From the IMG/VR virus record IMGVR_UViG_3300024229_000651: a DNA stretch of 64,000 nt. One strand, given 5' to 3'. A program made the translations under genes and the position numbers. Origin of the DNA: a virus (lineage: Duplodnaviria; Caudoviricetes). The notes below the pieces were generated by a model that searched no databases, was not told the DNA's origin, and saw nothing but the letters and a program-made list of their open reading frames with translations. Within the stretch, counting starts at the first letter, position 1. The number at the start of each line of letters is the position of its first letter. This document shows, one piece after another, positions 1 through 64,000 of the stretch.

Positions 1-2
1 GC

Positions 3-338
3 TGCTTGCCCTGCCTTCTTAGCGGCTATTGCTGCCTTCTTTGCCTGTATGGCTGCTGATCCGCCGGCTAGTGCATCCTGTGGTTGGGCTGTACTGTTTC
101 CTTTTACTTGGGATCTTAAGGCCGGGTCTGTTAAAATATTGCCTTTCTTGCCGGCGGCTGTTTGTTTTACAGGAGCAACTTTAGGTTGCTTAGGCTGTGC
201 CGGTGCTGCTTTTTTCTTTTTATTAAAAATAGCATCGTAATTGCTACTAAAGTTTTTCTGTGCTTTTGCAGACTGATCTCCACGTAATGCGCCTGGTTTT
301 CCGGGGACGGGTGCTTCTTCTATTTGTTCAAGTCTCAT
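3..338 (-). CDS. Hypothetical Lys/Ala/Pro-rich protein, truncated by window start; probable virion internal protein
   Basis: Not in the ORF track. Open frame from ATG at 338 (GGAGAG upstream): MRLEQIEEAPVPGKPGALRGDQ...AAKKAGQA, runs off the window edge. Confidence 0.7.
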   Translation of the reverse strand, partial: MRLEQIEEAPVPGKPGALRGDQSAKAQKNFSSNYDAIFNKKKKAAPAQPKQPKVAPVKQTAAGKKGNILTDPALRSQVKGNSTAQPQDALAGGSAAIQAKKAAIAAKKAGQA

Positions 339-600
339 CTTTATTACTCTCCAACGTAACTTTTTTTAGTCCTCGAGAAAATTTAGCAGAATCACCTGAT
401 TTTAAACTATTCATCAGTCGCTTTTCCAAATCTGCGGCTGTATCATCTTCATACAAATCGGATAACATTGATCTTATATTGTTCACTGTACTCACTAGAT
501 GCTGAACTCTATTTTCTAAAATGTGGTTTTTATCTCTATCCACACTAATAGAGTTAAGCTCTTCAAGTATACTACGTGATCGTTTATCAGTCATTCTCAA
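328..600 (-). CDS. Hypothetical protein
   Basis: 90-aa ORF with AGGA SD and GATAAATA motif at 619-626. Confidence 0.7.
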   Translation of the reverse strand: MRMTDKRSRSILEELNSISVDRDKNHILENRVQHLVSTVNNIRSMLSDLYEDDTAADLEKRLMNSLKSGDSAKFSRGLKKVTLESNKDET

Positions 601-657
601 AAGTCCTAATCTTTCTTATATTTATCAAAATATTTAAAATTTATTTAAGTAAGAATG

Positions 658-2031
658 CTAGAAATCATTCTTCTTCATAAACTCACGCATGTTAAGTGCT
701 GTACTCACTGTATCCTGCGCTTCAGGTTCTTGCGCAGAAATACTACTATTTCGTTTTAATTGATCTACTAGGCTACTTGTGGTAACAGTCATTGCATCGT
801 CGTCGTCGTCATCTAAATCTTCAATACGTAATGTGTCAGGATTAAATTTTAAATCCACTTTACTACCGACACCACTACTGCTACGTGTTTTCATAAACTG
901 TATTTGATATCTACCACGTTCTCTCATAGCATTACTTGTAAATATACCTACAACATTATCTGCTGTTTGTATTTTACTAATGCCGCCTGCAATATGACTA
1001 TGATCGAACTCAATCTCTTCTACAGCACTCCTGCCTAACTGCGATGCTGTTACTAATAATATATCTCGTTCAGAAGCCAAATTGCGTAATTCTTCGGATA
1101 CATACTTGTCTTTCACGTATAGATTTTCAGGTGATATCTTAGCACTGATAGGCATCATCAAATCTAAGTAATCCACTAACACTGCATCCACTTTTATATC
1201 ACTGTTAATCTCGTATTCTCGAATAAATGCTCTAATATCATTTGTATTAATTCCACTAGGCATTTGTTTTACTCTAAACTTTCCTGCGCCTTTGCCTTTC
1301 ATTCGGACTTTTAAGTCTACATCATCCATATTTTTCATAATTTCTCTGGCGCCGTAACCACTAACCATACTGTCCAGTCTCATACTAATAAGTGGCTCAC
1401 TAAGTTCTAAACTTATGTATACAACATTAAGTCCAGCTAAACTCCAATTAACACCAAAGTTCTGTAAAAACAAACTTTTGCCTGCGCCCGATCCTCCTGC
1501 GAATATTGTTATTTCGCCTCTGTTCAGGCCACCGTATAATTTTCGATCAATGCCTTGCCAACCTGTGCTAACTGCACCTGATTGACTTTTGATATACTGC
1601 AATCTTTCCTTAGGATTTTCAAAATACTCTAAACCTAAATCTTTGACTAGTCCAACTTGTACAGCCTCTTTAATTTTAGTTTCTACTGTACCGTAATCTT
1701 GGTTCTCTAAGAGATCTGTACTTTCAAGAATTGCTTTTTCTAGTGCTTTATGTCTACAAAACTGTTCGAAGTTATCTAGGAACCATTCTATATGATTTTC
1801 ATTGATTCCTTCAATACGTTCTAGTTCCACTCCGGTCTTTGCAGTTATTTGATCAATGGTAGGAATACTATTGTATTCGTTAGCATGATCTTGTAAAAAT
1901 CCAACAGTTTCCCTAAAGCGTCTATTAAACATCTCCGGTTGCACTATATTACTTACACGTATAAACAACTCAGGATCTGTTACTAAAAACTTTAAATATA
2001 ACTCTTGTATTTCTTCTGTGTATTCCTGCAT
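658..2031 (-). CDS. gp41: DnaB-like replicative helicase (T4 gp41-like)
   Basis: Walker A GGSGAGKS, YISLE, VDYLDL, TASQL, QFMKTR motifs; follows primase. Confidence 0.93.
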   Translation of the reverse strand: MQEYTEEIQELYLKFLVTDPELFIRVSNIVQPEMFNRRFRETVGFLQDHANEYNSIPTIDQITAKTGVELERIEGINENHIEWFLDNFEQFCRHKALEKAILESTDLLENQDYGTVETKIKEAVQVGLVKDLGLEYFENPKERLQYIKSQSGAVSTGWQGIDRKLYGGLNRGEITIFAGGSGAGKSLFLQNFGVNWSLAGLNVVYISLELSEPLISMRLDSMVSGYGAREIMKNMDDVDLKVRMKGKGAGKFRVKQMPSGINTNDIRAFIREYEINSDIKVDAVLVDYLDLMMPISAKISPENLYVKDKYVSEELRNLASERDILLVTASQLGRSAVEEIEFDHSHIAGGISKIQTADNVVGIFTSNAMRERGRYQIQFMKTRSSSGVGSKVDLKFNPDTLRIEDLDDDDDDAMTVTTSSLVDQLKRNSSISAQEPEAQDTVSTALNMREFMKKNDF

Positions 2032-2037
2032 TTTAAA

Positions 2038-2844
2038 CTACTGCCTCTTAGAAAGTATTCTAGTCAATTCTTCTTTAATGTATGATGCTATCAGTTGATT
2101 GCCTTCTTGGTTTGGATGACCGTCTTCAAACCTGTGGTCTACAGATGCCGATGTTAGAGGTTGCGCCCAATTATCTAAATCGACTAACCCCATTAGTATT
2201 CTCATATAATCCACACTGATCCCAGCAACGTCATTCATCATTTGTAATACATTTGACCCTATTGACATTGACGTAAACAGATAGGGGACTCCTGCATCTT
2301 TTAAATAATTTTGCAAAAATAGCACTTTTTGTAAATACTCGATCTGCAAATTATTCTTATTCCACGTATATTTTAACATATCGCTTACTGCTAGTAAAGA
2401 CTTTTGATGCATCTTATTATCTTCTATCTTGTTTTGTAAATAAGCGTTGTCTACATGGCTGTCATACAAAAAATTATTGTTTAAAAAACGGGCACCCTCC
2501 CTAGTTTCAAACACGCATTCGCCTGTACAATAATTTATATAGTCTGCCACCAAATCACTATAAAATTCGTGGCGGAATATACTAGAAAATTGTATTACAG
2601 CTATCGTATCGTCAGTACCGTTTTTTTCTAACCATTCCACTGTCTGTCTAATTATTTTATCGTTGCTGTTTCCAGGTAGAGAAATATTATGCAATTCATA
2701 ATCACTGGAATCGCTAATAAGGTTGGGCCACAAAAACCCCTCATCCTTAGAAGGACAATGCAAATCTTCTGCTGTTTCGCCGTCTACAATATGCACTAAA
2801 TCTGCTCCGGCACTAAAACTGCATCCACTAACTAATAATCTCAT
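2038..2844 (-). CDS. SGNH/GDSL-hydrolase-like protein
   Basis: N-terminal LLVSGCSFS (block I), GNSN, C-terminal DGHPNQEG (DxH catalytic pair). Confidence 0.55.
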   Translation of the reverse strand: MRLLVSGCSFSAGADLVHIVDGETAEDLHCPSKDEGFLWPNLISDSSDYELHNISLPGNSNDKIIRQTVEWLEKNGTDDTIAVIQFSSIFRHEFYSDLVADYINYCTGECVFETREGARFLNNNFLYDSHVDNAYLQNKIEDNKMHQKSLLAVSDMLKYTWNKNNLQIEYLQKVLFLQNYLKDAGVPYLFTSMSIGSNVLQMMNDVAGISVDYMRILMGLVDLDNWAQPLTSASVDHRFEDGHPNQEGNQLIASYIKEELTRILSKRQ

Positions 2845-3830
2845 AACATCTTTGCCTGTACTTGTGCCTTAATCTTGTTATCTACTGCATACTTAATTAT
2901 GCTGGATAAGGTTAACAACCTACCATATTTTTGTACAGCGTCGGCAGCGTCTTTGATGTCTTTTTCCCATGGAGGAAAACTTACTTCCCATCCTAATTCC
3001 AGTGCTTGCTCTATTAATTGCTTACCTGGTTGATCTCTGTCAGGACACAGTATAACACGCTTACCCAGTTTATCTATTAAATGTGCTTGCTCTGCTGTAA
3101 CACTGTTACCTAATACACTTATACTGTCTATTAATACTGCATCTAGCACACCTTCTGTGACTACTACAATTTCACGCTGGGTATCAACGAACTTGTCAAT
3201 ATTAAACACATACCCAGGTGGCATATTACTAAGATATTTAGGAGTCTTCTTGTCTAAAGGATTCACATGCCTGGACGTCCAACCAATCAAATTACCGTTA
3301 TACATGAACGGCACTACTAATCGCTTGCTGTACTGTAATTTTAATTCAGTATTGTAGCCAAAATACAGTAGCGTTTTACCGAGCAAACCTCTTTCTCTAG
3401 CATACTGCTTAACATCATGGTCATCGGGTAGTAAATCAATTGTAGTTGCATTCTCGGGTAATTCTATAGTTTCAAACTTAGAAGCACTATACACATATTC
3501 GCCTGTGTCCTCTACATCCAATTCCTCACCGTACTTCATCAAATTCATAATTGTATCATGTATTTGTTTGTCCGGGACAGCTAATGCTGATAGTAATTTT
3601 TTGTACTTTATACCTAATCTAGGACTCGGTGACCATCCTGTAGTGTAATCACAATTGAAGCAATGGTAACTAATCTTAGGTCCTGTTTGTCTGATGCCAC
3701 CTCGTTTGCGCTTATCATCGCATATAGGACAATTAAGCGTAATCCAGCCGCTTGGAGTTTTACCGGATTTAATAGGTAAATTATCCAATAACAGTCGATG
3801 TACTTGTTCTACTAAGTCATGGTGTTGCAT
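2841..3830 (-). CDS. gp61: DNA primase (T4 gp61-like)
   Basis: Zn finger CPIC...YHCFNC, TOPRIM EGVLDA and PDRD, KDAAD. Confidence 0.9.
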   Translation of the reverse strand: MQHHDLVEQVHRLLLDNLPIKSGKTPSGWITLNCPICDDKRKRGGIRQTGPKISYHCFNCDYTTGWSPSPRLGIKYKKLLSALAVPDKQIHDTIMNLMKYGEELDVEDTGEYVYSASKFETIELPENATTIDLLPDDHDVKQYARERGLLGKTLLYFGYNTELKLQYSKRLVVPFMYNGNLIGWTSRHVNPLDKKTPKYLSNMPPGYVFNIDKFVDTQREIVVVTEGVLDAVLIDSISVLGNSVTAEQAHLIDKLGKRVILCPDRDQPGKQLIEQALELGWEVSFPPWEKDIKDAADAVQKYGRLLTLSSIIKYAVDNKIKAQVQAKML

Positions 3831-3836
3831 AAAACA

Positions 3837-3864
3837 ATTATAACACCTTAAGGGAGAAAGTCAA
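3837..3864 (-). promoter_or_regulatory. Sigma70-type promoter for primase
   Basis: TTGACT-16-TATAAT with TG extension; ATG 6 nt after -10 box. Confidence 0.7.
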
Positions 3865-4695
3865 CTAATTTCTAAGAAGTATTTTATCAACGGAGCCTGA
3901 TGTTTTCACAAACTCTACACGTATCCAGTTAGTATTAATTGTAAAATTAAAAGGATCGACTCCTGAAAAAGCAGTTGTGTAAGGAATAACACTCTGGCCG
4001 AAATCACCTTGCGGATTAATGTTATACCAATCGCTTTCCTGTGTAGGTGTAGACTCTAACGCACTGCCCTGAATTTGTATTTTACCAACAAACTCGTTAA
4101 GATAGAACCCAATCGTGTGTCGACTATGTCTGTAATTCTTAGCCTGGTTTCCATACATAGCACTAGTGACAAATTTGTCTTCGGCATCACCTAATGTAAC
4201 ATTACCTGTTTGTATAAAAGATACACTTGATTGGCTAGGTAACGGATGATATTCTAACGGACTTTTTATTTCAAACTGTGTAATTACACCTTCATTTTGA
4301 TTAGCATAAAGTGCATACTGTGATTGTCCCGAATCTGCGCTTTTTGATATAGCCATTTTGTAAAAGCCCGGTCTTAGATCAGTTAGATCACCTGTGCTTA
4401 AATCTAAACGTACTTCCCCCACAGAATCAGCTACGTGCGTTAATTGTTTGAACATAACTCGAGTATTTGTATTCGGATCTATGACTGTGATATACAATGT
4501 TTCAGATGAAACGTCTTGTAATACCCTATCTCTATTCCTAATAAAGAAATTCACTGTGTTAGTAAATCCTTTTTGCACGACTATTGATGTTTGATTCATT
4601 GGTTTGTTATCCACCTTGATTGTATCGCTAGAAAGAACCAAGTCAATTGACTGATTTTCCAACAAATATAAAATTTTGGCATTATTATTTGACAT
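3865..4695 (-). CDS. Hypothetical beta-rich protein, possibly baseplate/virion associated
   Basis: 276-aa ORF behind GATAAATA at 4726-4733; beta-sandwich-like pattern. Confidence 0.55.
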   Translation of the reverse strand: MSNNNAKILYLLENQSIDLVLSSDTIKVDNKPMNQTSIVVQKGFTNTVNFFIRNRDRVLQDVSSETLYITVIDPNTNTRVMFKQLTHVADSVGEVRLDLSTGDLTDLRPGFYKMAISKSADSGQSQYALYANQNEGVITQFEIKSPLEYHPLPSQSSVSFIQTGNVTLGDAEDKFVTSAMYGNQAKNYRHSRHTIGFYLNEFVGKIQIQGSALESTPTQESDWYNINPQGDFGQSVIPYTTAFSGVDPFNFTINTNWIRVEFVKTSGSVDKILLRN

Positions 4696-4725
4696 ATCAT
4701 GTTCTCTGTACCATTCTTTGTATAG

Positions 4726-4748
4726 TATTTATCTCCTGCATATAAATA
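4726..4748. promoter_or_regulatory. Divergent pair of late-promoter motifs
   Basis: GATAAATA on minus (4726-4733) and TATAAATA on plus (4741-4748), the latter 6 nt before ATG 4755. Confidence 0.65.
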
Positions 4749-4754
4749 TTACTG

Positions 4755-5126
4755 ATGACAAGTAATGATGATTTACAAAAAAAATTCCCTTTCTTAACGT
4801 GCATTATCTTCAATAACGCAGAATATGTTGGTATAGTTCAGAACAAAGACAATCATATAATAAGTTTTTATGATATAGAGAAGTGTGCAAACAATAAAGA
4901 AAAACGACTCATGTTAGACCATGGCGACCTATGGTGGTGGGAGAGCAACCGGCTCTTACCGATAGATGTATTTTTATACACTGAGATGAAGTCATTCAAA
5001 CATACCTTAAGATCATTTATGGTGAAAGAAGTTGAAGTTGTCTTTGGCCCTGTAACCAGTATGCAGAATATTTTAAAGAAAAGAATCAAGCGCCGCACTG
5101 TGCAGCTAGTTAAAAAAGTAGACTAA
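4755..5126 (+). CDS. Hypothetical phage protein
   Basis: 123-aa ORF with late motif, convergent with the DnaE-like gene. Confidence 0.7.
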   Translation: MTSNDDLQKKFPFLTCIIFNNAEYVGIVQNKDNHIISFYDIEKCANNKEKRLMLDHGDLWWWESNRLLPIDVFLYTEMKSFKHTLRSFMVKEVEVVFGPVTSMQNILKKRIKRRTVQLVKKVD

Positions 5127-5698
5127 GTTAACCCCTCGCAAATCAAGTTTAATTGCACAATAATTGCTGTTGCAAACGCAATTGCATGCGCCTTCTTAAA
5201 ATAATACTCACCACTTACGGGTTTATCCCACACTGTTTTGACAATTTCTTCAAACGACTCGCCTATTAAATGCTTTTTAGCAGGACGTATAATAGCCAAT
5301 ATCATCGCCAATTGTTCTACATTTACAGGTTTATAGTCTTTAACTATGTGGGCATAGTTGTTAATGTGATATAACTGACTGACAACCTCTGCATGCAGTA
5401 GTAGGTCCCACATAGGCTCAGTATTTAATAGCTTATCTAAATGTGTTTCATCACGAACGGTTTGATAGATAGTGTTATTTAAAAAATCTACTTTGAAATA
5501 TCCAGCTTTTTCAGCTTCTTTATGATCTATGGTACTGTAGCCCTTTAAAGGAAAAGTTGGTATAGGCTGGAAATAAACGCCAGTCTTATGCTTCTCAAAT
5601 TCTGAGTCACGCTTTATAGCAGCAGGTATATGGTTGATCAAGTTCAAGAACTTGTCTCTATCAGCCATATCGATATCTACATCAAAATTAATCTGCAT
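5123..5698 (-). CDS. Minimal DNA polymerase III alpha (DnaE)-like catalytic core, 191 aa
   Basis: FDVDID (cf. PDFDVD), KHKTGVY (cf. KHAGGVV), GYFKVDFL (cf. KFDFL), IRPA (cf. RPGP), YYFKKAHAIAFA (cf. YGFNKSHSAAYA). Confidence 0.8.
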   Translation of the reverse strand: MQINFDVDIDMADRDKFLNLINHIPAAIKRDSEFEKHKTGVYFQPIPTFPLKGYSTIDHKEAEKAGYFKVDFLNNTIYQTVRDETHLDKLLNTEPMWDLLLHAEVVSQLYHINNYAHIVKDYKPVNVEQLAMILAIIRPAKKHLIGESFEEIVKTVWDKPVSGEYYFKKAHAIAFATAIIVQLNLICEGLT

Positions 5699-6029
5699 TT
5701 TTCATCTTATTAAGCATTTGAACATTTTCAAACAGTGAGCGTAATTCATTGTCTTCGGGTAAGTTATTAATTGTTTCAATTAGTGCATCAAGTAACTTAA
5801 TTTTTTGCTCGTCGATTTTTGCACTTCCTACGTATAAAGAGTTATCTAGTTCTATAGTGTCACTAGAAGTGGGACCGGTTAGGATAATATCATCTAGATT
5901 CAATGTATTCAAATCAAAGGATGTAATAGTATCAGTATACATTGAATCGTGTGTAGAAATACTTAAAGGTGAGTCTACTGTAACAACGTTAAAATCTAAC
6001 GGGTAATATGGGTCATTGGGGTCATGCAT
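5688..6029 (-). CDS. Hypothetical protein
   Basis: 113-aa ORF overlapping both neighbours. Confidence 0.6.
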   Translation of the reverse strand: MHDPNDPYYPLDFNVVTVDSPLSISTHDSMYTDTITSFDLNTLNLDDIILTGPTSSDTIELDNSLYVGSAKIDEQKIKLLDALIETINNLPEDNELRSLFENVQMLNKMKNAD

Positions 6030-6315
6030 ATAAATTACTCCATTTTATTAATTTCTTTTGCTTCGCTATTTTACGTTCTTCTATATGGTCGTCGGTGACA
6101 TAGCCGTGCTGTTTTAGTAATTCTATCATTAGTATAACATCACCGATCTCATCCTGCAAGTTATTTAAGTATTTTGTTTTTCCGTTACTGCGGATAACTT
6201 TACTACAGGCTTGTATTAATTCGCCGCATTCTTCCATAGTGTTAACTAATAATTCAACTTGTCTTTCCATATTATAACTCCTCATATAAAAGGGCGTCCA
6301 TGCCCTAGTAATCAA
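6022..6315 (-). CDS. MazG-like nucleotide pyrophosphohydrolase
   Basis: EECGELIQACSK...DEIGDV (EExxE...ExxD). Confidence 0.75.
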   Translation of the reverse strand: MITRAWTPFYMRSYNMERQVELLVNTMEECGELIQACSKVIRSNGKTKYLNNLQDEIGDVILMIELLKQHGYVTDDHIEERKIAKQKKLIKWSNLYA

Positions 6316-6756
6316 TTAAGATTCGCCATCCCAAGGATCGCCGTTATTACATAAGTCTTGCCATGCTGTTTCCTCAAAGGAAGCTACACCAGTAGGTTCA
6401 TACCAATCACATTGATTGTATTGACCATCGCCTGTGACATCACAATCACGGTACCAAATTTGATCATCGAACGTGTAACCATTTTCATGCAACTCATGCG
6501 CTTCACACCATTCCTGTGTTCCCTTCGGATTTGGATTTGGTGTGTATGGTGGTGCATCGACCTTTGTAGAAGGCCACAACTTTTTAAATTGTACGGTCTT
6601 CTGGTAAGGATGATAACTGTACAAGTTATCTTGTTGGGTGATAAAGACCTTCTCATCCTCACCAACAGTGTACACTTCACCATTACCATATTCGATAACG
6701 GTTTGTGCACTAGCACTCAAACTAACGAGTGTCAAACATAGTAGTAAATACTTCAT
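6316..6756 (-). CDS. Secreted Cys-containing hypothetical protein
   Basis: Signal peptide MKYLLLCLTLVSLSASA; AGGAG SD; DVTGDGQYNQCD EF-hand/dockerin-like loop. Confidence 0.65.
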   Translation of the reverse strand: MKYLLLCLTLVSLSASAQTVIEYGNGEVYTVGEDEKVFITQQDNLYSYHPYQKTVQFKKLWPSTKVDAPPYTPNPNPKGTQEWCEAHELHENGYTFDDQIWYRDCDVTGDGQYNQCDWYEPTGVASFEETAWQDLCNNGDPWDGES

Positions 6757-6836
6757 ATATTGTCTCCTGTGTGTTAATTACCACGACATGCATTCACGTG
6801 AACGCATGTATCGTAACCCCTACACAGTACTGCAAA

Positions 6837-7496
6837 TTAAATTTCCTTATTTTTAAACTCTTCTGCAAGTGGGAATATCTTTGCAATAACATCTGCTACA
6901 ACATGGGCAATATCCATATGCTCTTGTTGTGTACCATTGGCCCCACGTAACTCAATGTAATGAATCCAACTACGCAACGTACCGTTAACGTACAGCCTGC
7001 TTAACGTGTTTCCTTCCGGTAGTACTGCTCTTGCCTGCTCTTTAGCAATACCGTTGCTTACAGCCCACGTATAAGCGTCTGTGGCGGCTTTTATCACTTC
7101 CCGTTGGCGTTTATGCCATTCGATTTCTAAGCCGTCATTGTCTGATTTAATGCTGTTCTGTCTATTCTTAGGATCTTGTAATCGTGCTTCACGAGTCATA
7201 AAGTCTAAGTCCTGTGTTGGGTCAGCATAACGTTGACTAAACTCCTGGAAACTAAAACTTCTATGACGTAGCAATTGTCTTGCTATGTCTCTGGTTGTTT
7301 CTACTTCCAAACAAACGCTCACCATTTCAAGTGGGGACCAGTGCTTGTGTTTCATCAAATACTTTACAAGTTTTTCATTTGTTAGTTTATTGTTTTGATT
7401 ATCTGGATTACTTACTCTTGCACAGTATGCAACTAAATCTAATGCTGAATCACTGTGATCCGGCGCTTGACTATGACTGATTAATTTTACTTTCAT
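6837..7496 (-). CDS. thyX: FAD-dependent thymidylate synthase
   Basis: HWSPLE, RHRSFSFQEFSQRY, ARAVLP, LRSWIHYIELR; start set at MKVKLI (ATGA overlap with upstream stop). Confidence 0.95.
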   Translation of the reverse strand: MKVKLISHSQAPDHSDSALDLVAYCARVSNPDNQNNKLTNEKLVKYLMKHKHWSPLEMVSVCLEVETTRDIARQLLRHRSFSFQEFSQRYADPTQDLDFMTREARLQDPKNRQNSIKSDNDGLEIEWHKRQREVIKAATDAYTWAVSNGIAKEQARAVLPEGNTLSRLYVNGTLRSWIHYIELRGANGTQQEHMDIAHVVADVIAKIFPLAEEFKNKEI

Positions 7497-8161
7497 ATAT
7501 TTGCATCCTTGCATGCTTGTTTAATTGTTTCGACTTCCGCCTTGTTGGTTTTAAAGACTTTCATCCAAAAAGGAGGATCGATCAGTTCTTTAATCATTTC
7601 AACTTGCTCCGAAGACAGTCTTGTTAAAAGTTGATCTCCTGTGTTACACAGGTATAATACCCAAGGGCTAATTTTTGCAGCTCGGATATCATATACAGCT
7701 CTAGGCGAGGAAACTGTAGCAAAATAATCTTGCCAACTGTAGTCGCTTTCCTTGCTCCATTCTGCAAGATATATAATTGTGCGTTCTAGTGCTTTTAGTC
7801 CGGGTTCTTTTTTTAAGAACTCCCTCAAATATGTTTCATATTGTTTGTCGCTGGGCCAATCTTTTAATTTAATGCCGTTCTTTATAAGCCACTCTGTGTA
7901 AAGTTCTGGACTCATCCATTCATTTAATTTGCAAGCTCTTCCGAATTTGACAAACGCCTCATAGTACTGACTTTGTATAAAGTCTTCCATACTTTTAGGC
8001 TTAGTTGCAGATGTATTCATCTCATAAAACATTTGAAAGGCCCTATGGCCCAAGCGTACATGGCTCAAATCTTTATCGGACCAGCGTCTTTTTTTAACAC
8101 ACATATGTGCACTTAGAGTACGCTCGGTAGTAAAGGACTTTTTACACCACTTGCATTCCAT
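7493..8161 (-). CDS. C2H2-type Zn-finger hypothetical protein
   Basis: CKWCKKSF...SAHMC at N-terminus. Confidence 0.6.
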   Translation of the reverse strand: MECKWCKKSFTTERTLSAHMCVKKRRWSDKDLSHVRLGHRAFQMFYEMNTSATKPKSMEDFIQSQYYEAFVKFGRACKLNEWMSPELYTEWLIKNGIKLKDWPSDKQYETYLREFLKKEPGLKALERTIIYLAEWSKESDYSWQDYFATVSSPRAVYDIRAAKISPWVLYLCNTGDQLLTRLSSEQVEMIKELIDPPFWMKVFKTNKAEVETIKQACKDANI

Positions 8162-8625
8162 TACTTGAACACTTCCTTTATTTCTTTATTAGACATACCT
8201 GCAGACATAGCAAGGTCTTTTAGTTCTTCGTCTGTATTAATCGACAGTAACAAATCGACTTCGTCCTGTTTGAGGTGCGGTAGCAGATCTGCTATAAATT
8301 GAGAACGCTTGTTCTTTTTACGCTTGCTATTGGGAGGCTTAATATAAGGATGATTCTGCACTTTACCGATTCCGGCGGCTGTAAATAATAGCCACTGTAA
8401 TTCGGGATGTTTGCTAACATCACTAAACTTGTGATTTACAAGCTCGTTAACCATCCACAAATAGTCAGGTGCACATGCACCTTGTACACTACTTGCATAC
8501 CTCATCATCATCCATGCGCTGAATGCTTTTTTCTTTTCATCAGTTAACTTATTATACCATCCTCTGTCTTTTTTGTCAATTGCTTTCATGACTTCTGATA
8601 AAGGTATTTGGGGTGCTTTAGCCAT
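8161..8625 (-). CDS. Probable clamp loader small subunit (gp62-like)
   Basis: Size and FSAWMMMRYAS...VNELVN pattern resembling gp62; replication-gene context. Confidence 0.45.
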   Translation of the reverse strand: MAKAPQIPLSEVMKAIDKKDRGWYNKLTDEKKKAFSAWMMMRYASSVQGACAPDYLWMVNELVNHKFSDVSKHPELQWLLFTAAGIGKVQNHPYIKPPNSKRKKNKRSQFIADLLPHLKQDEVDLLLSINTDEELKDLAMSAGMSNKEIKEVFK

Positions 8626-9139
8626 TAATAATGCCTATGTAATGTGATTCGCCGTTGCTTACAGACTCTACCCAATCAACATCACTGTTCTCATTAGCAG
8701 AGTCGCTAACATACTTATAACAACGGAACTCGACACCTGCTGATTTACAGGCTTTTGCAATTGCGTATGCTTCCATTTCTACTACATCTGCTGGAAGTTC
8801 TAAGTTAGAATCCATTACAAAATCATCTCCGGTGCTACAAGTATACCCTTCACCCAAACTGATCAGATTAGGCTCTGGGGCAACTACAGCATCTAGTGTT
8901 TCAGGACATCGATCCCTGTCACGCTCTACAAAGTTTTTTATTTCATATAATCCAGTACCCAAAGTAATACCTCCGCAAGTACCAAAATTCCAAACACGTT
9001 TCGGCTTATACCGCTCAATTAGTGTTGCCGCGGTGATAGCGGCATTAACTTTGCCTACTCCAGTAAAAAATACACTGGGCCATGTTGCCATCTCTGGCGC
9101 TTCTGCTTCTAATGCAATTAAAATTATATCATTCATCAT
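8618..9139 (-). CDS. mtnN: MTA/SAH nucleosidase-like (PNP_UDP_1 family)
   Basis: GVGKVNAA, NFGTCGG, TGDDFV, VEMEAYAIA, YVSDSA; start set at MMNDII. Confidence 0.8.
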   Translation of the reverse strand: MMNDIILIALEAEAPEMATWPSVFFTGVGKVNAAITAATLIERYKPKRVWNFGTCGGITLGTGLYEIKNFVERDRDRCPETLDAVVAPEPNLISLGEGYTCSTGDDFVMDSNLELPADVVEMEAYAIAKACKSAGVEFRCYKYVSDSANENSDVDWVESVSNGESHYIGIING

Positions 9140-9689
9140 CGTACTCCAGTAGCGAAACACACTTGTATCCGCTATCTACAATTTTAGTAGAGCCGCCTAA
9201 TACAGGAAGATCAATAACAGACAAAATCATTATATCCTGCTTAGGTATGCGCCACTCTTCGTGTATTAAACTTGCACATGCTATAGCTGTGCCGCCGGTG
9301 GCAATTAAGTCATCAACAACAAGTACTTTGCCGTGTATAGGAGACATTTCCTGTATGTGTAACTCTGCAGAACCGTATTCCAACTCGTACGATTTGTTAA
9401 CGGTATTATTTGGCAGCTTGCCCGGCTTTCGTGCCATTACAAAAGGAATAGTCAGTTTATTTGCTAACGGTGCACCGAATACAAACCCTCTGCTTTCAAT
9501 ACCCACAACACAGTTAGCAGAAAACTGTCTTGCAACTTCTTCTAACGCATGTAATGTTAAAGAAAATCCAGTTGGGTGTTCTAACAGACTAGTTATATCT
9601 TTAAATTGTATACCGGGTATCGGGAAATCTGGTACTGTTCGAATATATTGATCGAGATAATTATGGTTATAGGTCATCAAAATATCCAT
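9129..9689 (-). CDS. apt: Adenine phosphoribosyltransferase
   Basis: VPDFPIPGIQFKDIT, GIESRGF, ARKPGKLP, YELEYG, VVDDLIATGGT. Confidence 0.93.
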   Translation of the reverse strand: MDILMTYNHNYLDQYIRTVPDFPIPGIQFKDITSLLEHPTGFSLTLHALEEVARQFSANCVVGIESRGFVFGAPLANKLTIPFVMARKPGKLPNNTVNKSYELEYGSAELHIQEMSPIHGKVLVVDDLIATGGTAIACASLIHEEWRIPKQDIMILSVIDLPVLGGSTKIVDSGYKCVSLLEYDDE

Positions 9690-10413
9690 TCTCTTCTAAA
9701 TATTCTTCAGAGTACAGATCATATTTGTCGTGCCATTTTTTATTCATATAGCCGACAGATGCGTAGTAGCCTTTACCAGTTGTGTCTGCGTAATCGAACT
9801 CAGCTTCTAATTCCTCTTTGTTATACCATACACGTTCTACGATGTCTGCAATAGTTGTTTCAACAGAACTAAAACACACCTTATCTGCATCAAAATCTTC
9901 ACCTTCGGTTTCTACAAACCAGCAACCGAAGTTCCCCTTCTCTCCACTATGAAACGCTAAGACAGGAATTAAATCATCGTCATCTGTGTCTGGAATTTCA
10001 ACATTGTGGTATGCTTCTCTGCTGAAAAGATGATTAGCTTCGAAATTTTGATCATTGTCGTAATCATAATCATCGGATCCGTCTGCAGGAACTTCATACG
10101 CTACCCACTGACCGTCTGAGTATGCGCCGTTGACGTGTTCAACATCGTCAGTATCGAACCAAGCATTAAAATCCTCATCTATCTCTGGAGCGGCAGTATC
10201 TCTGCCATCTTCTGTATCCCATTCGTAGCTATTGATATGGTCGATTAAATCGCCCTCGTCAGCCTCTTGGTCTAACCAATAATCCACAAAGTCCGAATTA
10301 ATTTGACCTATGGTTAACTCGCCGCCATATCTTCCTGCTTCGATACGAAAGCGTCTTTTACGACCTCTCAACTTTTCAGTCATTTTATCAATGTCTTCAT
10401 CTAATGTGCTCAT
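9667..10413 (-). CDS. Highly acidic hypothetical protein
   Basis: 248 aa, about 27% Asp+Glu by hand count, basic N-terminal patch. Confidence 0.7.
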   Translation of the reverse strand: MSTLDEDIDKMTEKLRGRKRRFRIEAGRYGGELTIGQINSDFVDYWLDQEADEGDLIDHINSYEWDTEDGRDTAAPEIDEDFNAWFDTDDVEHVNGAYSDGQWVAYEVPADGSDDYDYDNDQNFEANHLFSREAYHNVEIPDTDDDDLIPVLAFHSGEKGNFGCWFVETEGEDFDADKVCFSSVETTIADIVERVWYNKEELEAEFDYADTTGKGYYASVGYMNKKWHDKYDLYSEEYLEENGYFDDL

Positions 10414-10443
10414 TTGTCTGTCCTCTGTCTCAAGTTTTAAAAG

Positions 10444-10947
10444 TTAATCTAATAAATTAGCAATGTCTAATGTGTTAGGTATCTTGTTAAGTTCTTTAAC
10501 GAACAATGCACAAGGTGGGTTAGGTCCATCACTTAAAGGAACTACTAGCATATGTCCGTTTTTTAATTTAGGAAAAAACCATTTCACATCTTGATAGATA
10601 TTAGTTATCGAAATATCCTTGCACTCTAATCTACGATTGGATAACGGATTGATTGTAGCAGTTAAAAATCCTCTGTTGTTCAAACTAGTAAGAGGAATAA
10701 CTTCTAGAGCTGTTAAATCCTCGTCAGTAATTGCTATACTCCAATCCATAGGCATCTGTATATCATGGTCTCCGATACGCAAGCAAACAGCTGGTGCATA
10801 GAAACTTTCTAAAAATATCAATGGTAGGAAGTAGTAGTCCATCCATTCCTTGTCGGACGTATCAAACACACTAAATCGTATGTCGTCTATCTGATCTGGT
10901 ACTGTGTCTAGTTCGTAGACTGTGTTTTCAACAGTTAATATCTTCAT
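10444..10947 (-). CDS. Hypothetical protein
   Basis: 167-aa ORF coupled to uvsW (TAATG overlap). Confidence 0.7.
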   Translation of the reverse strand: MKILTVENTVYELDTVPDQIDDIRFSVFDTSDKEWMDYYFLPLIFLESFYAPAVCLRIGDHDIQMPMDWSIAITDEDLTALEVIPLTSLNNRGFLTATINPLSNRRLECKDISITNIYQDVKWFFPKLKNGHMLVVPLSDGPNPPCALFVKELNKIPNTLDIANLLD

Positions 10948-12401
10948 TAATACTCCAGTTTTGTTATTTTAAACGGAAAGCCCTGTTCTCTATAAAACAC
11001 TTTACGTTTTGTTAAATGCCTTTTACTATACTTTAAATTGCTAGTAATGTCAACCACACGCAAGTATTCTTTGTCTTCAGCTTTACGTATGCCCCTACCT
11101 ATGCTTTGTATTACCCTTACAAAACTTTTGCCTGGCTCTAAAAGAACTAGATTAAAGATTCTGGGTATGTTAATACCTACTGCCGCTACGCCATATGTAG
11201 CAACAATTACCTTATTATCCGCTTCACTAATTTCTGCATACTCGTCTTGCCGGTCAGTTGTTTTCATCCTGCCGCTAATAAATGCCCAGTCTGGATTCCT
11301 TTCCGCTAACATTTCTCCCGTTGCAATTCGATCAATCAGCACAAGTGTATTACCAGCGTCAGCTAACTTTGATATAATTCCGGTGAGCACATCTATTCGT
11401 GTAGGATCTGTGACCAACCACTTCAGCTCCTGTGCATAGTTACCAAAGCCCATAACACCATCTTGTAGCTGGAATATATCAATATCTAACTCTGCTAATA
11501 CACCTTTGTCCTGGAGTTCCTTACTACTCAAGTTACCAACTACAGGACCTATAGAGCACACACATCCTATTGCTTCATGCTCATCTTTAGGTATAGTGCC
11601 TGTTAGTCCCCACCTAATAGGAACATTAGCAAATGCGCCGCCTAATAAATTGCGCAATACATCAGCTTTTGCTTTGTGCACCTCATCGACCATAATACAT
11701 ACTACGCCGGTGAGAAATTGATCTATTGGAAAGTCTGCTTCAAATTTCTTACTTTTCTTATCCATGATACTGAGACTTTGCCACGTACAAATAGTATGCG
11801 TTTTGTCGTATTCCTTTCTGTCCCCGAAAAGTACGCCTACATCGAGCCCCAAGTTCTTGTAATCTTTTTCTGTTTGAACTACAAGATCCTTGTTGGGCAC
11901 AATAACTACACTGCGCCCGTAAGGCTCGCACAAGTTACTTAATGCGGCTGTAATCAATGTCTTGCCTGCGCCAGTAGCAATTTCCTGTATAGATTGCGGG
12001 TTTGCTAAAAATTCATTAATGACATCTACTTGGTAATCTCTGAGTATGACTGGGGTTCCTTCAGCAGGATGTCCCTTAGGCCATAATGTATCCTTAAACC
12101 TATCAAGTTCAATCTTATCAAAGTTAAAGGACCATTGCTGGCGCTGATCATCTAGCTCTATTTCATAGCCTTCCTTTTGCACAATAGGCAGAAGTCTATC
12201 AAGTAAATTTAAATATGTTCTGCCGCCGACATCACAGAACCTGACACACCCATCCCATCTACCTAACTTATAAGCTGGCATGTGGTATGCATACGGCAAC
12301 ATGTACTTAACAGCATCAGATAGCTTTCGTCTAGTCTTAGGTTCCACACCTACAAACTTAACGTTTACTTCATCTCTGATTTCAAGTGTGCATTTAGCCA
12401 T
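10947..12401 (-). CDS. uvsW: UvsW-like SF2 DNA helicase
   Basis: LRDYQ, ATGAGKT, DEVH, GLTGT, GINIP, QSIGRGIR. Confidence 0.92.
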   Translation of the reverse strand: MAKCTLEIRDEVNVKFVGVEPKTRRKLSDAVKYMLPYAYHMPAYKLGRWDGCVRFCDVGGRTYLNLLDRLLPIVQKEGYEIELDDQRQQWSFNFDKIELDRFKDTLWPKGHPAEGTPVILRDYQVDVINEFLANPQSIQEIATGAGKTLITAALSNLCEPYGRSVVIVPNKDLVVQTEKDYKNLGLDVGVLFGDRKEYDKTHTICTWQSLSIMDKKSKKFEADFPIDQFLTGVVCIMVDEVHKAKADVLRNLLGGAFANVPIRWGLTGTIPKDEHEAIGCVCSIGPVVGNLSSKELQDKGVLAELDIDIFQLQDGVMGFGNYAQELKWLVTDPTRIDVLTGIISKLADAGNTLVLIDRIATGEMLAERNPDWAFISGRMKTTDRQDEYAEISEADNKVIVATYGVAAVGINIPRIFNLVLLEPGKSFVRVIQSIGRGIRKAEDKEYLRVVDITSNLKYSKRHLTKRKVFYREQGFPFKITKLEY

Positions 12402-12433
12402 TAATAAGATTCTCTTCTATAGGAACAGCGTAC

Positions 12434-12463
12434 ATTATACTACCAATCATATGCCAATGTCAA
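12434..12463 (-). promoter_or_regulatory. Sigma70-type promoter for uvsW operon
   Basis: TTGACA-18-TATAAT. Confidence 0.65.
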
Positions 12464-14050
12464 GGAAAATTGTCTACCAATATTACTATAAAACGGAACT
12501 ACCTCAATCTCATCATTTAACAAGTTTTCTATTTGCAAGGTCAGTATAATATCATTAAAATCTTTTGTAGCAAATACATTAATTTTGTGTAGATCTTCTA
12601 GCACAGTACCGTCATATGGCCCGGGCTTTCTATCCAAATTAAACGCATACGTTGCTGTGAAGGTAGTATTCCATAAATCTTTAGTCGCTTCTATTGTGCC
12701 TGCGTACTTAGGTGTACGAGGTTGCGTTGTATCTGTGTATCTTGCTGTCACAGACACTGGGCCAAATGCCTGACTGTATGTTACACCTTTTGAGTTGTAC
12801 TTGCCAGCGTTATAATAAATATTATCAGAATAGTTATAATCAATGGTTTCATGAAATCTATATTTGAAAAAACCGATCGGCCCATAACCAAATTCAACGC
12901 CACGACCTTCTTCAGGTTCTAATTCTGGATTTGATTGTACCCACGAGTCTCCATGTAGTTCGTAAAGATTAGGACGTCTAAAACTTGTGCCTATACTGGC
13001 ATATAATTTGCCTTGCTCGAAACCAAATCTGTGCGAGTTTTGTCCATCGTTGCCTCTGCGAATACCAATGCTGTATTTTGTATGCACTAAATCTATCTTA
13101 GTGCTGAAGAAACCCGCAATATTTTGTTGGCTGTGTTCGTTATATTCCTCGTTACTGTAATCTACACCGTAGTCAAAAGTAAAATTAGCAAACAGCCAAC
13201 CATAGTCATCGAGCGAATTTGGTCCGTATGTAGTAGATCGAGTATCCATTAATTTTACATAGTCTCTACTACTAGTATTACTAAATGTAGAGTCTTGTTC
13301 AGTGAAGAATTCTGCCTTGTTCTCGCTACGGCCCAATACAAAATGATCATTAGAAGCAGTTAAAACATACCGATCTCCTATTTGACGACAATCGTTTGAT
13401 TGAGAAAAACTAGCAGTATAGCAATTATCGTAGTCGTATTCATAATCTGTATACTTGCCTGTCACAGTAAATCTGTCAAAATCGTAGTTAAACTTTCCAG
13501 ACACGTTACTGTATCGATCTTTTTCTGTATTATCATTCCTAACACTAGGATGTTCCGAATTGAATTTTAAAAGCTGTACACTGTCCGATGCAACCGATGC
13601 ATACGAATGGTCTGTCCCGTGCCTAATTATTACACCAGAATCTATTGTGTCTTCGATTAATACTGTGCCAGCAATGCTTCCTGAACCATATAGTACTCCA
13701 TTAGGACCAGATATGTATCTAACTGTCTGCCCCGATGCTATATCATGTCCAAAGTCATACAGCCCTGTTCCGGGCTCGTTAGCGGGTATGCCGTTAACAA
13801 ATACTGTTGTGTGCACCGATTGTGCGCCTGTTTGGTTGAACCCAATAACGCCGCCGTAGCCGCCTGGATTATAAGTAAACGCAGGCAGAACAGCACTTGC
13901 TAATCGTGACGTATGAACTGGGTCTACTGCTGTGGTTGTTATTCGTTGTCCGACTACAACGGTTTCTTCTATATCAATGTCTTGTGCATTCACAGAAGAT
14001 ACGGAAGTAACTAGTGCGATACAAGTCAAAAAGTTAATTTTATTACTCAT
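12440..14050 (-). CDS. TonB-dependent outer-membrane receptor (compact, about 536 aa)
   Basis: Signal peptide; TonB-box-like EETVVVG; plug motifs VFVNGIP and GPNGVLYGSGSIAGTV; NPELEPE; ENLLN; GRQFSLTLAYDW terminal aromatic; start at MSNKINF after AAGGA. Confidence 0.88.
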   Translation of the reverse strand: MSNKINFLTCIALVTSVSSVNAQDIDIEETVVVGQRITTTAVDPVHTSRLASAVLPAFTYNPGGYGGVIGFNQTGAQSVHTTVFVNGIPANEPGTGLYDFGHDIASGQTVRYISGPNGVLYGSGSIAGTVLIEDTIDSGVIIRHGTDHSYASVASDSVQLLKFNSEHPSVRNDNTEKDRYSNVSGKFNYDFDRFTVTGKYTDYEYDYDNCYTASFSQSNDCRQIGDRYVLTASNDHFVLGRSENKAEFFTEQDSTFSNTSSRDYVKLMDTRSTTYGPNSLDDYGWLFANFTFDYGVDYSNEEYNEHSQQNIAGFFSTKIDLVHTKYSIGIRRGNDGQNSHRFGFEQGKLYASIGTSFRRPNLYELHGDSWVQSNPELEPEEGRGVEFGYGPIGFFKYRFHETIDYNYSDNIYYNAGKYNSKGVTYSQAFGPVSVTARYTDTTQPRTPKYAGTIEATKDLWNTTFTATYAFNLDRKPGPYDGTVLEDLHKINVFATKDFNDIILTLQIENLLNDEIEVVPFYSNIGRQFSLTLAYDW

Positions 14051-14078
14051 TATTATCCTTATGTTAATTAACCCAGTA

Positions 14079-14106
14079 ATTATACATGTAATCAAGAATA
14101 AGTCAA
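14079..14106 (-). promoter_or_regulatory. Sigma70-type promoter for the TonB-dependent receptor
   Basis: TTGACT-16-TATAAT. Confidence 0.65.
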
Positions 14107-14109
14107 GTA

Positions 14110-14140
14110 AAAAGTGAAGCCCGGAGGGGTTCCGGGCTTC
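14110..14140 (-). terminator. Intrinsic terminator after the ATPase gene
   Basis: 10-bp stem GAAGCCCGGA/TCCGGGCTTC followed by ACTTTTT on minus. Confidence 0.8.
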
Positions 14141-14142
14141 GT

Positions 14143-14192
14143 GGTGCTCTTGGGGGGATGACTAACGGTTGAGCACCGGGGGAATCGTTAGT
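14143..14192. ncRNA. Candidate H-type pseudoknot element
   Basis: GGTGCTC(14143-49)/GAGCACC(14171-77) interleaved with ACTAACG(14161-67)/CGTTAGT(14186-92). Confidence 0.45.
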
Positions 14193-14205
14193 ATGTATAC
14201 TTATA

Positions 14206-15240
14206 TTAGATACCACCCTTCATGCACGTAGTCTGGGCAAGTCTGACCCAATTGTCGTTGTCCATTTGCTTGAGGTCTGCAATCTTCAACACCATACGCA
14301 AACTAATCTCACGAAGTTTTTGTGCATTATCGACCATGAAGTTAATTACTTCACTCTTACCTTCTTCACCGAAGTTGTAATCGTCTAGCATGCCGTCTCG
14401 CACAATTTGCTTGATGCGGATGAATTTATCCTTGACACTGTTCATAGTCAAATCCAAGTAGTGACAACGACTCATCAACGCACTAAGGTGATCTTGAATC
14501 TTCTTAGAACGGACATTTTCAAAGTTCACGTTAGTAATGAATACTACGCCGCCTGCAAAGTCAAACCGATCTGGGATTCCTTCCCTACGCAATGCTGAAC
14601 TCTCAGACTTCCAACTAATTGTACGCTTCTTGCCTGAGTCAAGTACTGCCTTCAGCATGTTCAAACAAACTTCATCAAACAGGATACTATCACAGTCATC
14701 AAAAACAAGAACATTGCCTTTGTCACTGTTCATGTACAGTGTCTGGTATAGACCAATTGGGGTCATAGAACCTTTTACAATTTCAGTGCGGGCTGGCTTG
14801 CCAGCAACTTGAGTTAACATGTCATAATCTTCTAATACAGTTTCAACACCAAATGACTTACCAACACCTGGAGGACCACTTACTATCATACCACGCACTG
14901 TGCCTTCTGCTACAGCATGAGTCATACGATCAAGGATATCGAAACGCTCTTTGATCCGCTCAATAGCATCATCTTCGGACTCCTCTTCGGTTGTGTCCTC
15001 TACTGATGCAACTTTTGGTTGCTCTGCAAACACACCTGGTGTTACATACTCTACATCGTCCGATGGGTTAGTAATAAGTACACGAATTTTTGCAAACTGA
15101 TCGCCTAATGCATCAGTACCATCTACAGTGATAAATGCACCTTTCTTACCAATATTAAGAGGCTTAATAACTGGGAAAACTAAGTTCTCAATAACCTTAG
15201 AACGGTAAGTGCCTTGCTTGATCTTTACAAACTGTTTCAT
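14206..15240 (-). CDS. P-loop/AAA-type ATPase of unknown function
   Basis: SGPPGVGKS Walker A, LVFDDCD Walker B, FITN, SRC. Confidence 0.8.
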   Translation of the reverse strand: MKQFVKIKQGTYRSKVIENLVFPVIKPLNIGKKGAFITVDGTDALGDQFAKIRVLITNPSDDVEYVTPGVFAEQPKVASVEDTTEEESEDDAIERIKERFDILDRMTHAVAEGTVRGMIVSGPPGVGKSFGVETVLEDYDMLTQVAGKPARTEIVKGSMTPIGLYQTLYMNSDKGNVLVFDDCDSILFDEVCLNMLKAVLDSGKKRTISWKSESSALRREGIPDRFDFAGGVVFITNVNFENVRSKKIQDHLSALMSRCHYLDLTMNSVKDKFIRIKQIVRDGMLDDYNFGEEGKSEVINFMVDNAQKLREISLRMVLKIADLKQMDNDNWVRLAQTTCMKGGI

Positions 15241-15274
15241 AAAATGTCATCCGTTTATTTAATTTACAAGTACT

Positions 15275-15302
15275 ATTATACGGATTTTGAAGGGAAAGTC
15301 AA
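15275..15302 (-). promoter_or_regulatory. Sigma70-type promoter for ATPase
   Basis: TTGACT-16-TATAAT. Confidence 0.7.
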
Positions 15303-15345
15303 CCTTTTTGCCAGTTTTTCTGGCAACTTTTTTAAGGAAGGTAAG

Positions 15346-15549
15346 TTATTGATTTATAAGGCTTTTTAATATTCGATAACTTATGTATGTGCATACGAAG
15401 TTATATAAACCTAAGTAAATCAAGTAGTTAACGCTGAAATAGACACCTGAAAAAACTGCCAAACACCCAAGTATTCCATTGCCATGCATCATGAATTTAT
15501 GATATTTTTTCCCCAATGCCAAGTACTCTGTAAGATTTTTGCACTGCAA
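15346..15549 (-). CDS. Small membrane protein (start probably at internal MMHGNG)
   Basis: Two hydrophobic stretches; fills the gap between genes. Confidence 0.4.
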   Translation of the reverse strand: MQCKNLTEYLALGKKYHKFMMHGNGILGCLAVFSGVYFSVNYLIYLGLYNFVCTYISYRILKSLINQ

Positions 15550-16051
15550 TAGCCTGGTTATATGCGTCTGCCAGGGCCGAATGATGGTCTATTTGGTTTC
15601 CGGCAACGTCTTTTCTAGGATCACCAGGGACTAATTCAAACAAGGTCCTGCTATCTGCTTCTTCCCAATAAAACCAGTTTTTATGTATACCGTACTGCTC
15701 ATAAAGATGTTCTAGAATACCATAGTCAAATCTGGGGCCTTGTGCCCACTTCTTATCACAACCAACAAACCACTTGTTTAGTTCGTTGCAAAAATGCTCC
15801 ACTGATACTCGACCGTCAACCTTAAACGCATCTTCTTGGATATCCTTATCTTGCTTAGACCACCACTCAACTGTGTTGGGATCAACAATACGGCCTTTCT
15901 CCGATTGTTCGTCAATATCTAATCGCATCATTAGCGGAGAATGTGGTACTGCATCGGATGTGGGGTCAAACTTTACTCCGCCAACACTTAGCACAACTGC
16001 ATCGCTTTTTGTAGCTAGAGTCTCAATATCTATCATTGCATGAGTTGGCAT
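15497..16051 (-). CDS. DEDDh 3'-5' exonuclease (Rv2179c-like)
   Basis: MIDIETL, QGPRFDYGIL, DSRTL, HHSALADA. Confidence 0.85.
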   Translation of the reverse strand: MPTHAMIDIETLATKSDAVVLSVGGVKFDPTSDAVPHSPLMMRLDIDEQSEKGRIVDPNTVEWWSKQDKDIQEDAFKVDGRVSVEHFCNELNKWFVGCDKKWAQGPRFDYGILEHLYEQYGIHKNWFYWEEADSRTLFELVPGDPRKDVAGNQIDHHSALADAYNQAIAVQKSYRVLGIGEKIS

Positions 16052-16203
16052 TACTTAAAATTTCCGTAAAGTTGATCGAATATCTTCTTCGCTTCATCAG
16101 CACTAAGTGCTTCTTCTTTATACAACGAGCGTTCTTCTGTGTTTAACCACAGCCACTCATTAAAATTTATACTGTATGACTTTGTTTTATCGTATTCAAA
16201 CAT
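16051..16203 (-). CDS. Small hypothetical protein (50 aa)
   Basis: Below track cutoff; AGGAG SD; MFEYDKTKSYSINFNEWLWLNTEERS...; TAATG coupling to the next gene. Confidence 0.65.
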   Translation of the reverse strand: MFEYDKTKSYSINFNEWLWLNTEERSLYKEEALSADEAKKIFDQLYGNFK

Positions 16204-16255
16204 CCGGTTACTCCTACATAACGTTAACATTAATCAATATATTAGCACCACTCCA

Positions 16256-16657
16256 TCAGGAAGTCAAGAACTTTTTGAAATATTTTTCACATAAAGCGTC
16301 TTCGTTGCGGTATGCTTCAATCTCCCAGGGCTGGTCTTCGTAGCGCCTTTTCATCAAACCGTGGTCGATTTCGTGCAATATCAACTGTTTAGCATGTATG
16401 AGTTCATGCATAAGGTTGCGAAGTACTTCATTTCTTGTAAAGTAGCCCCCATGGCTCTTCCTGCCCAAGCCTATCACAATATGTTCATTATCACCATAAC
16501 AAAAGCCGCCCAACTGATCTTCTAGCTCAGTTATTAAATCAATTGTTATATCTACATCGTGTGTTATGTCCTTGCACTGATCATACAAATACTGTTCGCA
16601 CTCTTGTACTACTAGGCTCTTTTTAGCAAATCGTCCTGCCCAAAAAATATGTATCAT
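16256..16657 (-). CDS. Zincin-like metallopeptidase
   Basis: LMHELIHAKQ (HExxH) plus QPWEIEA. Confidence 0.7.
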   Translation of the reverse strand: MIHIFWAGRFAKKSLVVQECEQYLYDQCKDITHDVDITIDLITELEDQLGGFCYGDNEHIVIGLGRKSHGGYFTRNEVLRNLMHELIHAKQLILHEIDHGLMKRRYEDQPWEIEAYRNEDALCEKYFKKFLTS

Positions 16658-17646
16658 ACACGTATCTCAACAAGTTGTTTAAATTCATTGCTCTGCAAAT
16701 GCAAAGAGTTTTTCTGGCGGCGGTTTGCTGTATAATGGTATATGTCCAATATATCATTGTTTAAGCGATCTATCTCTTTGGCGCAAGAATCTACACGTTT
16801 TACCAAATTAGTTTCTTCGTCATAAGAATGGTCTATTAGGTCTTTAAAGGTATCAAATCCAAACTGCTCTAATTTTTTGATAGATCCAGGAGCATTTATT
16901 GATAAGAACAACTGTCCTGCATATATAGGCTTCCAAGTTTTTTCTGTAAAGAACATACGTTTGCACGAACTCTCTGTTATAATATTCAGTGCTGTTTGAT
17001 TATATGCTGGGCTACTTACTGTATGATCGTTAACATAAGGATCAGTATCTGAAAGATCATCGATTGTGATCGGACAAATATGCTTGAGCATGCTTAAAAA
17101 ATATTCATACTCGTCCGAGTAATCCAGTATGTCTTGTTGCCAGTAGTCTTGTTGTAAATGAGTCTTAGCATGCTGTTGCTTATCCCAAAGAAAACTGTGC
17201 AACACAGACTCTTGTAAATTGTGCGAGTAAATCTTATTCAGCATGATAAGCCTGTGTATCTTAGGAACAGAATTCAAACAAGAGAATTTGTGTTCGATTG
17301 ATTTTTCTTCTATTGGATATTCGGCTTGGCTGTACGGTAAATGAAAGTAAGATGTATAGTTATCCTCAGTAGCATCGTCACTAAGAACCACTACTTTCTT
17401 ATTTTTGTGTGTATCTACAAATGACCGAACTTGCTGTTGACTGAGTGCGTCCATTGGGTTGTGACTCACGTCCAATACAATAGTGTTAAACCAAGCGAGC
17501 TCAGGTAATTCGTAATTTAGTAAATTATCGTTAACTATGACATAATTGTCATGTATACCCAATTTACTAGATAGCCATGGTATAAGGTATCTTCTACTGA
17601 CTGTGCCAGTGTTGTAAACCTCAGACAAATCAATAATTTGTTTCAT
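16654..17646 (-). CDS. Hypothetical protein with GT10/GT-B glycosyltransferase-like C-terminus
   Basis: LNIITES...FFTEKTWKPI...PGSIKKL resembles the GT10 YxTEK motif. Confidence 0.4.
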   Translation of the reverse strand: MKQIIDLSEVYNTGTVSRRYLIPWLSSKLGIHDNYVIVNDNLLNYELPELAWFNTIVLDVSHNPMDALSQQQVRSFVDTHKNKKVVVLSDDATEDNYTSYFHLPYSQAEYPIEEKSIEHKFSCLNSVPKIHRLIMLNKIYSHNLQESVLHSFLWDKQQHAKTHLQQDYWQQDILDYSDEYEYFLSMLKHICPITIDDLSDTDPYVNDHTVSSPAYNQTALNIITESSCKRMFFTEKTWKPIYAGQLFLSINAPGSIKKLEQFGFDTFKDLIDHSYDEETNLVKRVDSCAKEIDRLNNDILDIYHYTANRRQKNSLHLQSNEFKQLVEIRV

Positions 17647-17647
17647 C

Positions 17648-18106
17648 TTAACTAATAACTATATCTTCCATACCAGCAGTTCGTAACCGAGTGATATGCC
17701 CTATTTGCCATTGCTTAGTATCCAGGCCTTTCATTATTCCTAAATACTTATTCCTAATTAATGCATACTGATTACACAGGTGTGTTAAGTTTATTACGCT
17801 ATCGTCGCTGTCAACAAACTTTTCGGCGTCTCTGCTACTTAACTGCCTATTGTATGTTTCCAGATACTTTCGAAAAACCTTACTGCGTTCTTTACGCAAT
17901 TCTATATTCAGGTGCTCCAGTATTGCTTCAATTTCCTGTAACTGGTTAAAACGATGCTCAGTAATGCCAGGCAGAGCAGCACTAGATTTCTCTAGGCTGC
18001 CCTTAATGTGGCATTCGTATTTGGATTCCTCAAGTTCGTTCTCATAGAAGTCAATTGAGTCAACTAGGGTACTGAGATCGTCTACTACGCTTCGATACCA
18101 TCCCAT
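17648..18106 (-). CDS. uvsY: Recombination mediator UvsY
   Basis: Size, coiled-coil, KYLGIMKGLDTKQWQIGHITRLRTAG; downstream of uvsX. Confidence 0.8.
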   Translation of the reverse strand: MGWYRSVVDDLSTLVDSIDFYENELEESKYECHIKGSLEKSSAALPGITEHRFNQLQEIEAILEHLNIELRKERSKVFRKYLETYNRQLSSRDAEKFVDSDDSVINLTHLCNQYALIRNKYLGIMKGLDTKQWQIGHITRLRTAGMEDIVIS

Positions 18107-18111
18107 TTACT

Positions 18112-18345
18112 TTACTCCCAGTCAAACCCTTCATCATCGTTTTCTTCCTCTACATCAAAATGAGATTTTGCTGCAGCTTTCAGAACAGAATCAAAGGAAC
18201 TAAATTCTTCCTCAATGCCCACGAAGTCAAGTTCTTCGTCAAGTACACGGATAAGTTGCTCCGAGGCCTCGATTCTATCCTTCTTTGGAATAAAAGTTTT
18301 GATAGTGTCCCAAACACTAATAAGTACTTGTATGTCAGGATTCAT
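18112..18345 (-). CDS. Hypothetical protein
   Basis: 77-aa ORF between uvsX and uvsY. Confidence 0.7.
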   Translation of the reverse strand: MNPDIQVLISVWDTIKTFIPKKDRIEASEQLIRVLDEELDFVGIEEEFSSFDSVLKAAAKSHFDVEEENDDEGFDWE

Positions 18346-19444
18346 CGATCAGTTCTCCAGTGTCATTATTTTCAAATGCGCTATCATCTACATCACCTAC
18401 ATCAATATCATCTTTCTGTGGGTTCTGTCCCCATTCATCAATAATCAATTGGAGTTTTTCGCCTGTCCACTGCTTCCTAAACTCTTTGATAACTTCGCCT
18501 GTGATAGGGCTAGTGTACTCGAGTTTATTACCAGTTTTTTGCACAATGCCCTTTGCTTCAAACATCTCTAACAACCCACTATACGGGTTCATGCCTGATT
18601 CATAAGGAATCTTAATTTGTACACCCTCAAACGGTTTGCTGTAACGACTCTTCATTACTTTACATGCGGCACGAATACCTTGTACAGTTGAAGTTTTATT
18701 GCCGTCCTCGTCTTCCTTGAGTTTCAGTTTACGCATAGCAACAACAATACTACTTGCATAGATAAAGCCTTGACCGCCGCTGATTTTATCATCTGGGTCA
18801 AACATATCTTGCGATGCGTATGTGTGGTTAGTTGCAACAATACCTACTGGGAATGGTGCAATTTGGTTAACCATGTTACGCACTAGGGCAGTCAGAGCCT
18901 TTGGCTTTCTACCCATATCGCCTTTCATGTCGCCTTTTTCAAATTGTGCTACATCAGTTGGTGTAAGTAACATACCTAGACTATCAATAACAAATAACAA
19001 TTTAGGCATATCTTCATAATCTAAATCGCCATAGTTACTTTTATAGTCTTTCATAAAATCACTCAAGGTCTTAGCAACATCGTCAATCATGCTAACACCA
19101 ATTTTGAGTAATTTATCAGGTGTAGTATCTACTCCTAACGCTTGTAGCCAATCCTCATCAAGTGCGTTTTCGCTATCAAATAATACCACTTGGCATCCTT
19201 GATCTTGCGCTGCTTTAGTGATATTGCCGGAGCAGATAAAACTTTTACCTGATCCGGATTCACCTGCAAAAACACTAACCTTACCCAGTGGAATTCCTTT
19301 ATTAAAGTCACTACTGATTAAGTAATTAAGTGTTTTGTTTCCTGTGCTGATCCAGTCTTTAGGATCATGGAAGCCAGCACTAATGCCTGCAATAGACTTA
19401 GTGACTGACGTCCTGAACTTAGTCAAGTCGAATGGTTTTTGCAT
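18335..19444 (-). CDS. uvsX: UvsX/RecA-like recombinase
   Basis: AGESGSGKS, FDSENA, VIDSLG, TNHTY, SGGQGFIYASS. Confidence 0.95.
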   Translation of the reverse strand: MQKPFDLTKFRTSVTKSIAGISAGFHDPKDWISTGNKTLNYLISSDFNKGIPLGKVSVFAGESGSGKSFICSGNITKAAQDQGCQVVLFDSENALDEDWLQALGVDTTPDKLLKIGVSMIDDVAKTLSDFMKDYKSNYGDLDYEDMPKLLFVIDSLGMLLTPTDVAQFEKGDMKGDMGRKPKALTALVRNMVNQIAPFPVGIVATNHTYASQDMFDPDDKISGGQGFIYASSIVVAMRKLKLKEDEDGNKTSTVQGIRAACKVMKSRYSKPFEGVQIKIPYESGMNPYSGLLEMFEAKGIVQKTGNKLEYTSPITGEVIKEFRKQWTGEKLQLIIDEWGQNPQKDDIDVGDVDDSAFENNDTGELIDES

Positions 19445-19455
19445 AATTTAACTCC

Positions 19456-20484
19456 TTAACTACGAGAGCGAATCATATTTAAAATATCATCCGCGCTAGG
19501 CTTTTCGCCAGTTTGCTCTGCAGATGCTACTTCAGCTGTAGGCGTTGGCTCAACAACCGGTGTAGTATCTGCTACTGTTTCTACTACTGGAGCAGGTGCT
19601 ACTGGAGCAGGTGCTGCTACTGGAGCAGGAGCAGGAGCTGCCGCTTGTGCTGGCGCTGCTTGTGCTGGAGCACTAGATGCCTGTACAGCAGTGCTTGGAA
19701 CTTCTACGCCATACGGCTTGTAAAAGTTGCCCCACTGTTCTGGATCATACAAATCACCGTTTACACTTGCTTCAAACATCTGTGCAATTGCTTGGAGATG
19801 TGCTTGATCTGGTCGCTTAGGTAAAAACTCCTTCAGTGTATGCAAGCCGTTTGCATCAATTGCCGCAAGTTCAACTGCGTCTAATGCACGTTCTTTCCTA
19901 GAGTACTTTGATGTACTATAGTCAGCATACTGTCCTTTAGTAGTTTTAGTAACACGGAAGTCTGTACCGTTAACATAGTCAACTGGCAAGTTTTCCATAT
20001 CAGGATCCATTAATGCAGCCTTGATAATGTTAAAAATTTGAGGTGAAATAACAAATCTGCGAACAGGGTTGTCAGGTGCTGTTTCGTTTAAAGGATTATC
20101 TGTAACGAAACCTTGGAAAATATAGGAACGCTTCTTCCAATACTTGCGGCCCATGTCTTCTAAACTTGGGTCTTTAAACCAAGGACGAACCTCAGTTAGT
20201 ACTGGACAAGTGTCTCCGTACATTTCTGCACAAGGTACTTGTACAGTTACTGGCTTCATGTCGCCACCTTTTACTCCTGGGAAGGTCAAACGAATCATTT
20301 GTCGTTCTACCCAAAAGAAGTCATTGGTAGTGTCAGCATCAGGCAAGAAACGTAGTGTTGCACTTGTTCCTTCGTCGATGTTCCAGTGTGGATAAATTGC
20401 GTTGTCACTTTGCTGTGACGGTGAGTTGGAACCTTTTGATTCCATAGATTGTAGCTTTGCTCGAATTTCTGCTAAAGATGCCAT
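19456..20484 (-). CDS. gp32: Single-stranded DNA-binding protein (gp32-like)
   Basis: LRFLPD, CPV, YWKKRSY, GTDF, YADYSTS; Ala/Pro linker and acidic tail. Confidence 0.88.
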   Translation of the reverse strand: MASLAEIRAKLQSMESKGSNSPSQQSDNAIYPHWNIDEGTSATLRFLPDADTTNDFFWVERQMIRLTFPGVKGGDMKPVTVQVPCAEMYGDTCPVLTEVRPWFKDPSLEDMGRKYWKKRSYIFQGFVTDNPLNETAPDNPVRRFVISPQIFNIIKAALMDPDMENLPVDYVNGTDFRVTKTTKGQYADYSTSKYSRKERALDAVELAAIDANGLHTLKEFLPKRPDQAHLQAIAQMFEASVNGDLYDPEQWGNFYKPYGVEVPSTAVQASSAPAQAAPAQAAAPAPAPVAAPAPVAPAPVVETVADTTPVVEPTPTAEVASAEQTGEKPSADDILNMIRSRS

Positions 20485-20548
20485 AATGTTTTCTCCTAAT
20501 ATGTGCCATGTGTGTCGCTGCGTCTGGGTTTATGCAGTAACTTGGGTT

Positions 20549-20577
20549 ATAATATATTCTTTTAGCCATGTTGTCAA
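20549..20577 (-). promoter_or_regulatory. Sigma70-type promoter for gp32-uvsX-uvsY
   Basis: TTGACA-17-TATTAT. Confidence 0.7.
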
Positions 20578-20664
20578 CCTTTTTTTGTCTTACGACAATA
20601 ACCGCTGTCTTTGTTATGATACTATTTATTCTATGTTAAAAAATTATCAGTTTTTTTTGGATTA

Positions 20665-21933
20665 TCAATCACTTGTAACAAAAGTGTTCAAAAATGCTTC
20701 GTATTCCTTTGTTCTGCCTTCTGCTAAATCTTCTGCTATTGGTGAAGATGCAGGGTTTTGTGCTGAGAGTAACGATGCTTTTACAGCCCTATACTCCATT
20801 GCATCTAGTGTGCCTCCATTAGATAGTTTGCTACCAATACTACCTAAGTACCTTGACAACTGCTGATCTTTTACAACTGAACTCATCTGGCCTACTTGAT
20901 AGCCTAATCTAGATCGCGGGTTTTCAAACTCTACACCGCTTTCTGCAATCATATCTTTTAGGTCGCCAAACGACTCATTAGATATAGCAGACATAATATA
21001 ACTTTCAAATGCATTTCTTCTATTAACCAAATGCTTAATAGTGTCTACTGCATTAGCAACCTTGTCGTCAAAGTGAGTTTGAGTAAAATGCTGTTCTAAG
21101 TCAACTTCTTGTATGAGCTCAACGCTACTGTGATCTGTAACACTTTCAACTGCTGACGCATATGTTTTAACACCGCTTAATTTTTTAAATGTTTTTCTAA
21201 TTTCTTCAATATTTTCAAAAGCAAGAGTAACATATTCTTGATTGCTTTCTGTTACTAAATTATTGGTCTGGACATAACGTACAAACTCTCGTAATGTTTT
21301 TAGATCGCCGCACATAGCAACAATGCTTTCACCGATATTATCGTGCATTGCTCCGCCATTATGAATATGTCGTGCCATTGCCCTTGCGCCAGCTAAATTT
21401 TTACTTGGGAAGGCAAATCGCTCTTCTCCTCGTTGTATAAAAATTTTACTAATATTCCTACTTCTTGCTCCGCGCACTTCTTCATTTACTGGCTTTGCAT
21501 GTCGAACAATTATCTTAACATTATCCAGTGGCTGGTAGCTTGTTTTTACGCTTCCGGTCATTGTGCCGAAACCTTCCATTACGCCTGATTCTTCCATTTT
21601 ACTCTCTTTTTTAATATTTGTGGATTCACTACTTGGTTTAAGTGTTTTTCCAAATACTCTAAAATCTGTTGTCATTAAGTATGTTTTTGCAAGATTTGTT
21701 AGTTGCTCTCGAAGTTTATCTGTTTGCTCTGTGTTTTCTGACACACTGAGTCTTATCTCATTATCTTCGACATTTAGTGTTACAAGCAAATTGGGGTCTT
21801 CTACAAAAAATCTAAGTGCTTCTGCTGGATCGCCGGTTACTTCACCTGCACTATCGAAAATATCGACAGAGAATCCAAAACCTTTTAAAAGCCCGTATAC
21901 TTTATCTGCGACTGTTTTTACACTAATAGCCAT
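20665..21933 (-). CDS. Hypothetical late protein, probably head morphogenesis
   Basis: 422 aa; GATAAATA at 21955-21962 and AGGAG SD; next to terminase. Confidence 0.6.
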   Translation of the reverse strand: MAISVKTVADKVYGLLKGFGFSVDIFDSAGEVTGDPAEALRFFVEDPNLLVTLNVEDNEIRLSVSENTEQTDKLREQLTNLAKTYLMTTDFRVFGKTLKPSSESTNIKKESKMEESGVMEGFGTMTGSVKTSYQPLDNVKIIVRHAKPVNEEVRGARSRNISKIFIQRGEERFAFPSKNLAGARAMARHIHNGGAMHDNIGESIVAMCGDLKTLREFVRYVQTNNLVTESNQEYVTLAFENIEEIRKTFKKLSGVKTYASAVESVTDHSSVELIQEVDLEQHFTQTHFDDKVANAVDTIKHLVNRRNAFESYIMSAISNESFGDLKDMIAESGVEFENPRSRLGYQVGQMSSVVKDQQLSRYLGSIGSKLSNGGTLDAMEYRAVKASLLSAQNPASSPIAEDLAEGRTKEYEAFLNTFVTSD

Positions 21934-21988
21934 AAACTAAAAATCTCCTAATAGTATTTATCATTTCAGACTATTAATATAGTCGTTA

Positions 21989-23587
21989 TCACAGGACACC
22001 GATTGGCATTGGCCCTTCATCGGATCCGTCATCGTATTCATTATAATTGTATGTTGTTCCGTCACCGATATTGCTGTGGATGACATCGTACACTTGGTCT
22101 TCAAATGTTCCGATAAATGATATCATTCGACATGCTATTAACATGCTCATGACTAAGTCATCTTTTGCACCTGATTGTGCTGCAAATGATGTGCCATTTG
22201 ACACAAAGTTTTTTAGCTCAGACAATAAAGGCTTGCTTGCTATCGTTAATTTATCTGACTCTATTAATCTTTTTAAAAGTATACACCCTTCCATTTTAGT
22301 TTTACTACTAGTATGGAATCCTTTTCTTCCACGATGTCCTTGTACTTTAACAGGATCATGCAACATTTGGCCTGGAAAACTTTCTTCGCCTGTTTCCCTA
22401 ATTACTAAAAGGGCCGCTTCGCCGATGGTGTTATTTTCTACAGTCCAATACAAATCTGCAGGATCGTACTGTTGTATCTCTTGTAGTATGCGTCTGAACA
22501 AAATTAATTGTTTTTCTACAGGAGTTTTATTATGGCACCATTCTGCAACCTGCGTCATACTGGGTAGTTCAACTACTTGTATAGCTGCATTATCTCTACC
22601 TGTGCCCGACGAAGGATCTAATGTAACGGCATATATGTTACCGGGAGTTGGGCGTTTGTACCACCGAATATTTTCAGCTGAGTACAAAGGGTCTGCTCCT
22701 TCTAATGCATTAATCTTTAACGGGTCGATGAGTGTTTCGTTATATATAACAAACTCACACTCGTGTTCTCTCCTAAAACGTTCTTCGCCTAAACTGGCTC
22801 TTTCCTGTCTAGCCCAATTATCATCCCGTTCCGGGTGCTGGTCCCAAGTTGCAAGATAACCTCTAAAGCCGTTAACGCCAACTGGAGTTTCGAATCCAGA
22901 CTCGTCAAACGTACTATTCGCACCGTACCATATATTAGCAAAAGTATCTTCGTCACTGTTAGGCGTACTAGTAACAATACACTTACCGCCCGTAGCAAGT
23001 GTAGGACTCAGAGACGTCCAAAATTCCGCAGCAATTCTAGGTGGAACAAACGCAAACTCGTCCAAGTACACAAGTGTCAAAGACATACCACGACCAGTTG
23101 TTTCTGTTGTGGTACTTGCAACTATTCTACTACTGTTATCAAAAGTAATGCTGCCTTTGTTGTATTCTGTCACTCCAGCTCTAATGTGGTCTGGGCAACT
23201 CTCGTATGCATATCTAATACGTTGCATAATTTCGCTGGCGCCAGTTGCTTTGTGTGCTGCAACAAGTATTGTACTGTCAGGCTTAAACATAGCATACCAC
23301 AGCAAGTATCCTGCGGCTACAGTGGTTTTACCCATCTGTCTGCCCAGCATATTAATACTGTAACGATATTCATTATAGTTTTTAATAAGATCGAGCTGAT
23401 ATTCGTAAGGGTCAAAATCTATGCCGCCCCTAGTTGGGTGTTGTATTTTAACAAAATTTTCCATAAAATACAACGGGCCGCTATCGTCATCTGCGCATTT
23501 CTTAAATTCTATGAGCATATCCCCATCGTAATCAATTTTGAGATAGGGCGGTTTGACAAGTTCTGTGTTTGCTGTTCCTTTTGGCAT
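21989..23587 (-). CDS. gp17: Terminase large subunit (gp17-like)
   Basis: PYEYQ, GRQMGKTT, YLDEFAF, TSTPN, FRREHEC, TLDPSSG, DDLVMS. Confidence 0.95.
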   Translation of the reverse strand: MPKGTANTELVKPPYLKIDYDGDMLIEFKKCADDDSGPLYFMENFVKIQHPTRGGIDFDPYEYQLDLIKNYNEYRYSINMLGRQMGKTTVAAGYLLWYAMFKPDSTILVAAHKATGASEIMQRIRYAYESCPDHIRAGVTEYNKGSITFDNSSRIVASTTTETTGRGMSLTLVYLDEFAFVPPRIAAEFWTSLSPTLATGGKCIVTSTPNSDEDTFANIWYGANSTFDESGFETPVGVNGFRGYLATWDQHPERDDNWARQERASLGEERFRREHECEFVIYNETLIDPLKINALEGADPLYSAENIRWYKRPTPGNIYAVTLDPSSGTGRDNAAIQVVELPSMTQVAEWCHNKTPVEKQLILFRRILQEIQQYDPADLYWTVENNTIGEAALLVIRETGEESFPGQMLHDPVKVQGHRGRKGFHTSSKTKMEGCILLKRLIESDKLTIASKPLLSELKNFVSNGTSFAAQSGAKDDLVMSMLIACRMISFIGTFEDQVYDVIHSNIGDGTTYNYNEYDDGSDEGPMPIGVL

Positions 23588-23592
23588 ATTGC

Positions 23593-23600
23593 TATTTATG
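23593..23600 (-). promoter_or_regulatory. Late-promoter motif 5 nt before terminase ATG
   Basis: CATAAATA GCAAT ATG. Confidence 0.65.
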
Positions 23601-24468
23601 TACTGACTGCTTCCAAACTCGTGAAAACTAAGCTCTCCTCGAAAAGATCATACATATGCTTTTGAATATCGACTTCATGCTCTACAAACAGTTGGTGCAT
23701 AGAATTTTGCGAAGAGGTTTTGTCAAAATAATCATAGACAATTTTTTTGTAATAATTATCAGCACTAATTACTTTTTCCCATACATCGTCTGGCAATTTT
23801 ATATCAAACACACTGGTAATAAAATTAGCATGCTCTAAAATAGAGGGGTGGAAGTCTGAATAGTCTGGGTGGAACTCAGTGATCACTGAATCTCGTTTGT
23901 TGTCTATATTATTAGACCAAAGAACTTGGTAAAAGCTATCTGTTAAAAAAGGAGTTATGTGCGGTTTATAAAAGTCTACTATAGAGGCAAATCTAGAGGA
24001 TTTAGTTATTTCTGTTTCCCATTGGTCGAGAGATTCAAACATGTCGACCATTTGTAAAAATTTAAAATTAGTTTTATACTGCAATAACTGCGAAGATGCA
24101 TACACAACTGTATAATCTCTTAATGCAGAATTACAATCGTTAACGTAATTTTCTACATAGTTGTCATTATATAAACTCTGAGTGTATACGTTGCCGGGCG
24201 TGATCCATTTGTCTGTTTTGTCAAAGAAACGATCTTCGCGACGAATATTTGTCCACTGCACAATTACAAGGTCACGTTTAGTAAATTTATAGTGTATATC
24301 AGCTTGTTGTAATTTTGTAAAAATAAACTGATTGCCGGCGCCGCCTGTGGCGTAATTATAATATTCTATGTTGGGGTTAGCTGTAGCGAGTATATCGGCC
24401 CAAGTAGGATAACACCATTGAGTGAAACTACAGCCGAATACAAACAGCCGATCAATTTCGGAAAACAT
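23596..24468 (-). CDS. SGNH-hydrolase-like protein (paralog of 2038..2844)
   Basis: LFVFGCSFT, GAGN, VQWT, C-terminal DFHP. Confidence 0.5.
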   Translation of the reverse strand: MFSEIDRLFVFGCSFTQWCYPTWADILATANPNIEYYNYATGGAGNQFIFTKLQQADIHYKFTKRDLVIVQWTNIRREDRFFDKTDKWITPGNVYTQSLYNDNYVENYVNDCNSALRDYTVVYASSQLLQYKTNFKFLQMVDMFESLDQWETEITKSSRFASIVDFYKPHITPFLTDSFYQVLWSNNIDNKRDSVITEFHPDYSDFHPSILEHANFITSVFDIKLPDDVWEKVISADNYYKKIVYDYFDKTSSQNSMHQLFVEHEVDIQKHMYDLFEESLVFTSLEAVST

Positions 24469-24947
24469 TAGCGGCTGTTTCGTAAATAGTCTCTAAGACG
24501 GTCTCTCAAGACACCTGTGATTACTGATTTATCTGTAGTTGTAGGCATAGAACTATGTGCGTCTGGGTCCATTTCTGTAGGTGGTTCACACGGCATTTCT
24601 TCTTGCTCTGGTTCTACTTCTTGCGCTGGTTCTTCTTGCTTAGGTAATGTAATGCCTGCTAGTTTAAGTACATCATGCAGTTCTTGCATACTTTCTGCTC
24701 TTGCACTCACTGTAACACTAGCTGATCCTTTGCTCTTCGTTTTGGTATAATTAACACTTTCTGTTTCTTTCGGTTCTGTTTCGGATTGTTGATCTGTTGG
24801 CATTACCATCGGTAATCCTTCTTCTACTGGGTCACAATCACATTCACCTGGAGGACATGTGCAGTCTGCAGATCCGCATTGTGGGCATTTTTCGCCCTCA
24901 TTGAACTCTTGTTCAAAAATATCTAATAAATCACGCATGCTTGCCAT
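24468..24947 (-). CDS. Hypothetical acidic virion-like protein with Cys-rich motif
   Basis: CPQCGSADCTCPPGECDC; coupled to neighbours. Confidence 0.6.
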   Translation of the reverse strand: MASMRDLLDIFEQEFNEGEKCPQCGSADCTCPPGECDCDPVEEGLPMVMPTDQQSETEPKETESVNYTKTKSKGSASVTVSARAESMQELHDVLKLAGITLPKQEEPAQEVEPEQEEMPCEPPTEMDPDAHSSMPTTTDKSVITGVLRDRLRDYLRNSR

Positions 24948-24948
24948 C

Positions 24949-25644
24949 TTAGTGCCTCAGTCCTTGATCATGTAAACTGACCATTTTATCGTCTGGGCCG
25001 CCTGCTCCGCCATGTGCAAGTCCAGTAATTGAATCGTGCATTGCGCTCAAATCGTCACCCATTAATTGATCTTTTGTAGGGTATGATTTGAAGTAATCCT
25101 CGCCCTTTTCATCTCTAATTCTTTTTAGCTCTGCAACAAATTTGTCGCTGTAGCCTTCGCCGAATGTACTCAAGTCGTCATCAACGGAATCCTGTTCATC
25201 GACATAATGTGCCATATCGTCCTTAAGGAGTTCTGCTTCATCCGCATTAACAACACGGTCCTTGTCTCTGCTAACTCGATCTTCTGCCATTTCAGACTCA
25301 ATACGCCTAGGATCATTTACACCATAACATAATACACGATCATGTGGTACGTCTAAATTAACAGATAACCATACTTCTAATATACGCTGGTTTACAGGAT
25401 ATTTTAGGATAACATCTGTACTACATACTTCGCTTGTGAATGTGGAGCCTTTCAGTCTTTGAAATTCCATAGGATTTTCTTGAATAGGTAATCTTTTCCA
25501 TGGGGTGGTACTTACCAAATTATATTTTTGTAAGCACGACTCTAGCTTGGACATGTCGTCTGCTGTGCAGTCCTTAGCAAGTTTGATCCGATAACCGTAT
25601 TCTTTACTAAAGGATTCGTTTATAATATCTTTTAGTTCTCTCAT
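24949..25644 (-). CDS. Hypothetical late protein
   Basis: GATAAATA at 25669-25676, GAGGAG SD; N-terminus MRELKDIINE. Confidence 0.7.
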   Translation of the reverse strand: MRELKDIINESFSKEYGYRIKLAKDCTADDMSKLESCLQKYNLVSTTPWKRLPIQENPMEFQRLKGSTFTSEVCSTDVILKYPVNQRILEVWLSVNLDVPHDRVLCYGVNDPRRIESEMAEDRVSRDKDRVVNADEAELLKDDMAHYVDEQDSVDDDLSTFGEGYSDKFVAELKRIRDEKGEDYFKSYPTKDQLMGDDLSAMHDSITGLAHGGAGGPDDKMVSLHDQGLRH

Positions 25645-25668
25645 AAGTGTAAAACTCCTCGTTACACT

Positions 25669-25683
25669 TATTTATCATAAATA
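25669..25683. promoter_or_regulatory. Back-to-back late-promoter motifs
   Basis: TATTTAT-C-ATAAATA perfect inverted repeat between divergent genes. Confidence 0.65.
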
Positions 25684-25691
25684 GTAAAAGT

Positions 25692-26327
25692 ATGTACATT
25701 AAGATTAGACCAGACCAATTCAACCGTATGAGATCGTGGACTGTTCCACTAGAAAATCAGTGTTGCCCTAATATCAAATTGTTAAACAAATTTGATCAGA
25801 CTGGTTACGACTTATGTGAGCTAGAGCAACAATATGCCGCAATAAACACAGACATTGTTACTAAAATGAGATACAAAAACTCTATACGCAAAGATTGGTT
25901 AGAGTTTGACATTTTAGATCGAGGTGCGCACATAAACCATGCAGACTTATACGAGAGAAAAGGATTCGGTGGATACGCATTAGAACAAATAAATCATTGG
26001 GCTCCGTGCTGTCCTATTTTGTACAAACTTTCCAAATTAAAAGGAAAATGGGGGATAGATCTCAGCATAGATTATGTTGATAATCAGGGTAATGTATTTG
26101 AATTGTTTCACTACGAATGGGACGACTTTGAGTTATCGTCTGTACAAGATAAAAAAGAACAGATTGAAGAGATTTTGCTCAACACCGATTGGGATGATGT
26201 TGCATTAAAAAAATTAGCTAGAAAAGACGAATGGAAGAACTTAAATTTCTTTGAGCAAAGTGCTTGGACTACAAAATTTTTGGGTTTGCCGGAAGAGAGA
26301 TATAAACTTAATCCTTGGAATTTATAA
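25692..26327 (+). CDS. Hypothetical protein
   Basis: 211-aa ORF 8 nt after CATAAATA. Confidence 0.7.
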   Translation: MYIKIRPDQFNRMRSWTVPLENQCCPNIKLLNKFDQTGYDLCELEQQYAAINTDIVTKMRYKNSIRKDWLEFDILDRGAHINHADLYERKGFGGYALEQINHWAPCCPILYKLSKLKGKWGIDLSIDYVDNQGNVFELFHYEWDDFELSSVQDKKEQIEEILLNTDWDDVALKKLARKDEWKNLNFFEQSAWTTKFLGLPEERYKLNPWNL

Positions 26328-26802
26328 TTTTTAGCAATTCGTTCCTGTCTAACGAACCACCAGACCCTGCATCACTAGATTTACCAACATTATTCCTGTC
26401 TAACCGCTCTTTCTTAATCATAAGATCAATTTGTCGCAACTTTGCAGTAATTTTACTATCCCTTGCTTGCAGTGCGGTAGTCAACATCTTACTTGCGCTA
26501 TCAAAAATGCTTCCAGCTTCTCTGTCACCTACATTCATACCTAGATTCATTAGCTGCTGATAACTGTCGACTGCTTGTTGAGCAATATCATCCATCTCAT
26601 CACTGTGGTCTTCTAACCCTTTTACACTAGACAGAGCTTTATCTATTTTTTCAGCGTTAGTAAGTGCACGTTGCACTTCTTCGACACTGATAATTTCTGT
26701 AGATTCGACTTCGTCGGGCATATCAAACAATTCGTCATCTGATTCTATAGATGTTTGAGACATTGGCGGTAAATTAAATTCTTCTTCGAGTTTCTTAGTC
26801 AT
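26308..26802 (-). CDS. Probable terminase small subunit (gp16-like)
   Basis: Helical protein with gp16-like central helices; start reset to MTKKLEEEF, 5 nt after CATAAATA. Confidence 0.5.
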   Translation of the reverse strand: MTKKLEEEFNLPPMSQTSIESDDELFDMPDEVESTEIISVEEVQRALTNAEKIDKALSSVKGLEDHSDEMDDIAQQAVDSYQQLMNLGMNVGDREAGSIFDSASKMLTTALQARDSKITAKLRQIDLMIKKERLDRNNVGKSSDAGSGGSLDRNELLKIINSKD

Positions 26803-26807
26803 AACAG

Positions 26808-26822
26808 TATTTATGATAAGTA
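26808..26822. promoter_or_regulatory. Back-to-back late-promoter motifs
   Basis: TATTTAT-G-ATAAGTA; each half is 5 nt from an ATG (26802 minus, 26828 plus). Confidence 0.65.
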
Positions 26823-26827
26823 TTATC

Positions 26828-27502
26828 ATGATAGGGATAATTGCAGGCTACAGGACGGGGTCTACTACACTCATTCACGAGTTAAGTATAACACAGAATC
26901 TAACTTACGAACGTGAACATACTGGTGAGCTAGACTTTTATACAAACCTATTCAGTTACCCAACGTCTATAAATCAGATATATAAAATAATGCCAACTGA
27001 TAATAATCTTAGTGGGGAGACTAGAGAGTTATTTTATAAACACTGGCTAGACAATAGTTCTAACTTATTTTACACTGTAAGACATGATCTCACTGCTCAG
27101 ATAAAAAGTTGGGCATTAGCTAGTATAACACATCGCTTTCACCCGTTTGAATTATCTGAGGTTCCTGAGATTCATATTAGACATCTTGATACTGATTCAA
27201 TTCATGTTAGTAGGTATAACAATGCAAACAATACTGAATTTGAGACTATTCAAGAATGTCAATCTCATATAGACAACACATTTACTGAATCATTATTACT
27301 TTCTTTTGGGGGTCAAATTATAAGCACCATTAAGAATCAATACGAAATATATCGAAAGTATAAAGGCACAGTTTGTTGGTTAGAAACTAGAGAAAAAACT
27401 AATATTAAGAATAATAAGAAATATTCAATGGTTTTTTCGTTGCCAGCAGAGTTCGAGTCGTGGCATTGTGGTTCTGTTGGTGAACAACATTTTAAACAGT
27501 AA
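26828..27502 (+). CDS. Sulfotransferase-like P-loop protein
   Basis: IIAGYRTGSTTL resembles the 5'-PSB motif; YTVRHD resembles the 3'-PB Arg. Confidence 0.45.
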   Translation: MIGIIAGYRTGSTTLIHELSITQNLTYEREHTGELDFYTNLFSYPTSINQIYKIMPTDNNLSGETRELFYKHWLDNSSNLFYTVRHDLTAQIKSWALASITHRFHPFELSEVPEIHIRHLDTDSIHVSRYNNANNTEFETIQECQSHIDNTFTESLLLSFGGQIISTIKNQYEIYRKYKGTVCWLETREKTNIKNNKKYSMVFSLPAEFESWHCGSVGEQHFKQ

Positions 27503-27516
27503 ATTTACCTGCTGTA

Positions 27517-27984
27517 TTACTTTCTGCGTTTGCGTTTTGGAGTGGTTCGTTTCTTAGGATTATTTCTAAAGATTTGGTCTTCCGTAATTACCTTAAAGTG
27601 TATGCCTTTATTTTTAGCCCACTCCATTGCAGCGGTCCACTTAACTGCATTAACTTGAGTAGCCATTTTGTCACCGGGGCCTTTAGCATTTTCGATTACT
27701 GTTTGGCTTTTGGGCTTAATTTCAATTAGCTCTACTCGAGTTTTGCCATTTTTATCTTCGTATTGTACCATAAAGTCGGGTACGTAATTAGTTATTTTAC
27801 CTGTAAACGGATGTCTATAAGGTATTTTAACATTCTCGCTTGCCCATTTCTTTATGTTAGGATGTTGATCGCAAAAACGCATAAAGGTTGTTTCCCAGCT
27901 ACTCCGTGCAAAGGGAGGTTTTGTGCCGGCGTACTTTTCTGGGTTTTGTATTGTATAAATACCTTGCGAATATTTAGAAGCCAT
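27517..27984 (-). CDS. gp4: Head completion protein (gp4-like, TnsA-type nuclease fold)
   Basis: RSSWE, WASE..IPY, YVPDF, EIKPKSQT, VNAVKW, FKVITE. Confidence 0.88.
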   Translation of the reverse strand: MASKYSQGIYTIQNPEKYAGTKPPFARSSWETTFMRFCDQHPNIKKWASENVKIPYRHPFTGKITNYVPDFMVQYEDKNGKTRVELIEIKPKSQTVIENAKGPGDKMATQVNAVKWTAAMEWAKNKGIHFKVITEDQIFRNNPKKRTTPKRKRRK

Positions 27985-27989
27985 TCGTA

Positions 27990-28421
27990 TTATGGCCTTA
28001 TGATTTTAGCAACTCTGCTTTTAGAATTATCTTTTAACAATGATAAGCCTACTAAATTGCCTTTAGGCCGAACAGTGTTCAACGCAGAATATGTGTCTGC
28101 TGCTAATCTGATAGCATCGTCATTTAAGTCAAAATAACTCATAGGATGTACTCCTTGCATCTTTGCGATCTTTATTAATGCTATAGCTAGAGCGTTTGTA
28201 GTCAACTCACCGAAACCAATATTAGTTAGCCGGGCTTTAACAGCATCTACACGAGTTGCTTCGATGCCTTCCTGGTCTGGATCAAGCATAGATGTTAATA
28301 TGTCTACACTAGCTTCAGGAATAGGAAACGCTACAGTACTGTTTTGTAAAAACTTTACCAGCTTTCCTCGTCGAACAGTGTAACTTACTTCATTTCCAAA
28401 TGTTTCGTATAAACTTTGCAT
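27990..28421 (-). CDS. Hypothetical protein
   Basis: 143-aa ORF in late cluster. Confidence 0.65.
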   Translation of the reverse strand: MQSLYETFGNEVSYTVRRGKLVKFLQNSTVAFPIPEASVDILTSMLDPDQEGIEATRVDAVKARLTNIGFGELTTNALAIALIKIAKMQGVHPMSYFDLNDDAIRLAADTYSALNTVRPKGNLVGLSLLKDNSKSRVAKIIRP

Positions 28422-28427
28422 AAATTA

Positions 28428-29477
28428 TTAACCCGGATTAAAATTATTCCAAAAATCTTGATTTTGCTCGGCTCTCAACGAGGATGTTTCTTTACCTGTT
28501 TCACTTGGAGCGAGGAAACCAGCAGAATAATTGATTAAGTGTTTATTTTCAGCGGTCGTCTTGCCTGCAACTGATCCTCCTGGAATATCTTCACCTAGAT
28601 CTTCGTCGGTGCCAGCTGATGTACGCAGTCTTTCCCAAATTCCCTGACTAAAATTACCCCATCGCTTCATATCATCTTCGGGTATAAAGCTGTTAATGTT
28701 TGGATCAATGCTGAAACTTTCGTAACTGATTTCCATCTGTATTGTTATAGGCTGAGAAGAAGAATAATCTAAACTGTCTACTTTAAAACTTGTAACTATA
28801 GGATTAAACATTGTATACCGCACATAGCGTTGAGCATGATAAACTAGTAAGTCTATATGAGTTAAGAAATTACGTTCTGCGCCTGGTCTAATATTTAACC
28901 CGTTATTATTTTCGTTCCAAATTTGAGTGAAGCCACTCATTGTATCAGCTGTTGCACTACCTGTAGTTAATTTCTCAGGAACAACATCATATGGACGTAT
29001 CTTAGGTATCGATGTTCCGTCAGACTGAGTTTCAAACTTATTCATAGGATTCAAAAACATGTGTTGATACATTCTCATTAGTGTGATAACCCATGCACTG
29101 TCTATTGTGTCATAAACTGTGATACTAATAGGCTTATATTCGATACCGCTTACTGTAATACGTTTTTTATTATACTGATTATGGGTATCTGTTTGCATTT
29201 CGAACGACGGGAACTCTGCTGTTTTAACTAAACTGCTTAATCCATTTAGAAAATCTTTCGTTGCAGAACCACTCGGTATTGCATCATTAAAATAAAAATT
29301 AACAAGGCCTTGAAACTGCTGTCTTACTAAATTTTGATCAGGATTTAAATGTTTAGCGTTGTTTGCTGTACTTAAATAAGCACCTTGATCGCCGCCAATA
29401 CCATCTTCTATCTCAACCGATGTTCCGTTGAACGTTTCAAGTTGCGATTCGTATATTTGTTTTAATAATTTGCGCAT
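28428..29477 (-). CDS. Tail-tube-fold protein (gp48/gp54-like tube initiator)
   Basis: LVKTAEFPSF...YKPISITVYDT and LDYSSSQPITIQMEISYE resemble the gp19 fold; downstream of tube gene; GATAAATA ATAGT ATG. Confidence 0.55.
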   Translation of the reverse strand: MRKLLKQIYESQLETFNGTSVEIEDGIGGDQGAYLSTANNAKHLNPDQNLVRQQFQGLVNFYFNDAIPSGSATKDFLNGLSSLVKTAEFPSFEMQTDTHNQYNKKRITVSGIEYKPISITVYDTIDSAWVITLMRMYQHMFLNPMNKFETQSDGTSIPKIRPYDVVPEKLTTGSATADTMSGFTQIWNENNNGLNIRPGAERNFLTHIDLLVYHAQRYVRYTMFNPIVTSFKVDSLDYSSSQPITIQMEISYESFSIDPNINSFIPEDDMKRWGNFSQGIWERLRTSAGTDEDLGEDIPGGSVAGKTTAENKHLINYSAGFLAPSETGKETSSLRAEQNQDFWNNFNPG

Positions 29478-29495
29478 ACTATTATTTATCCTTTA

Positions 29496-29526
29496 TAAAA
29501 ACGAATAACCGCCTGGCGGCGGTTAT
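29496..29526 (-). terminator. Intrinsic terminator after tail tube gene
   Basis: ATAACCGCC/GGCGGTTAT 9-bp stem then TCGTTTTT on minus. Confidence 0.8.
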
Positions 29527-29570
29527 AAGTTATATAGGTGTTCCTAAAAAATACTATAAAATAAAGTATT

Positions 29571-30197
29571 TTATACGCCGTCTGCGCTTGGACCTTCGAA
29601 TGCGTTATCACCAGTACCGGACATATCTAATCCGCCACCTGAGCCAATTGCGCCTGCGCCTGCCTTGTGAATAGCATTGTCGTAACGTATGCTCAATGTA
29701 ATTTGAACTGGTTCGTTAGTTGCGTAATCACTGTCACTGTAATCAACGTTAGTCAAGAAGCAACCTTCTAATTCCCAAAATTCTAATTCATTTGCAGTTG
29801 AACCGTCTAGGATTTCAATTCGCATATCAAACTTGTAGTCTTCGCCCGCTAATGGAGCTGTTTGCTCTAAGTGGTTTAACTGACGCTGCTGTTGTGCACC
29901 AACAATTCTAGAAACGCTGTTGGTAACATCGTCACGTAGAACAATTTGAATCGCTTCCCAGGCATGCTTGCCTTGTACATATACACGTGAGTTGTAGCTG
30001 TGAATTTCTACTTCTTCATAACTAACTTTAGGTCGTGATACGTTTACAACATTTTGTGTAAATCTTCGCTGCCCTGCTTCGTCATCGCCGCCGAATCCGC
30101 TTAACATTGTTACACGGAATCTAAACTTTAGTTTAGGCATTAAAATGCCAGCTTCGCCTGCTACTACAGGAACACCAAATTTATCTTTAGTAGCCAT
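29571..30197 (-). CDS. gp19: Tail tube protein (gp19-like)
   Basis: FRFRV, YVQGKHAWE, WELEGCF, ITLSIRYD; follows sheath; GATAAATA 30248-30255, AGGAG SD. Confidence 0.88.
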   Translation of the reverse strand: MATKDKFGVPVVAGEAGILMPKLKFRFRVTMLSGFGGDDEAGQRRFTQNVVNVSRPKVSYEEVEIHSYNSRVYVQGKHAWEAIQIVLRDDVTNSVSRIVGAQQQRQLNHLEQTAPLAGEDYKFDMRIEILDGSTANELEFWELEGCFLTNVDYSDSDYATNEPVQITLSIRYDNAIHKAGAGAIGSGGGLDMSGTGDNAFEGPSADGV

Positions 30198-30297
30198 TTA
30201 TGTTATCTCCTAATTACTTTTTAAGTCTATAAGACTGTCGTTACTTTTATTTATCAAAACTGGCAGAAATTTGTTAAAAGGCACTTTAATTTGCCAA

Positions 30298-30322
30298 TAA
30301 AAAAGGGCGTTTCCGCCCTTTT
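30298..30322 (-). terminator. Intrinsic terminator after sheath gene
   Basis: AAAAGGGCG-GAAA-CGCCCTTTTTT on minus. Confidence 0.85.
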
Positions 30323-30339
30323 CTATAGTTCTTATATAA

Positions 30340-33126
30340 TTAAGAACCTGATGAACCCAATGTGTTCTGGACTCTGATTGGAATGTAGATAAACTCAACT
30401 GCCTTGACTGGCTGAATAGCAATGTCAATGTACAATTCGTTTCTATCGATTCTTGCTGGAGTGTTGTTTGTCGTATCACATACTGTGACAAAGTCAAACA
30501 AACCACGTTGAATAACAAGATTAGATAACAACCCGTCTACTACGTTCTTAGCTTTTGCTCTAGTCAATGCATCGTTTGGCTCAAACAAGAAAGGCTTAAC
30601 AACATCGTCTAGTCTTTCTCTGAGGTATACAATTAAACGTGCAACGTTAACTCTGTCCAACGCACTTGCTGTTGGGTTAAGAGTCTTTTGACCAAATACT
30701 GCAAGGCCTCTTCCTGGGAACTGTGCGATTGGGTTTACTTTATTCAAGTAAAGCGTGTCACGTTGCCCTTCGTTGAGTGTAACTGGAACATATTCGCCGC
30801 TATCTGCGTCAACATATCCTACACTTGTTGCATTTTGTACGATACCACGCTGGAAGCCAGCTGGTGCAAACCAAGGGAATGCAACCTGATCGTTGAATGC
30901 AAATGTGCGTAATGCAACATGACTAGGTGGTACTACAACATTTGTACCGTCTAAGTTAGTTGTCATTGCACTTGGGTAGTAAACAGCCGCATATGGAGAA
31001 CTTGATAGTAAGCCGTCTTCGCCGTTTTCACTAGCATTGTTAGCATTAGTTGCCCACGCTTGAACAGTAGTTGCAGAAGCATCTAGTCTCATTGGCGTAT
31101 CTGCAATAACAAATGCAGTATTACGTCTGTCGCCACTTAATGCAATCATCTCGTCAAGCAATTCTGGATAACCAGGTGCTGTGATCAAGTTAAACGCATT
31201 AATTTCACTTCTGATTGCATCGTTTTGAGTTATGATTGCTTGCATCTTAGTTTTAACTAAGTTGTGTACAGCCTTTCTCATGCCATGCATCTTACCATCT
31301 ACTTGGTTGCCGCTTGCGTCAACCCAAACGTTACCAACAGCTACACCGTTAGCAACATAATCAACTTGCCATTCTTTAACGTTGCCGCCGCTTGCTCGCT
31401 TGTTCCAGCCTAAAATACCTACTGGATACTTCTCTTTAGCAGGAGCATCTGCAGACAAGCTGCCGCCTTTAACTGCACGGAAGTCTTGGTATATAATACC
31501 GTCTGCTGTTACCTGGTCAGTACCGTCTACACCTACCCATGCGCTTGCGCTTGCAGAGTATCTGTAAATTTTAGGGAAGTTGTCCAAGTCGTCGCTGTCA
31601 AGCCATAACTCTCCACCAGCAAGTGGTGTAGTACCGTCACTTTGCTTACTAGGCTTAGTTGCAGTAACATTTAAATCAGCTGAAACACTCTGCCAACCAT
31701 TTGTTACATGGTTTTCCAACAAGTCAACATTAGCAAGAGCAACACTTGCATCATACCAGTACGTACCGGATGCTAATGTGCCAGCTGGCTTTGTTTTGCT
31801 TGCTTTGTAAGTTAAATCTGCCCAGTTAGTGAACAACACATCATCTGATGCGCCGCCGCTGCCTAAGCCAATACTACTTGGTCCAAATGCAGGGTCTGTG
31901 CTTAAAAGTTTAATATCATAACCTGAACTTGATGTCATAACAATGTTATCACTGTCGCCTTCAGATGCAACAACTTCTGTTACGCCTGCGCCTGATAGTG
32001 CACTGTTAATGTCAAAGATACTGTCGTCTACTGTAGATGCTGCAATTGTGCCGCTTACAGAAGCAGTAAAGTTAACTGGTGTTGTAACGCCTTTGTATAC
32101 AATAGACAACGTCTTAGCTGTAACATCTACTGTACCGTGTGCGCTACCAGTAGCAACTAAACTTGTGCTACCGTCATGCTTTCTAAATTCAATTGTTGCA
32201 GTGTCTTCACCGTGTATAGCGATTACATCGCCGGCAACAACATTTGTAATACCCATGTCGTCATATGCTGCATCACCGCTTGCGTATACTGGGCTTGCTA
32301 TGTTAGCGTATGCCTTAGTACTGCTGCTGAATGCTTTAACACGTAAATCCATGCCACTGTTTGGTGTAGTTGTTTGAATAAACACATCACCGTCTACTAG
32401 TGAGCTTGCGCCATCGCTTTGAAGAGTTGGTACTCTCAAGTGAGTTGCAAACTGGAAGTCGCCGCTTGTTGCAGCTGTCCAACTTGTAGAGCCAATTTCG
32501 TACCAGTCATCACTGAACTTTTCGAAGTACTTAATTTGCTCTGATGCATCGCCAGCGGATGTTTGTGCAACGATTGCGTAGTCGCCGTTTAAACCAAAGG
32601 ACTGCTTTGGTTCGCCTGTTACTCGAATATCGTTCTTTTCACAAACTTTTGCTGTTTTCTTAACCCATGCGCCAGACGCATACTCTCTAACACCATATCT
32701 AGAATCGTCAATGTCTACCCAATGTGCGCCATCTGCTGTTGCGCCGCTTGGTGATGTAGCTGATGCTTCTAGTTCACCTAAATCGATGTCTGCTCTTAAA
32801 ATCCACGCTCTGTTAGACAAACCCAAGAAACTATGAGCTGCTAATAGACCGTATTCGTTAAGGTCGTAACCGTTAAGTTGAGTGCTTCCGCTTGAATAAA
32901 ATAATGGATTACCATAATTTTGTAATAACTCGCGTTGGCTTGTTATTAATTTTACTTGTCCTGTTTCAGCACTAGTAGTAAATGCAGCAGTTCCTACGCC
33001 GTCAGGACTTGCTTTGTCCTGAGCCGTTGCAATAATGATTAAAGGAACTGTACCTGCACCAGCAGAGGCGTAAAACGACTCGTCTGTTACACTAATACTT
33101 ACGCCAGGTGATACTAATTCTGCCAT
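30340..33126 (-). CDS. gp18: Contractile tail sheath protein (gp18-like) with large insertion domains
   Basis: LVSPGVSI N-terminus; PWFAPAG, NPI..FPG, GQKT, DRVNVARL, FLFEPND, VKAVEFIYI; GATAAATA 33184-33191. Confidence 0.95.
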   Translation of the reverse strand: MAELVSPGVSISVTDESFYASAGAGTVPLIIIATAQDKASPDGVGTAAFTTSAETGQVKLITSQRELLQNYGNPLFYSSGSTQLNGYDLNEYGLLAAHSFLGLSNRAWILRADIDLGELEASATSPSGATADGAHWVDIDDSRYGVREYASGAWVKKTAKVCEKNDIRVTGEPKQSFGLNGDYAIVAQTSAGDASEQIKYFEKFSDDWYEIGSTSWTAATSGDFQFATHLRVPTLQSDGASSLVDGDVFIQTTTPNSGMDLRVKAFSSSTKAYANIASPVYASGDAAYDDMGITNVVAGDVIAIHGEDTATIEFRKHDGSTSLVATGSAHGTVDVTAKTLSIVYKGVTTPVNFTASVSGTIAASTVDDSIFDINSALSGAGVTEVVASEGDSDNIVMTSSSGYDIKLLSTDPAFGPSSIGLGSGGASDDVLFTNWADLTYKASKTKPAGTLASGTYWYDASVALANVDLLENHVTNGWQSVSADLNVTATKPSKQSDGTTPLAGGELWLDSDDLDNFPKIYRYSASASAWVGVDGTDQVTADGIIYQDFRAVKGGSLSADAPAKEKYPVGILGWNKRASGGNVKEWQVDYVANGVAVGNVWVDASGNQVDGKMHGMRKAVHNLVKTKMQAIITQNDAIRSEINAFNLITAPGYPELLDEMIALSGDRRNTAFVIADTPMRLDASATTVQAWATNANNASENGEDGLLSSSPYAAVYYPSAMTTNLDGTNVVVPPSHVALRTFAFNDQVAFPWFAPAGFQRGIVQNATSVGYVDADSGEYVPVTLNEGQRDTLYLNKVNPIAQFPGRGLAVFGQKTLNPTASALDRVNVARLIVYLRERLDDVVKPFLFEPNDALTRAKAKNVVDGLLSNLVIQRGLFDFVTVCDTTNNTPARIDRNELYIDIAIQPVKAVEFIYIPIRVQNTLGSSGS

Positions 33127-33266
33127 GTTATATCTCCTATCTAAATACTTTGTACCCTTGTTAACAATAGTATAGTATGTAGATATTTATCTAAAGTAGC
33201 GCAAAACCGTATTATTTAGAAAGGGGGTACAAGGTTTTTAGAAGTTTTTGATAAATAAACGATTTT

Positions 33267-33929
33267 TTAAATTGCCCGGAGCGATTTTTGAAATATCTCT
33301 GACTGTATCTTAGAAACTACATCAGAAAGATGCTCAATTGTAGTATTATTTTCAATTTCATAATCAAAATCGAATCCTATCCAATTCCATTCACTTGAGT
33401 GTACGTTACTAAACCTTGTATTCATGATATGTTTTGAAGGAACGTGGCCGTCGACATTAGCTTTATATGCATATTCGTACCATTCAGGTAACTCATTACG
33501 CTTGACATTAATCACTATGCCTCCTAAATCCTTGATAAGAGACAATTCATTTACAAATCTTGCATCACTAACTACAACACATTTCGATGTGTTCAATGCT
33601 TTTCTCATTCGATATTCCAAACTGCTTAACCAAATGTTCTCATTGAAATGTGTGCGCATGATGTCTGTGCCTATCAACTGCAAAGCAAGCCTGGGTGTAA
33701 AACTATCAATGCCTAGCTTCTTAGTCCAATATAAATCAGGTGTTTCTCGGAAGTCTCTGCTGTCAATAGTATCGCCTTCAAGCATTGCTCTATCCCAACC
33801 AAAAATGCTTGCACACATATCTTTCAAAGGTGCCGCAAAACTGTCCTGGGCGCAACCATGGGACTTTACAAACAGTTTTGCTACTGTGTCTTTACCCGAG
33901 CCAATTAATCCTGTAATTCCAATTATCAT
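33267..33929 (-). CDS. Deoxynucleoside monophosphate kinase (T4 gp1-like)
   Basis: GLIGSGKDT, SFAAPLK, PRLALQLIGTD, SDARFVNE, HSSE. Confidence 0.9.
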   Translation of the reverse strand: MIIGITGLIGSGKDTVAKLFVKSHGCAQDSFAAPLKDMCASIFGWDRAMLEGDTIDSRDFRETPDLYWTKKLGIDSFTPRLALQLIGTDIMRTHFNENIWLSSLEYRMRKALNTSKCVVVSDARFVNELSLIKDLGGIVINVKRNELPEWYEYAYKANVDGHVPSKHIMNTRFSNVHSSEWNWIGFDFDYEIENNTTIEHLSDVVSKIQSEIFQKSLRAI

Positions 33930-33973
33930 TGTGTATAGTCTCTGTATTAGGTGTATATTATTATTAGATGTAT

Positions 33974-34001
33974 ATTATATAGTATTGCTATAGTATGTCA
34001 A
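33974..34001 (-). promoter_or_regulatory. Sigma70-type promoter for dNMP kinase
   Basis: TTGACA-16-TATAAT. Confidence 0.7.
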
Positions 34002-34003
34002 GT

Positions 34004-34840
34004 TTATTTTAACAACTTACCTTCATTATGTAGTTGCTGTATATGATCGAACGAATATTTCTCCCAGTTACCATGTATTCTCATTGCTACCCTGGGCTGA
34101 GGTATAGGCGTCATATCTACTCTATGGAATTTCGATAGATTAATAATGTATGGTTTTTCAAAGCCTTCTTTTTTCGCCACTGTTGTAATATAATCGTGTT
34201 GATTTAGATCACTATGGCGCCAAAAACCCGATCGTCTATGCCTATACTGATATGCGGGTTTATCGTTAACCATGTGTACATAGTAAGGATCTGTGTCATA
34301 TGTTTTGTGTGTACGATAATACGCTTCGCCATTATCCCCTCCGATTTTATCCCATTGTAACACAGTATCAGACGGCTCTCCGAAAAAGGTTCCGGCGTTT
34401 TCTGTAGGGCCAAGCATTTTAAAATTTAATGAATAATTTATTCTACCGTAATGTGCGTTTACTCTGTCAGAATTTGTACGCATGTCGTCAGTAAAGCCTT
34501 CCTTATGAAACCAATTATCGTCACTGAAACATAGTAGCGTAGCAGGAAATGCATATCTTCCTGTCATACCTATAGGAACACTTCTAGGTAAAAATGGTAT
34601 AGCAAACGTATCGAGCATGTACTCTTGTAATCGCCGCTGTATAACTTTACTGTGTATCCAAGCCGCATTACCTATTTCACGCTCTGCAAAAATCCAGTAT
34701 AAATTAGCTGTACGTACAGCGCCGGTAGTGCGTTCTACTTGAGATATTACATCATAGTCCTGATCCGTGAAAAGATCATCTACAGTGAAAGGTAGTTCTA
34801 TGTCTAATTCTTGAAAGTAACCTGGGTGCGATTGTATCAT
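34004..34840 (-). CDS. Putative 2OG-Fe(II) oxygenase-like (DSBH) protein, paralog A
   Basis: WFHKEG...SLNF...YIINLSKFHRV...RVAMR. Confidence 0.5.
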   Translation of the reverse strand: MIQSHPGYFQELDIELPFTVDDLFTDQDYDVISQVERTTGAVRTANLYWIFAEREIGNAAWIHSKVIQRRLQEYMLDTFAIPFLPRSVPIGMTGRYAFPATLLCFSDDNWFHKEGFTDDMRTNSDRVNAHYGRINYSLNFKMLGPTENAGTFFGEPSDTVLQWDKIGGDNGEAYYRTHKTYDTDPYYVHMVNDKPAYQYRHRRSGFWRHSDLNQHDYITTVAKKEGFEKPYIINLSKFHRVDMTPIPQPRVAMRIHGNWEKYSFDHIQQLHNEGKLLK

Positions 34841-35508
34841 GATATCGCCGTACTTTTTATTAGTCGATTGTTGCTATGCATTTTTTGTATCTGCTTTACT
34901 GTTATATTATCAGCTACACATACAGATAACAAAATTCTAGATTTATCAGAATTTACATTGTACGACCTATGCAGACATGCAGTGTTGTAAAAAAACGGAG
35001 TATACAATGAATTGTGCAATTGTCCTATTACGTCAACATCGGTGTCTGGCACTATACCCGAAAAATGTTTTTCTATTTCGTCTGGTGGTACATCAATGTG
35101 CTTGTGTTCCCCCCATTGTGCTGATGTCACACCTTCTTGCCCTTGTATCATAAAATTCAATGCACATTGTCGGCCCTTAAGGAGTGGGCCTTCACTATGC
35201 CACGGGCCTATGCTATCAGGCTTTGTTCTAATATAAAATACGCCTGAAAACTTTAAATTAAATGTGTTGCGGCACCATGCAGTAAGTTCTTTCGCTGTAT
35301 CGGGATGAACCGTACTTGTTTCCCACGATGACTCGCGAGATGTTGTAATAAAATTTGTTCCTTGGGAGCTATCGAATCCAACACCAGACATCAAATCTAT
35401 TGCCTGCTGTTGTTGCTTTGTTACGTGGGGTTCTGTTTTGTTTCTTAAGGATACAGGCATTGCTAATTCCGGTGATTGCAAGAAGAGGTTTTCTGCCGAG
35501 TATCCCAT
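34837..35508 (-). CDS. Putative 2OG-Fe(II) oxygenase-like (DSBH) protein, paralog B
   Basis: PWHSEG...ALNF...FFYNTACLHRS...RILLS. Confidence 0.55.
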   Translation of the reverse strand: MGYSAENLFLQSPELAMPVSLRNKTEPHVTKQQQQAIDLMSGVGFDSSQGTNFITTSRESSWETSTVHPDTAKELTAWCRNTFNLKFSGVFYIRTKPDSIGPWHSEGPLLKGRQCALNFMIQGQEGVTSAQWGEHKHIDVPPDEIEKHFSGIVPDTDVDVIGQLHNSLYTPFFYNTACLHRSYNVNSDKSRILLSVCVADNITVKQIQKMHSNNRLIKSTAIS

Positions 35509-35517
35509 AAGTACCTC

Positions 35518-36285
35518 TTATCCTATAACAAATCCTAATGGAGAATTGCCTTCTTCCATGTTGTGTATTTCTGCAATCAGCGTTTCCATTTCAGACATTG
35601 CTTCTGTTTTTAATGCATCGCCGTTTAAAGTTACTGCGCCGCCGGGGCCAGGTAGGCCACTAGTAAACTTACTTCTAGCTTCTCCTAGCATAAACTTAGC
35701 TTGGGCTAAAGCAAAATTGGACAACCAAGGACTTGCATACACATCCGTTAATAATACTGATTCCGGAATGAAGTTATATGTGCCTACAGCAACATCCTCG
35801 CCGTGTCTAACATTACGTAATATTGTTAGCTCTTTGGTATTTCGATTATAAGTGAAATTATATTCGCTACCGAATATTCTACCTAATGTTTCTTTATACT
35901 GTGCAAAAGCATCAAATGTTGCTAGTCCACCTAACTGTCCGGCTTGTAGCATATACATGTTATTAAATGCCACATCAAACGGATCAAAGTTTGTGCCGCC
36001 GCCGCTGTTAGTACCTACACCACGTCGGTACAGTCGTTTAACGTCTATCACTTCGCTAGGTAACGTGTACTTAGTTACATCAGGTTGCGTCTGGATCCAG
36101 ACAATGCTTTCTTCTACAGACCCCGAACTAAGTTGTCTATACTTAGCCATTGCTTTGTTAATAGCAATGTCATAATGGTCTCTGTCTAATTCAACGTCAA
36201 CCATGCCGTCTCCTAATCGGAGTTTCAATTCTCTAATTAAGTCGTCCCGCGATCCGTAACCGCTACTATCTATTCTAGTGTTCAT
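35518..36285 (-). CDS. gp13: Neck protein (gp13-like)
   Basis: VDVEL, YTLPSEVI, ALAQAKFMLGEARSKF...LPGPGG.VTLNG, FVIG end; GATAAATA GTGTT ATG. Confidence 0.85.
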   Translation of the reverse strand: MNTRIDSSGYGSRDDLIRELKLRLGDGMVDVELDRDHYDIAINKAMAKYRQLSSGSVEESIVWIQTQPDVTKYTLPSEVIDVKRLYRRGVGTNSGGGTNFDPFDVAFNNMYMLQAGQLGGLATFDAFAQYKETLGRIFGSEYNFTYNRNTKELTILRNVRHGEDVAVGTYNFIPESVLLTDVYASPWLSNFALAQAKFMLGEARSKFTSGLPGPGGAVTLNGDALKTEAMSEMETLIAEIHNMEEGNSPLGFVIG

Positions 36286-36321
36286 AACACTATTTATCTT
36301 ATTCTGCTGTACTTGAAGGGA

Positions 36322-37455
36322 TTAAAAGGCTTTCAAAATTATAGTAGTATCGTTTAACCTGCCATTTAATTTAGTGTCTGTTGTTTTGATGTCGTCAAAC
36401 GCTTTTTGAAACTTTGTCCTGGCGTTGCCTTTAAAGGCTTTAATTTGATCTTGTGGTTTCCTTAACGTTTTTTGTATACTCTTAGTCTCATCAAAATCCT
36501 TAATTGTAGTGCCTTTTACAGTAAGTCCTGTTGCGAGGCCAGCTACACGATATACTCCTAGCTTTCGATTTTTAGTATTGTAAACCCAAACTTCGGCGGC
36601 ATCTACAACGTCTGTAGGATTAATACTTGCTATGCCTAGCTCGCTGTCGTTAATTTGGAACTTTAACTTTGATACTAACTTATCTCTACTAACTGCTTTA
36701 GGCTTCCTAGTCTTACGTTGTGCTTTTCCGGTGCTTATCATTGTGTCACAAGCAGTATTAATCTTTTCATAGAACGACAAATACTGTTTACGAAGTTTCG
36801 CACCCATGTACGAAAACGCTTCTTTAATCTCTTCATCTTGCCATTGTACTATTTCTAATGCTTCTTTGTGCTGACCTTCATACATGTCTTTTATAATTTT
36901 TGCATGTGCTGGTTTAATCACTCCACCATCATATGATCTCATATCTTTATACGGGTCGAATTTATCGACATCGTATTCGGCCCATAGAAGCTCGTCTATA
37001 AGACTTTCCCAAACACCACATAGCTCTGCTACTTGTTCACGCATTCGCTGTTGTATGCTTATTTTGGGCTTTGTAGGGGCCTTCTCTTCTTTCTCTTTCT
37101 CTTCAACAAGGTGTTCTGCTTTGGCTTTTAATTCTGGGATTGCTGATAATATGTACTGCCTAGCAGCATCTCTCATATAACCGCTTTTTTTCCAAATATA
37201 ACAATGTTTAGATAGAGAGCCGAACCAGCCGTCAGGAACTTTTTTAAGTTGCTTAACAGTTTCCTTGTCTAAGCCACTGTCAGCAACCAACCACTCTCTC
37301 AGTGCTTCTGCTTGTTTTTTGTCGCTAACTTCGTAGTGGACAAAATACTCGAACCCTCGTAGAATAGTTTCTATCTTGTCTTCCGGAGCAGTCTGGATCT
37401 CTTTCCACTTTGGCTCGGGCATCAAGTATATTTCTTTGCTTTTACGTTTTGGCAT
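36322..37455 (-). CDS. Hypothetical basic protein of a type seen in T4-like phages
   Basis: VWVYNTKNRKL...VKGTTI...KTLRKP...NGRLN pattern; consensus promoter upstream. Confidence 0.65.
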   Translation of the reverse strand: MPKRKSKEIYLMPEPKWKEIQTAPEDKIETILRGFEYFVHYEVSDKKQAEALREWLVADSGLDKETVKQLKKVPDGWFGSLSKHCYIWKKSGYMRDAARQYILSAIPELKAKAEHLVEEKEKEEKAPTKPKISIQQRMREQVAELCGVWESLIDELLWAEYDVDKFDPYKDMRSYDGGVIKPAHAKIIKDMYEGQHKEALEIVQWQDEEIKEAFSYMGAKLRKQYLSFYEKINTACDTMISTGKAQRKTRKPKAVSRDKLVSKLKFQINDSELGIASINPTDVVDAAEVWVYNTKNRKLGVYRVAGLATGLTVKGTTIKDFDETKSIQKTLRKPQDQIKAFKGNARTKFQKAFDDIKTTDTKLNGRLNDTTIILKAF

Positions 37456-37495
37456 TTCTCATTCCGTTTATAAAGACATTAATTATAAGGTAGTT

Positions 37496-37524
37496 ATTAT
37501 AAGTTCAGAAAAAAGTAATGTCAA
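37496..37524 (-). promoter_or_regulatory. Perfect sigma70 consensus promoter
   Basis: TTGACA-17-TATAAT. Confidence 0.8.
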
Positions 37525-37533
37525 CTGGTATTT

Positions 37534-37959
37534 TTACAGTCGTTTTGCTGTTAAACCAATCTTTGCCGACGATATGCGCTTGCTATCCTTATAAACTGCA
37601 CACTCGTAAAATAAATGGCTTCCTTTTTCTTTAACTAATTCCGCAGTGTATTTGAGTTTGTCTCCAGGAAAACAAGGTTCCCTAAATTTAACTTTATCCA
37701 CACTTGTCACGAATGTTATTATTTTAGTTAAATCGATGTCGCCACTAGGAAGATTTTTGGCTAAGTTTAAAGCATGCAGTCCAGCAGTTTGATTCATTCC
37801 TTCAATAAGATGCACTCCGGGCCATACCGGAATGTGGGGGAAGTGTCCTTTTAGTACAGGATGATCATGCGGAATAGTGTATACTGCTGTCACCATACCG
37901 GTAGAGAGAATATTATGTGTGTCTATAAATTTTATCGGGTCTTGATGAGGTAGATCCAT
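37534..37959 (-). CDS. fabZ: 3-hydroxyacyl-ACP dehydratase (FabZ/FabA hotdog fold)
   Basis: PHQDPIKFID, GHFPHIPVWPGVHLIEGMNQ, VKFREPCFPGD. Confidence 0.85.
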   Translation of the reverse strand: MDLPHQDPIKFIDTHNILSTGMVTAVYTIPHDHPVLKGHFPHIPVWPGVHLIEGMNQTAGLHALNLAKNLPSGDIDLTKIITFVTSVDKVKFREPCFPGDKLKYTAELVKEKGSHLFYECAVYKDSKRISSAKIGLTAKRL

Positions 37960-37971
37960 TATTTTTGCCTG

Positions 37972-38697
37972 TCAGTCAACAAATGCACGTTCTAACACAA
38001 AGTCGTTCGGTTCGCCTAAGTTACCTTCGATCCATCCAATGTCTTCGAAATAATCTCTACACTGATAATTCATTTCGGGGCCGCCGCATACCATAACTCT
38101 GTCAGTATCTTTGTTAAACCCACCGTTAGTAAATGAATCTACATGTTCCCATAGCCTACCTTTTCGTATATAGTCTTCTTGGGTGCAAGTGTCGTAATAT
38201 TTAAGTGGAAATGTGTCTGCTAGTTCTGCCATTAAGTCAGTATATGTGTGTTCGGTGTGCGTTCGAGTTGTATGAACTACAGTGACCGTTTTAAACTTTT
38301 CATATGTTTCAGGGTCTCTGATTATACTTAGGAACGGTGCAAGACCGGTTCCAGTTGACAACAGGTATAGATTATCTGCTTTGGTTAAATTATCAATCGT
38401 CAGTGTGCCCGTACACTTAGGCATGACTAATACATCGTCTCCGACTTTTAAATGCTGTAAACGACTTGTAAGAGGTCCGTCTGGTACCTTAATACTGAGG
38501 AACTCCAATTCATCTTCATAGTTTGCACTTGCAATACTGTATGCCCTAAGCACTGGGCGACTGCCTTCTTCTTCTGCCGGCAACCCAATCATGGCAAACT
38601 CGCCGTTTCGGAATCTAAAACTTTTATTTCTAGTAGTTTTAAAACTAAATGTTTTATCAGTCCAGTGGTGGACCCATGTAACTTTTTCATTAAGCAT
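37972..38697 (-). CDS. fpr: Ferredoxin-NADP+ reductase (bacterial subclass)
   Basis: RAYSIAS, GPLTSRL, TGTGLAPF, MVCGGPEM, ERAFVD. Confidence 0.93.
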   Translation of the reverse strand: MLNEKVTWVHHWTDKTFSFKTTRNKSFRFRNGEFAMIGLPAEEEGSRPVLRAYSIASANYEDELEFLSIKVPDGPLTSRLQHLKVGDDVLVMPKCTGTLTIDNLTKADNLYLLSTGTGLAPFLSIIRDPETYEKFKTVTVVHTTRTHTEHTYTDLMAELADTFPLKYYDTCTQEDYIRKGRLWEHVDSFTNGGFNKDTDRVMVCGGPEMNYQCRDYFEDIGWIEGNLGEPNDFVLERAFVD

Positions 38698-39508
38698 TTT
38701 TAAATAATGTCCCAGTGTTATATAAATTTTCTATATCTGACCATTGATATTCAGTGGATGCCATATAGCGTAGACTTACTCTAGTTGCATCCGTCGTTGT
38801 AACTTTATGATAGGACGATAAATTAATAATGTACGGACAGTCATACGCATATTTTGTACCAACAATTTCAAGGTCGTCTTTCCACAAGTCCTCATCCAGA
38901 ACTTGATCTAGTGACCTAGATACTCGTATACTTTGCTCTGTTTCAGAGTCTGTATCATTTTCCATCATTTGCATCATTAATTTTTCTTCTAAATCCTGTA
39001 ACCGTTTTGATGTTTTAGCAAATTCTACTTTAGTATTTTCTGCATCTTTTATATACAACGGATAATTTACAGAATAGTTATACCGAGTTCTTGGACAAAA
39101 AGAATGGTAAGACTTTTCAAACTCTTTAGTAGACCATGCTTGAGGGAAGCCTTCTCTATGCCATGGAGTGTTACCCGAAAATGTAATCAGCGTAACAGGC
39201 ATCATTGTCCTGCCATGAGCTATAGGATAAATATCGCCCATTATATCTGAATTATAGGTTTTGTCGAAATGTTCCTTCATCGCATACATTATGTCTTTAT
39301 CTAAAATAAAGCCTAAAACAGACACATCGCGATATTTCTGTTGTGTTTCTTTAGCACCAATCCCCCAACCAACTTTGCCGGTCATTGTACCGCCTGGTGG
39401 GGCTGTTCTGGTTTCTAATATTTCGTAGTCTTGATCCGTAAACAAATCTGCATGTGTAAATGGTAGCGAAATATTGGGTAAATCTATAAATGCATCTTTA
39501 TGCAACAT
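38690..39508 (-). CDS. Putative 2OG-Fe(II) oxygenase-like (DSBH) protein, paralog C
   Basis: PWHREG...SVNY...YIINLSSYHKV...RVSLR; N-terminus (LPFT..DLFTDQDY) matches paralog A. Confidence 0.5.
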   Translation of the reverse strand: MLHKDAFIDLPNISLPFTHADLFTDQDYEILETRTAPPGGTMTGKVGWGIGAKETQQKYRDVSVLGFILDKDIMYAMKEHFDKTYNSDIMGDIYPIAHGRTMMPVTLITFSGNTPWHREGFPQAWSTKEFEKSYHSFCPRTRYNYSVNYPLYIKDAENTKVEFAKTSKRLQDLEEKLMMQMMENDTDSETEQSIRVSRSLDQVLDEDLWKDDLEIVGTKYAYDCPYIINLSSYHKVTTTDATRVSLRYMASTEYQWSDIENLYNTGTLFKNA

Positions 39509-39547
39509 ATGTAATTACATCCCGTGATTGTTATCCTCATATGAGGA

Positions 39548-39623
39548 TGGTGGAGCTGGAGGGGATCGAACCCACGACCTTCTGGATGCAAACCAGACGC
39601 TCTCCCTACTGAGCTACAGCCCC
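39548..39623 (-). tRNA. tRNA-Ala(TGC)
   Basis: 76-nt cloverleaf, TCTGG-TTTGCAT-CCAGA anticodon arm, G3:U70, encoded CCA. Confidence 0.97.
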
Positions 39624-39631
39624 ATACCTTA

Positions 39632-39844
39632 TTATTTATTCGGATCTCCCCACGGGGTGGACTCTTCGATGGCATCTTGAGCACACTGTATATAGTCTTT
39701 GTCTTCCTCTGTCAACACAGACCAAAACTTGCTGACAGTAAGTGTGTGTTCATAAACTTCTAGTGGGTTTTCTAGATGGTAATCGCTTTCCATCCAGGCT
39801 TGCAATTGATCCATTCTATCATTAATCTTTTCTTTAAGATTCAA
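39632..39844 (-). CDS. Small hypothetical protein
   Basis: 70-aa ORF between tRNAs with AAGGA SD. Confidence 0.65.
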   Translation of the reverse strand: MNLKEKINDRMDQLQAWMESDYHLENPLEVYEHTLTVSKFWSVLTEEDKDYIQCAQDAIEESTPWGDPNK

Positions 39845-39860
39845 AACAGTTCCTTAAAGT

Positions 39861-39936
39861 TGGAGCGGGTAACGAGGCTCGAACTCGTGACCTCAACCTT
39901 GGCAAGGTTGCGCTCTACCAACTGAGCTACACCCGC
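39861..39936 (-). tRNA. tRNA-Gly(GCC)
   Basis: 76-nt cloverleaf, CAACC-TTGCCAA-GGTTG, encoded CCA. Confidence 0.97.
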
Positions 39937-39942
39937 ATGTCA

Positions 39943-40230
39943 CTATTTATTTCGCTTAACCCACAGATGCCCGTTCTTCTCGGCGTCATGGAATACTGTA
40001 GCTGTGACAAAGAATGCCCCGACAACTAACAGGTGTCCTCCCACACTGTAGATTCCGTAGTAAATCGTATAGCCTGCCCATGCAGTAAATACTGCTGACC
40101 ACATTACAGACAAATAAAACATCAGAATAAATTGTGTATACGGACTAGGAATATGACGTAATGGGTTGTACTTTAGATTAAAAAAGTAATTATAAAGATC
40201 GTAAATTGCAAATCCAAGTTTCTTAAACAT
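39943..40230 (-). CDS. Small membrane protein
   Basis: 95 aa, two hydrophobic helices, AGGAG SD. Confidence 0.7.
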   Translation of the reverse strand: MFKKLGFAIYDLYNYFFNLKYNPLRHIPSPYTQFILMFYLSVMWSAVFTAWAGYTIYYGIYSVGGHLLVVGAFFVTATVFHDAEKNGHLWVKRNK

Positions 40231-40251
40231 TGATGTTACTCCTATTATGTT

Positions 40252-40341
40252 TGGCCGAGAGGGAGGGATTCGAACCCTCGGTACGTTTTCACGTACGGTT
40301 CCTTAGCAGGGAACTGGTTTCAGCCACTCACCCACCTCTCG
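40252..40341 (-). tRNA. tRNA-Ser(GCT)
   Basis: 90 nt, long variable arm GTACGT-GAAA-ACGTAC, GTTCC-CTGCTAA-GGAAC, G73, CCA; C1:G72 pair. Confidence 0.95.
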
Positions 40342-40354
40342 TATGTAAGATTAC

Positions 40355-40383
40355 ATTATACTAGTTATCAATGTTTGTGTCAA
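40355..40383 (-). promoter_or_regulatory. Perfect sigma70 promoter for the tRNA cluster
   Basis: TTGACA-17-TATAAT ending 13 nt before tRNA-Ser. Confidence 0.85.
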
Positions 40384-40412
40384 GAACTATTTAAAGTGAT
40401 AAATATAACATT

Positions 40413-41441
40413 ATGCCAAGACTTAGCCTATGGAATCAACACAAGACAAACGATCACAACTTTATAGATAATTTAGTTGGTGAGAGTATTAATGCCGGTG
40501 GAACGGGTGTATTCGTACACAAGTACATAGGCACTTACAAGGACGACACTAGTAGTAGTATTGGGTCCGGTGATACGTATATACAAGATGTACTATTCTT
40601 AGAAAATCGAGATAGAAAGTACGATCAAAATATATACGAGTTACGTGGTGCTTATAATATTGCTGATCCCGAGTTTGACCTTACACAATTCGGTTTATTT
40701 GTTGCAGACCAAGGGCTAAGTATGACTTTTCATATGAATACCATAGCAGAAGTATTAGGTCGAAGGTTAATGCCAGGAGATGTGCTTGAGTTACCTCATC
40801 TACGTGATGATTTATTGTTGGATGGTGGGGAAGCAGTAAACAGATTTTTTGTAGTAGGCGATGCTGGAAGACCAGCTGAAGGATATGATGCTAGATGGTG
40901 GCCTCATTTGTGGAAGGTTAAATTAGCAAACATTACAGATAGCCCAGAGTATCGAGATATATTAGGAACAGGCGCAGAGGCTGATGATTTAAGAAACATT
41001 CTCAGTACTTATAGCACAGAAATTGCTATATCAGACAAAGTCTTAGAATTAGCAGCAGAAGAAGTGCCGTATGACGGCGGCTATTATGAAGGTGGTCACC
41101 TTTATGTAGATCCTGACAGCCGCGACAAACCTGGTGTATATTTCCCGGGTGATGGCGAGCCGCCAAACGGTGTAAGTATTGTAGGTAGCGGTGAAACTTT
41201 TCCGGTTGCTGCTAATAACGAAGACTATTTTTTAAGAACAGACTTTTCACCTCATCGACTTTTTCAAAAGTCTGGTAATACATGGAAACGTATTAGCGAC
41301 GACAACAAGAAAGTCTGGAATGCTGCAAACCGAGTACTCACATCGTTCATTAACAATGATACTATCACAATAAATACAGACGGCACACAGAAGCCTGAGA
41401 AAACAAATTTAAGTAAGGCTGTTAAGCCAAAGGCGGACTAG
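40413..41441 (+). CDS. gp14: Neck/head-closure protein (gp14-like)
   Basis: FLENRDRKY, FDLTQFGLF, LMPGDVLELPH; precedes gp15-like gene; GATAAATA 40398-40405. Confidence 0.75.
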   Translation: MPRLSLWNQHKTNDHNFIDNLVGESINAGGTGVFVHKYIGTYKDDTSSSIGSGDTYIQDVLFLENRDRKYDQNIYELRGAYNIADPEFDLTQFGLFVADQGLSMTFHMNTIAEVLGRRLMPGDVLELPHLRDDLLLDGGEAVNRFFVVGDAGRPAEGYDARWWPHLWKVKLANITDSPEYRDILGTGAEADDLRNILSTYSTEIAISDKVLELAAEEVPYDGGYYEGGHLYVDPDSRDKPGVYFPGDGEPPNGVSIVGSGETFPVAANNEDYFLRTDFSPHRLFQKSGNTWKRISDDNKKVWNAANRVLTSFINNDTITINTDGTQKPEKTNLSKAVKPKAD

Positions 41442-41444
41442 CAC

Positions 41445-42854
41445 ATGGATTATTGGTACGACGAACAACTAAGAAGATATCTTTTGCAGTTTATGCGAAT
41501 CTTCGGAGGCTTTCAGGTTAAGGAAGGCAAGCGAGACGGTGTCGAGTACTATAATAAAGTGCCTGTTAGATATGCCGATATGAATCGAATGGTTGCTCAC
41601 ATACTAAAGAAGGGCAGCGAGAACATGGTAAACAGTACACCGTTTATATCTTGTAGTATTTCGTCATTACTTATCGCCCGGGATCGAGCGGCTGATCCGT
41701 TACTAGTTGACAAAGTGCAAATTGCAGAAAGACAGTATGACGATGATGCTGGGGAATATGTGGGGCAAGACGGCGAAACTAAATTTCCAGGAAATCTTTA
41801 TACTACAGATAGATACATGCCTGTTCCGTATAATTTAACCATGAACATCGACATATGGAGTGGCAACACTGATCAAAAATTACAATTACTCGAGCAAATA
41901 TTAATACTGTTTAACCCAAGCCTAGTACTTCAATCAAGTACTAACCCGTTAGACTGGACTAGTTTGTTCGAAGTCGAGTTAACAGACATTCAGTGGAGTA
42001 ATAGAAGTATGCCAGCTGGTGTCGATGAGACAATCGACATTGCGACTTTAACATTCACTCTACCTATTTGGCTTAATCCGCCTGCGAAAGTTAAACGACA
42101 AAAAATTATTAACACAATCGTTACGAATATAACAGACACTAGCAGTATCAACGACTTGGGCTATGATGAGGACATTTATGACTTTTTCAGAACCTTAGAC
42201 AAGCAATTTCAATTACATACTATTAGCCCTAACAACTATCGTCTAGAGGTTGTAGGCTCAGAAGCAACATTATATAAAGATAACGGAACAATATTAGCAA
42301 ATTGGAATGATTTATTAGAAGTTTTAAGCCCGCAAGGAAGTTCGGGAACAGCAGATACGCAAAATGTTGACCTGGACGACATACCATTAACGCCTGGCAG
42401 CACCATTCAATTGAATTTATCTAATAATGTATACGACACAGATCAACAAATAACAGGATCTGTGGTCCGAAACACTATTGACTCAACAAAATTAATATTT
42501 ACACTTGACCAAGACACATTACCTGCTAATACACTGACTAATTTAACAAGAATTGTCGACCCAGTTGCTAGTTTTCCAGGTGACGGTAACTTAGCTGCTG
42601 TAGCAACTGGACAAAGATACTTGTTAACTAACGAAATACAAGGAAATGTCTGGGGTATTACTGCATATACCAATGACATTATCGAATATAACGGTGCTGC
42701 ATGGGATGTAGTATTTGACTCTCGTATGCAATTAGATAATACGCACTATATAGAAAACACATACACAAACAAACAATACAAATGGGAAGATGCACAGTGG
42801 ACGAGCTCGCACGAGGGAATTTACAACCCGGGATACTGGATCCTAAATGTATAA
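41445..42854 (+). CDS. gp15: Tail sheath stabiliser/terminator (gp15-like) with C-terminal extension
   Basis: YWYDEQLRRY, KVPVRYA, VPYNLT, QLLEQILILFNPS, TLTFTLPIWL. Confidence 0.8.
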   Translation: MDYWYDEQLRRYLLQFMRIFGGFQVKEGKRDGVEYYNKVPVRYADMNRMVAHILKKGSENMVNSTPFISCSISSLLIARDRAADPLLVDKVQIAERQYDDDAGEYVGQDGETKFPGNLYTTDRYMPVPYNLTMNIDIWSGNTDQKLQLLEQILILFNPSLVLQSSTNPLDWTSLFEVELTDIQWSNRSMPAGVDETIDIATLTFTLPIWLNPPAKVKRQKIINTIVTNITDTSSINDLGYDEDIYDFFRTLDKQFQLHTISPNNYRLEVVGSEATLYKDNGTILANWNDLLEVLSPQGSSGTADTQNVDLDDIPLTPGSTIQLNLSNNVYDTDQQITGSVVRNTIDSTKLIFTLDQDTLPANTLTNLTRIVDPVASFPGDGNLAAVATGQRYLLTNEIQGNVWGITAYTNDIIEYNGAAWDVVFDSRMQLDNTHYIENTYTNKQYKWEDAQWTSSHEGIYNPGYWILNV

Positions 42855-43273
42855 AAGCCTGCGGTGCAGTGTTTCTGTCGCTCGACACCGGGCGTTGCCT
42901 ATTACAACTACGCAATAGTAAAAAGAAACATAGACATACCTGGGGATTTTTTGGAGGTATCATCGATTCGGGTGAATCTCCATACGAGTGTCTCCAGCGT
43001 GAGTTAACTGAAGAGATGGGTTTTGTCCCAGAATTGCATAAACTAAATCCACTCGATACATATCAAAGCAAAGACAAGAGATTTATGTACTATAGTTTTG
43101 CATACATAGTAGATAAAGAGTTTATGCCAACATTAAACAACGAGAGTGCTGGGTATGCTTGGGTAAACATAGGTGTATGGCCCAAACCGTTACACGAAGG
43201 ATGTAAAGCAACACTAGAAAGGAATTCTGGGACTACTAAACTACACACTATACTGTCTATTAATAACCAATAA
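42782..43273 (+). CDS. Nudix hydrolase (start uncertain)
   Basis: GGIIDSGESPYECLQRELTEEMG Nudix box. Confidence 0.85.
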   Translation: MGRCTVDELARGNLQPGILDPKCIKACGAVFLSLDTGRCLLQLRNSKKKHRHTWGFFGGIIDSGESPYECLQRELTEEMGFVPELHKLNPLDTYQSKDKRFMYYSFAYIVDKEFMPTLNNESAGYAWVNIGVWPKPLHEGCKATLERNSGTTKLHTILSINNQ

Positions 43274-43281
43274 ATAGTAGC

Positions 43282-43905
43282 ATGAAAGAAATAATTGATT
43301 TCACTGCTGCTCGTATAGAGGCAGAGTTAAACAAATTTCAAAAAAACAAGCGTATACCAACTGTATTTATAGATGGTACTTACACCATTGCTGATGTAGA
43401 AAGCGTATTTGATAAATTATCAAAAAAACATCAGCGCATTGCAATAAAGTTCATAGACCATTTCAAAGAAAATATTGCAGAGAGTTCTGAGCAACTATCG
43501 GAGAACTTTTTTAAAGATTACCAATCGTTTATACAAGATCAGCGGACTAGAGATGATGGTTGGGCATTTCCAGCAGTTATGTCTAGGTTTAGAGACAATA
43601 TTAATCCGGTTAGGGCAGTAATATACGATGCTAGAGAAATAGTGAGATCGTATTCTAGTGAAAATCCGCGACACATTTGGATGCATGCTATACTTACAGA
43701 AAATGAATTTCATAACAGGCTGTTAGATGCGATTATAACTGACCGAAAGCGAGTAGATAAGATTTTAAATGCATACTTACCGTTGTATAATGGAGCAGAT
43801 TTGCCCGAGCCATTACAAATGATACATCTTCGAAGATTACGAACAGATTTATTAGAATATGCAAACACTATTATAGAATTAAAAAACTGGGAACCGGAAG
43901 AATAA
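43282..43905 (+). CDS. Hypothetical helical protein
   Basis: 207 aa; AATAAATA GTAGC ATG. Confidence 0.7.
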   Translation: MKEIIDFTAARIEAELNKFQKNKRIPTVFIDGTYTIADVESVFDKLSKKHQRIAIKFIDHFKENIAESSEQLSENFFKDYQSFIQDQRTRDDGWAFPAVMSRFRDNINPVRAVIYDAREIVRSYSSENPRHIWMHAILTENEFHNRLLDAIITDRKRVDKILNAYLPLYNGADLPEPLQMIHLRRLRTDLLEYANTIIELKNWEPEE

Positions 43906-43906
43906 T

Positions 43907-45979
43907 TTATTTTGTGGTTGCTATAAATATTCCGTCCCAGTCTGCAGGCAACTCTTGTGTTTTCATATACTCGCAACGCTCAATCCACATGTCGTAGTAA
44001 CCTGCCATTTTGCCGTTAAACTCCTTTTTAAGATCATTGCAGTATACTATAGCGGTATCAAACATTTGATCTTTGTATGCTTCATGCATTTTTTCATGGA
44101 CTTGTTGTGGCATTGCCCAGTCTGTATTAGTCATCATCCAATCCATTTTACACAATACAGTGTATATAGAAATGCCAACTGTTTTTCCTTTAACTGCTAA
44201 GTCATCTACCTTTAAATAAAAGAAGTCATCCTTAGTTTTTTCGTATGTGCTGCCGCCTACTAGTAATAAGCACCCGTATTCTTTGCACTTAGACTCAATT
44301 CGTGCGGCAGTTGATACAGCATCTCCAAGTACATCATAACTATGTCTGCTTGTAGAGCCCATCTCACCGAGATAACCAACGCCAGTGTTAATGCCAGCCC
44401 CCATACCAATTGGAGGTCTTCCCTCTGCTGTGATCTTATCATTAAATTTCTCCACTGCTGTTAACATGTCCAAACCGGTTTGCACTGCTGAGTGTTCATG
44501 CTTTGCATCATCGTTTGGTGCATTGTGTATATGCATACTTGCATCACCTATGTACTTGATAATCATACCGTCTGCATCAAGTACAGGTTGCGTGATAGCA
44601 TCCATATATCCATTCATTAGTTTTGTGAGTCCTTGTACATCATCTCCAAAACTTTCACCTAATGGTGTGAAGCCACGCAAGTCTGAAAAGCATATTGATA
44701 TCTCTCGCTTCATGCCTTCTTTGATCAACGCAGGATTTTCTTTTAACATACGCACCACTGTAGGCGAACAATATCCAGCAAATTGTTTTTCAATCTCTTG
44801 TCTTAATTTAAACTGTATCCAGAAGTTGTTAAAACTTGCCTGTGTAAAGATTAAGAATGCACTTATTGCAGGAAAAGTAGCATCAAATAAAACTAAGTTT
44901 GCTGTATAAGAATGTATAGTATAATAAGCAATAGACCCTATAATGCTTACTGTAGTAAACAATCCTGCCCATACGGGCAACTTATATATTGCTAGAGCAA
45001 CTAATATCATGCTCAACAACGCACACAGAAGCTCTGTAAGCAACGATAACTCGGACCTGGTAATATTACTACCGTCTATAAAGTTTTGTAGCATAGACGC
45101 TTGTATGTGCTGTGGTAATGTGTTGCCTACCGGAGTGGGCACCGGATTGGCAACACCTTCTGCACTCACACCCACTATGACAAACTTTCCACCTAAGTCA
45201 GGCAGTTCACTTGCATCTACATATTCGTATTCTTCAAATGTATTGTTGAACCGTATATATGCAGTCCCGTTTGGCTGTGTCACTATTGGGTCAAAAGGCG
45301 GCACAGCAAATTCCTGTATTCCTATCTCACTAGTTTTTAGTATGTAACTCGGCTTACCTGTATAAGTCCTTAACATCTCAATAGCAAAACTAGGGTATAT
45401 CTTTCCCTCTACTCCAATTGCTAATGGGTAGGTCCTTGTTTGGTTATCTGGCTGTGGCGCAGAAGCAATCACTCCAATACCAGCAGAAGTATTTTCTAGT
45501 ATCTCAATATTTTTTACAATATTCGGCCAAGTCAGCAGGTAGTTAGTAGCAGACACTGGTCCTATAGTTGCTGTACCGATATGAGGAGCTGAAGTTCTAA
45601 CGCCTTTAGCAGATGGTGCTTGGCTTAGAACTACGCCGTTGTCAGTCATCCAACTTGCTAAAACTTCATCTCCGCCGAATCTATCTGCTTCTGGGAACAT
45701 GAAATTTAAACCAATTATACCTGCATTATGATTTCGCAAGTCCGATATTAGTTGTGCAAAATTCTGTCTTGGCCAGGGCCATTGTCCCCACTGTTGTAGG
45801 CTTTTTTCGCCAATGTTTATTACTACAACTTCGTTGCTTTGTTTAACTTCATCTAATTGTTGATAGTAATCGAATGTCTGTGAACGCAGACTTTGAACTG
45901 GGACGGGATCAGCAACTCGTAGAGTTGTCAATAGTAATACAGATATTGCTACGGCCCACCCGCTTAGTAACCATTTCAT
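43907..45979 (-). CDS. CHASE2-domain class III adenylate cyclase
   Basis: N-terminal anchor, CHASE2 motifs (QWGQWPWPRQ, FPEADR, PTPVG), 3 TM helices, FSDLRGFT, KYIGDA, GINTG, YDVLGDAVSTAARIES. Confidence 0.92.
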   Translation of the reverse strand: MKWLLSGWAVAISVLLLTTLRVADPVPVQSLRSQTFDYYQQLDEVKQSNEVVVINIGEKSLQQWGQWPWPRQNFAQLISDLRNHNAGIIGLNFMFPEADRFGGDEVLASWMTDNGVVLSQAPSAKGVRTSAPHIGTATIGPVSATNYLLTWPNIVKNIEILENTSAGIGVIASAPQPDNQTRTYPLAIGVEGKIYPSFAIEMLRTYTGKPSYILKTSEIGIQEFAVPPFDPIVTQPNGTAYIRFNNTFEEYEYVDASELPDLGGKFVIVGVSAEGVANPVPTPVGNTLPQHIQASMLQNFIDGSNITRSELSLLTELLCALLSMILVALAIYKLPVWAGLFTTVSIIGSIAYYTIHSYTANLVLFDATFPAISAFLIFTQASFNNFWIQFKLRQEIEKQFAGYCSPTVVRMLKENPALIKEGMKREISICFSDLRGFTPLGESFGDDVQGLTKLMNGYMDAITQPVLDADGMIIKYIGDASMHIHNAPNDDAKHEHSAVQTGLDMLTAVEKFNDKITAEGRPPIGMGAGINTGVGYLGEMGSTSRHSYDVLGDAVSTAARIESKCKEYGCLLLVGGSTYEKTKDDFFYLKVDDLAVKGKTVGISIYTVLCKMDWMMTNTDWAMPQQVHEKMHEAYKDQMFDTAIVYCNDLKKEFNGKMAGYYDMWIERCEYMKTQELPADWDGIFIATTK

Positions 45980-45984
45980 AATAA

Positions 45985-45992
45985 TATTTATC
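45985..45992 (-). promoter_or_regulatory. Late-promoter motif 5 nt before cyclase ATG
   Basis: GATAAATA TTATT ATG. Confidence 0.65.
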
Positions 45993-46488
45993 GTATCTTA
46001 CGGCAGGTATTACTGGCTTCGAACCACACATCAAAGTTATTAGCAACTACGGCTGTCATCATGTAATTTATTCCTGCTAAGTCTGCGTCAGTTACAATGT
46101 CGGTCTTATTAGTATGCCATAGTGTAGGAGCAAGTAACACTAATTTCAGTCCTAGTATGTCGGTTGCAGTTGGCGATTTGCCAAGTATAGGATTGACTTC
46201 TTCTACACAGCTATATTGTAATGCTCTGTCACTTGTGTACACATCTAATACTTGTAACGCATAGAATAATGACCATGTAAGTTTAGATGCTGGTTCTTTT
46301 AATGATGGTAAGTTTAGTTCAACCTGTGGAGGATATTCATATGTAGGTTGATTAACTTGATCTAATACTGCTTGACTGTAACAACAAGTATCGCCTGCAT
46401 TAATGAAGTGTATTTGACTCTTAGTTAAACTAATAGCATAACTAGACGAGGAAAGTAAACTTATAACAACAACAATACACCATTTCAT
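45988..46488 (-). CDS. Secreted/membrane hypothetical protein
   Basis: Signal-like N-terminus MKWCIVVVISLLSSSSYA; start reset to ATG 5 nt after GATAAATA (46494-46501). Confidence 0.65.
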   Translation of the reverse strand: MKWCIVVVISLLSSSSYAISLTKSQIHFINAGDTCCYSQAVLDQVNQPTYEYPPQVELNLPSLKEPASKLTWSLFYALQVLDVYTSDRALQYSCVEEVNPILGKSPTATDILGLKLVLLAPTLWHTNKTDIVTDADLAGINYMMTAVVANNFDVWFEASNTCRKIR

Positions 46489-46507
46489 AATTTTATTTAT
46501 CAAAAGA

Positions 46508-46531
46508 AAAAGCACACCTAGGTGTGCTTTT
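46508..46531 (-). terminator. Intrinsic terminator after the monooxygenase pair
   Basis: Perfect palindrome AAAAGCACAC-CTAG-GTGTGCTTTT then TCTTTT on minus. Confidence 0.75.
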
Positions 46532-46658
46532 ATTAGTTAGTAAGCCGAACTTGCCGGCAGTGTCCATACATAATTTTTATCTATGGCTAAAGTACATTGT
46601 AACTTCAAATCCAAGTCTTATATTTTCATAAGTTGGTTTAGTCCACATAGTAGTCTCC

Positions 46659-47885
46659 TTATAAGTTTTTCCAAGTAAATGCGCCAAAGAACATTTCATC
46701 CTCCGACATTTGTCCCCACGGAACATCTCTGCTAGGATCCGGGTTCATTTTATTCTCAGCCGAGTTGTCAAATGCGCCTTCTACAAACAATCGTGTACCC
46801 ACGGGTAAGAATTTAGGCTCTCTCCATGTGTATGACAGTTGCCAAGCATATTCGTAACGTGGCACATCAATAAGTTCTTCTACAGTGCCGTCTGGGTAGT
46901 ACGCTGTTGCTTTCATACTCTTGCCACGAAAGTGCATGTGTGGTAAAAATGTGTGCAGCATTACATCTTGCTTTAGTACTACTTCTGCTGTCTGTACAAA
47001 GTTAGGATCGTAAGCAGGTATAGTTGTCCAGTTGTTTGGGAAGATACAAGCACAGTCTCCTGCCATTCTTTCTTGTGGTACTACACCTTCATCGTGGAAG
47101 TACAATCCAATCCTTGCTTCGTCAGTTCTTGCTACGCCGTCTGGAGTGTAGTGTAACTGCAAGTTTACAGTACTACCTGCTCGTAACAAGCCGCCAGTAT
47201 TCTCGTCATAAAAGTCTGGATCACCGCCAGGAACATAAGCACTAACAGAAGCATAGTTCATTTCTTCTTGCCCGCCTCCTTGTGTGCCAAGAATGTTAGC
47301 ATTACGCTCGCCTGGTACACTCACAGAGTTTAGCATGTGATGCATTACTGTAGGCTCTGAAGGCAAAAACTCTGAACCACGAAGCCACTTGTCTTCTGTT
47401 AATCCCAAGTCAACACCTACATAGCGATAAGGAATCGCACTAGGACCAGCAGGTATTTCTTGTGCTGGTACATATACAATCATATCAGGTTCGCCGTGTA
47501 CCCACTCAGATGTTGAGTATACCGTTTCTGTTAGTGGGTCTCTGTCACCTTCAACAGGTGCACCTGCATTGATCCATTCAACAATAGTCTCCATTTCTAG
47601 ATGACTAAGTGTACGGTGGTTGATAATATCCTTTGCATACTTGCGATCAATCTGTCCAGGCGGCATTTCCAATGTTGTAACTGCTTCTTTAATGGCAGGT
47701 GCAAACGCTTGAAGCATCCTATAATCAGTCATTGCCCAAGGAGCAATGCCCCCTTCTCTGTGACAGCTTTGACATTGCTCTACAAAGATTGGTGCTACGT
47801 TTTCTGCATAGTCTATAGCAACATCATCGTGTGCATACGCAATAGATGATACCAGACTACCTACTAGCAACATTAATTTTTTCAT
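46659..47885 (-). CDS. Cytochrome c-fused copper type II (PHM/DBH-like) monooxygenase, paralog 2
   Basis: Signal peptide; CQSCH; MHHM, LHY, PHMH, DEMF copper ligands. Confidence 0.8.
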
Positions 47886-49140
47886 CTCGTTCCTCTTTTA
47901 GTTTAGTATATCCTTCATCGTCCAGATGTGTAATAGCAAGCCAAGCATGAGTCATTTCGTCTCCTGTTCTTGAACCGCCCATTACCCACATATCAGGATC
48001 TGGATTGTTTGGGTTATTTTCTGTGTTGTCATACCATTGCTTTAGAACAATAACTGCTCCAGCTGGTAGGAGTGGTGCAACATCTGGAGCATATAAATGA
48101 CTGTGATGCCATGTTGCGCTCCAATTACTCACTTGGCTAATCTGTTCTGTGCGTCCTGTCTCAGGATAGAATATTTCCAAACTTGCTGCGTTCATACGCA
48201 AGTGTCCATGTGGTTGAAAACTATCTAGTCTAACTGGATGATCAAAACTGTGGAAGCCTTGTGTCATGTAATAACCATGTGGTGGGATAGTAATATCGTC
48301 CTGGTCTCCTAGGCGATACAAACTTAAATCTTGTTTGTATTTCAGTTGTTCGCTTTCCTCTTCGGTGTATAACCAAAGACCAATCTCTACCACGTTGTCT
48401 TTGATAACTGATCCTGGTGCCATTGCGCCAAGTCCACCTGGGAACATGTGAATGTCCCACGACACTTCTGCGTTTGCTGGGATCGTGCGACATACTCCCT
48501 CTGGCACGATCTCTCCCCACTTTCCCATAGCGTACTCAGTGAGCATGCCTTCACGCCCTTCTGCGGTGATGATGGAAGAGTTAGCATGATGTACTACTGA
48601 CTTAGCATTACCACGTGGCTTTACTTGTACTGCTTTAATGCACCTCTCCTCAGTTAGTCCTGTTGGGACTAAATGCTTATGCCATAAGTCATTACCGTTT
48701 GCTGGAATGTCAATAGCAACTGAAGGTATGATTGCATCTGGTGCACCGAAGTCACCCTCAAAATTCCATGCTTCCAAGTCTTTCATTGGTGGTGCTTGTA
48801 CAACAGTATCAGGATCGCCGTACTGTGAGCCTGCATTAACCCATGCAACAACAGTGTCGATGTCGTCTTGTGATAAACGCCAATCGCCTTGTAGGTCTTG
48901 AATGCCAATACCGTGATCGTATGCATAAGGAGGCATTTCTCTGTTTGCTACACGCATCTGTATTAGTGGAGCCCAAGGTCTTACTTGCTCGTATGTTTCA
49001 AAGCTCATTGGTCCAATGCCGCCTGCTCTGTGACATACTACACAATTGTTGTTGATAATTTTTGCGACTTCTGCTGTGTACGTTTGCGCAGTCGCAAAAA
49101 CGGGTAGCATCATTAAAAATGCCAACAGTATTCTGTTCAT
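47857..49140 (-). CDS. Cytochrome c-fused copper type II (PHM/DBH-like) monooxygenase, paralog 1
   Basis: Start at MNRILLAF (GAGGA SD); CVVCH; VHHA, IHM, PHGH, DEMT ligands. Confidence 0.8.
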   Translation of the reverse strand: MNRILLAFLMMLPVFATAQTYTAEVAKIINNNCVVCHRAGGIGPMSFETYEQVRPWAPLIQMRVANREMPPYAYDHGIGIQDLQGDWRLSQDDIDTVVAWVNAGSQYGDPDTVVQAPPMKDLEAWNFEGDFGAPDAIIPSVAIDIPANGNDLWHKHLVPTGLTEERCIKAVQVKPRGNAKSVVHHANSSIITAEGREGMLTEYAMGKWGEIVPEGVCRTIPANAEVSWDIHMFPGGLGAMAPGSVIKDNVVEIGLWLYTEEESEQLKYKQDLSLYRLGDQDDITIPPHGYYMTQGFHSFDHPVRLDSFQPHGHLRMNAASLEIFYPETGRTEQISQVSNWSATWHHSHLYAPDVAPLLPAGAVIVLKQWYDNTENNPNNPDPDMWVMGGSRTGDEMTHAWLAITHLDDEGYTKLKEERDEKINVASR

Positions 49141-49165
49141 AAAAAGTTCCTCTGTGGTTACAAAA

Positions 49166-49173
49166 TATTTATA
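49166..49173 (-). promoter_or_regulatory. T4-type late promoter for the monooxygenase pair
   Basis: Exact TATAAATA 25 nt before ATG; a TATAAT also lies just upstream. Confidence 0.55.
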
Positions 49174-49227
49174 TGTATTATACAGAGAAGTTAAGAAAAA
49201 TGTAACCAATGTTACAATTTGTTGCAT

Positions 49228-49512
49228 CTAGGCAGTATAGTAAGGACCTACACGTTTACATTGAAAGCTAATCGAATATCCAGGCTTCGCATATTCCATA
49301 TTTTCCAACCAATAATCAAATGCATGTTGCCGAAAAGAGTCGTTATATTTAGGATCATAATAAAACTGTGTGCAATGGTGATTTTTAACAAATGTCCTAA
49401 CAGTTTTTGACTCTAATACGTCTCCAGAAGACGTACTTAGTACCAGTATTAACGCTGATTCTATATAACCCATATCAAGAAAACTTCTTTTGGAGCCACT
49501 TAAATGTGGCAT
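49228..49512 (-). CDS. Small hypothetical protein
   Basis: 94 aa, two Cys, in curli cluster; start uncertain. Confidence 0.5.
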   Translation of the reverse strand: MPHLSGSKRSFLDMGYIESALILVLSTSSGDVLESKTVRTFVKNHHCTQFYYDPKYNDSFRQHAFDYWLENMEYAKPGYSISFQCKRVGPYYTA

Positions 49513-49765
49513 ATATACTGAGTCCGTAAAATGCTAACACACTCATTGGTAATGCTATGTATGCTAATTCCCACGGTGTTAAGAACAGCACTTGCCAAGT
49601 GAAGTTTGCTACTGCTTCTGCATCACCTAGTCTTTCTGCTATTTCTAATTCACCCTCAAATTCAACACCTGCATCTTCCATCATAGTGATGAGTTCTACG
49701 TATTGATCTTGTGTAAGACATACTTCGTATTCTTCTGCACAGTTGTTGTCGCCGCCGTAGTCCAT
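49475..49765 (-). CDS. Small membrane-anchored hypothetical protein
   Basis: C-terminal hydrophobic helix; TAATG coupling to curlin-like gene. Confidence 0.6.
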   Translation of the reverse strand: MDYGGDNNCAEEYEVCLTQDQYVELITMMEDAGVEFEGELEIAERLGDAEAVANFTWQVLFLTPWELAYIALPMSVLAFYGLSIYATFKWLQKKFS

Positions 49766-50841
49766 TAGTTGCTACCGTTTACTGTTATTGAACATCCTGA
49801 CGAGGTATAACACACACCTGTGATACTGTAAGTGCCTGCTGATGACGTCATGTTTTGTATTAGGTTAAGATTATAAGCACCCGAACCGTATGTTAAATCT
49901 ATGGTTGCTGTTGCCGCATTTCCACCACGTTGGTTAACATCAACACTATGCCCATCGCCATCTAACACAATGTCTGCCCATTTAACACCGCCGTTGCCTC
50001 GTTGATATAAATCAACAGTATTATTGTTACCGCCAATTTCTATAAAGCCATCGTGTCCTGCTTTTCCCATTTGTGTATGTGCTACACTATTACTATCGCC
50101 AGTAATGATATTTACTAAATGATGTCCTGCTCCACCACTTGATCTGTTTGTATCAGTTTGGTAACTTGCTAATGTATTGTTATCCCCAGTCACAGTCCAG
50201 TATGCTTCGTGATCTCCTACTTCATCTGCATCAGTAGTGCCGTCTGAATGTTTGCCTTGCCATATTTTGAGATTGTTGCTGTCTGAATTTGAGTTTATAT
50301 AGGCATATATATAATTGTCATCCTGTCCGTTACCTTGATAAGCATCTATATTATTGTAAGTGCCGCTAAATGATTCAAGATAAGCATAATGACCGTCACC
50401 TGCTTGATAAAGTTGAATAGCATTAGACACGTTACTATTGGTATTGCCTGCTTCTAACCAAGCATAGTTATTATCACCTATTATGTCTGCTTGTAATGAA
50501 ACTGAATTACCGTGAGCATCCATAAACAAATCATTGGAGTCACCGGTTATGTGACCACTTACATTTTGATTACTACCACTTGACCAAAGACCTATATCGT
50601 TAAGGTCGCCGGAAGTGTCGATATCAAGATTCAAATTGGAACTATTTAGAGTAGCCTTTCCAGCTAGTTGTAAATTTTTTACTGTGTTGCCGTAACCTTG
50701 TTGTAGAATATTTAAATTAAGACTGTCGCCAGCTTGATCAATGAGAATAATATTGCTGTTAGCACTTTGCGCATTTACTTGTTGTGTTAACAACATCATA
50801 GACAATATAATATACTGCATGTTGATTAATATTTTATTCAT
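49765..50841 (-). CDS. Curlin-like beta-solenoid repeat protein (long, 358 aa)
   Basis: Signal peptide; repeated Q-x-G and (I/V)xGD(S/N)N units; C-terminal Cys pair. Confidence 0.75.
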   Translation of the reverse strand: MNKILINMQYIILSMMLLTQQVNAQSANSNIILIDQAGDSLNLNILQQGYGNTVKNLQLAGKATLNSSNLNLDIDTSGDLNDIGLWSSGSNQNVSGHITGDSNDLFMDAHGNSVSLQADIIGDNNYAWLEAGNTNSNVSNAIQLYQAGDGHYAYLESFSGTYNNIDAYQGNGQDDNYIYAYINSNSDSNNLKIWQGKHSDGTTDADEVGDHEAYWTVTGDNNTLASYQTDTNRSSGGAGHHLVNIITGDSNSVAHTQMGKAGHDGFIEIGGNNNTVDLYQRGNGGVKWADIVLDGDGHSVDVNQRGGNAATATIDLTYGSGAYNLNLIQNMTSSAGTYSITGVCYTSSGCSITVNGSN

Positions 50842-50842
50842 G

Positions 50843-52006
50843 TTATCCTTGTGTCTGTCTTATAAAAATATTTATGTCTGAACAATTATTTACACAAATA
50901 ATACTTTTCTTGGGCTCTACTTCTGTTTCTATTTTTGTGTTGGACCCAGCTGGTACTCTAATACTTATCTTTCCTTGACCGTCTACTAAACGAATAAACA
51001 ATATACCGTTATCTTCTATAATTGTATTATACATTGTAACTGGATCGAATCCTGGATTTAGCGTACCAGTAATTTTGTCTTGAACTCTTACTGCTAACTT
51101 ATCATCTGATACTGGATCTAAATCTAAGCCGGGCTCCAACACATCAAGTAAGTTCTGCAAGTAGTCAATACCTAAATAGTCAATGTCTAATTCTGTAAAG
51201 GACAGATCTTCCATATTTTCATTCAGCAAATCATTTTCTAAAAAATCCTGATCCAATCCATCAAACGCTAATAAATCCTGGTCCATAGACAATTGTTCTC
51301 GTTGATCATCGACAGCTTGTTCTACTTCTTGTGGTGGTTGTACAATAAACATATTATCGATCATAGATAAATTAAGATTACGTATTACTACAGGCGTAGT
51401 CGGAATGGTTTCAAATGTGCTAACCATAACAGCTTGATACGCCTCGTCAAGTACTTGTGTGCCGCCTTGATTCGATACACTAATGCTCCCGCTAGGAGCG
51501 CATCCTTCTTCTAAGTCAATTCCATCCGTACAATTTTCATCTGGTAATAATATTACCAAACTGCGGCCTAATTCATCTACACTCATAGTAAAATCAGTGC
51601 CTCTAATCCCTATACTTGCTGTCGGTGTCTGTATTGCTATGTTTTCCCGGGGCACTAGACCTAACTTTCCAGTTGCAAATCTTGCTGTCCCTTGCGCAAA
51701 ATTAAGAGCCATTTTACTCTTATTAGGATCAGGGTCGTACACATACTCATTTATTTCTACAACAGTATGCTCGGTCATAGACACTTCAGTGTTATCAACG
51801 AACTGTATTTTGAGCCTACCGTTTTCCGTTTCAACTGTGTCCATAGAAACTATAGGTGCGTTCAAATCGGCAGTAAGTTCCTCACCACCTTGTCTCAGTA
51901 TTTCGCCCGGAGTTCCACTTTGTTCAAACACATCGCCTATTTGTGCTATTGCAATGCTTTGAACTAATAATGTACTAATCAGTAATAGTAATCTGGACTG
52001 TCGCAT
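50843..52006 (-). CDS. FecR-domain protein with acidic C-terminal extension
   Basis: Signal/TM; DTVETENGRLKIQFVDNTEVSM, TPTASIGIRGTDF, GSISV FecR pattern. Confidence 0.8.
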   Translation of the reverse strand: MRQSRLLLLISTLLVQSIAIAQIGDVFEQSGTPGEILRQGGEELTADLNAPIVSMDTVETENGRLKIQFVDNTEVSMTEHTVVEINEYVYDPDPNKSKMALNFAQGTARFATGKLGLVPRENIAIQTPTASIGIRGTDFTMSVDELGRSLVILLPDENCTDGIDLEEGCAPSGSISVSNQGGTQVLDEAYQAVMVSTFETIPTTPVVIRNLNLSMIDNMFIVQPPQEVEQAVDDQREQLSMDQDLLAFDGLDQDFLENDLLNENMEDLSFTELDIDYLGIDYLQNLLDVLEPGLDLDPVSDDKLAVRVQDKITGTLNPGFDPVTMYNTIIEDNGILFIRLVDGQGKISIRVPAGSNTKIETEVEPKKSIICVNNCSDINIFIRQTQG

Positions 52007-52703
52007 TATTACTGTCAATGTCTAGATCTATGTGTCCGTAACAACTTGATACGCCAGTTGGGCATGTACCAGAACTCATAAGTATATCAAAATCACCTGC
52101 GTCTCCGTCATGGATTACTTTTAAATACTGATTTGCACCATCAGTTAAACTTGTTAAAAAATTGTTTGTGTCGCCTGTCAGGTCAATGTCCCAAGTTGCA
52201 TCGTCGACTTCTATGTCGACATCAAATACGTTTGAATCGCCTATTACTGTCCAGTCCATATCTAAACGTTCTGCGCTAACTACACTAGCTAAGTCAAAGT
52301 CCATCGTGTTGCTGTCACCTGTAATATCAACCAAGATATTAGCGTCATCTGCACTAGCTGCATCTCCGATCAAATTGTTCCATATATTACTGCTACCAGT
52401 AAAAGTCCAATTCAACGTAGAATTATCACTAGTAATATCACCAAAGAACTTGTTGCTGTTACCTACCTGGTCTAAATCCATAGTAATACCAGTACCAGTT
52501 ATAACCAAGTCTGTGCTATCATTTTCGTCACCGGAGATTTTATTTCCGTAACCGTCTTGTATGATTGTCAACGTCAATGTATTACCCACTTGCTCGATTA
52601 GTATTTCATTGTCTGTTGTTCCTGCTGCAGCAATTGCAAAATTAGCTACACCTAACAAACAAACAGCAAGCACTGTTGCTATTTTGTTAATTTGTTTTTT
52701 CAT
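51975..52703 (-). CDS. Curlin-like beta-solenoid repeat protein (short, 242 aa)
   Basis: Signal peptide; IEQVGN..IIQDGYGN, LDQVGNSN, ITGDSN, VIGDSN, LTGDTN. Confidence 0.7.
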   Translation of the reverse strand: MKKQINKIATVLAVCLLGVANFAIAAAGTTDNEILIEQVGNTLTLTIIQDGYGNKISGDENDSTDLVITGTGITMDLDQVGNSNKFFGDITSDNSTLNWTFTGSSNIWNNLIGDAASADDANILVDITGDSNTMDFDLASVVSAERLDMDWTVIGDSNVFDVDIEVDDATWDIDLTGDTNNFLTSLTDGANQYLKVIHDGDAGDFDILMSSGTCPTGVSSCYGHIDLDIDSNNATVQITITD

Positions 52704-52716
52704 AATAATGTCCTTG

Positions 52717-53622
52717 TTATTTTTTCTCTGCGATCTCGTCTATAGTAGTATCCACTGGTTGCTCGTTATCATATTCGATTTTCCAGAATCCTCGTTCATC
52801 GCCTTGTTCTATAAGGGCTAACACCGCGGCTTCTATAGCACTACGTACTGCCCAAGTCGTACTTTCGTTTTGTGTCATGCCTGTTTCTAGCTCGATCAGT
52901 TTTGTATCCATATCTACGAATCGGAATACATCTCCTGCTAGTCCAACAGACAAAATAGTTTTGTATGTCTGTACATTCAATATAACTTCGCCAGTTAGTG
53001 TACTAACTGCTCGCAGAGACACTGTTACAGAATCTCGTCTATACTGATTAGTTGTTCCTATGCCTAAGTATCTGGCGCCGTTTCCGCCTGTTTCTATGTT
53101 TGTGTCGTAGCCAACTACGCCGCCTTCGAATAACATGCCGGCGAATAACATTGGTTGTAATGCTTGCTGTTCTTCTCCTGTGGCTTTTTCGTAATCCTGT
53201 CGTGTGCTCCGTATAATTTGACGCTCTCTTATCAAATTATCTAAACTCATGCCACGTTCAACTACACGGAACCAGGTGCCGTTTCCGGTGTCGCCTGCTC
53301 CAGCTGCCTTAAGAGCATCAATTAACAACTCTTTGGCACCTTGTGTAACTGCTGTACTAAAACTCTGTCCGCTGTCAGACGCTTTCCGTTGACCAGTTAA
53401 ATCTGCGAAAGTATAAATTGCGACCACCGGTTGAGTTTCGGCCGGAGGCAATTCCCTTAATTTTTTATATGTAGGTAATTCTACTTGCTGAGGGGGTTCT
53501 ATACATTCTTGTTTAGGATTTTTTTCCCAACACCATTCCGCAGACAACTTTCCAGGGAAAGACGTGCTGGCACATCCTGACAAAAATACAAGTATAAAAC
53601 TTGCTACTATTAAACGTGTCAT
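52717..53622 (-). CDS. csgG: Curli secretion channel CsgG homolog (lipoprotein)
   Basis: Lipobox LSGC; VAIYTFADLTGQRK, FSTAVTQG, WFRVVER, NLIRERQIIR, EGGVVGYD, GIG....YRRD, IETG...NE. Confidence 0.92.
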   Translation of the reverse strand: MTRLIVASFILVFLSGCASTSFPGKLSAEWCWEKNPKQECIEPPQQVELPTYKKLRELPPAETQPVVAIYTFADLTGQRKASDSGQSFSTAVTQGAKELLIDALKAAGAGDTGNGTWFRVVERGMSLDNLIRERQIIRSTRQDYEKATGEEQQALQPMLFAGMLFEGGVVGYDTNIETGGNGARYLGIGTTNQYRRDSVTVSLRAVSTLTGEVILNVQTYKTILSVGLAGDVFRFVDMDTKLIELETGMTQNESTTWAVRSAIEAAVLALIEQGDERGFWKIEYDNEQPVDTTIDEIAEKK

Positions 53623-54173
53623 CCGCCTAAATTCCCTACACCAACTGGTATGTCAATAGTAGTTGTCGACCCGTCCTCGGCAACAATAGTCATACGTATG
53701 ATAGCGATGCCATCTTCTCCTAGCATCCTTTCATAAGTTACTGTATTTCCTTCAATAGTAAACACGCCATAGTCGGCGCCTTCCTCGTTGCCGAACATCT
53801 GATCTACTAACTGTCGTGATATTTGACTGTAAATTCTGCTTTCTAAGTTTCTTAAAAACTTATTTAATGTCGAGTTTTCTTCTTCACGTTCTGCGTCTCT
53901 TAATGCAGATTCAATATCGTCTTTGATTTGCTCTCGCCTAGAACGTTCCTGATTTTCAATCGTCAGGTAGTGTGCGCCGGTGCCTATCCCATTAAAACTC
54001 GGTGATTTGAATCTGTGTGTTAATTGATCTGCAAGAGCCAACGGACTCATCACAAGCAACCCGATTATTAGTCCTACAATAAATGCCTTAAACAAATCCT
54101 TACCAGTCCATATGTGCGGGCCGGTAGCTGCTTTAAGCATTTCCCAATCTCTGTTAGTCATTTGTATCCCCAA
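53619..54173 (-). CDS. csgF: CsgF homolog (likely start at ATG 54161)
   Basis: Hydrophobic segment then DQLTHRFKSPSFNG (cf. CsgF F.F.NP.FGG); directly upstream of csgG. Confidence 0.72.
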   Translation of the reverse strand: MGIQMTNRDWEMLKAATGPHIWTGKDLFKAFIVGLIIGLLVMSPLALADQLTHRFKSPSFNGIGTGAHYLTIENQERSRREQIKDDIESALRDAEREEENSTLNKFLRNLESRIYSQISRQLVDQMFGNEEGADYGVFTIEGNTVTYERMLGEDGIAIIRMTIVAEDGSTTTIDIPVGVGNLGG

Positions 54174-54269
54174 TTATAGTAGAAGTAAACCTATTCCAAA
54201 TCCTATATTGAGCCCAATTGAACAGACTAAAATAAAATCTTTAGAAAAAGAATACGGTGTTAACTCCAC
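54174..54269 (-). CDS. Putative 31-aa membrane peptide
   Basis: GTG start, MELTPYSFSKDFILVCSIGLNIGFGIGLLLL; fills the gap exactly. Confidence 0.4.
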   Translation of the reverse strand: MELTPYSFSKDFILVCSIGLNIGFGIGLLLL

Positions 54270-54276
54270 TATCTCA

Positions 54277-54582
54277 TTATTGTGTGTCATTAGTTGTTTT
54301 CTCCGTTCTTCTAGATTTCTCTAGAAATTCCTCTTTGAGCTTATCCCTAGCCCTATACTCTAAAACAACATTTACTTTTTGTTGTAAGCGTATCATATCT
54401 TGATCTAGCATACGAGTTTTGTCTATGACCTTAATTAATGCCATGTGCATTTCTTCTAATGCTGGGTCGATATGTTCTCCAATAAAATTCCAGATAAAAT
54501 ATATAAAATATCCTAACCCTACCATCATTACTATGGGAAATCCATAGTCACTTATTAATTGTGCAATGCCTGCTTGTTCCAT
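54277..54582 (-). CDS. Single-TM coiled-coil protein (YvrJ/holin-like), paralog 2
   Basis: ISDYGFPIVMMVGLGYFIYFIW then amphipathic helix. Confidence 0.6.
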   Translation of the reverse strand: MEQAGIAQLISDYGFPIVMMVGLGYFIYFIWNFIGEHIDPALEEMHMALIKVIDKTRMLDQDMIRLQQKVNVVLEYRARDKLKEEFLEKSRRTEKTTNDTQ

Positions 54583-54777
54583 TTAAATCTCAATGTGTTC
54601 GATCTTAGTAAGATCAATTTTTCTAAGTGTTACTTCTTTTGTGACTGGATCCACAAAAGACATAAATCCTTCTCCAGGTTTAATACCTAATTTATCTGCT
54701 TCCAACTCCTCAAAAGTAATTGAACCTGCTTCATCCAGCATGATCGAGTACTCTAAAAATCTACATGCTTTCGCCAT
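54583..54777 (-). CDS. Small protein, possibly AbrB-like swapped hairpin
   Basis: GSITF...KLGIKPGE pattern. Confidence 0.45.
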   Translation of the reverse strand: MAKACRFLEYSIMLDEAGSITFEELEADKLGIKPGEGFMSFVDPVTKEVTLRKIDLTKIEHIEI

Positions 54778-55073
54778 TAGTCTCTCCTCACATCTATTTT
54801 GCCATCTTCCACAAAATTTTCTGCTCGCGATATACGTTCGATATCAGGCTTTAACTCTAGTGCACTACTAACTAATAAATCAATTTTCATCATTTCATTA
54901 CTCATAGTCGTGGCGCGGTTTTCTAAGCCTTTGCAAAATATAGTGAGCGTTTTAACTTGTTCGACAATACCTTCCATAATTTGTCGAATCACAAGGAATA
55001 TGAAGAAGCCCATTACTAATGAGCCGGCTATGGGAGCGCCAACTTGGGCGATTAAATCAAATATTTCTGTCAC
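54777..55073 (-). CDS. Single-TM coiled-coil protein (YvrJ/holin-like), paralog 1
   Basis: IAQVGAPIAGSLVMGFFIFLVI; GTG start after AGGTGAG. Confidence 0.6.
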   Translation of the reverse strand: MTEIFDLIAQVGAPIAGSLVMGFFIFLVIRQIMEGIVEQVKTLTIFCKGLENRATTMSNEMMKIDLLVSSALELKPDIERISRAENFVEDGKIDVRRD

Positions 55074-55158
55074 AATAGTACATCTCACCTGTTTGTGTTT
55101 TTTGTTTATAGGTGTAAGTGTATGTGTATTATGTTTTCAGTGTGTTATCCTACGTTTA

Positions 55159-55166
55159 TATTTATC
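55159..55166 (-). promoter_or_regulatory. Late-promoter motif heading the curli-like operon
   Basis: GATAAATA just downstream of the fibre terminator. Confidence 0.6.
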
Positions 55167-55208
55167 TTAAAACAACGAAACACTACTTTTTCCGTCGGTG
55201 CTGAAACC

Positions 55209-55235
55209 AAAAAAAGAGGGCCGAAGCCCTCTTTT
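55209..55235 (-). terminator. Intrinsic terminator after fibre gene
   Basis: AAAAGAGGGC-TTCG-GCCCTCTTTTTTT (C-UUCG-G loop). Confidence 0.9.
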
Positions 55236-55277
55236 GGTGTGCAAGTAACTGCACGGTTCCTAAGGTAGTAGGAATTC

Positions 55278-58200
55278 TTACATTAAGTTAACAAGAACTT
55301 CAATAACACCTTCGCCGTCTTCGTTAGAACCAATTGCTTTACCAATTATTCTACCTGGACCTGCTTCGTTATCAGCCATTGCATGGCCTTTGTGTCCTGA
55401 AGCTACCATCAAATCGCCCTTCTGTACAGGACCTAGTACCTTACATGGTACTCGTCCAGTTAATGCAACATATTGGCCTTCGCCTGCTGCATTCATCATA
55501 TAAGCTGGATCTGTTGATATAACACCTGCTACTCTGTGGTCTGAAGCGTGTGCACATGCTGTAACTTCAGCATCGCCACCAAAGCAAACTACTGTGCCTG
55601 CTTCTAGTTCTTCATCAGTTGCATATTTCTCTGCCAAGTCAGCGTATGTTGCTGATGTTGCTTGACCTTGGAATGTTGTTGCGTATACGTTTGCATACTT
55701 CAACGAAGAACTTCCCAAGTTAAGTGAGTTATTTGCATTTGGAGTGATTGAGCCACTGTGGGTATCGTTAGCATCGCTTCTTAAGAAAGAGCTACTATTA
55801 ATACCGTCTAATGTGTCAGCATCTACATTCAGTGCGTCTACATAGCCATTCGTTACACGAGCGTCAATTGCAGCATTAACTCTTGCAGTAGTGTAGTACA
55901 AATTAGAACCTTCGCCGAGGTTACTAGTACTCTTACTAGCAAATCCTGCTGTAACTCTGGCATCTGCTCTTGCATTTGTGTAATACAAGTTTGTTGAACC
56001 TTCGCCTAAATTGTCACTGTTAAAGTCTGACATGTCAACTGCGATGCTGTCTGCCGCTACATTAATACCTGTGCCAGCACCAATGTTAAGAGTAAACGCA
56101 GCTGCGCCACTGCTAGTGCTGCCACCGCCAGTTAAACCAGCGCCTGCTGTAACACTAACACTCTCAATATCACCTGCGTCATTAGTGAAACTAATTACAC
56201 CAGTTGTGCTGTTGTATGATATATCACCACTTGCACTAATTAAGCCTCTAACATATGAGTCATCAACTGCTACTGCATCTGCAGCAACACTAATACCGTT
56301 GCCTGCGCCTACGTTAACTGTAACTGCGCCAGATGCGCCGCCACCTGTTAAACCAGCACCTGCTGTAACACTTTCAATGTCACCTGCGTCATTAGTGAAA
56401 CTAAACACGCCGTCAGCATATGATAAGTCACCACTTGCACTAAATAGTCCTTTAATATAAGTAGCATCAACTGCTAATGAAACTGCGCCGCTTGTGCCGC
56501 CACCAGTCAAACCAGTACTAGCCGTAACACTCTCAATATCACCTGCGTCATTAGTGAAACTAATTACACCAGTTGTGCTGTTGTATGATATATCACCACT
56601 TGCACTAATTAAGCCACGTACTTCTGCATCTGTACGCTCTGTGAAACTTAGAGCGCCTGTTGAGCTGTTATATGCTAAATCGCCAGTTGCGCTAATTGCT
56701 GATCTTGCTCTTGCAGTTGTGTGGTACAAGTTTGTACCTTCAGCAAGGTCATCTGTTGATGACGCTGCAAGTACAGCTTCTGCTCTTGCATCTGCTCTTG
56801 CAACAGTAAAGTATTGGTTAGTTGAACCTTCGCTTAAATCATCTGTATCAGCCGCTGCAATTCTAGCATCTGCTCTTGCATTTGTGTAATACAAGTTTGT
56901 TGAACCTTCAGCTAAATCATCTGCATCAAAGTCACTCATGTCAACTGCTACTGCGTCAGCTGAAACAGTAATACCTGTGCCGCCTACAACGTTTAATGTA
57001 ACATCGCCTGTAATGCCGCCGCCAGTTAAGCCAGCGCCTGCTACAACACTTTCAATGTCACCTGCGTCATTAGTGAAACTAATTACACCAGTTGTGCTGT
57101 TGTATGACAAGTCGCCGCCTGCACTAATTAAGCCACGTACTTCTGCATCTGTGCGCTCTGTGAAACTCATAACACCTGATGAGGCGTTGAAAGATAAATC
57201 ACCGTCTGCGCTAATTGCTGCTCTTGCTCTTGCATCTGTAAAGTATAAGCTACTTGAACCTTCGCTTAGACCATCAGTATCTTCTGCAAGACTAATGTAA
57301 TTTACGCCGTTGTTAGTAAACTGCCACTGGTCTGATGTTTCGCTATACTTAAAGAAAACATCTGCAGAATCGCCTCTGTCTACCTGGATACCACTATCTT
57401 GTGTTGGTGAGCCAGTAGTACCGTAGTTCAAAGTAATGATGTTATCTTCTAAGAACAATGTTTCAGTGTTAACTGTAACTGTTGTGCCGCTAACTGTTAA
57501 GTTACCTGAGATTGTTACATCATCGTTAAACGTCTTTTCGCCGCCAATTGCTTCATTGCCAGATGTTCTAACAACTGTGCCGTCAACACTGACTGTGCCG
57601 CCTGCATAGTTAACACCATCGCCGCCAGTCACGTGACCGTCAATTGCGGATTCTGCTCTTGCAACAGTAAAGTATTCATTAGTCGAACCTTCTGCAAGAT
57701 TATCTGTATCAAACGGTGCTAATGTAGAAGTAATTACGCCTGATGAGAACCCAATACCTGTGCCGCCACTAACATAATCTTCAATAGATGCGTTAGCTCG
57801 TGCATTAGTATAATATAAGCTAGATGGGCCTTCTGCAAGGTTATCTGTTGTGTTGTTACCTATTGCAATGTTTGCATCAGCTTGTGCTCTAGTATCAGTG
57901 TAATACAAGTTGCTTGAACCTTCTTCAAAATCATCTGATACTAAACTATCAACATATGATTTATTTGCTGCGTCACCGTCGTCAACAGGAGTATCGAGGT
58001 TATTGATGTGATTGCTGTTCATGTTGACATTTGAACCTAACTTCAAACCGCCTGCACTACTTAAAATCTTTCCTGCGCTTACTGCTATGTCTGACTTCAA
58101 TTGGATTGATCCGCCTGACGTCAATTCTAAATCACCTGAACCAGTAGTTAAAATACTAATGTTCTGGTTATTGTCTGCGCTAAATTGGATTGTTCCTGAA

Positions 58201-58589
58201 TTATCTTCAAGTACTTTTTGTCCGTTTACGTATAAAGATCCAGGACCTACATATACGTCTTTCCATACCTTGGTCGGTGAACCTAGGCTGAAAACATTGT
58301 CTGCTGAAGGTATAAGGTTACCTTGCATATTTTCATAATCTAAAGCTAGTGTTGCTGAACCGCTGACGCTTCCGCCAGAAAGACCGGAGCCTGCAACAAC
58401 ATCAGTGATATCACCTGTTGCAGCTGCTACTACTTCGCTATATTTTGCAAGTCTATGTCCGCCTTGCGTGGATCCGTCGTGAACGACGACTGTATCTAAA
58501 TCTGTATCGACGGTGATCTCACCTACCAAACCCGTAAAATTTGCGTGTTGGTTGGTGGTACCTCGTCTCCATTGGATTGCTGTGGCCAT
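55278..58589 (-). CDS. Long tail fibre/appendage 1 (1103 aa)
   Basis: N-terminal QWRRGT...GEITVDTD...VVHDG adaptor; repeats TDDLxEGSxNLYYTxARA and GDIESVTAGAGLTGGG; C-terminal ADLAEKY...VAGVIST.PAY chaperone-like domain. Confidence 0.85.
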   Translation of the reverse strand: MATAIQWRRGTTNQHANFTGLVGEITVDTDLDTVVVHDGSTQGGHRLAKYSEVVAAATGDITDVVAGSGLSGGSVSGSATLALDYENMQGNLIPSADNVFSLGSPTKVWKDVYVGPGSLYVNGQKVLEDNSGTIQFSADNNQNISILTTGSGDLELTSGGSIQLKSDIAVSAGKILSSAGGLKLGSNVNMNSNHINNLDTPVDDGDAANKSYVDSLVSDDFEEGSSNLYYTDTRAQADANIAIGNNTTDNLAEGPSSLYYTNARANASIEDYVSGGTGIGFSSGVITSTLAPFDTDNLAEGSTNEYFTVARAESAIDGHVTGGDGVNYAGGTVSVDGTVVRTSGNEAIGGEKTFNDDVTISGNLTVSGTTVTVNTETLFLEDNIITLNYGTTGSPTQDSGIQVDRGDSADVFFKYSETSDQWQFTNNGVNYISLAEDTDGLSEGSSSLYFTDARARAAISADGDLSFNASSGVMSFTERTDAEVRGLISAGGDLSYNSTTGVISFTNDAGDIESVVAGAGLTGGGITGDVTLNVVGGTGITVSADAVAVDMSDFDADDLAEGSTNLYYTNARADARIAAADTDDLSEGSTNQYFTVARADARAEAVLAASSTDDLAEGTNLYHTTARARSAISATGDLAYNSSTGALSFTERTDAEVRGLISASGDISYNSTTGVISFTNDAGDIESVTASTGLTGGGTSGAVSLAVDATYIKGLFSASGDLSYADGVFSFTNDAGDIESVTAGAGLTGGGASGAVTVNVGAGNGISVAADAVAVDDSYVRGLISASGDISYNSTTGVISFTNDAGDIESVSVTAGAGLTGGGSTSSGAAAFTLNIGAGTGINVAADSIAVDMSDFNSDNLGEGSTNLYYTNARADARVTAGFASKSTSNLGEGSNLYYTTARVNAAIDARVTNGYVDALNVDADTLDGINSSSFLRSDANDTHSGSITPNANNSLNLGSSSLKYANVYATTFQGQATSATYADLAEKYATDEELEAGTVVCFGGDAEVTACAHASDHRVAGVISTDPAYMMNAAGEGQYVALTGRVPCKVLGPVQKGDLMVASGHKGHAMADNEAGPGRIIGKAIGSNEDGEGVIEVLVNLM
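56156..56615. repeat. Perfect 91-nt direct repeat (56156-56246, 56525-56615) within fibre 1, plus partial copies near 56361 and 57045
   Basis: Direct comparison of TAACACTCTCAATATC...CTAATTAAGCC. Confidence 0.85.
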
Positions 58590-58695
58590 TTTTATATTCC
58601 TATTATGTCTACGTTATATAATGTAGTCTATGCACACGTCTGTTACATAGTCATCTAGGTTACCCTAAATACATTTTGCGGGCTCGTAAAGAGCT

Positions 58696-58720
58696 GCAAT
58701 ACGAGTATTTATCGTATTGC
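58696..58720 (-). promoter_or_regulatory. Late-promoter motif embedded in a 9-bp inverted repeat
   Basis: GCAATACGA-TAAATAC-TCGTATTGC on minus; GATAAATA at 58706-58713. Confidence 0.6.
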
Positions 58721-58736
58721 TTACCAATATGCTAGG

Positions 58737-61700
58737 TTATACTACTATTTCGACAATGCCTGGACCGTCAGTGTCTTTGCTCTGAAGAGATTTTCCAACT
58801 ATACATGCCGCGCCTACAAAATGAGGCTGTGTACTTGATTGCGCATAGCCAGGTGTACTACTTGTTACTAGCACATCACCTTTTTTGACTTTGCCTATCA
58901 CCTTACATGGTACTCGTCCACGTAGTGCAACATATATACCATCTGCATCTGCATTCATCATATATGCTGGATTTGTTGATATAACACCTGCTACTTTAGC
59001 GGATTCAGGACCTTGTGTTACTGTTATTTCTTTTTCGCCGCCAAATATAACTACTGTACCAGGCTCGTAGTCTGCATCAGCTTCATATTTCTCCGCTAAG
59101 TCAGCGTATCTCGCACTTGATGCAACTCCGTCAAACGAGTTTGCTGTGATTACATTTGCAGAGAAGTTTCCTGAGGCATCTCTAACTACTGCCCTACTAG
59201 CAGTGTTAGTAGTATCAAATGTGTCCGAGTCAGTTAGATCTACTGATATACTGCCTCCTGAAAACGAGATGCCGTCGCCGCCTGAAATAGCACTTCTGAC
59301 ATCTGTTGCACTAGGGCCTGTATAGCTAATGACACCAGTGCCGCTACTATAGCTCATTGATCCTAGGCCGCCGGCGTCACTTACGCTAATTGAAGATCTT
59401 GCATCTGCTGTCTTGAATGTTGTAACACTAAATATACCAGAAGCACTGTTATATGTTAAGTCACCTGCTGCGCTGAATAAATTTCGTACATCACTAGAGT
59501 TTACACCGTTAAACGTGAAGCCTCCAGACGTTGCATCGTATGTAAGAGAACCATGATCTCCGGTGCTTGTTGCACTAATCAGTCCGCGGACATCTGAGTT
59601 AGACAATTCGATGCTGTTACCGAGTACATCAATACCGTAGCCTCCAGCAATGTCCAATTTCACAGTTCCAGTTGTGCCGCCGCCAACTAAGCCGTTGCCA
59701 GCTGTGACACCAGTAATATCACCTGGGCCTCTAGTATAACTAATAACACCTGTCGAACTGTTATAGTTTAAGTCGCCGCTTGCACTAATTAGTCCTCTAA
59801 CTTCTGCATCTGTTCTTTCAGTGAAGCTCATTACGCCAGTAGTACTGTTATATGCTAAGTCACCACTTGCACTAATTGCTGCTCTTGCTCTAGCATCGGT
59901 ATAATATAAATTTGTGCCTTCACTTAAATCATCTGTATCTTTACTGCTTAAATCTAGCGATCCACCAACTACGCCAAGTACCGCATTATCAACGTATGCT
60001 TTTGTTGATTCTGCTGATGGTATGTTAGTTGCGGTTGCTCCAGTAAATGTATCTGAATCTAGTATTACATTTGAAATTCTAGAATCTGCTCTAGCATCTG
60101 CTCTAGCATCGGTATAATATAAATTTGTGCCTTCTGTTAAATCTGTAGTAGTAGCAGCTGCAATTCTAGCATCTGCTCTTGCATCAGTATAGTACTGGTT
60201 ACTCGAACCTTCAGCTAAATCATCACTGTCAAATGCACCCATGTTAACTGCAATATCATCTGTGTTTACATGGATGCCTGTGCCGGCGCCTATACTTACT
60301 GTTACATCGCCAGTGCTTCCGCCGCCAGTTAAACCATCTCCAGCATTAACTCCTGTGATATCGCCTGATAAATCTGCATCAATAGTTAATGTATTTGCTC
60401 CGTCGTTGTATGTGATCGACACATTGTCGCCAGCGACTAACAAACTGTTTACCCTATCATCAACAGCTTCAGACATGTCTGTAACCTGGCTTGCTACTAT
60501 TGCAATAGGTTGAGTGTTTGCGTTTGTTATTTGTCCTTGTCCATTAACTGTAAATCTAGGTATAGTTGCTGCATTCGTTCCGTAACTAGCCGCTGCAACA
60601 CCTGTTAAGCTAATTCTTACTTGGTCTGAAACAACTTCTAATCCTGTGCCTGTATTTACAGCTAAAGAAACTGCGCCGCTTGTGCCACCACCTGTTAAAC
60701 CAGCGCCTGCTGTAACTTCAGTAATGTCGCCTGGGCCTCTGCTATAACTAATAACGCCTGTTGCACTATCGTAACTTAAATCGCCGCTTGCACTGATCGC
60801 ATTACGTGCTCTAGCATCTGTATAATACAAGCTAGTGCCTTCTGAAATATCACTAGTTGATGTAGGCACAGTAATAACACCAGTAGTACTGTTAAATGCC
60901 AATGCGCCTGATATGACACTTATATTAGACAGTGCTGTATCTTTGACGTGATCTGAATCAACAGTGTATGTTAGTATATTTGCGGAATCTTTAGTGATTT
61001 CCATACCGGTGCCAGCTGATACTTGTGTCAAGTAATATGTGCTACCTACTACTGTTGCAGATGAATGATCTCCTGCTCCGTTACCTAAATCAATTGTAGC
61101 GTTTGAACTTTTTTGTACTAGATCAGTTATGCCGTCTGCTTCGATTGCTTTAAACACATTATTTACTGAATCAAAGAAAATAGTACCGTTAACTATTAAA
61201 TCACCAGGAAGATGTCTATCGCCTAAAGTAATTGCACCGTCTACTGTCATTCTTTCCAAAGGTCGTGGACCTGTAGTATATGTCGAACCTGTGCTTCGAT
61301 CAAGTACTGTAGTATAGTTGGCGATGTTTTCTATGTCGCCAACCCAGAACGTACTTGATCCCAGGTCTAAAACATGCGATCTAGGTACACCAAGTTCTAC
61401 ATTACTATATGCAACTACAGAATTCATTGTGCCGTTTGTGTCAGCACCCGTATAAATTTCCCTAGTATCTACTGCTCCTTCGGAAATAAATATGTTTGAT
61501 CCGAATATTGTCAACGTTGATTCTGAATTTGGACCTGCTACTTGACCAATAGCATCTTTATAGAATACTGTAGGTACGTTTGTAAGAAAATTCTGTCCTG
61601 TAATATTATTATTTTTTGCATGAATGATATTGCCCAACGAAGTTAGTGTAGCTACGCCGCTTCTTTCCGGTGGTGTATTAGGATCAATGGACTTGCCAGG

Positions 61701-63998
61701 TATCATCAATAAGGAACCTGACATAGTGAGGTTACCTGCTCTCAACTGATCTGCTGCTGTTGGGTTAGATTGTCCTATATTTTGTACGCCCTGGTGCAAT
61801 ACAGCATATGGTCCGATATATTTTTCTGTATTAATAAATAGATTTTGGACATCGTCTAGATTATCGAAACTTACTGAATTATTTGCAGTGGCAGGATTAG
61901 CTAAATTAGTAGTATCCGTTGCAGCAACAATTAAACCATTTGCTAACTTTGTGCTTAATAGGAATGAATACGATGCTCCAATCTTAAACGACTTAGCTAC
62001 CTTTTCAGTGTCGGTATACGTTTTTAATTCTGCATTTGCATTATCAACATAAGTTTGCATGTCGACATTTGATGCATCTATATAAGCCTTGTTTGCTGCA
62101 TCTGTGCTTTGTACAGGAGGTTGCAAATTATTAATATAATTTGTGCCTAAATCTAAGTTGCCCGACATGGAAATATTGCCAGTACTAGAAATTCTATCAT
62201 TTCCTACTGTAACAACATTAGATTCTGCCGCTGCAATTGATGCAACAAGTGAGTTGGATAACGTAGAATTATTGTTCAGAGAGTCAGATATTTCTCTTAA
62301 TGTATCTAATGCTTGTGGGGCGCCGCCGATCAGATCGCCTATCGCAGTTGTGACGTATTCTGTTGTTGCGACTTTTGCGCTGTTGTCTACATTTGCTTGG
62401 GTTGTAGCTGTTACAATTGTGCTTGTTAGATCGAGGTTGCCAACAAATGCATAATCATTTGTCAATGTAGCAGGAGTATCAGTTCTTACTAATCGAGGAT
62501 CAATTACTGTAGCTGAACTTAAATCTACATTCGCTGTAAAAATATTGTCTGCACTGAACGTTTGATCAGTATCAAGTAATGCAACGTTTGCAGGTGTTTG
62601 GAATGTAGACCCGCTTAAATTAACATTGCCAGTAAATGTATAATCACCTGCTAATGTAGCGTCTCTATCATTTGCAATTACATTAGATGTTATGTCTAAA
62701 ACACCATTAGCTTCTGTAACATATACACCGTCAGTGATATAACTGCTTATGTTTGCGTTAAAATCTGTGATTTGATTGCTAGTTATTGCTATTGCATTTG
62801 TAGTTGCTGATGTCAGTTGTCCTTGATCATTAACTACAAATTCTGTAACTTCGCTTACATTAGAATTATAAGTTCCTGCAGAAATAGTAGTATTGCTTAT
62901 ACTTACAACACCTGTTGCAGAATCATAATCTATTCCTGTAGAATTACTAATATTTGATCTAACTGCTGTTACAAAATCATTAACTTGTCCTGATATAATA
63001 TCTATAGAAACATTTGCGGCTTGTGTTATACGACCTTTTTCGTCAACACTAAACTGTGCTAATTGATCTGCTACTCCGTAACTTCTTGCTGTAACGCCTG
63101 AGTCGCTTAAATCCAAACTTATGTCGGATCCTTCAGCTGATGTATTACTGTTTGTTACAAGTACGTTAGCAGTATCCGACATTGTGGATACATAATCGCC
63201 AGTGGTATCATCACTAAGAGCAACGTTATCAGGCGTGACTGTTGTATTTAAATCTACAGAGAGATTCTGTGATCCGTCTATTCCGACAAATGTTGCGCTA
63301 CCCGCAACATCACCGATTAAATTAAGTGTTAAGTTTCTAGGTGTATTCCAGATATCTGCTGTTGATGCTGTTCCAAAATAGTTTGCTTCAGTTAATGTAT
63401 TGCCGCCGCCAAAACGTACTATAGTAGAATTACTTAAAGTTAAATCACCTACAATACTAGCATTATTGTTTACAGTTAGTTCACCGGAGAACGTGCCTGT
63501 GCCGATAACATCTACATCACCTGTGATGTCTACTACTCCAACAACTGCTGTGTTAGTTAATGAAGTGTTTCCGATAACGTCTAATGTGCCGCCAACGTCT
63601 AATGTGCCGCCGATGTCTGTAGCACCGGTAATATCTGCAGTTCCGCCTACTGTGATGTTGTTGGAAACATTTACGATCTGTGCGTTAAAATTAATATTTG
63701 CTGTTGTGCCAACATAACCAACTGTTAATGTGTTTTCATTGTATTCTAATTGAACATTACTTACGTCTGAATTAAGTTGGAAGTATGCAAGGGAAGAGTC
63801 GCTGTCTGCGTTAAGTATATATCCGTCAAAATTGTTAACAGTTTCTACAACATTAATTGTTGTATTGCTAAATGTAATCTCACCTTTAGCAATTAAATTT
63901 CCGTCTATGGTTACATCGCCTGCAAAAGTAGTTAAGTCAGTACTTTCTACTGCTAGTGTTCCGCCTACAACTAAATCGCCTCTAATATCTGTGCTTCC
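58737..63998 (-). CDS. Very long tail fibre/appendage 2 (>1750 aa, 5' truncated by window end)
   Basis: Frame stays open from the window end (GSTDIRGDLVVGG...) into the track ORF at 63182; same repeat families and ADLAEKY C-terminal domain as fibre 1. Confidence 0.85.
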   Translation of the reverse strand, partial: GSTDIRGDLVVGGTLAVESTDLTTFAGDVTIDGNLIAKGEITFSNTTINVVETVNNFDGYILNADSDSSLAYFQLNSDVSNVQLEYNENTLTVGYVGTTANINFNAQIVNVSNNITVGGTADITGATDIGGTLDVGGTLDVIGNTSLTNTAVVGVVDITGDVDVIGTGTFSGELTVNNNASIVGDLTLSNSTIVRFGGGNTLTEANYFGTASTADIWNTPRNLTLNLIGDVAGSATFVGIDGSQNLSVDLNTTVTPDNVALSDDTTGDYVSTMSDTANVLVTNSNTSAEGSDISLDLSDSGVTARSYGVADQLAQFSVDEKGRITQAANVSIDIISGQVNDFVTAVRSNISNSTGIDYDSATGVVSISNTTISAGTYNSNVSEVTEFVVNDQGQLTSATTNAIAITSNQITDFNANISSYITDGVYVTEANGVLDITSNVIANDRDATLAGDYTFTGNVNLSGSTFQTPANVALLDTDQTFSADNIFTANVDLSSATVIDPRLVRTDTPATLTNDYAFVGNLDLTSTIVTATTQANVDNSAKVATTEYVTTAIGDLIGGAPQALDTLREISDSLNNNSTLSNSLVASIAAAESNVVTVGNDRISSTGNISMSGNLDLGTNYINNLQPPVQSTDAANKAYIDASNVDMQTYVDNANAELKTYTDTEKVAKSFKIGASYSFLLSTKLANGLIVAATDTTNLANPATANNSVSFDNLDDVQNLFINTEKYIGPYAVLHQGVQNIGQSNPTAADQLRAGNLTMSGSLLMIPGKSIDPNTPPERSGVATLTSLGNIIHAKNNNITGQNFLTNVPTVFYKDAIGQVAGPNSESTLTIFGSNIFISEGAVDTREIYTGADTNGTMNSVVAYSNVELGVPRSHVLDLGSSTFWVGDIENIANYTTVLDRSTGSTYTTGPRPLERMTVDGAITLGDRHLPGDLIVNGTIFFDSVNNVFKAIEADGITDLVQKSSNATIDLGNGAGDHSSATVVGSTYYLTQVSAGTGMEITKDSANILTYTVDSDHVKDTALSNISVISGALAFNSTTGVITVPTSTSDISEGTSLYYTDARARNAISASGDLSYDSATGVISYSRGPGDITEVTAGAGLTGGGTSGAVSLAVNTGTGLEVVSDQVRISLTGVAAASYGTNAATIPRFTVNGQGQITNANTQPIAIVASQVTDMSEAVDDRVNSLLVAGDNVSITYNDGANTLTIDADLSGDITGVNAGDGLTGGGSTGDVTVSIGAGTGIHVNTDDIAVNMGAFDSDDLAEGSSNQYYTDARADARIAAATTTDLTEGTNLYYTDARADARADSRISNVILDSDTFTGATATNIPSAESTKAYVDNAVLGVVGGSLDLSSKDTDDLSEGTNLYYTDARARAAISASGDLAYNSTTGVMSFTERTDAEVRGLISASGDLNYNSSTGVISYTRGPGDITGVTAGNGLVGGGTTGTVKLDIAGGYGIDVLGNSIELSNSDVRGLISATSTGDHGSLTYDATSGGFTFNGVNSSDVRNLFSAAGDLTYNSASGIFSVTTFKTADARSSISVSDAGGLGSMSYSSGTGVISYTGPSATDVRSAISGGDGISFSGGSISVDLTDSDTFDTTNTASRAVVRDASGNFSANVITANSFDGVASSARYADLAEKYEADADYEPGTVVIFGGEKEITVTQGPESAKVAGVISTNPAYMMNADADGIYVALRGRVPCKVIGKVKKGDVLVTSSTPGYAQSSTQPHFVGAACIVGKSLQSKDTDGPGIVEIVV

Positions 63999-64000
63999 AA

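Follow-up and report, generated by a model that had tools for sequence, protein, structure and literature searches.

Roughly one gene in ten of the phage studied here starts exactly 5–6 bases past a promoter box, and these genes probably give rise to leaderless mRNAs that begin on the AUG of the start codon. This reading is preferred because of the sharp spacing between box and ATG, a pyrimidine at position −1, exclusive use of ATG as the start codon, host-type promoters fused to ATGs in the same manner, and conservation of the arrangement in relatives. In total, ∼28 fused genes were found in the 340-kb genome, 7–10 of them inside the window, the 64,000-nt stretch that was analyzed. The source phage is uncultured, marine, and giant. 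The preliminary description of the window had proposed systematic leaderless late mRNAs; the spacing, geometry, and conservation behind that proposal held up well, and together these sequence statistics, promoter geometry, and comparisons with relatives strongly support a predicted +1 on the A of the ATG and transcripts without a leader, as judged from DNA sequence alone.

The late-gene box is ATAAATA, with CTAAATA and GTAAATA variants, and lies upstream of the sheath, tube, portal, terL, adaptor, baseplate wedge, and virion structural genes. No −35 element was recognized, as positions −12 to −2 upstream of the box carry no conserved base, G at −1 being the exception. The sigma factor expected to read this box, which the preliminary description had suggested locating, is encoded at about 289154–290026 (minus strand) of the genome contig G000:C1; this gp55-like gene matches phrog_12791 (E = 2.5e-93), phrog_234 (E = 8.7e-24), and T4 gp55 itself (E = 4.4e-6), and is preceded by its own host-type promoter. 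The ATAAATA core, the lack of a conserved −35, the gp55-family sigma, and the placement of the box before morphogenesis genes are all shared with T4. Unlike T4, where the box starts with T, the first base here is G, A, or C; the T-first form given for the motif in the preliminary description is thus replaced by one in which the base before ATAAATA is mostly G and, in the fused class, never T. A possible further difference is the gp45 clamp of T4, for which sequence searches returned no homologue in this phage. The T4 late promoter, TATAAATA, spans −13 to −6 and is read by gp55 together with gp33 and the gp45 clamp (PMC2988020); by this numbering, with the start-site distance for the phage’s own sigma borrowed from T4, +1 coincides with the A of the ATG when the spacer is five nucleotides long (N5). 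As in T4, the gp55-family sigma would recruit the RNA polymerase of the host to (G/A/C)ATAAATA, a simple box of the −10 type. Where this box lies five, or less often six, nucleotides ahead of an ATG, transcription would begin on the start-codon A, the resulting mRNA would have neither a 5′ leader nor a Shine-Dalgarno (SD) sequence, and the ribosome with its initiator tRNA would bind the 5′-terminal AUG directly; at other late genes, the same box would instead produce a leader of ∼16–60 nt carrying GGAG.

The distance from box to start codon was compared with a shuffled background, as had been suggested, and a clear enrichment at N5 was obtained. The window contains 8 exact matches to ATAAATA-N5-ATG, whereas 100 dinucleotide shuffles gave 0.62 ± 0.69 (largest value, 2); the eighth match sits before a tRNA-Gly rather than an ORF. 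Of the 121 ATAAATA sites in the genome, 19 have an ATG at spacer 5 (binomial P = 1.8e-12) and 8 have one at spacer 6, and only ∼2–3 ATGs were counted at each of the other spacers and for each of the 20 other A5T2 heptamers. The positional hexamer most enriched upstream of ORF-opening ATGs in the genome is likewise TAAATA at spacer 5 (20 sites), followed by the SD hexamer AGGAGA at the same spacer (17 sites). The distances from box to ORF ATG are bimodal, at 5 (17 sites) and 6 (7 sites) or else at 16–32 nt, with a near-empty zone between; boxes in the more distant group come with GGAG, and ∼40% of assignable boxes are fused at N5 or N6.

Within the window, boxes on the minus strand lie at N5 before terL (box 23593–23599, ATG 23587, gene 21989–23587), a 164-aa product (box 26808–26814, ATG 26802, gene 26308–26802), a 349-aa tail-tube-like protein (box 29483–29489, ATG 29477, gene 28428–29477), a head-tail adaptor Ad2/gp13-like protein (box 36291–36297, ATG 36285, gene 35518–36285), a 690-aa protein with CHASE2 and guanylate cyclase domains (box 45985–45991, ATG 45979, gene 43907–45979), and a 166-aa protein (box 46494–46500, ATG 46488, gene 45988–46488), the last of which is called from its N5 ATG in independent assemblies (long DNA contigs). 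On the plus strand, a 207-aa protein with no family follows an N5 box as well (box 43270–43276, gene 43282–43905, ATG at its first base). Three further plus-strand boxes have longer spacers, specifically N6 before ATG 4755 (box 4742–4748, gene 4755–5126), N7 before ATG 40413 of a virion structural protein (box 40399–40405, gene 40413–41441), and N8 before ATG 25692 (box 25677–25683, gene 25692–26327). The N7 and N8 sites would yield leaders of 1–3 nt if +1 is fixed. Two of these boxes stand back to back with a minus-strand box: 4742–4748 with the divergent box at 4726–4732, which drives the SD-led gene 4695, and 25677–25683 with the box at 25669–25675. The GATAAGTA variant (26815–26822, plus strand), at N5 before ATG 26828 of an ORF extending to 27502, is an uncertain member of the class, and the gene is carried by just one or two relatives.

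The preliminary description had placed the seven N5 sites, the GATAAGTA variant, and the N6 and N8 sites correctly, and its statement that fused genes lack an SD was borne out, as −12 to −6 is taken up by the box and GGAG is absent from the 5-nt spacers. The N7 site it assigned to gp14 is really the one at 40413; gene 37455 has no late box and is preceded by a host-type promoter with a 40-nt leader. Its “terS-like” label for gene 26802 found no confirmation, the product matching a PHROG of unknown function. Beyond structural genes such as a baseplate wedge protein, the fused class also includes a sugar epimerase, a radical SAM enzyme, and the CHASE2-cyclase.

The same box followed by an SD-bearing leader, previously noted at five genes, was recovered at each of them: 57 nt before the tail sheath ATG at 33126 (box 33184–33190), 50 nt before the tail tube ATG at 30197 (box 30248–30254), 21 nt before ATG 21933 of a virion structural protein (box 21955–21961, with AGGAG), and 24 nt before ATG 25644 (box 25669–25675, with GGAG), all on the minus strand, as well as at gene 600 (N18). 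The portal gene (N22) and the major capsid protein gene are likewise SD-led. Both classes share a preference for G before the box, T at +2, T at +5, and A at +6, which suggests that the fused and SD-led boxes are one promoter type. It had been proposed that low-copy proteins are made from leaderless mRNAs and high-copy proteins from SD-led ones. The SD-led sheath, tube, and major capsid genes and the fused terL, adaptor, and baseplate wedge genes agree with this idea; however, it does not hold as a rule, because the low-copy portal is SD-led, enzymes are among the fused genes, the family of gene 21933 toggles between the two arrangements, and host-type promoters are fused too. The other proposed benefit, escape from toxins that target leaders, is speculative.

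Several features of the fused sites point to transcription starting on the ATG. A pyrimidine occupies −1 at 27 of the 28 sites, compared to 46% of SD-led starts (P = 9e-9). All start codons at fused boxes are ATG (17 at N5 and 7 at N6), with no GTG or TTG; GUG and UUG initiate poorly without a leader. Moreover, seven full-consensus host-type promoters (TTGAC-N16–18-TATAAT) are fused to ATGs across the genome, with the −10 box at N5 or, mostly, N6, the canonical start distance for such promoters, and none was found 7–18 nt from an ATG. One of these sigma70-type promoters in the window, TTGACT-N16-TATAAT at 3837–3864 (minus strand), has its −10 box 6 nt before ATG 3830 of a gene encoding 329 aa (2841–3830). 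Since these seven promoters are presumably early or middle, the layout is not late-specific, and leaderless expression would be a general option in this phage rather than a late-only device. Six seawater metatranscriptome runs contain 78–97% of positions 21000–30000 of the window.

Upstream terminators were considered as general proof that fused genes are transcribed autonomously, and this argument was set aside as fitting few genes. The best example is an intrinsic terminator (hairpin and T-run, dG −12.7) that ends 1 nt before the 46488 box, leaving 13 nt to the ATG; a hairpin and T-run just upstream of the 29477 box form a weaker one. Clear terminators are present at 2 of 28 fused sites, in addition to the weaker one at 29477, and the other 25 have none and are placed at the end of the preceding gene; at these, read-through transcripts are therefore possible, on which the box would occupy the usual SD position.

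Eighty metagenomic relatives with TerL 65–72% identical were used to assess conservation. The box-N5-ATG arrangement at terL is kept in ∼70 of the 80, although flanks and spacer sequence diverge, and dereplicated counts of spacers give N5 = 144, N6 = 22, and N7 = 0, with ≤3 at each spacer from 7 to 15. Orthologs of 26802 have N5 in nearly all of 59 loci, some with the GTAAATA variant; those of 25692 in more distant relatives have N5 or N6; those of 25644 are SD-led in 64 of 64 loci, with T-A at spacer positions 5–6; and the 21933 structural-protein family toggles cleanly between an exact N5 and an SD-led leader. In one sub-clade, the terL box is followed by N5, a short out-of-frame ATG, and then a 13-nt GGAG leader that starts exactly at the predicted +1 A, showing that box and start codon are separable. 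The layout is found throughout a whole clade of marine relatives and is absent from T4.

Three other explanations were weighed against leaderless transcription. That the spacing arose by chance from AT-rich intergenic sequence is consistent with the frequency of ATAAATA itself, which shows no over-representation within the window (32 sites vs. 26 expected), but was rejected as having next to no probability given the shuffles and binomial test above, the flat profiles of the 20 composition-matched heptamers, and the retention of the arrangement in the 80 relatives. Alternatively, the boxes could be real late promoters that start a few bases off the ATG or mainly serve genes further downstream, their tight spacing reflecting genome compaction. 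The start distance assumed for the phage’s sigma is that of T4, N6, N7, and N8 variants occur, and the sub-clade terL uncouples box from start codon, all of which leave some room for this account; however, compaction predicts a spread of short distances rather than a single-value spike beside an empty zone of 7 to 15 nt, and leaves unexplained both the exclusive use of ATG and the one-base offset between late and host-type boxes, which matches their known geometries. The sub-clade leader beginning at the predicted +1 A also argues against an offset start, and we regard this explanation as unlikely.

The A/U-rich box (−12 to −6) could also act at the RNA level as a substitute for the SD, for example by binding S1, with internal initiation on polycistronic late transcripts, so that the genes would not be leaderless. 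The box does sit exactly where an SD normally would, and read-through is likely at the 25 of 28 fused sites that follow directly on another gene with no terminator. Nevertheless, the same box with the same flank preferences is found 16–60 nt ahead of genes with a GGAG of their own, and cannot be a ribosome site there. The spacing in relatives is also far sharper than that of GGAG, which is spread over 5–8 nt in this genome; the −1 pyrimidine is a signature of transcription starts; unmistakable −35/−10 promoters are fused likewise, with the one-base offset; and experiments on the analogous −10 box of Deinococcus, 6–7 bp ahead of ORFs, identified it as a promoter rather than a ribosome-binding site (PMC12340547). 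A role as SD substitute is accordingly considered quite improbable, and leaderless transcription from the fused boxes remains the preferred reading.

The closest bacterial parallel is the “−10 region adjacent to ORF” of Deinococcus-Thermus, where a box 6–7 bp upstream is used genome-wide alongside a GGAG class (PMC12340547). This pattern matches the seven TATAAT-N5/6-ATG promoters, but belongs to a bacterial phylum and its housekeeping sigma, whereas the phage combines host-type promoters with a late sigma of its own, whose shorter start distance may shift the spacing to N5. Among phages, T4 itself has no box <12 nt from an ORF ATG, and all its leaders bear an SD. The jumbo phages CBB and GAP32 have ATAAATA putative late promoters before structural genes and a gp55-like sigma, with no gp33 or gp45 found (PMC5259590). 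CBB is related to the phage studied here (TerL ∼45% identical), but every box in CBB is separated from its ATG by 10–60 nt, with no case of fusion. Among cultured phages, the nearest relative is PA5oct, for which RNA-seq data exist; it was rejected as a model, since just ∼2 of its N5 starts are convincing and terL has none. The Pelagibacter phage HTVC008M, a cultured SAR11 myophage, has 12 TAAATA-N5-ATG ORF starts compared with ∼1 per neighboring spacer, and its spacers (GTAnT) are similar to those here, although this T4-like phage belongs to another family and, at 147 kb, is much smaller; no description of its fused layout was found in the searchable literature.

Phage mRNAs beginning at AUG have precedent in lambda cI transcribed from PRM, and many middle and late transcripts of the Thermus phage phiYS40 are reportedly leaderless; unlike the phage here, phiYS40 infects a host phylum naturally rich in leaderless mRNA, and its promoters are not of the gp55 type. 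In poxvirus late promoters, the TAAATG initiator makes the core overlap the ATG of the driven gene. The resemblance to a late box fused to ATG is an analogy only, poxviruses being eukaryotic viruses with their own polymerase and with transcripts to which slippage adds a 5′ poly(A) head.

Both T4-type late transcription and leaderless mRNAs are textbook knowledge, but no paper on a systematic fusion of a T4-type late promoter to the ATG was found in a literature search. The phage encodes its own bS21 homologue, and no IF3 homologue was found in its genome. A bolder and rather doubtful extension is that leaderless translation from host-type and late promoters is standard in the marine and freshwater giant-phage clade and in SAR11 myophages, with active late retuning of host ribosomes toward 5′-terminal AUGs, possibly via the phage bS21 homologue; such a phage-directed change of initiation mode would be without known precedent among T4-like viruses. 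If leaderless expression itself is confirmed, the fused sites would represent a compact promoter-plus-start module of ∼15 bp, abundant marine hosts would have to translate leaderless mRNA efficiently, and gene and start calling would change for thousands of aquatic phage genomes, because SD-based callers mis-start fused genes.

The window spans bases 205543–269542 of a single 339,794-bp contig (G000:C1) from an uncultured marine jumbo myophage, whose TerL shares 55% identity with its counterpart in Pseudomonas phage PA5oct and ∼45% with the terminases of CBB, BF, and related giant phages. The same ∼339.6-kb genome was assembled from many seawater samples (L159–L167), and the different start points of these assemblies suggest that it is essentially complete and either circularly permuted or terminally redundant; six seawater metatranscriptomes cover 78–97% of window positions 21000–30000. 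Genes in the window include those for TerL, sheath, tube, head-tail adaptor, virion structural proteins, UvsX, and SSB. A second sheath-related gene (41445–42854, +; 469 aa), matching phrog_11196 (tail sheath) and phrog_227 (sheath stabilizer), lies on the strand opposite to the main 928-aa sheath gene.

The preliminary description had proposed that the late-promoter motif ATAAATA (the late box) precedes the ATG of many genes by exactly 5 nt (N5), giving leaderless mRNAs. All of the sites that it listed are present in the sequence, and the expected enrichment at N5 was borne out: ATAAATA-N5-ATG occurs eight times in the window, where seven matches open ORFs and one precedes tRNA-Gly, vs. 0.62 ± 0.69 occurrences in 100 dinucleotide-preserving shuffles. 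Across the whole genome, an ATG stands at spacer 5 in 19 of 121 ATAAATA sites (binomial P = 1.8e-12) and at spacer 6 in 8 of 121, with control counts of ∼2–3 at every other spacer and for all 20 other permutations of A5T2. When all hexamers at spacers 0–14 before ORF-opening ATGs were scanned without bias, the top pair was TAAATA at spacer 5 (20 sites), followed by the Shine-Dalgarno (SD) hexamer AGGAGA, also at spacer 5 (17 sites). The distance from the box to the first ORF ATG was bimodal, being either 5 (17 sites) or 6 nt (7 sites), here called fused, or falling in a broad hump at 16–32 nt in which GGAG is present, here called SD-led. The start codon at the N5 and N6 sites was always ATG (GTG, 0; TTG, 0).

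For CBB and GAP32, ATAAATA has already been put forward as the late-promoter motif, along with a gp55-like sigma factor (PMC5259590). Such a factor, which the preliminary description had recommended locating, was found outside the window as a 290-aa gp55-family protein (G000:C1 ∼289154–290026, −) that matches T4 gp55 (E = 4e-6) and phrog_12791, “sigma factor for late transcription” (E = 2.5e-93). The promoter of this gene is of the host type (TTGACT-N17-TATACT, with a 40-nt leader carrying GAGGAG; G000:C1 ∼290026–290095, −), an arrangement that fits an early-to-late cascade.

Because the first T of TATAAATA is numbered −13 in T4 (PMC2988020), the late box would end at −6, and a 5-nt spacer would set +1 on the A of the ATG. 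This placement agrees with four internal checks, namely the box flanks, the pyrimidine at −1, the exclusive use of ATG, and the fusion of host-type promoters. Fused and SD-led boxes are one promoter type, since they have the same preferred flanking bases (G just ahead of the box, then T at both +2 and +5 and A at +6), and the sixth base after the box is a probable pyrimidine-purine start site, marked independently by the SD-led class. A pyrimidine directly precedes the ATG at 27 of the 28 fused sites vs. 46% of SD-led starts (P = 9e-9). Host-type promoters, defined by a full TTGAC-N16-18-TATAAT-like match, number 61 in the genome, and seven of them are fused to the ATG of an ORF, with a 6-nt spacer in five cases and a 5-nt spacer in two; one of the seven is in the window (−35, 3864–3859; −10, 3842–3837; ATG, 3830); the non-fused ones lie 19–44 nt from the ATG, with none of the 61 within 7–18 nt. 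The canonical start distance is N6 for sigma70 promoters and N5 for T4-type late promoters, and for this reason each class is fused at its own expected +1. Together, the ∼28 late-fused and seven host-type-fused genes make up roughly 9% of the 376 genes in a crude whole-genome gene call.

An alternative is that the box works on the RNA as a substitute for the SD sequence, and not as a promoter. This is hard to reconcile with the presence of the same box far upstream of SD-led genes, with a spacing much sharper than that of SD sequences, or with the pyrimidine rule at −1; moreover, host-type promoters are fused as well, and an analogous box in Deinococcus has been demonstrated experimentally to be a promoter (PMC12340547). 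Most fused genes could additionally be carried on read-through transcripts, because a terminator lies just upstream at only 2–3 of the 28 fused sites, the best being that of 46488 (166 aa), where it ends 1 nt before the box.

Late boxes also directly precede tRNA genes, at 39944–39950 (−), 7 nt before tRNA-Gly (39861–39936), and at 39633–39639 (−), 9 nt before tRNA-Ala (39548–39623). Primary tRNA transcripts from these two boxes would have 5′ leaders of just ∼2–4 nt. A third such box is at G000:C1 ∼169145. Back-to-back divergent boxes (TATTTAT-N-ATAAATA) at 25669–25683 and 4726–4748 serve an SD-led gene on one strand and, on the opposite strand, a gene that is fused or nearly so, and similar pairs occur at G000 ∼160294/160309 and 290133/290144. 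A fused late box is the putative promoter of the gene for a 690-aa protein (43907–45979, −) with CHASE2 and guanylate/adenylate cyclase domains (Pfam); a sensor-cyclase is unusual among late phage genes. Outside the window, the genome encodes a bS21 homolog (G000:C1:145827–145979, −; PF01165, 46 bits, above the cut-off) with a TTG start and an apparent N-terminal extension, and any tie to leaderless translation is speculative; an IF3 homolog was looked for in the phage genome and not found.

The further suggestion that low-copy proteins are made from leaderless mRNAs and high-copy ones from SD-led mRNAs held only in part. Among the SD-led genes are those for sheath (N57), tube (N50), and the major capsid protein, the last with an SD but no box of its own, whereas the fused layout is seen at terL and at the genes for the adaptor, a tube-like protein, and a baseplate wedge protein. 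However, portal also has an SD-led gene (N22), the fused set extends to a sugar epimerase, a radical SAM enzyme, and the CHASE2-cyclase, orthologs toggle between the layouts, and early-type promoters are fused too. The link between copy number and layout is thus at most a tendency and not a rule.

The components of this layout are known, including T4 late promoters, leaderless mRNAs, and the −10 boxes that adjoin ORFs in Deinococcus-Thermus, and phiYS40 is reportedly a further precedent. The fused layout was not found described in literature on leaderless mRNA in combination with late promoters, TATAAATA, cyanophage, pelagiphage, or jumbo phage. Unlike in the window phage, the box is never nearer to an ORF start than 12 nt in T4 or 10 nt in CBB; PA5oct has a handful of N5 starts, only ∼2 of which look real, and the cultured pelagiphage HTVC008M resembles the window phage in having 12 N5 starts vs. 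∼1 per neighboring spacer.

Relatives were recruited as 80 loci (1.1 Mb in total) by a TerL scan of IMG/VR at 65–72% identity. (A/C)TAAATA-N5-ATG is found at terL in ∼70 of the 80, with varying upstream sequence and spacer letters, and dereplicated contexts across these loci were concentrated at N5 (144) and N6 (22), did not exceed three at any spacer in the range 7–15, and formed a second hump at 18–40. N5 is kept nearly throughout the family of the gene at 26802, and the 25644 family is SD-led in every case. In one terL sub-clade (L052, L054, L057, L060, L072, L074, L075, L080, and L081), the end of box-N5-ATGGAG is separated by 7 nt from the real terL ATG, such that the 13-nt leader carries GGAG and begins at the same predicted +1; the former +1 ATG now forms the first bases of the leader and opens just a six-codon out-of-frame ORF. 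N5 or N6 boxes were acquired in some lineages of the 27984 family, and the structural 21933 family switches between an SD-led leader, its state in the window, and exact N5. Selection for a 5′-terminal AUG predicts just such clean two-state switching without intermediates.

Follow-up and report, generated by a model that had tools for sequence, protein, structure and literature searches.

Does the 11-kb block at positions 43907-55166 encode a single trans-envelope secretion and signalling system, as originally predicted, or do its genes belong to separate units? The window, the whole stretch of 64,000 nucleotides that was analysed, is part of a phage genome represented by a 340-kb T4-like contig. 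Based on the open reading frames of the window and family profile searches, all block genes lie on the minus strand, and every gene named in the original prediction is present there. We found that the block is a known curli-type secretion/cyclase module interrupted by an unrelated haem-copper monooxygenase and PQQ precursor cassette. We consider it probable that the block combines two independent elements, a pelagiphage-type viral type VIII secretion module and a self-contained inserted cassette.

Gene content and boundaries

The flanks of the block are as predicted. An intrinsic terminator bounds it on the fibre side, and on the other side a convergent plus-strand morphogenesis operon, which includes a gp15-like sheath stabiliser, extends to 43905 and so comes within 1 nt of the cyclase stop. 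The first reading had overlooked orf64, orf96, orf94, pqqA (46577-46648), a terminator at 46531-46508 and a fifth ATAAATA site. The features outside the cassette are as follows.

55212..55235, minus strand: intrinsic terminator, 10-bp stem then T run, 3' of the 1103-aa fibre-like gene
54777..55088, minus strand: TM103, small membrane protein with one TM helix and a coiled coil; the conserved genes of the module begin here
54583..54777, minus strand: orf64, small lineage-restricted ORF
54277..54582, minus strand: TM101, again a small membrane protein with one TM helix and a coiled coil, GFPI motif
53619..54173, minus strand: CsgF homologue (PF10614, E 7.9e-13)
52717..53622, minus strand: CsgG outer-membrane lipoprotein channel (PF03783, E 1.4e-45), lipobox LSGC
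51975..52703, minus strand: curlin-like 1, secreted repeat protein of 242 aa, signal peptide and GDxN repeats
50843..52018, minus strand: secreted FecR-domain protein (PF04773, E 2.2e-12, residues 60-153, directly after the signal peptide)
49765..50841, minus strand: curlin-like 2, secreted repeat protein of 358 aa (Curlin_rpt, E 3.1e-5)
49228..49765, minus strand: orf96 and orf94, lineage-restricted ORFs of the variable slot; orf96 has a C-terminal TM helix
45988..46488, minus strand: orf166, secreted or membrane protein of 166 aa, DUF5658-like (19 bits)
43907..45979, minus strand: CHASE2 and class III cyclase (PF05226, E 1.5e-38; PF00211, E 2.6e-16)

A conserved module already known from marine phages

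The core consists of two small membrane proteins, CsgF, CsgG, curlin-like 1, the FecR-domain protein, curlin-like 2 and the CHASE2 cyclase. Their order is shared by 28 IMG/VR loci, Pelagibacter phage HTVC008M and Methylophilales phage Melnitz, and the synteny check found the module genes together at each related phage locus that it covered. The original statement that curli genes occur in SAR11 myophages was also correct and is published (PMC7029224, PMC9004378, PMC9599517). In fact, the module including FecR and the cyclase was described in marine SAR11 and OM43 phages between 2020 and 2022 in the same three papers, which offer aggregation, superinfection defence and lysis timing as functional ideas (PMC9599517, PMC7029224, PMC9004378). 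Since both the gene order and these ideas were in print, the core is not new, and the functional ideas of the original prediction lose their claim to novelty. The CHASE2 domain of the cyclase is unnamed in these accounts. New here are the contig breaks at unit boundaries, the lack of a kinase domain in the so-called histidine kinases, the FecR-like/CHASE2 neighbourhood in Alphaproteobacteria and a Henriciella MAG with the linked set.

Compared with the pelagiphage-type systems (HTVC008M, metagenome-assembled pelagimyophages, HTVC023P-type podophages and Melnitz), the block has the same gene order, is likewise marine and likewise has no CsgE; its proteins are 33-51% identical to those of HTVC008M and Melnitz. 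On the other hand, it is carried by a 340-kb phage contig, has a fibre gene and the neck/sheath operon as its neighbours instead of replication and structural modules, and holds orf96, orf94, cytA-cytB-pqqA and orf166 in the slot before the cyclase.

Secretion pore and curlin-like proteins

The pore genes are well supported. CsgG matched the solved E. coli CsgG with an E value of 4.9e-46, and Gly16-Cys17 of its lipobox is invariant in the module alignment. The E. coli loop KPYPASNFSTAV, which we take to be the constriction residues of CsgG, aligns with RKASDSGQSFSTAV of the window, where just the Phe is retained and Ser takes the place of the Asn. The N-terminal motif RFKSPSFNG of CsgF aligns with FQFRNPNFGG of E. 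coli. CsgE was not found.

The curlin-like proteins are less clear. Orthologues of curlin-like 1 occur in all related loci extending past csgG, and its match to the CsgA NCBIfam (E 5.9e-4) is below the cut-off. Curlin-like 2 scored 24.3 bits against a Curlin_rpt cut-off of 20.7, has an invariant C-terminal C-x5-C, and was modelled by AF2 as an all-beta protein with regular strands (pLDDT 74.9); this model had no significant match among solved structures. The sub-threshold similarity of the first protein and the lack of a solved match for the second count against the best explanation.

With the curli systems of E. coli and Salmonella (CsgBAC-CsgDEFG), the block shares the CsgG lipoprotein channel, the N-terminal plug motif of CsgF and Q/N/G-rich secreted repeat subunits. 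In contrast to those systems, it lacks CsgE, CsgC and CsgD and includes a FecR-domain protein and a CHASE2 cyclase. Its subunits, at 242 and 358 aa, are far longer; they are acidic and have a Cys pair at the end.

The part of the original prediction that describes a trans-envelope system holds for this module, a conserved, co-oriented set that brings together a CsgG/CsgF pore of the outer membrane, two secreted curlin-like proteins, a FecR protein of the periplasm and a CHASE2 cyclase of the inner membrane; it fails for the copper monooxygenases. Late in infection, CsgG and CsgF would form an outer-membrane pore through which both curlin-like subunits reach the infected cell's surface. The FecR-domain protein may act in the periplasm as a partner of CHASE2, or as an adaptor that fills the role of the absent CsgE, and the cyclase would convert the periplasmic state into a cyclic nucleotide signal. 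Judging from its components, the module may thus combine fibre export with cNMP signalling.

FecR-domain protein and CHASE2 cyclase

The FecR-domain protein has an acidic linker and a C-terminal domain after the FecR domain. It has a cleavable signal peptide and neither an N-terminal anti-sigma domain nor a TM anchor. The cyclase comprises a TM helix, a periplasmic CHASE2 domain, three TM helices, a class III nucleotide cyclase domain and a C-terminal extension of ~90 aa. In the alignment of its sub-family (A3), GDAVSTAARIE is conserved with Ser in place of the transition-state Asn, so the cyclase activity or its product is uncertain.

FecR-like genes commonly adjoin CHASE2 genes in Alphaproteobacteria, far more often than by chance: in 401 alphaproteobacterial genomes, at least 29 cases within 5 kb were present among the matches listed. 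Also, a 397-kb contig of a bacterial MAG (Henriciella, L044) carries a CsgF-CsgG-curlin-FecR-CHASE2 cyclase set between housekeeping genes, with FecR immediately before the cyclase and their reading frames overlapping. A related pairing is known from Burkholderia, where a biofilm-regulating operon (BiofilmReg) combines a CHASE2 histidine kinase with a response regulator and a periplasmic LysM/FecR protein (PMC5192318). As in the block, a secreted FecR-domain protein is encoded beside a membrane protein with periplasmic CHASE2, and the Burkholderia pair is tied to surface or biofilm behaviour. The Burkholderia output is a histidine kinase and response regulator, and its FecR protein carries LysM, whereas in the block the output is a class III cyclase and the pair forms part of a secretion module.

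However, the coupling of FecR to the cyclase is not strict. In the module of locus L009, which has FecR, no cyclase was seen in the ~5.6 kb after curlin-like 2, and podophage modules without a cyclase have been reported (PMC9599517). These modules weaken the idea of an obligatory relay from FecR to the cyclase. They fit an alternative in which the FecR-domain protein replaces CsgE as a periplasmic adaptor or chaperone of type VIII secretion, with the cyclase as an accessory that is only loosely attached. The placing of FecR, which the two curlin genes flank in all modules, the missing CsgE and the variable gene content from FecR to the cyclase would also be expected from it. We consider this alternative unlikely, given the neighbourhood of FecR-like and CHASE2 genes in Alphaproteobacteria and the overlapping frames in the Henriciella contig.

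A second alternative, which appears as an option in PMC9599517, is that the pore imports a nutrient or cofactor and that FecR is an iron- or siderophore-linked regulator. The FecR Pfam domain is consistent with this, and a pore without CsgE could stay open. Yet the cleavable signal peptide and the missing cytoplasmic anti-sigma domain and TM anchor do not suit such a regulator, the bacterial FecR-like genes of the cases above lie beside CHASE2 sensors and not iron genes, and the curlin-like substrates favour export. Import is therefore very unlikely.

Small membrane proteins and lineage-restricted ORFs

TM103 and TM101 are paralogues, and each is conserved in every related locus reaching its position. 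The true start of TM103 is probably an internal GTG a few codons in. Weak YvrJ matches were obtained for 4 of the 39 TM101 family members, and family searches detected no HisKA/HATPase domain in the leading small membrane proteins. The published label "histidine kinases" is thus not supported for these leading genes, which encode single-pass proteins of ~100 aa without a kinase domain.

These proteins are of holin/antiholin size, and they bear on the proposal (PMC9004378) that CsgG/CsgF is a gated pore that times lysis in a pinholin- or secretin-like manner, regulated by the cyclase and the small membrane proteins, with fibres secondary. The late-type promoter motif, the missing CsgE gate and the reported lack of clumping in Melnitz-infected cultures (PMC9004378) agree with this proposal, and the last also counts against the best explanation. 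Nevertheless, two curlin-repeat proteins with signal peptides are present in every module reaching that far and would be superfluous for a bare pore, the CsgF motif capping the CsgG barrel is retained, and there are no adjacent lysis genes within the window. We give lysis timing a low probability, and fibre export by the module is the reading that we prefer.

The remaining small ORFs have a narrow distribution. The first, orf64, is confined to L006, L008 and L029, the nearest relatives, and has no family match. No family matches were found for orf96 and orf94 either; the two occur jointly only in L005, L006 and L008, with an orf96 match also in L042, and other phages have orf96 relatives close to the cyt cassette. 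An accessory gene that often adjoins the cyclase, orf166 is present in L005-L008, L020 and L147, and its L006 orthologue matched DUF5658 with 25.7 bits.

Haem-copper monooxygenase and pqqA cassette

The cassette sits in the variable slot of the module, between curlin-like 2 and the cyclase.

47857..49140, minus strand: cytA, secreted cytochrome c and PHM/DBH-like copper monooxygenase, CxxCH, weak cytochrome c Pfam matches
46659..47885, minus strand: cytB, secreted cytochrome c and PHM/DBH-like copper monooxygenase, CxxCH, AF2 pLDDT 87.2
46577..46648, minus strand: pqqA, PQQ precursor peptide of 23 aa (23 codons), AAGGAG ribosome-binding site (PF08042, E 2.9e-10)
46508..46531, minus strand: intrinsic terminator closing cytA-cytB-pqqA, 10-bp stem then T run

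The products of cytA and cytB, paralogues with 26% identity, are real cytochrome c/copper monooxygenases with a PHM/DBH fold and the full ligand set. CxxCH and HH..H..HxH..M are conserved (alignment A5), and the cytB model matched PHM and human DBH in Foldseek (E 2.5e-12 to 1e-10). They share with PHM/DBH the two-domain beta-sandwich fold (E about 1e-11 to 1e-12) and the copper ligand pattern with similar spacing, but they are bacterial/phage periplasmic proteins in which an N-terminal cytochrome c domain replaces ascorbate dependence. Relatives of cytB match PF03712 and amount to 11,141 representatives. Most cellular relatives of cytA/cytB have an additional N-terminal AhpC/TSA redoxin domain, and the phage copies do not.

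PqqA scored 40.3 bits against a PF08042 cut-off of 21.1, and pqqA directly follows cytB in 15 other viral loci (80 loci examined). No methanol dehydrogenase was found in the phage genome. Viral pqqA has been reported in Lake Baikal phages of methylotrophs (PMC7678222), likewise as a phage-encoded precursor peptide without pqqB-E. Unlike in those phages, it is here the third gene of a conserved cassette, behind two haem-copper monooxygenases.

The distribution of these genes decides whether the block is one system. Close relatives of cytA/cytB occur on 113 other viral contigs, and curli genes are nearby in only 1 of the 80 cyt loci examined; the other 79, all cytB-bearing, have none within reach. 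Conversely, none of the 30 other curli modules examined carries cytA or cytB. The cassette is a mobile auxiliary metabolic cassette of many marine phage contigs and lies outside the secretion system. The predicted single system, in which the copper monooxygenases would modify or serve the fibres or the signal, could draw on the common orientation and promoter motif of all genes, on the signal peptides or TM helices in most products and on the close relative L147, which retains cytB beside orf166 and the cyclase. However, a separate promoter motif and terminator delimit the cassette, which travels with pqqA instead. Because of the distribution of cytA/cytB, the single-system reading is largely refuted, and we regard it as extremely improbable.

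Promoter motif and transcription units

The late-type motif here is ATAAATA, not the full TATAAATA. The four reported sites are at their predicted positions; the number has to be corrected to five, with an extra copy at 50869-50875.

55159..55165, minus strand: ATAAATA heading the long unit from TM103 through orf94
50869..50875, minus strand: ATAAATA within the 3' end of FecR, 34 nt upstream of curlin-like 2
49166..49172, minus strand: ATAAATA heading the inserted cytA-cytB-pqqA cassette
46494..46500, minus strand: ATAAATA 5 nt before the orf166 ATG
45985..45991, minus strand: ATAAATA 5 nt before the cyclase ATG

The total count of the motif is not enriched (32 observed, 26 expected). Its placement is non-random: 20 of the 32 copies are sense-oriented and at most 80 nt upstream of gene starts, and nine have the arrangement ATAAATA-N5-ATG. 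As predicted, the block shares the motif with virion genes, since ATAAATA precedes the terminase large subunit, tail tube, sheath and head-tail adaptor genes. It is also upstream of two tRNA genes, so exclusively late use is an inference from T4.

Metatranscriptome contigs

Between 86% and 97% of the sequence words of the block are present in six metatranscriptomes. In four runs, the contigs break at 46474-46554, 49011-49248 and 55019-55271; these breaks coincide with the predicted unit boundaries, but contigs assembled from RNA libraries are no proof of transcription, of its strand and timing, or of where transcripts end. Contig depth is very uneven, at 110-380 for the fibre and 9-38 for the block (~10 times). 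Fibre-gene contigs end at 55271, and the right ends of contigs from four libraries lie at 55019-55182, around the motif at 55159-55165. Cassette contigs end at 49149-49150 in two runs, near the motif at 49166-49172. At the cassette terminator, contig ends fall at 46525-46554 in three runs, and the contigs of the orf166 unit end at 46474-46497 in four runs.

Genomic setting and gene content

We conclude that the block at 43907-55235 is a typical example of a viral module that is already in print, carried by a new very large phage and interrupted by an independent auxiliary cassette. The window corresponds to positions 205543-269542 of a 339.8-kb viral contig with a completeness rating of about 91%, and T4-like morphogenesis genes are present in it. 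All real genes of the block lie on the (-) strand and are listed here from the first to the last in transcription order.

Genes of the block
54777-55088 (-): single-pass membrane protein, first in transcription order
(-), between the two single-pass membrane proteins: orf64, a lineage-restricted small ORF
54277-54582 (-): second single-pass membrane protein
(-): CsgF (PF10614, E 7.9e-13)
(-): CsgG (PF03783, E 1.4e-45)
(-): curlin-like 1, secreted repeat protein, 242 aa
(-): secreted FecR-domain protein (PF04773, E 2.2e-12)
(-): curlin-like 2, secreted repeat protein, 358 aa, Curlin_rpt above the cut-off
(-), after curlin-like 2: orf96 and orf94, lineage-restricted small ORFs
47857-49140 and 46659-47885 (-): cytA and cytB, two CxxCH proteins of 427 and 408 aa
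46577-46648 (-): pqqA, 23 codons (PF08042)
45988-46488 (-): orf166, secreted, 166 aa, weak DUF5658 match
43907-45979 (-): CHASE2 and class III cyclase protein, 690 aa (PF05226, PF00211)

On one side, a clean terminator at 55235-55212 divides the block from a 1103-aa fibre-like gene. On the other side, a convergent operon with a gp15-like sheath stabiliser ends 1 nt from the cyclase stop. The original prediction had described most of these genes and the flanks from the sequence, and the family matches, the strand, the terminator and the 1-nt gap were all recovered; every gene that it named is present, and the 23-codon pqqA had been overlooked. No megablast match to the block was obtained among deposited phages, and an NCBIfam scan of the small ORFs gave no usable match.

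Conservation of the core module

All block proteins were compared by tblastn with 28 IMG/VR loci found through CsgG, with the Pelagibacter phage HTVC008M and with the Methylophilales phage Melnitz. One invariant order was found wherever the contig reaches: two membrane proteins, CsgF, CsgG, curlin-like 1, FecR, curlin-like 2 and cyclase. The co-occurrence of csgG, csgF, FecR and CHASE2 in related phages was thereby confirmed, and the order is that of the pelagiphage-type viral type VIII secretion system (PMC9599517). In the CsgG tree, the window protein falls inside the phage clade (support 100/97). Between FecR and the cyclase, gene content varies in other phages too, where additional curlin-like or PA14 proteins, an FAD/NAD oxidoreductase or members of the orf166 family may be encoded. 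In one related locus (L006:11152-11868), a ferredoxin-reductase-like FAD/NAD oxidoreductase lies just before the cyclase, representing another redox gene in the variable slot.

The CsgF/CsgG cluster of pelagimyophages was reported by Zaragoza-Solas et al. 2020 (PMC7029224), as the original prediction had correctly stated for SAR11 myophages, and the Melnitz cluster was discussed as a possible lysis-timing pore by Buchholz et al. 2022 (PMC9004378). Wittmers et al. 2022 (PMC9599517) described the arrangement 'HK, CsgF, CsgG, CsgA/B, FecR, CsgA/B, AC' in podo- and myophages, recovered the viral module from every one of the 65 GOV2.0 ocean stations as well as from metatranscriptomes, and proposed functions in aggregation ('sibling capture'), superinfection defence or import. 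Accordingly, the idea put forward in the original prediction is a rediscovery. The module would give hosts lacking curli genes a new surface function.

Our data demonstrate family memberships, fixed synteny, the placement of a promoter motif and presence in RNA libraries. The increments over the published picture are useful but modest. They comprise a virion-type promoter motif with unit boundaries matching metatranscriptome assemblies, a bacterial locus with an equivalent linked set, and a corrected 'histidine kinase' label; the published views are not overturned, and the worthwhile experiments are narrowed.

The label concerns the two leading genes, which are paralogues of about 100 aa, each with one TM helix and a coiled coil. 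Wittmers et al. 2022 (PMC9599517) label them HK, whereas the window proteins lack the HisKA/DHp and HATPase_c domains of a sensor histidine kinase. With E values as high as 1 allowed, HisKA and HATPase still gave no match in any of 39 family members, and the only recurring match is a weak one to YvrJ (4 of 39). These proteins do not support the histidine kinase label.

Putative secretion pore and curlin-like proteins

CsgG matches the solved E. coli CsgG (E 4.9e-46, residues 36-291) and has the profile of the outer-membrane lipoprotein channel of type VIII (curli) secretion; its lipobox Gly16-Cys17 is shared unchanged by 10 phage homologues. CsgF carries the N-terminal peptide that caps the CsgG barrel, with RFKSPSFNG aligning to FQFRNPNFGG of E. 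coli immediately after the signal peptide. Curlin-like 2 scored 24.3 bits against the Curlin_rpt cut-off of 20.7. Regular strands make up its all-beta AF2 model (pLDDT 74.9); a Foldseek search of this model against the PDB gave no match at E <= 0.001 and only weak beta-helix matches. For curlin-like 1, the CsgA match was sub-threshold only. No CsgE (PF10627) above the cut-off was found in the 340-kb genome, where the sole match (14 bits) contains stop codons and lies far away. We consider that CsgG and CsgF may form an outer-membrane pore late in infection, through which both curlin-like proteins would be exported.

FecR protein and CHASE2 cyclase

The FecR-domain protein has a cleavable signal peptide at its start and a FecR domain from residue 60. 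The N-terminal cytoplasmic anti-sigma domain and TM anchor of FecIRA signalling were not found in it, and neither a partner sigma factor nor an STN-domain receptor is encoded adjacent to its gene. Because the protein has a signal peptide without an anti-sigma domain, a reading as an iron regulator is weak, and we rejected it as an anti-sigma factor. Its site of action may be the periplasm, where it would either work with the CHASE2 domain or take the place of CsgE.

The cyclase shows the CHASE2-class III architecture, in which a periplasmic CHASE2 domain between TM helices (PF05226, E 1.5e-38, residues 15-325) is followed by a cyclase homology domain (PF00211, E 2.6e-16, residues 424-600). Of the catalytic residues, the alignment (A3) shows the two metal Asp, the Lys and Asp (in YDVLGD) of the specificity pair and the Arg, and the transition-state Asn is replaced by Ser. 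This replacement (GDAVSTAARIE, alongside YDVLGD; residues ~545-565) occurs throughout the sub-family of the window, Melnitz and their nearest relatives, whereas the HTVC008M group and the cyclase of a bacterial locus (L044) keep Asn (DYSV.GDAVNLAARLE). The cyclases of the window, Melnitz and nearest relatives also share with L044 a C-terminal extension of about 90 aa; the HTVC008M-group cyclase is canonical and lacks it. The Ser-type and Asn-type sequences therefore indicate two class III cyclase types at one module position.

In 401 alphaproteobacterial genomes, at least 29 of the FecR-like matches listed have a listed CHASE2 match no more than 5 kb away on their contig, where we estimate that fewer than 2 would be expected by chance. 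In Burkholderia, an operon that regulates biofilm encodes a LysM/FecR protein together with a CHASE2 kinase (PMC5192318). Taken together, these neighbours and this operon indicate that FecR and CHASE2 form a recurrent bacterial sensor pair, and the window adds evidence that the phage FecR and cyclase derive from this common pairing.

The cyclase may signal a periplasmic state by means of a cyclic nucleotide. One could go further and regard FecR and the CHASE2 cyclase as an outside-in sensor of fibre export or of the infected-cell envelope (superinfection, contact), tuning the end of infection, e.g. lysis timing, via the cyclic nucleotide; we consider this improbable. If true, the phage would encode its own analogue of lysis inhibition, in which a bacterial FecR and CHASE2 sensor pair is fused to type VIII secretion. 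A complex prediction of FecR (26-391) with periplasmic CHASE2 (24-325), made for the window proteins only and with no controls run, scored 0.00 and gave no verdict. In one related module (L009), no cyclase was seen in about 5.6 kb past curlin-like 2, and podophage modules without a cyclase are on record (PMC9599517). Since these modules show none, any relay from FecR to the cyclase would not be obligatory.

A separate haem-copper monooxygenase cassette

The original prediction had included the two cytochrome c/copper monooxygenases in one system with the curli genes. This part did not hold, because cytA and cytB are absent from all 30 other modules and form a separate cassette, which has both an ATAAATA motif (49172) and a terminator (46531-46508) to itself. 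A 94%-identical copy lies in 115-125-kb phage contigs, adjoining lysozyme and DUF1353 genes, and relatives at 76-95% identity were found on 113 IMG/VR contigs. Curli genes were nearby in only 1 of 80 examined cassette loci, which belongs to a close relative of the window's phage. The haem-copper monooxygenase pair thus makes up a widespread phage cassette of its own, in which pqqA often comes next.

The copper monooxygenase assignment itself stood. As the cytB sequence matched no solved structure, a fold search was needed, and the AF2 model (pLDDT 87) gave Foldseek matches to PHM (E 2.5e-12) and human DBH (1.7e-11), with PHM/DBH matches extending to 1e-10. The predicted two-domain fold, together with the CuH (HH..H) and CuM (HxH..M) ligand pattern, points to a copper type II monooxygenase. 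Among 40 aligned sequences, CxxCH, M74 and HH..H..HxH..M are invariant or nearly so (H182, H183 and H245 invariant; H316, H318 and M398 nearly invariant), and M74 is, by its position, a likely axial haem ligand. The relatives of cytB comprise 11,141 representatives, most of about 600 aa with an additional N-terminal AhpC/TSA domain, and several match Cu2_monoox_C (PF03712) above the cut-off.

Between the cytB stop and the terminator lies pqqA, preceded by a strong AAGGAG ribosome-binding site. Its 23-aa product contains the E-x-x-x-Y motif of PqqA as EVTMY and scored 40.3 bits against the PF08042 cut-off of 21.1; in an Acinetobacter contig, a related database match immediately precedes pqqB-E. 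Among the 80 other viral loci examined, pqqA comes directly after cytB in 15 and was seen at no other position. Searches of the phage genome for pqqC, pqqD, pqqE and a PQQ-dependent alcohol dehydrogenase found none. A single earlier report of viral pqqA is known, from phages of methylotrophs in Lake Baikal (PMC7678222). The cassette in phages carrying pqqA points to PQQ-using hosts, such as methylotrophs.

A clear but unannotated pqqA is also present in the cultured phages of OM43/LD28 methylotrophs Melnitz (L129:2498-2569), Venkman (L130:1501-1572), P19250A (L131:1501-1572), MEP301, MEP401 and MEP402, the last three being found by tblastn. In Melnitz, a 'hypothetical protein' is annotated over it on the opposite strand. 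The papers on OM43 phages that our search found do not mention the gene (PMC9004378, PMC8024684, PMC10580990, bioRxiv 10.1101/2020.04.27.064238).

Linked set in a bacterial genome

In a CsgG profile scan of species-representative genomes, many csgF-csgG loci of Alphaproteobacteria were recovered that lack both FecR and the cyclase. The exception, and the sole cellular instance of the linked set that we found, is L044:6466-12489 in a 397-kb Henriciella MAG contig, where CsgF, CsgG, a 504-aa curlin-like protein, FecR and the CHASE2 cyclase are encoded consecutively. This set is flanked by housekeeping genes (TonB receptors, FAA hydrolase, 2OG oxygenase) and has a GC content near that of its flanks. 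We weighed whether the module is a host-derived island. Among the 201 genomes of the MAG's family, a single one was found to carry the L044 FecR orthologue, which 400 other alphaproteobacterial genomes lack, and the L044 CsgG groups, on a long branch, with the phage clade (support 100/97) and not with other Hyphomonadaceae. Phage monophyly was not rejected (AU test, p 0.396). The linked set exists in a cell, and, judging from these sequences, transfer may have run either way.

The phage-type module was also seen, accompanied by the small membrane-protein pair or by auxiliary genes typical of phages, in contigs deposited as bacterial MAGs (L038-L043, L048, L054, L059, L062, L076, L080), binned as Saprospirales, Flavobacteriales, Synechococcus, Rhodobacteraceae, Polynucleobacter and Pirellulales. 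L059 and the other such contigs with the full module were rejected as bacterial loci: they carry heme oxygenase, bilin reductase or the genes of both small membrane proteins, and appear to be phage sequences that were binned wrongly.

Promoter motif and RNA libraries

The element common to the block units and the virion genes is ATAAATA. Its total is ordinary (32 against 26 expected), but its placement is non-random, 20 of the 32 copies being sense-oriented and within 80 nt upstream of a gene start. Downstream genes include the terminase large subunit, two tail tube proteins, the sheath, a head-tail adaptor and several virion proteins. The motif was confirmed at the four predicted block sites (55165, 49172, 46500 and 45991), and a fifth copy lies at 50875, 34 nt ahead of the curlin-like 2 gene.

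In T4-like phages, an element of this type is the late promoter. By this likeness, ATAAATA would be a late promoter here as well; exclusively late use is something we infer, since two tRNA genes also carry the motif about 10 nt upstream (39633-39639 and 39944-39950, (-) strand). Nine copies have the form ATAAATA-N5-ATG, at 23593-23599, 29483-29489, 36291-36297, 45985-45991 and 46494-46500 on the (-) strand and at 4742, 25677, 40399 and 43270 on the (+) strand. With the motif exactly 5 nt before ATG, transcripts that start a few nt past it would leave no space for a ribosome-binding site and would be leaderless or near-leaderless.

Of the block's sampled words, 86-97% were present in six seawater metatranscriptome runs. 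Assembled contigs of four runs share breaks at 46474-46554, 49011-49248 and 55019-55271, which coincide with predicted promoter and terminator sites, and contig depth at the fibre gene is about 10x that of the block. Contigs from RNA libraries do not prove where transcripts end, which strand they come from or when they are made, and DNA carry-over may contribute; the recurrent breaks and uneven depth are consistent with three units, 55150 to 49200, 49150 to 46530 and 46480 to ~44420. Contigs of all four libraries also break within the 50 nt at 44380-44430, inside the cyclase gene; either strain variation at this spot or the end of an overlap between convergent transcripts could account for it. 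In one run, a 255-nt divergent continuation was observed at 44686.
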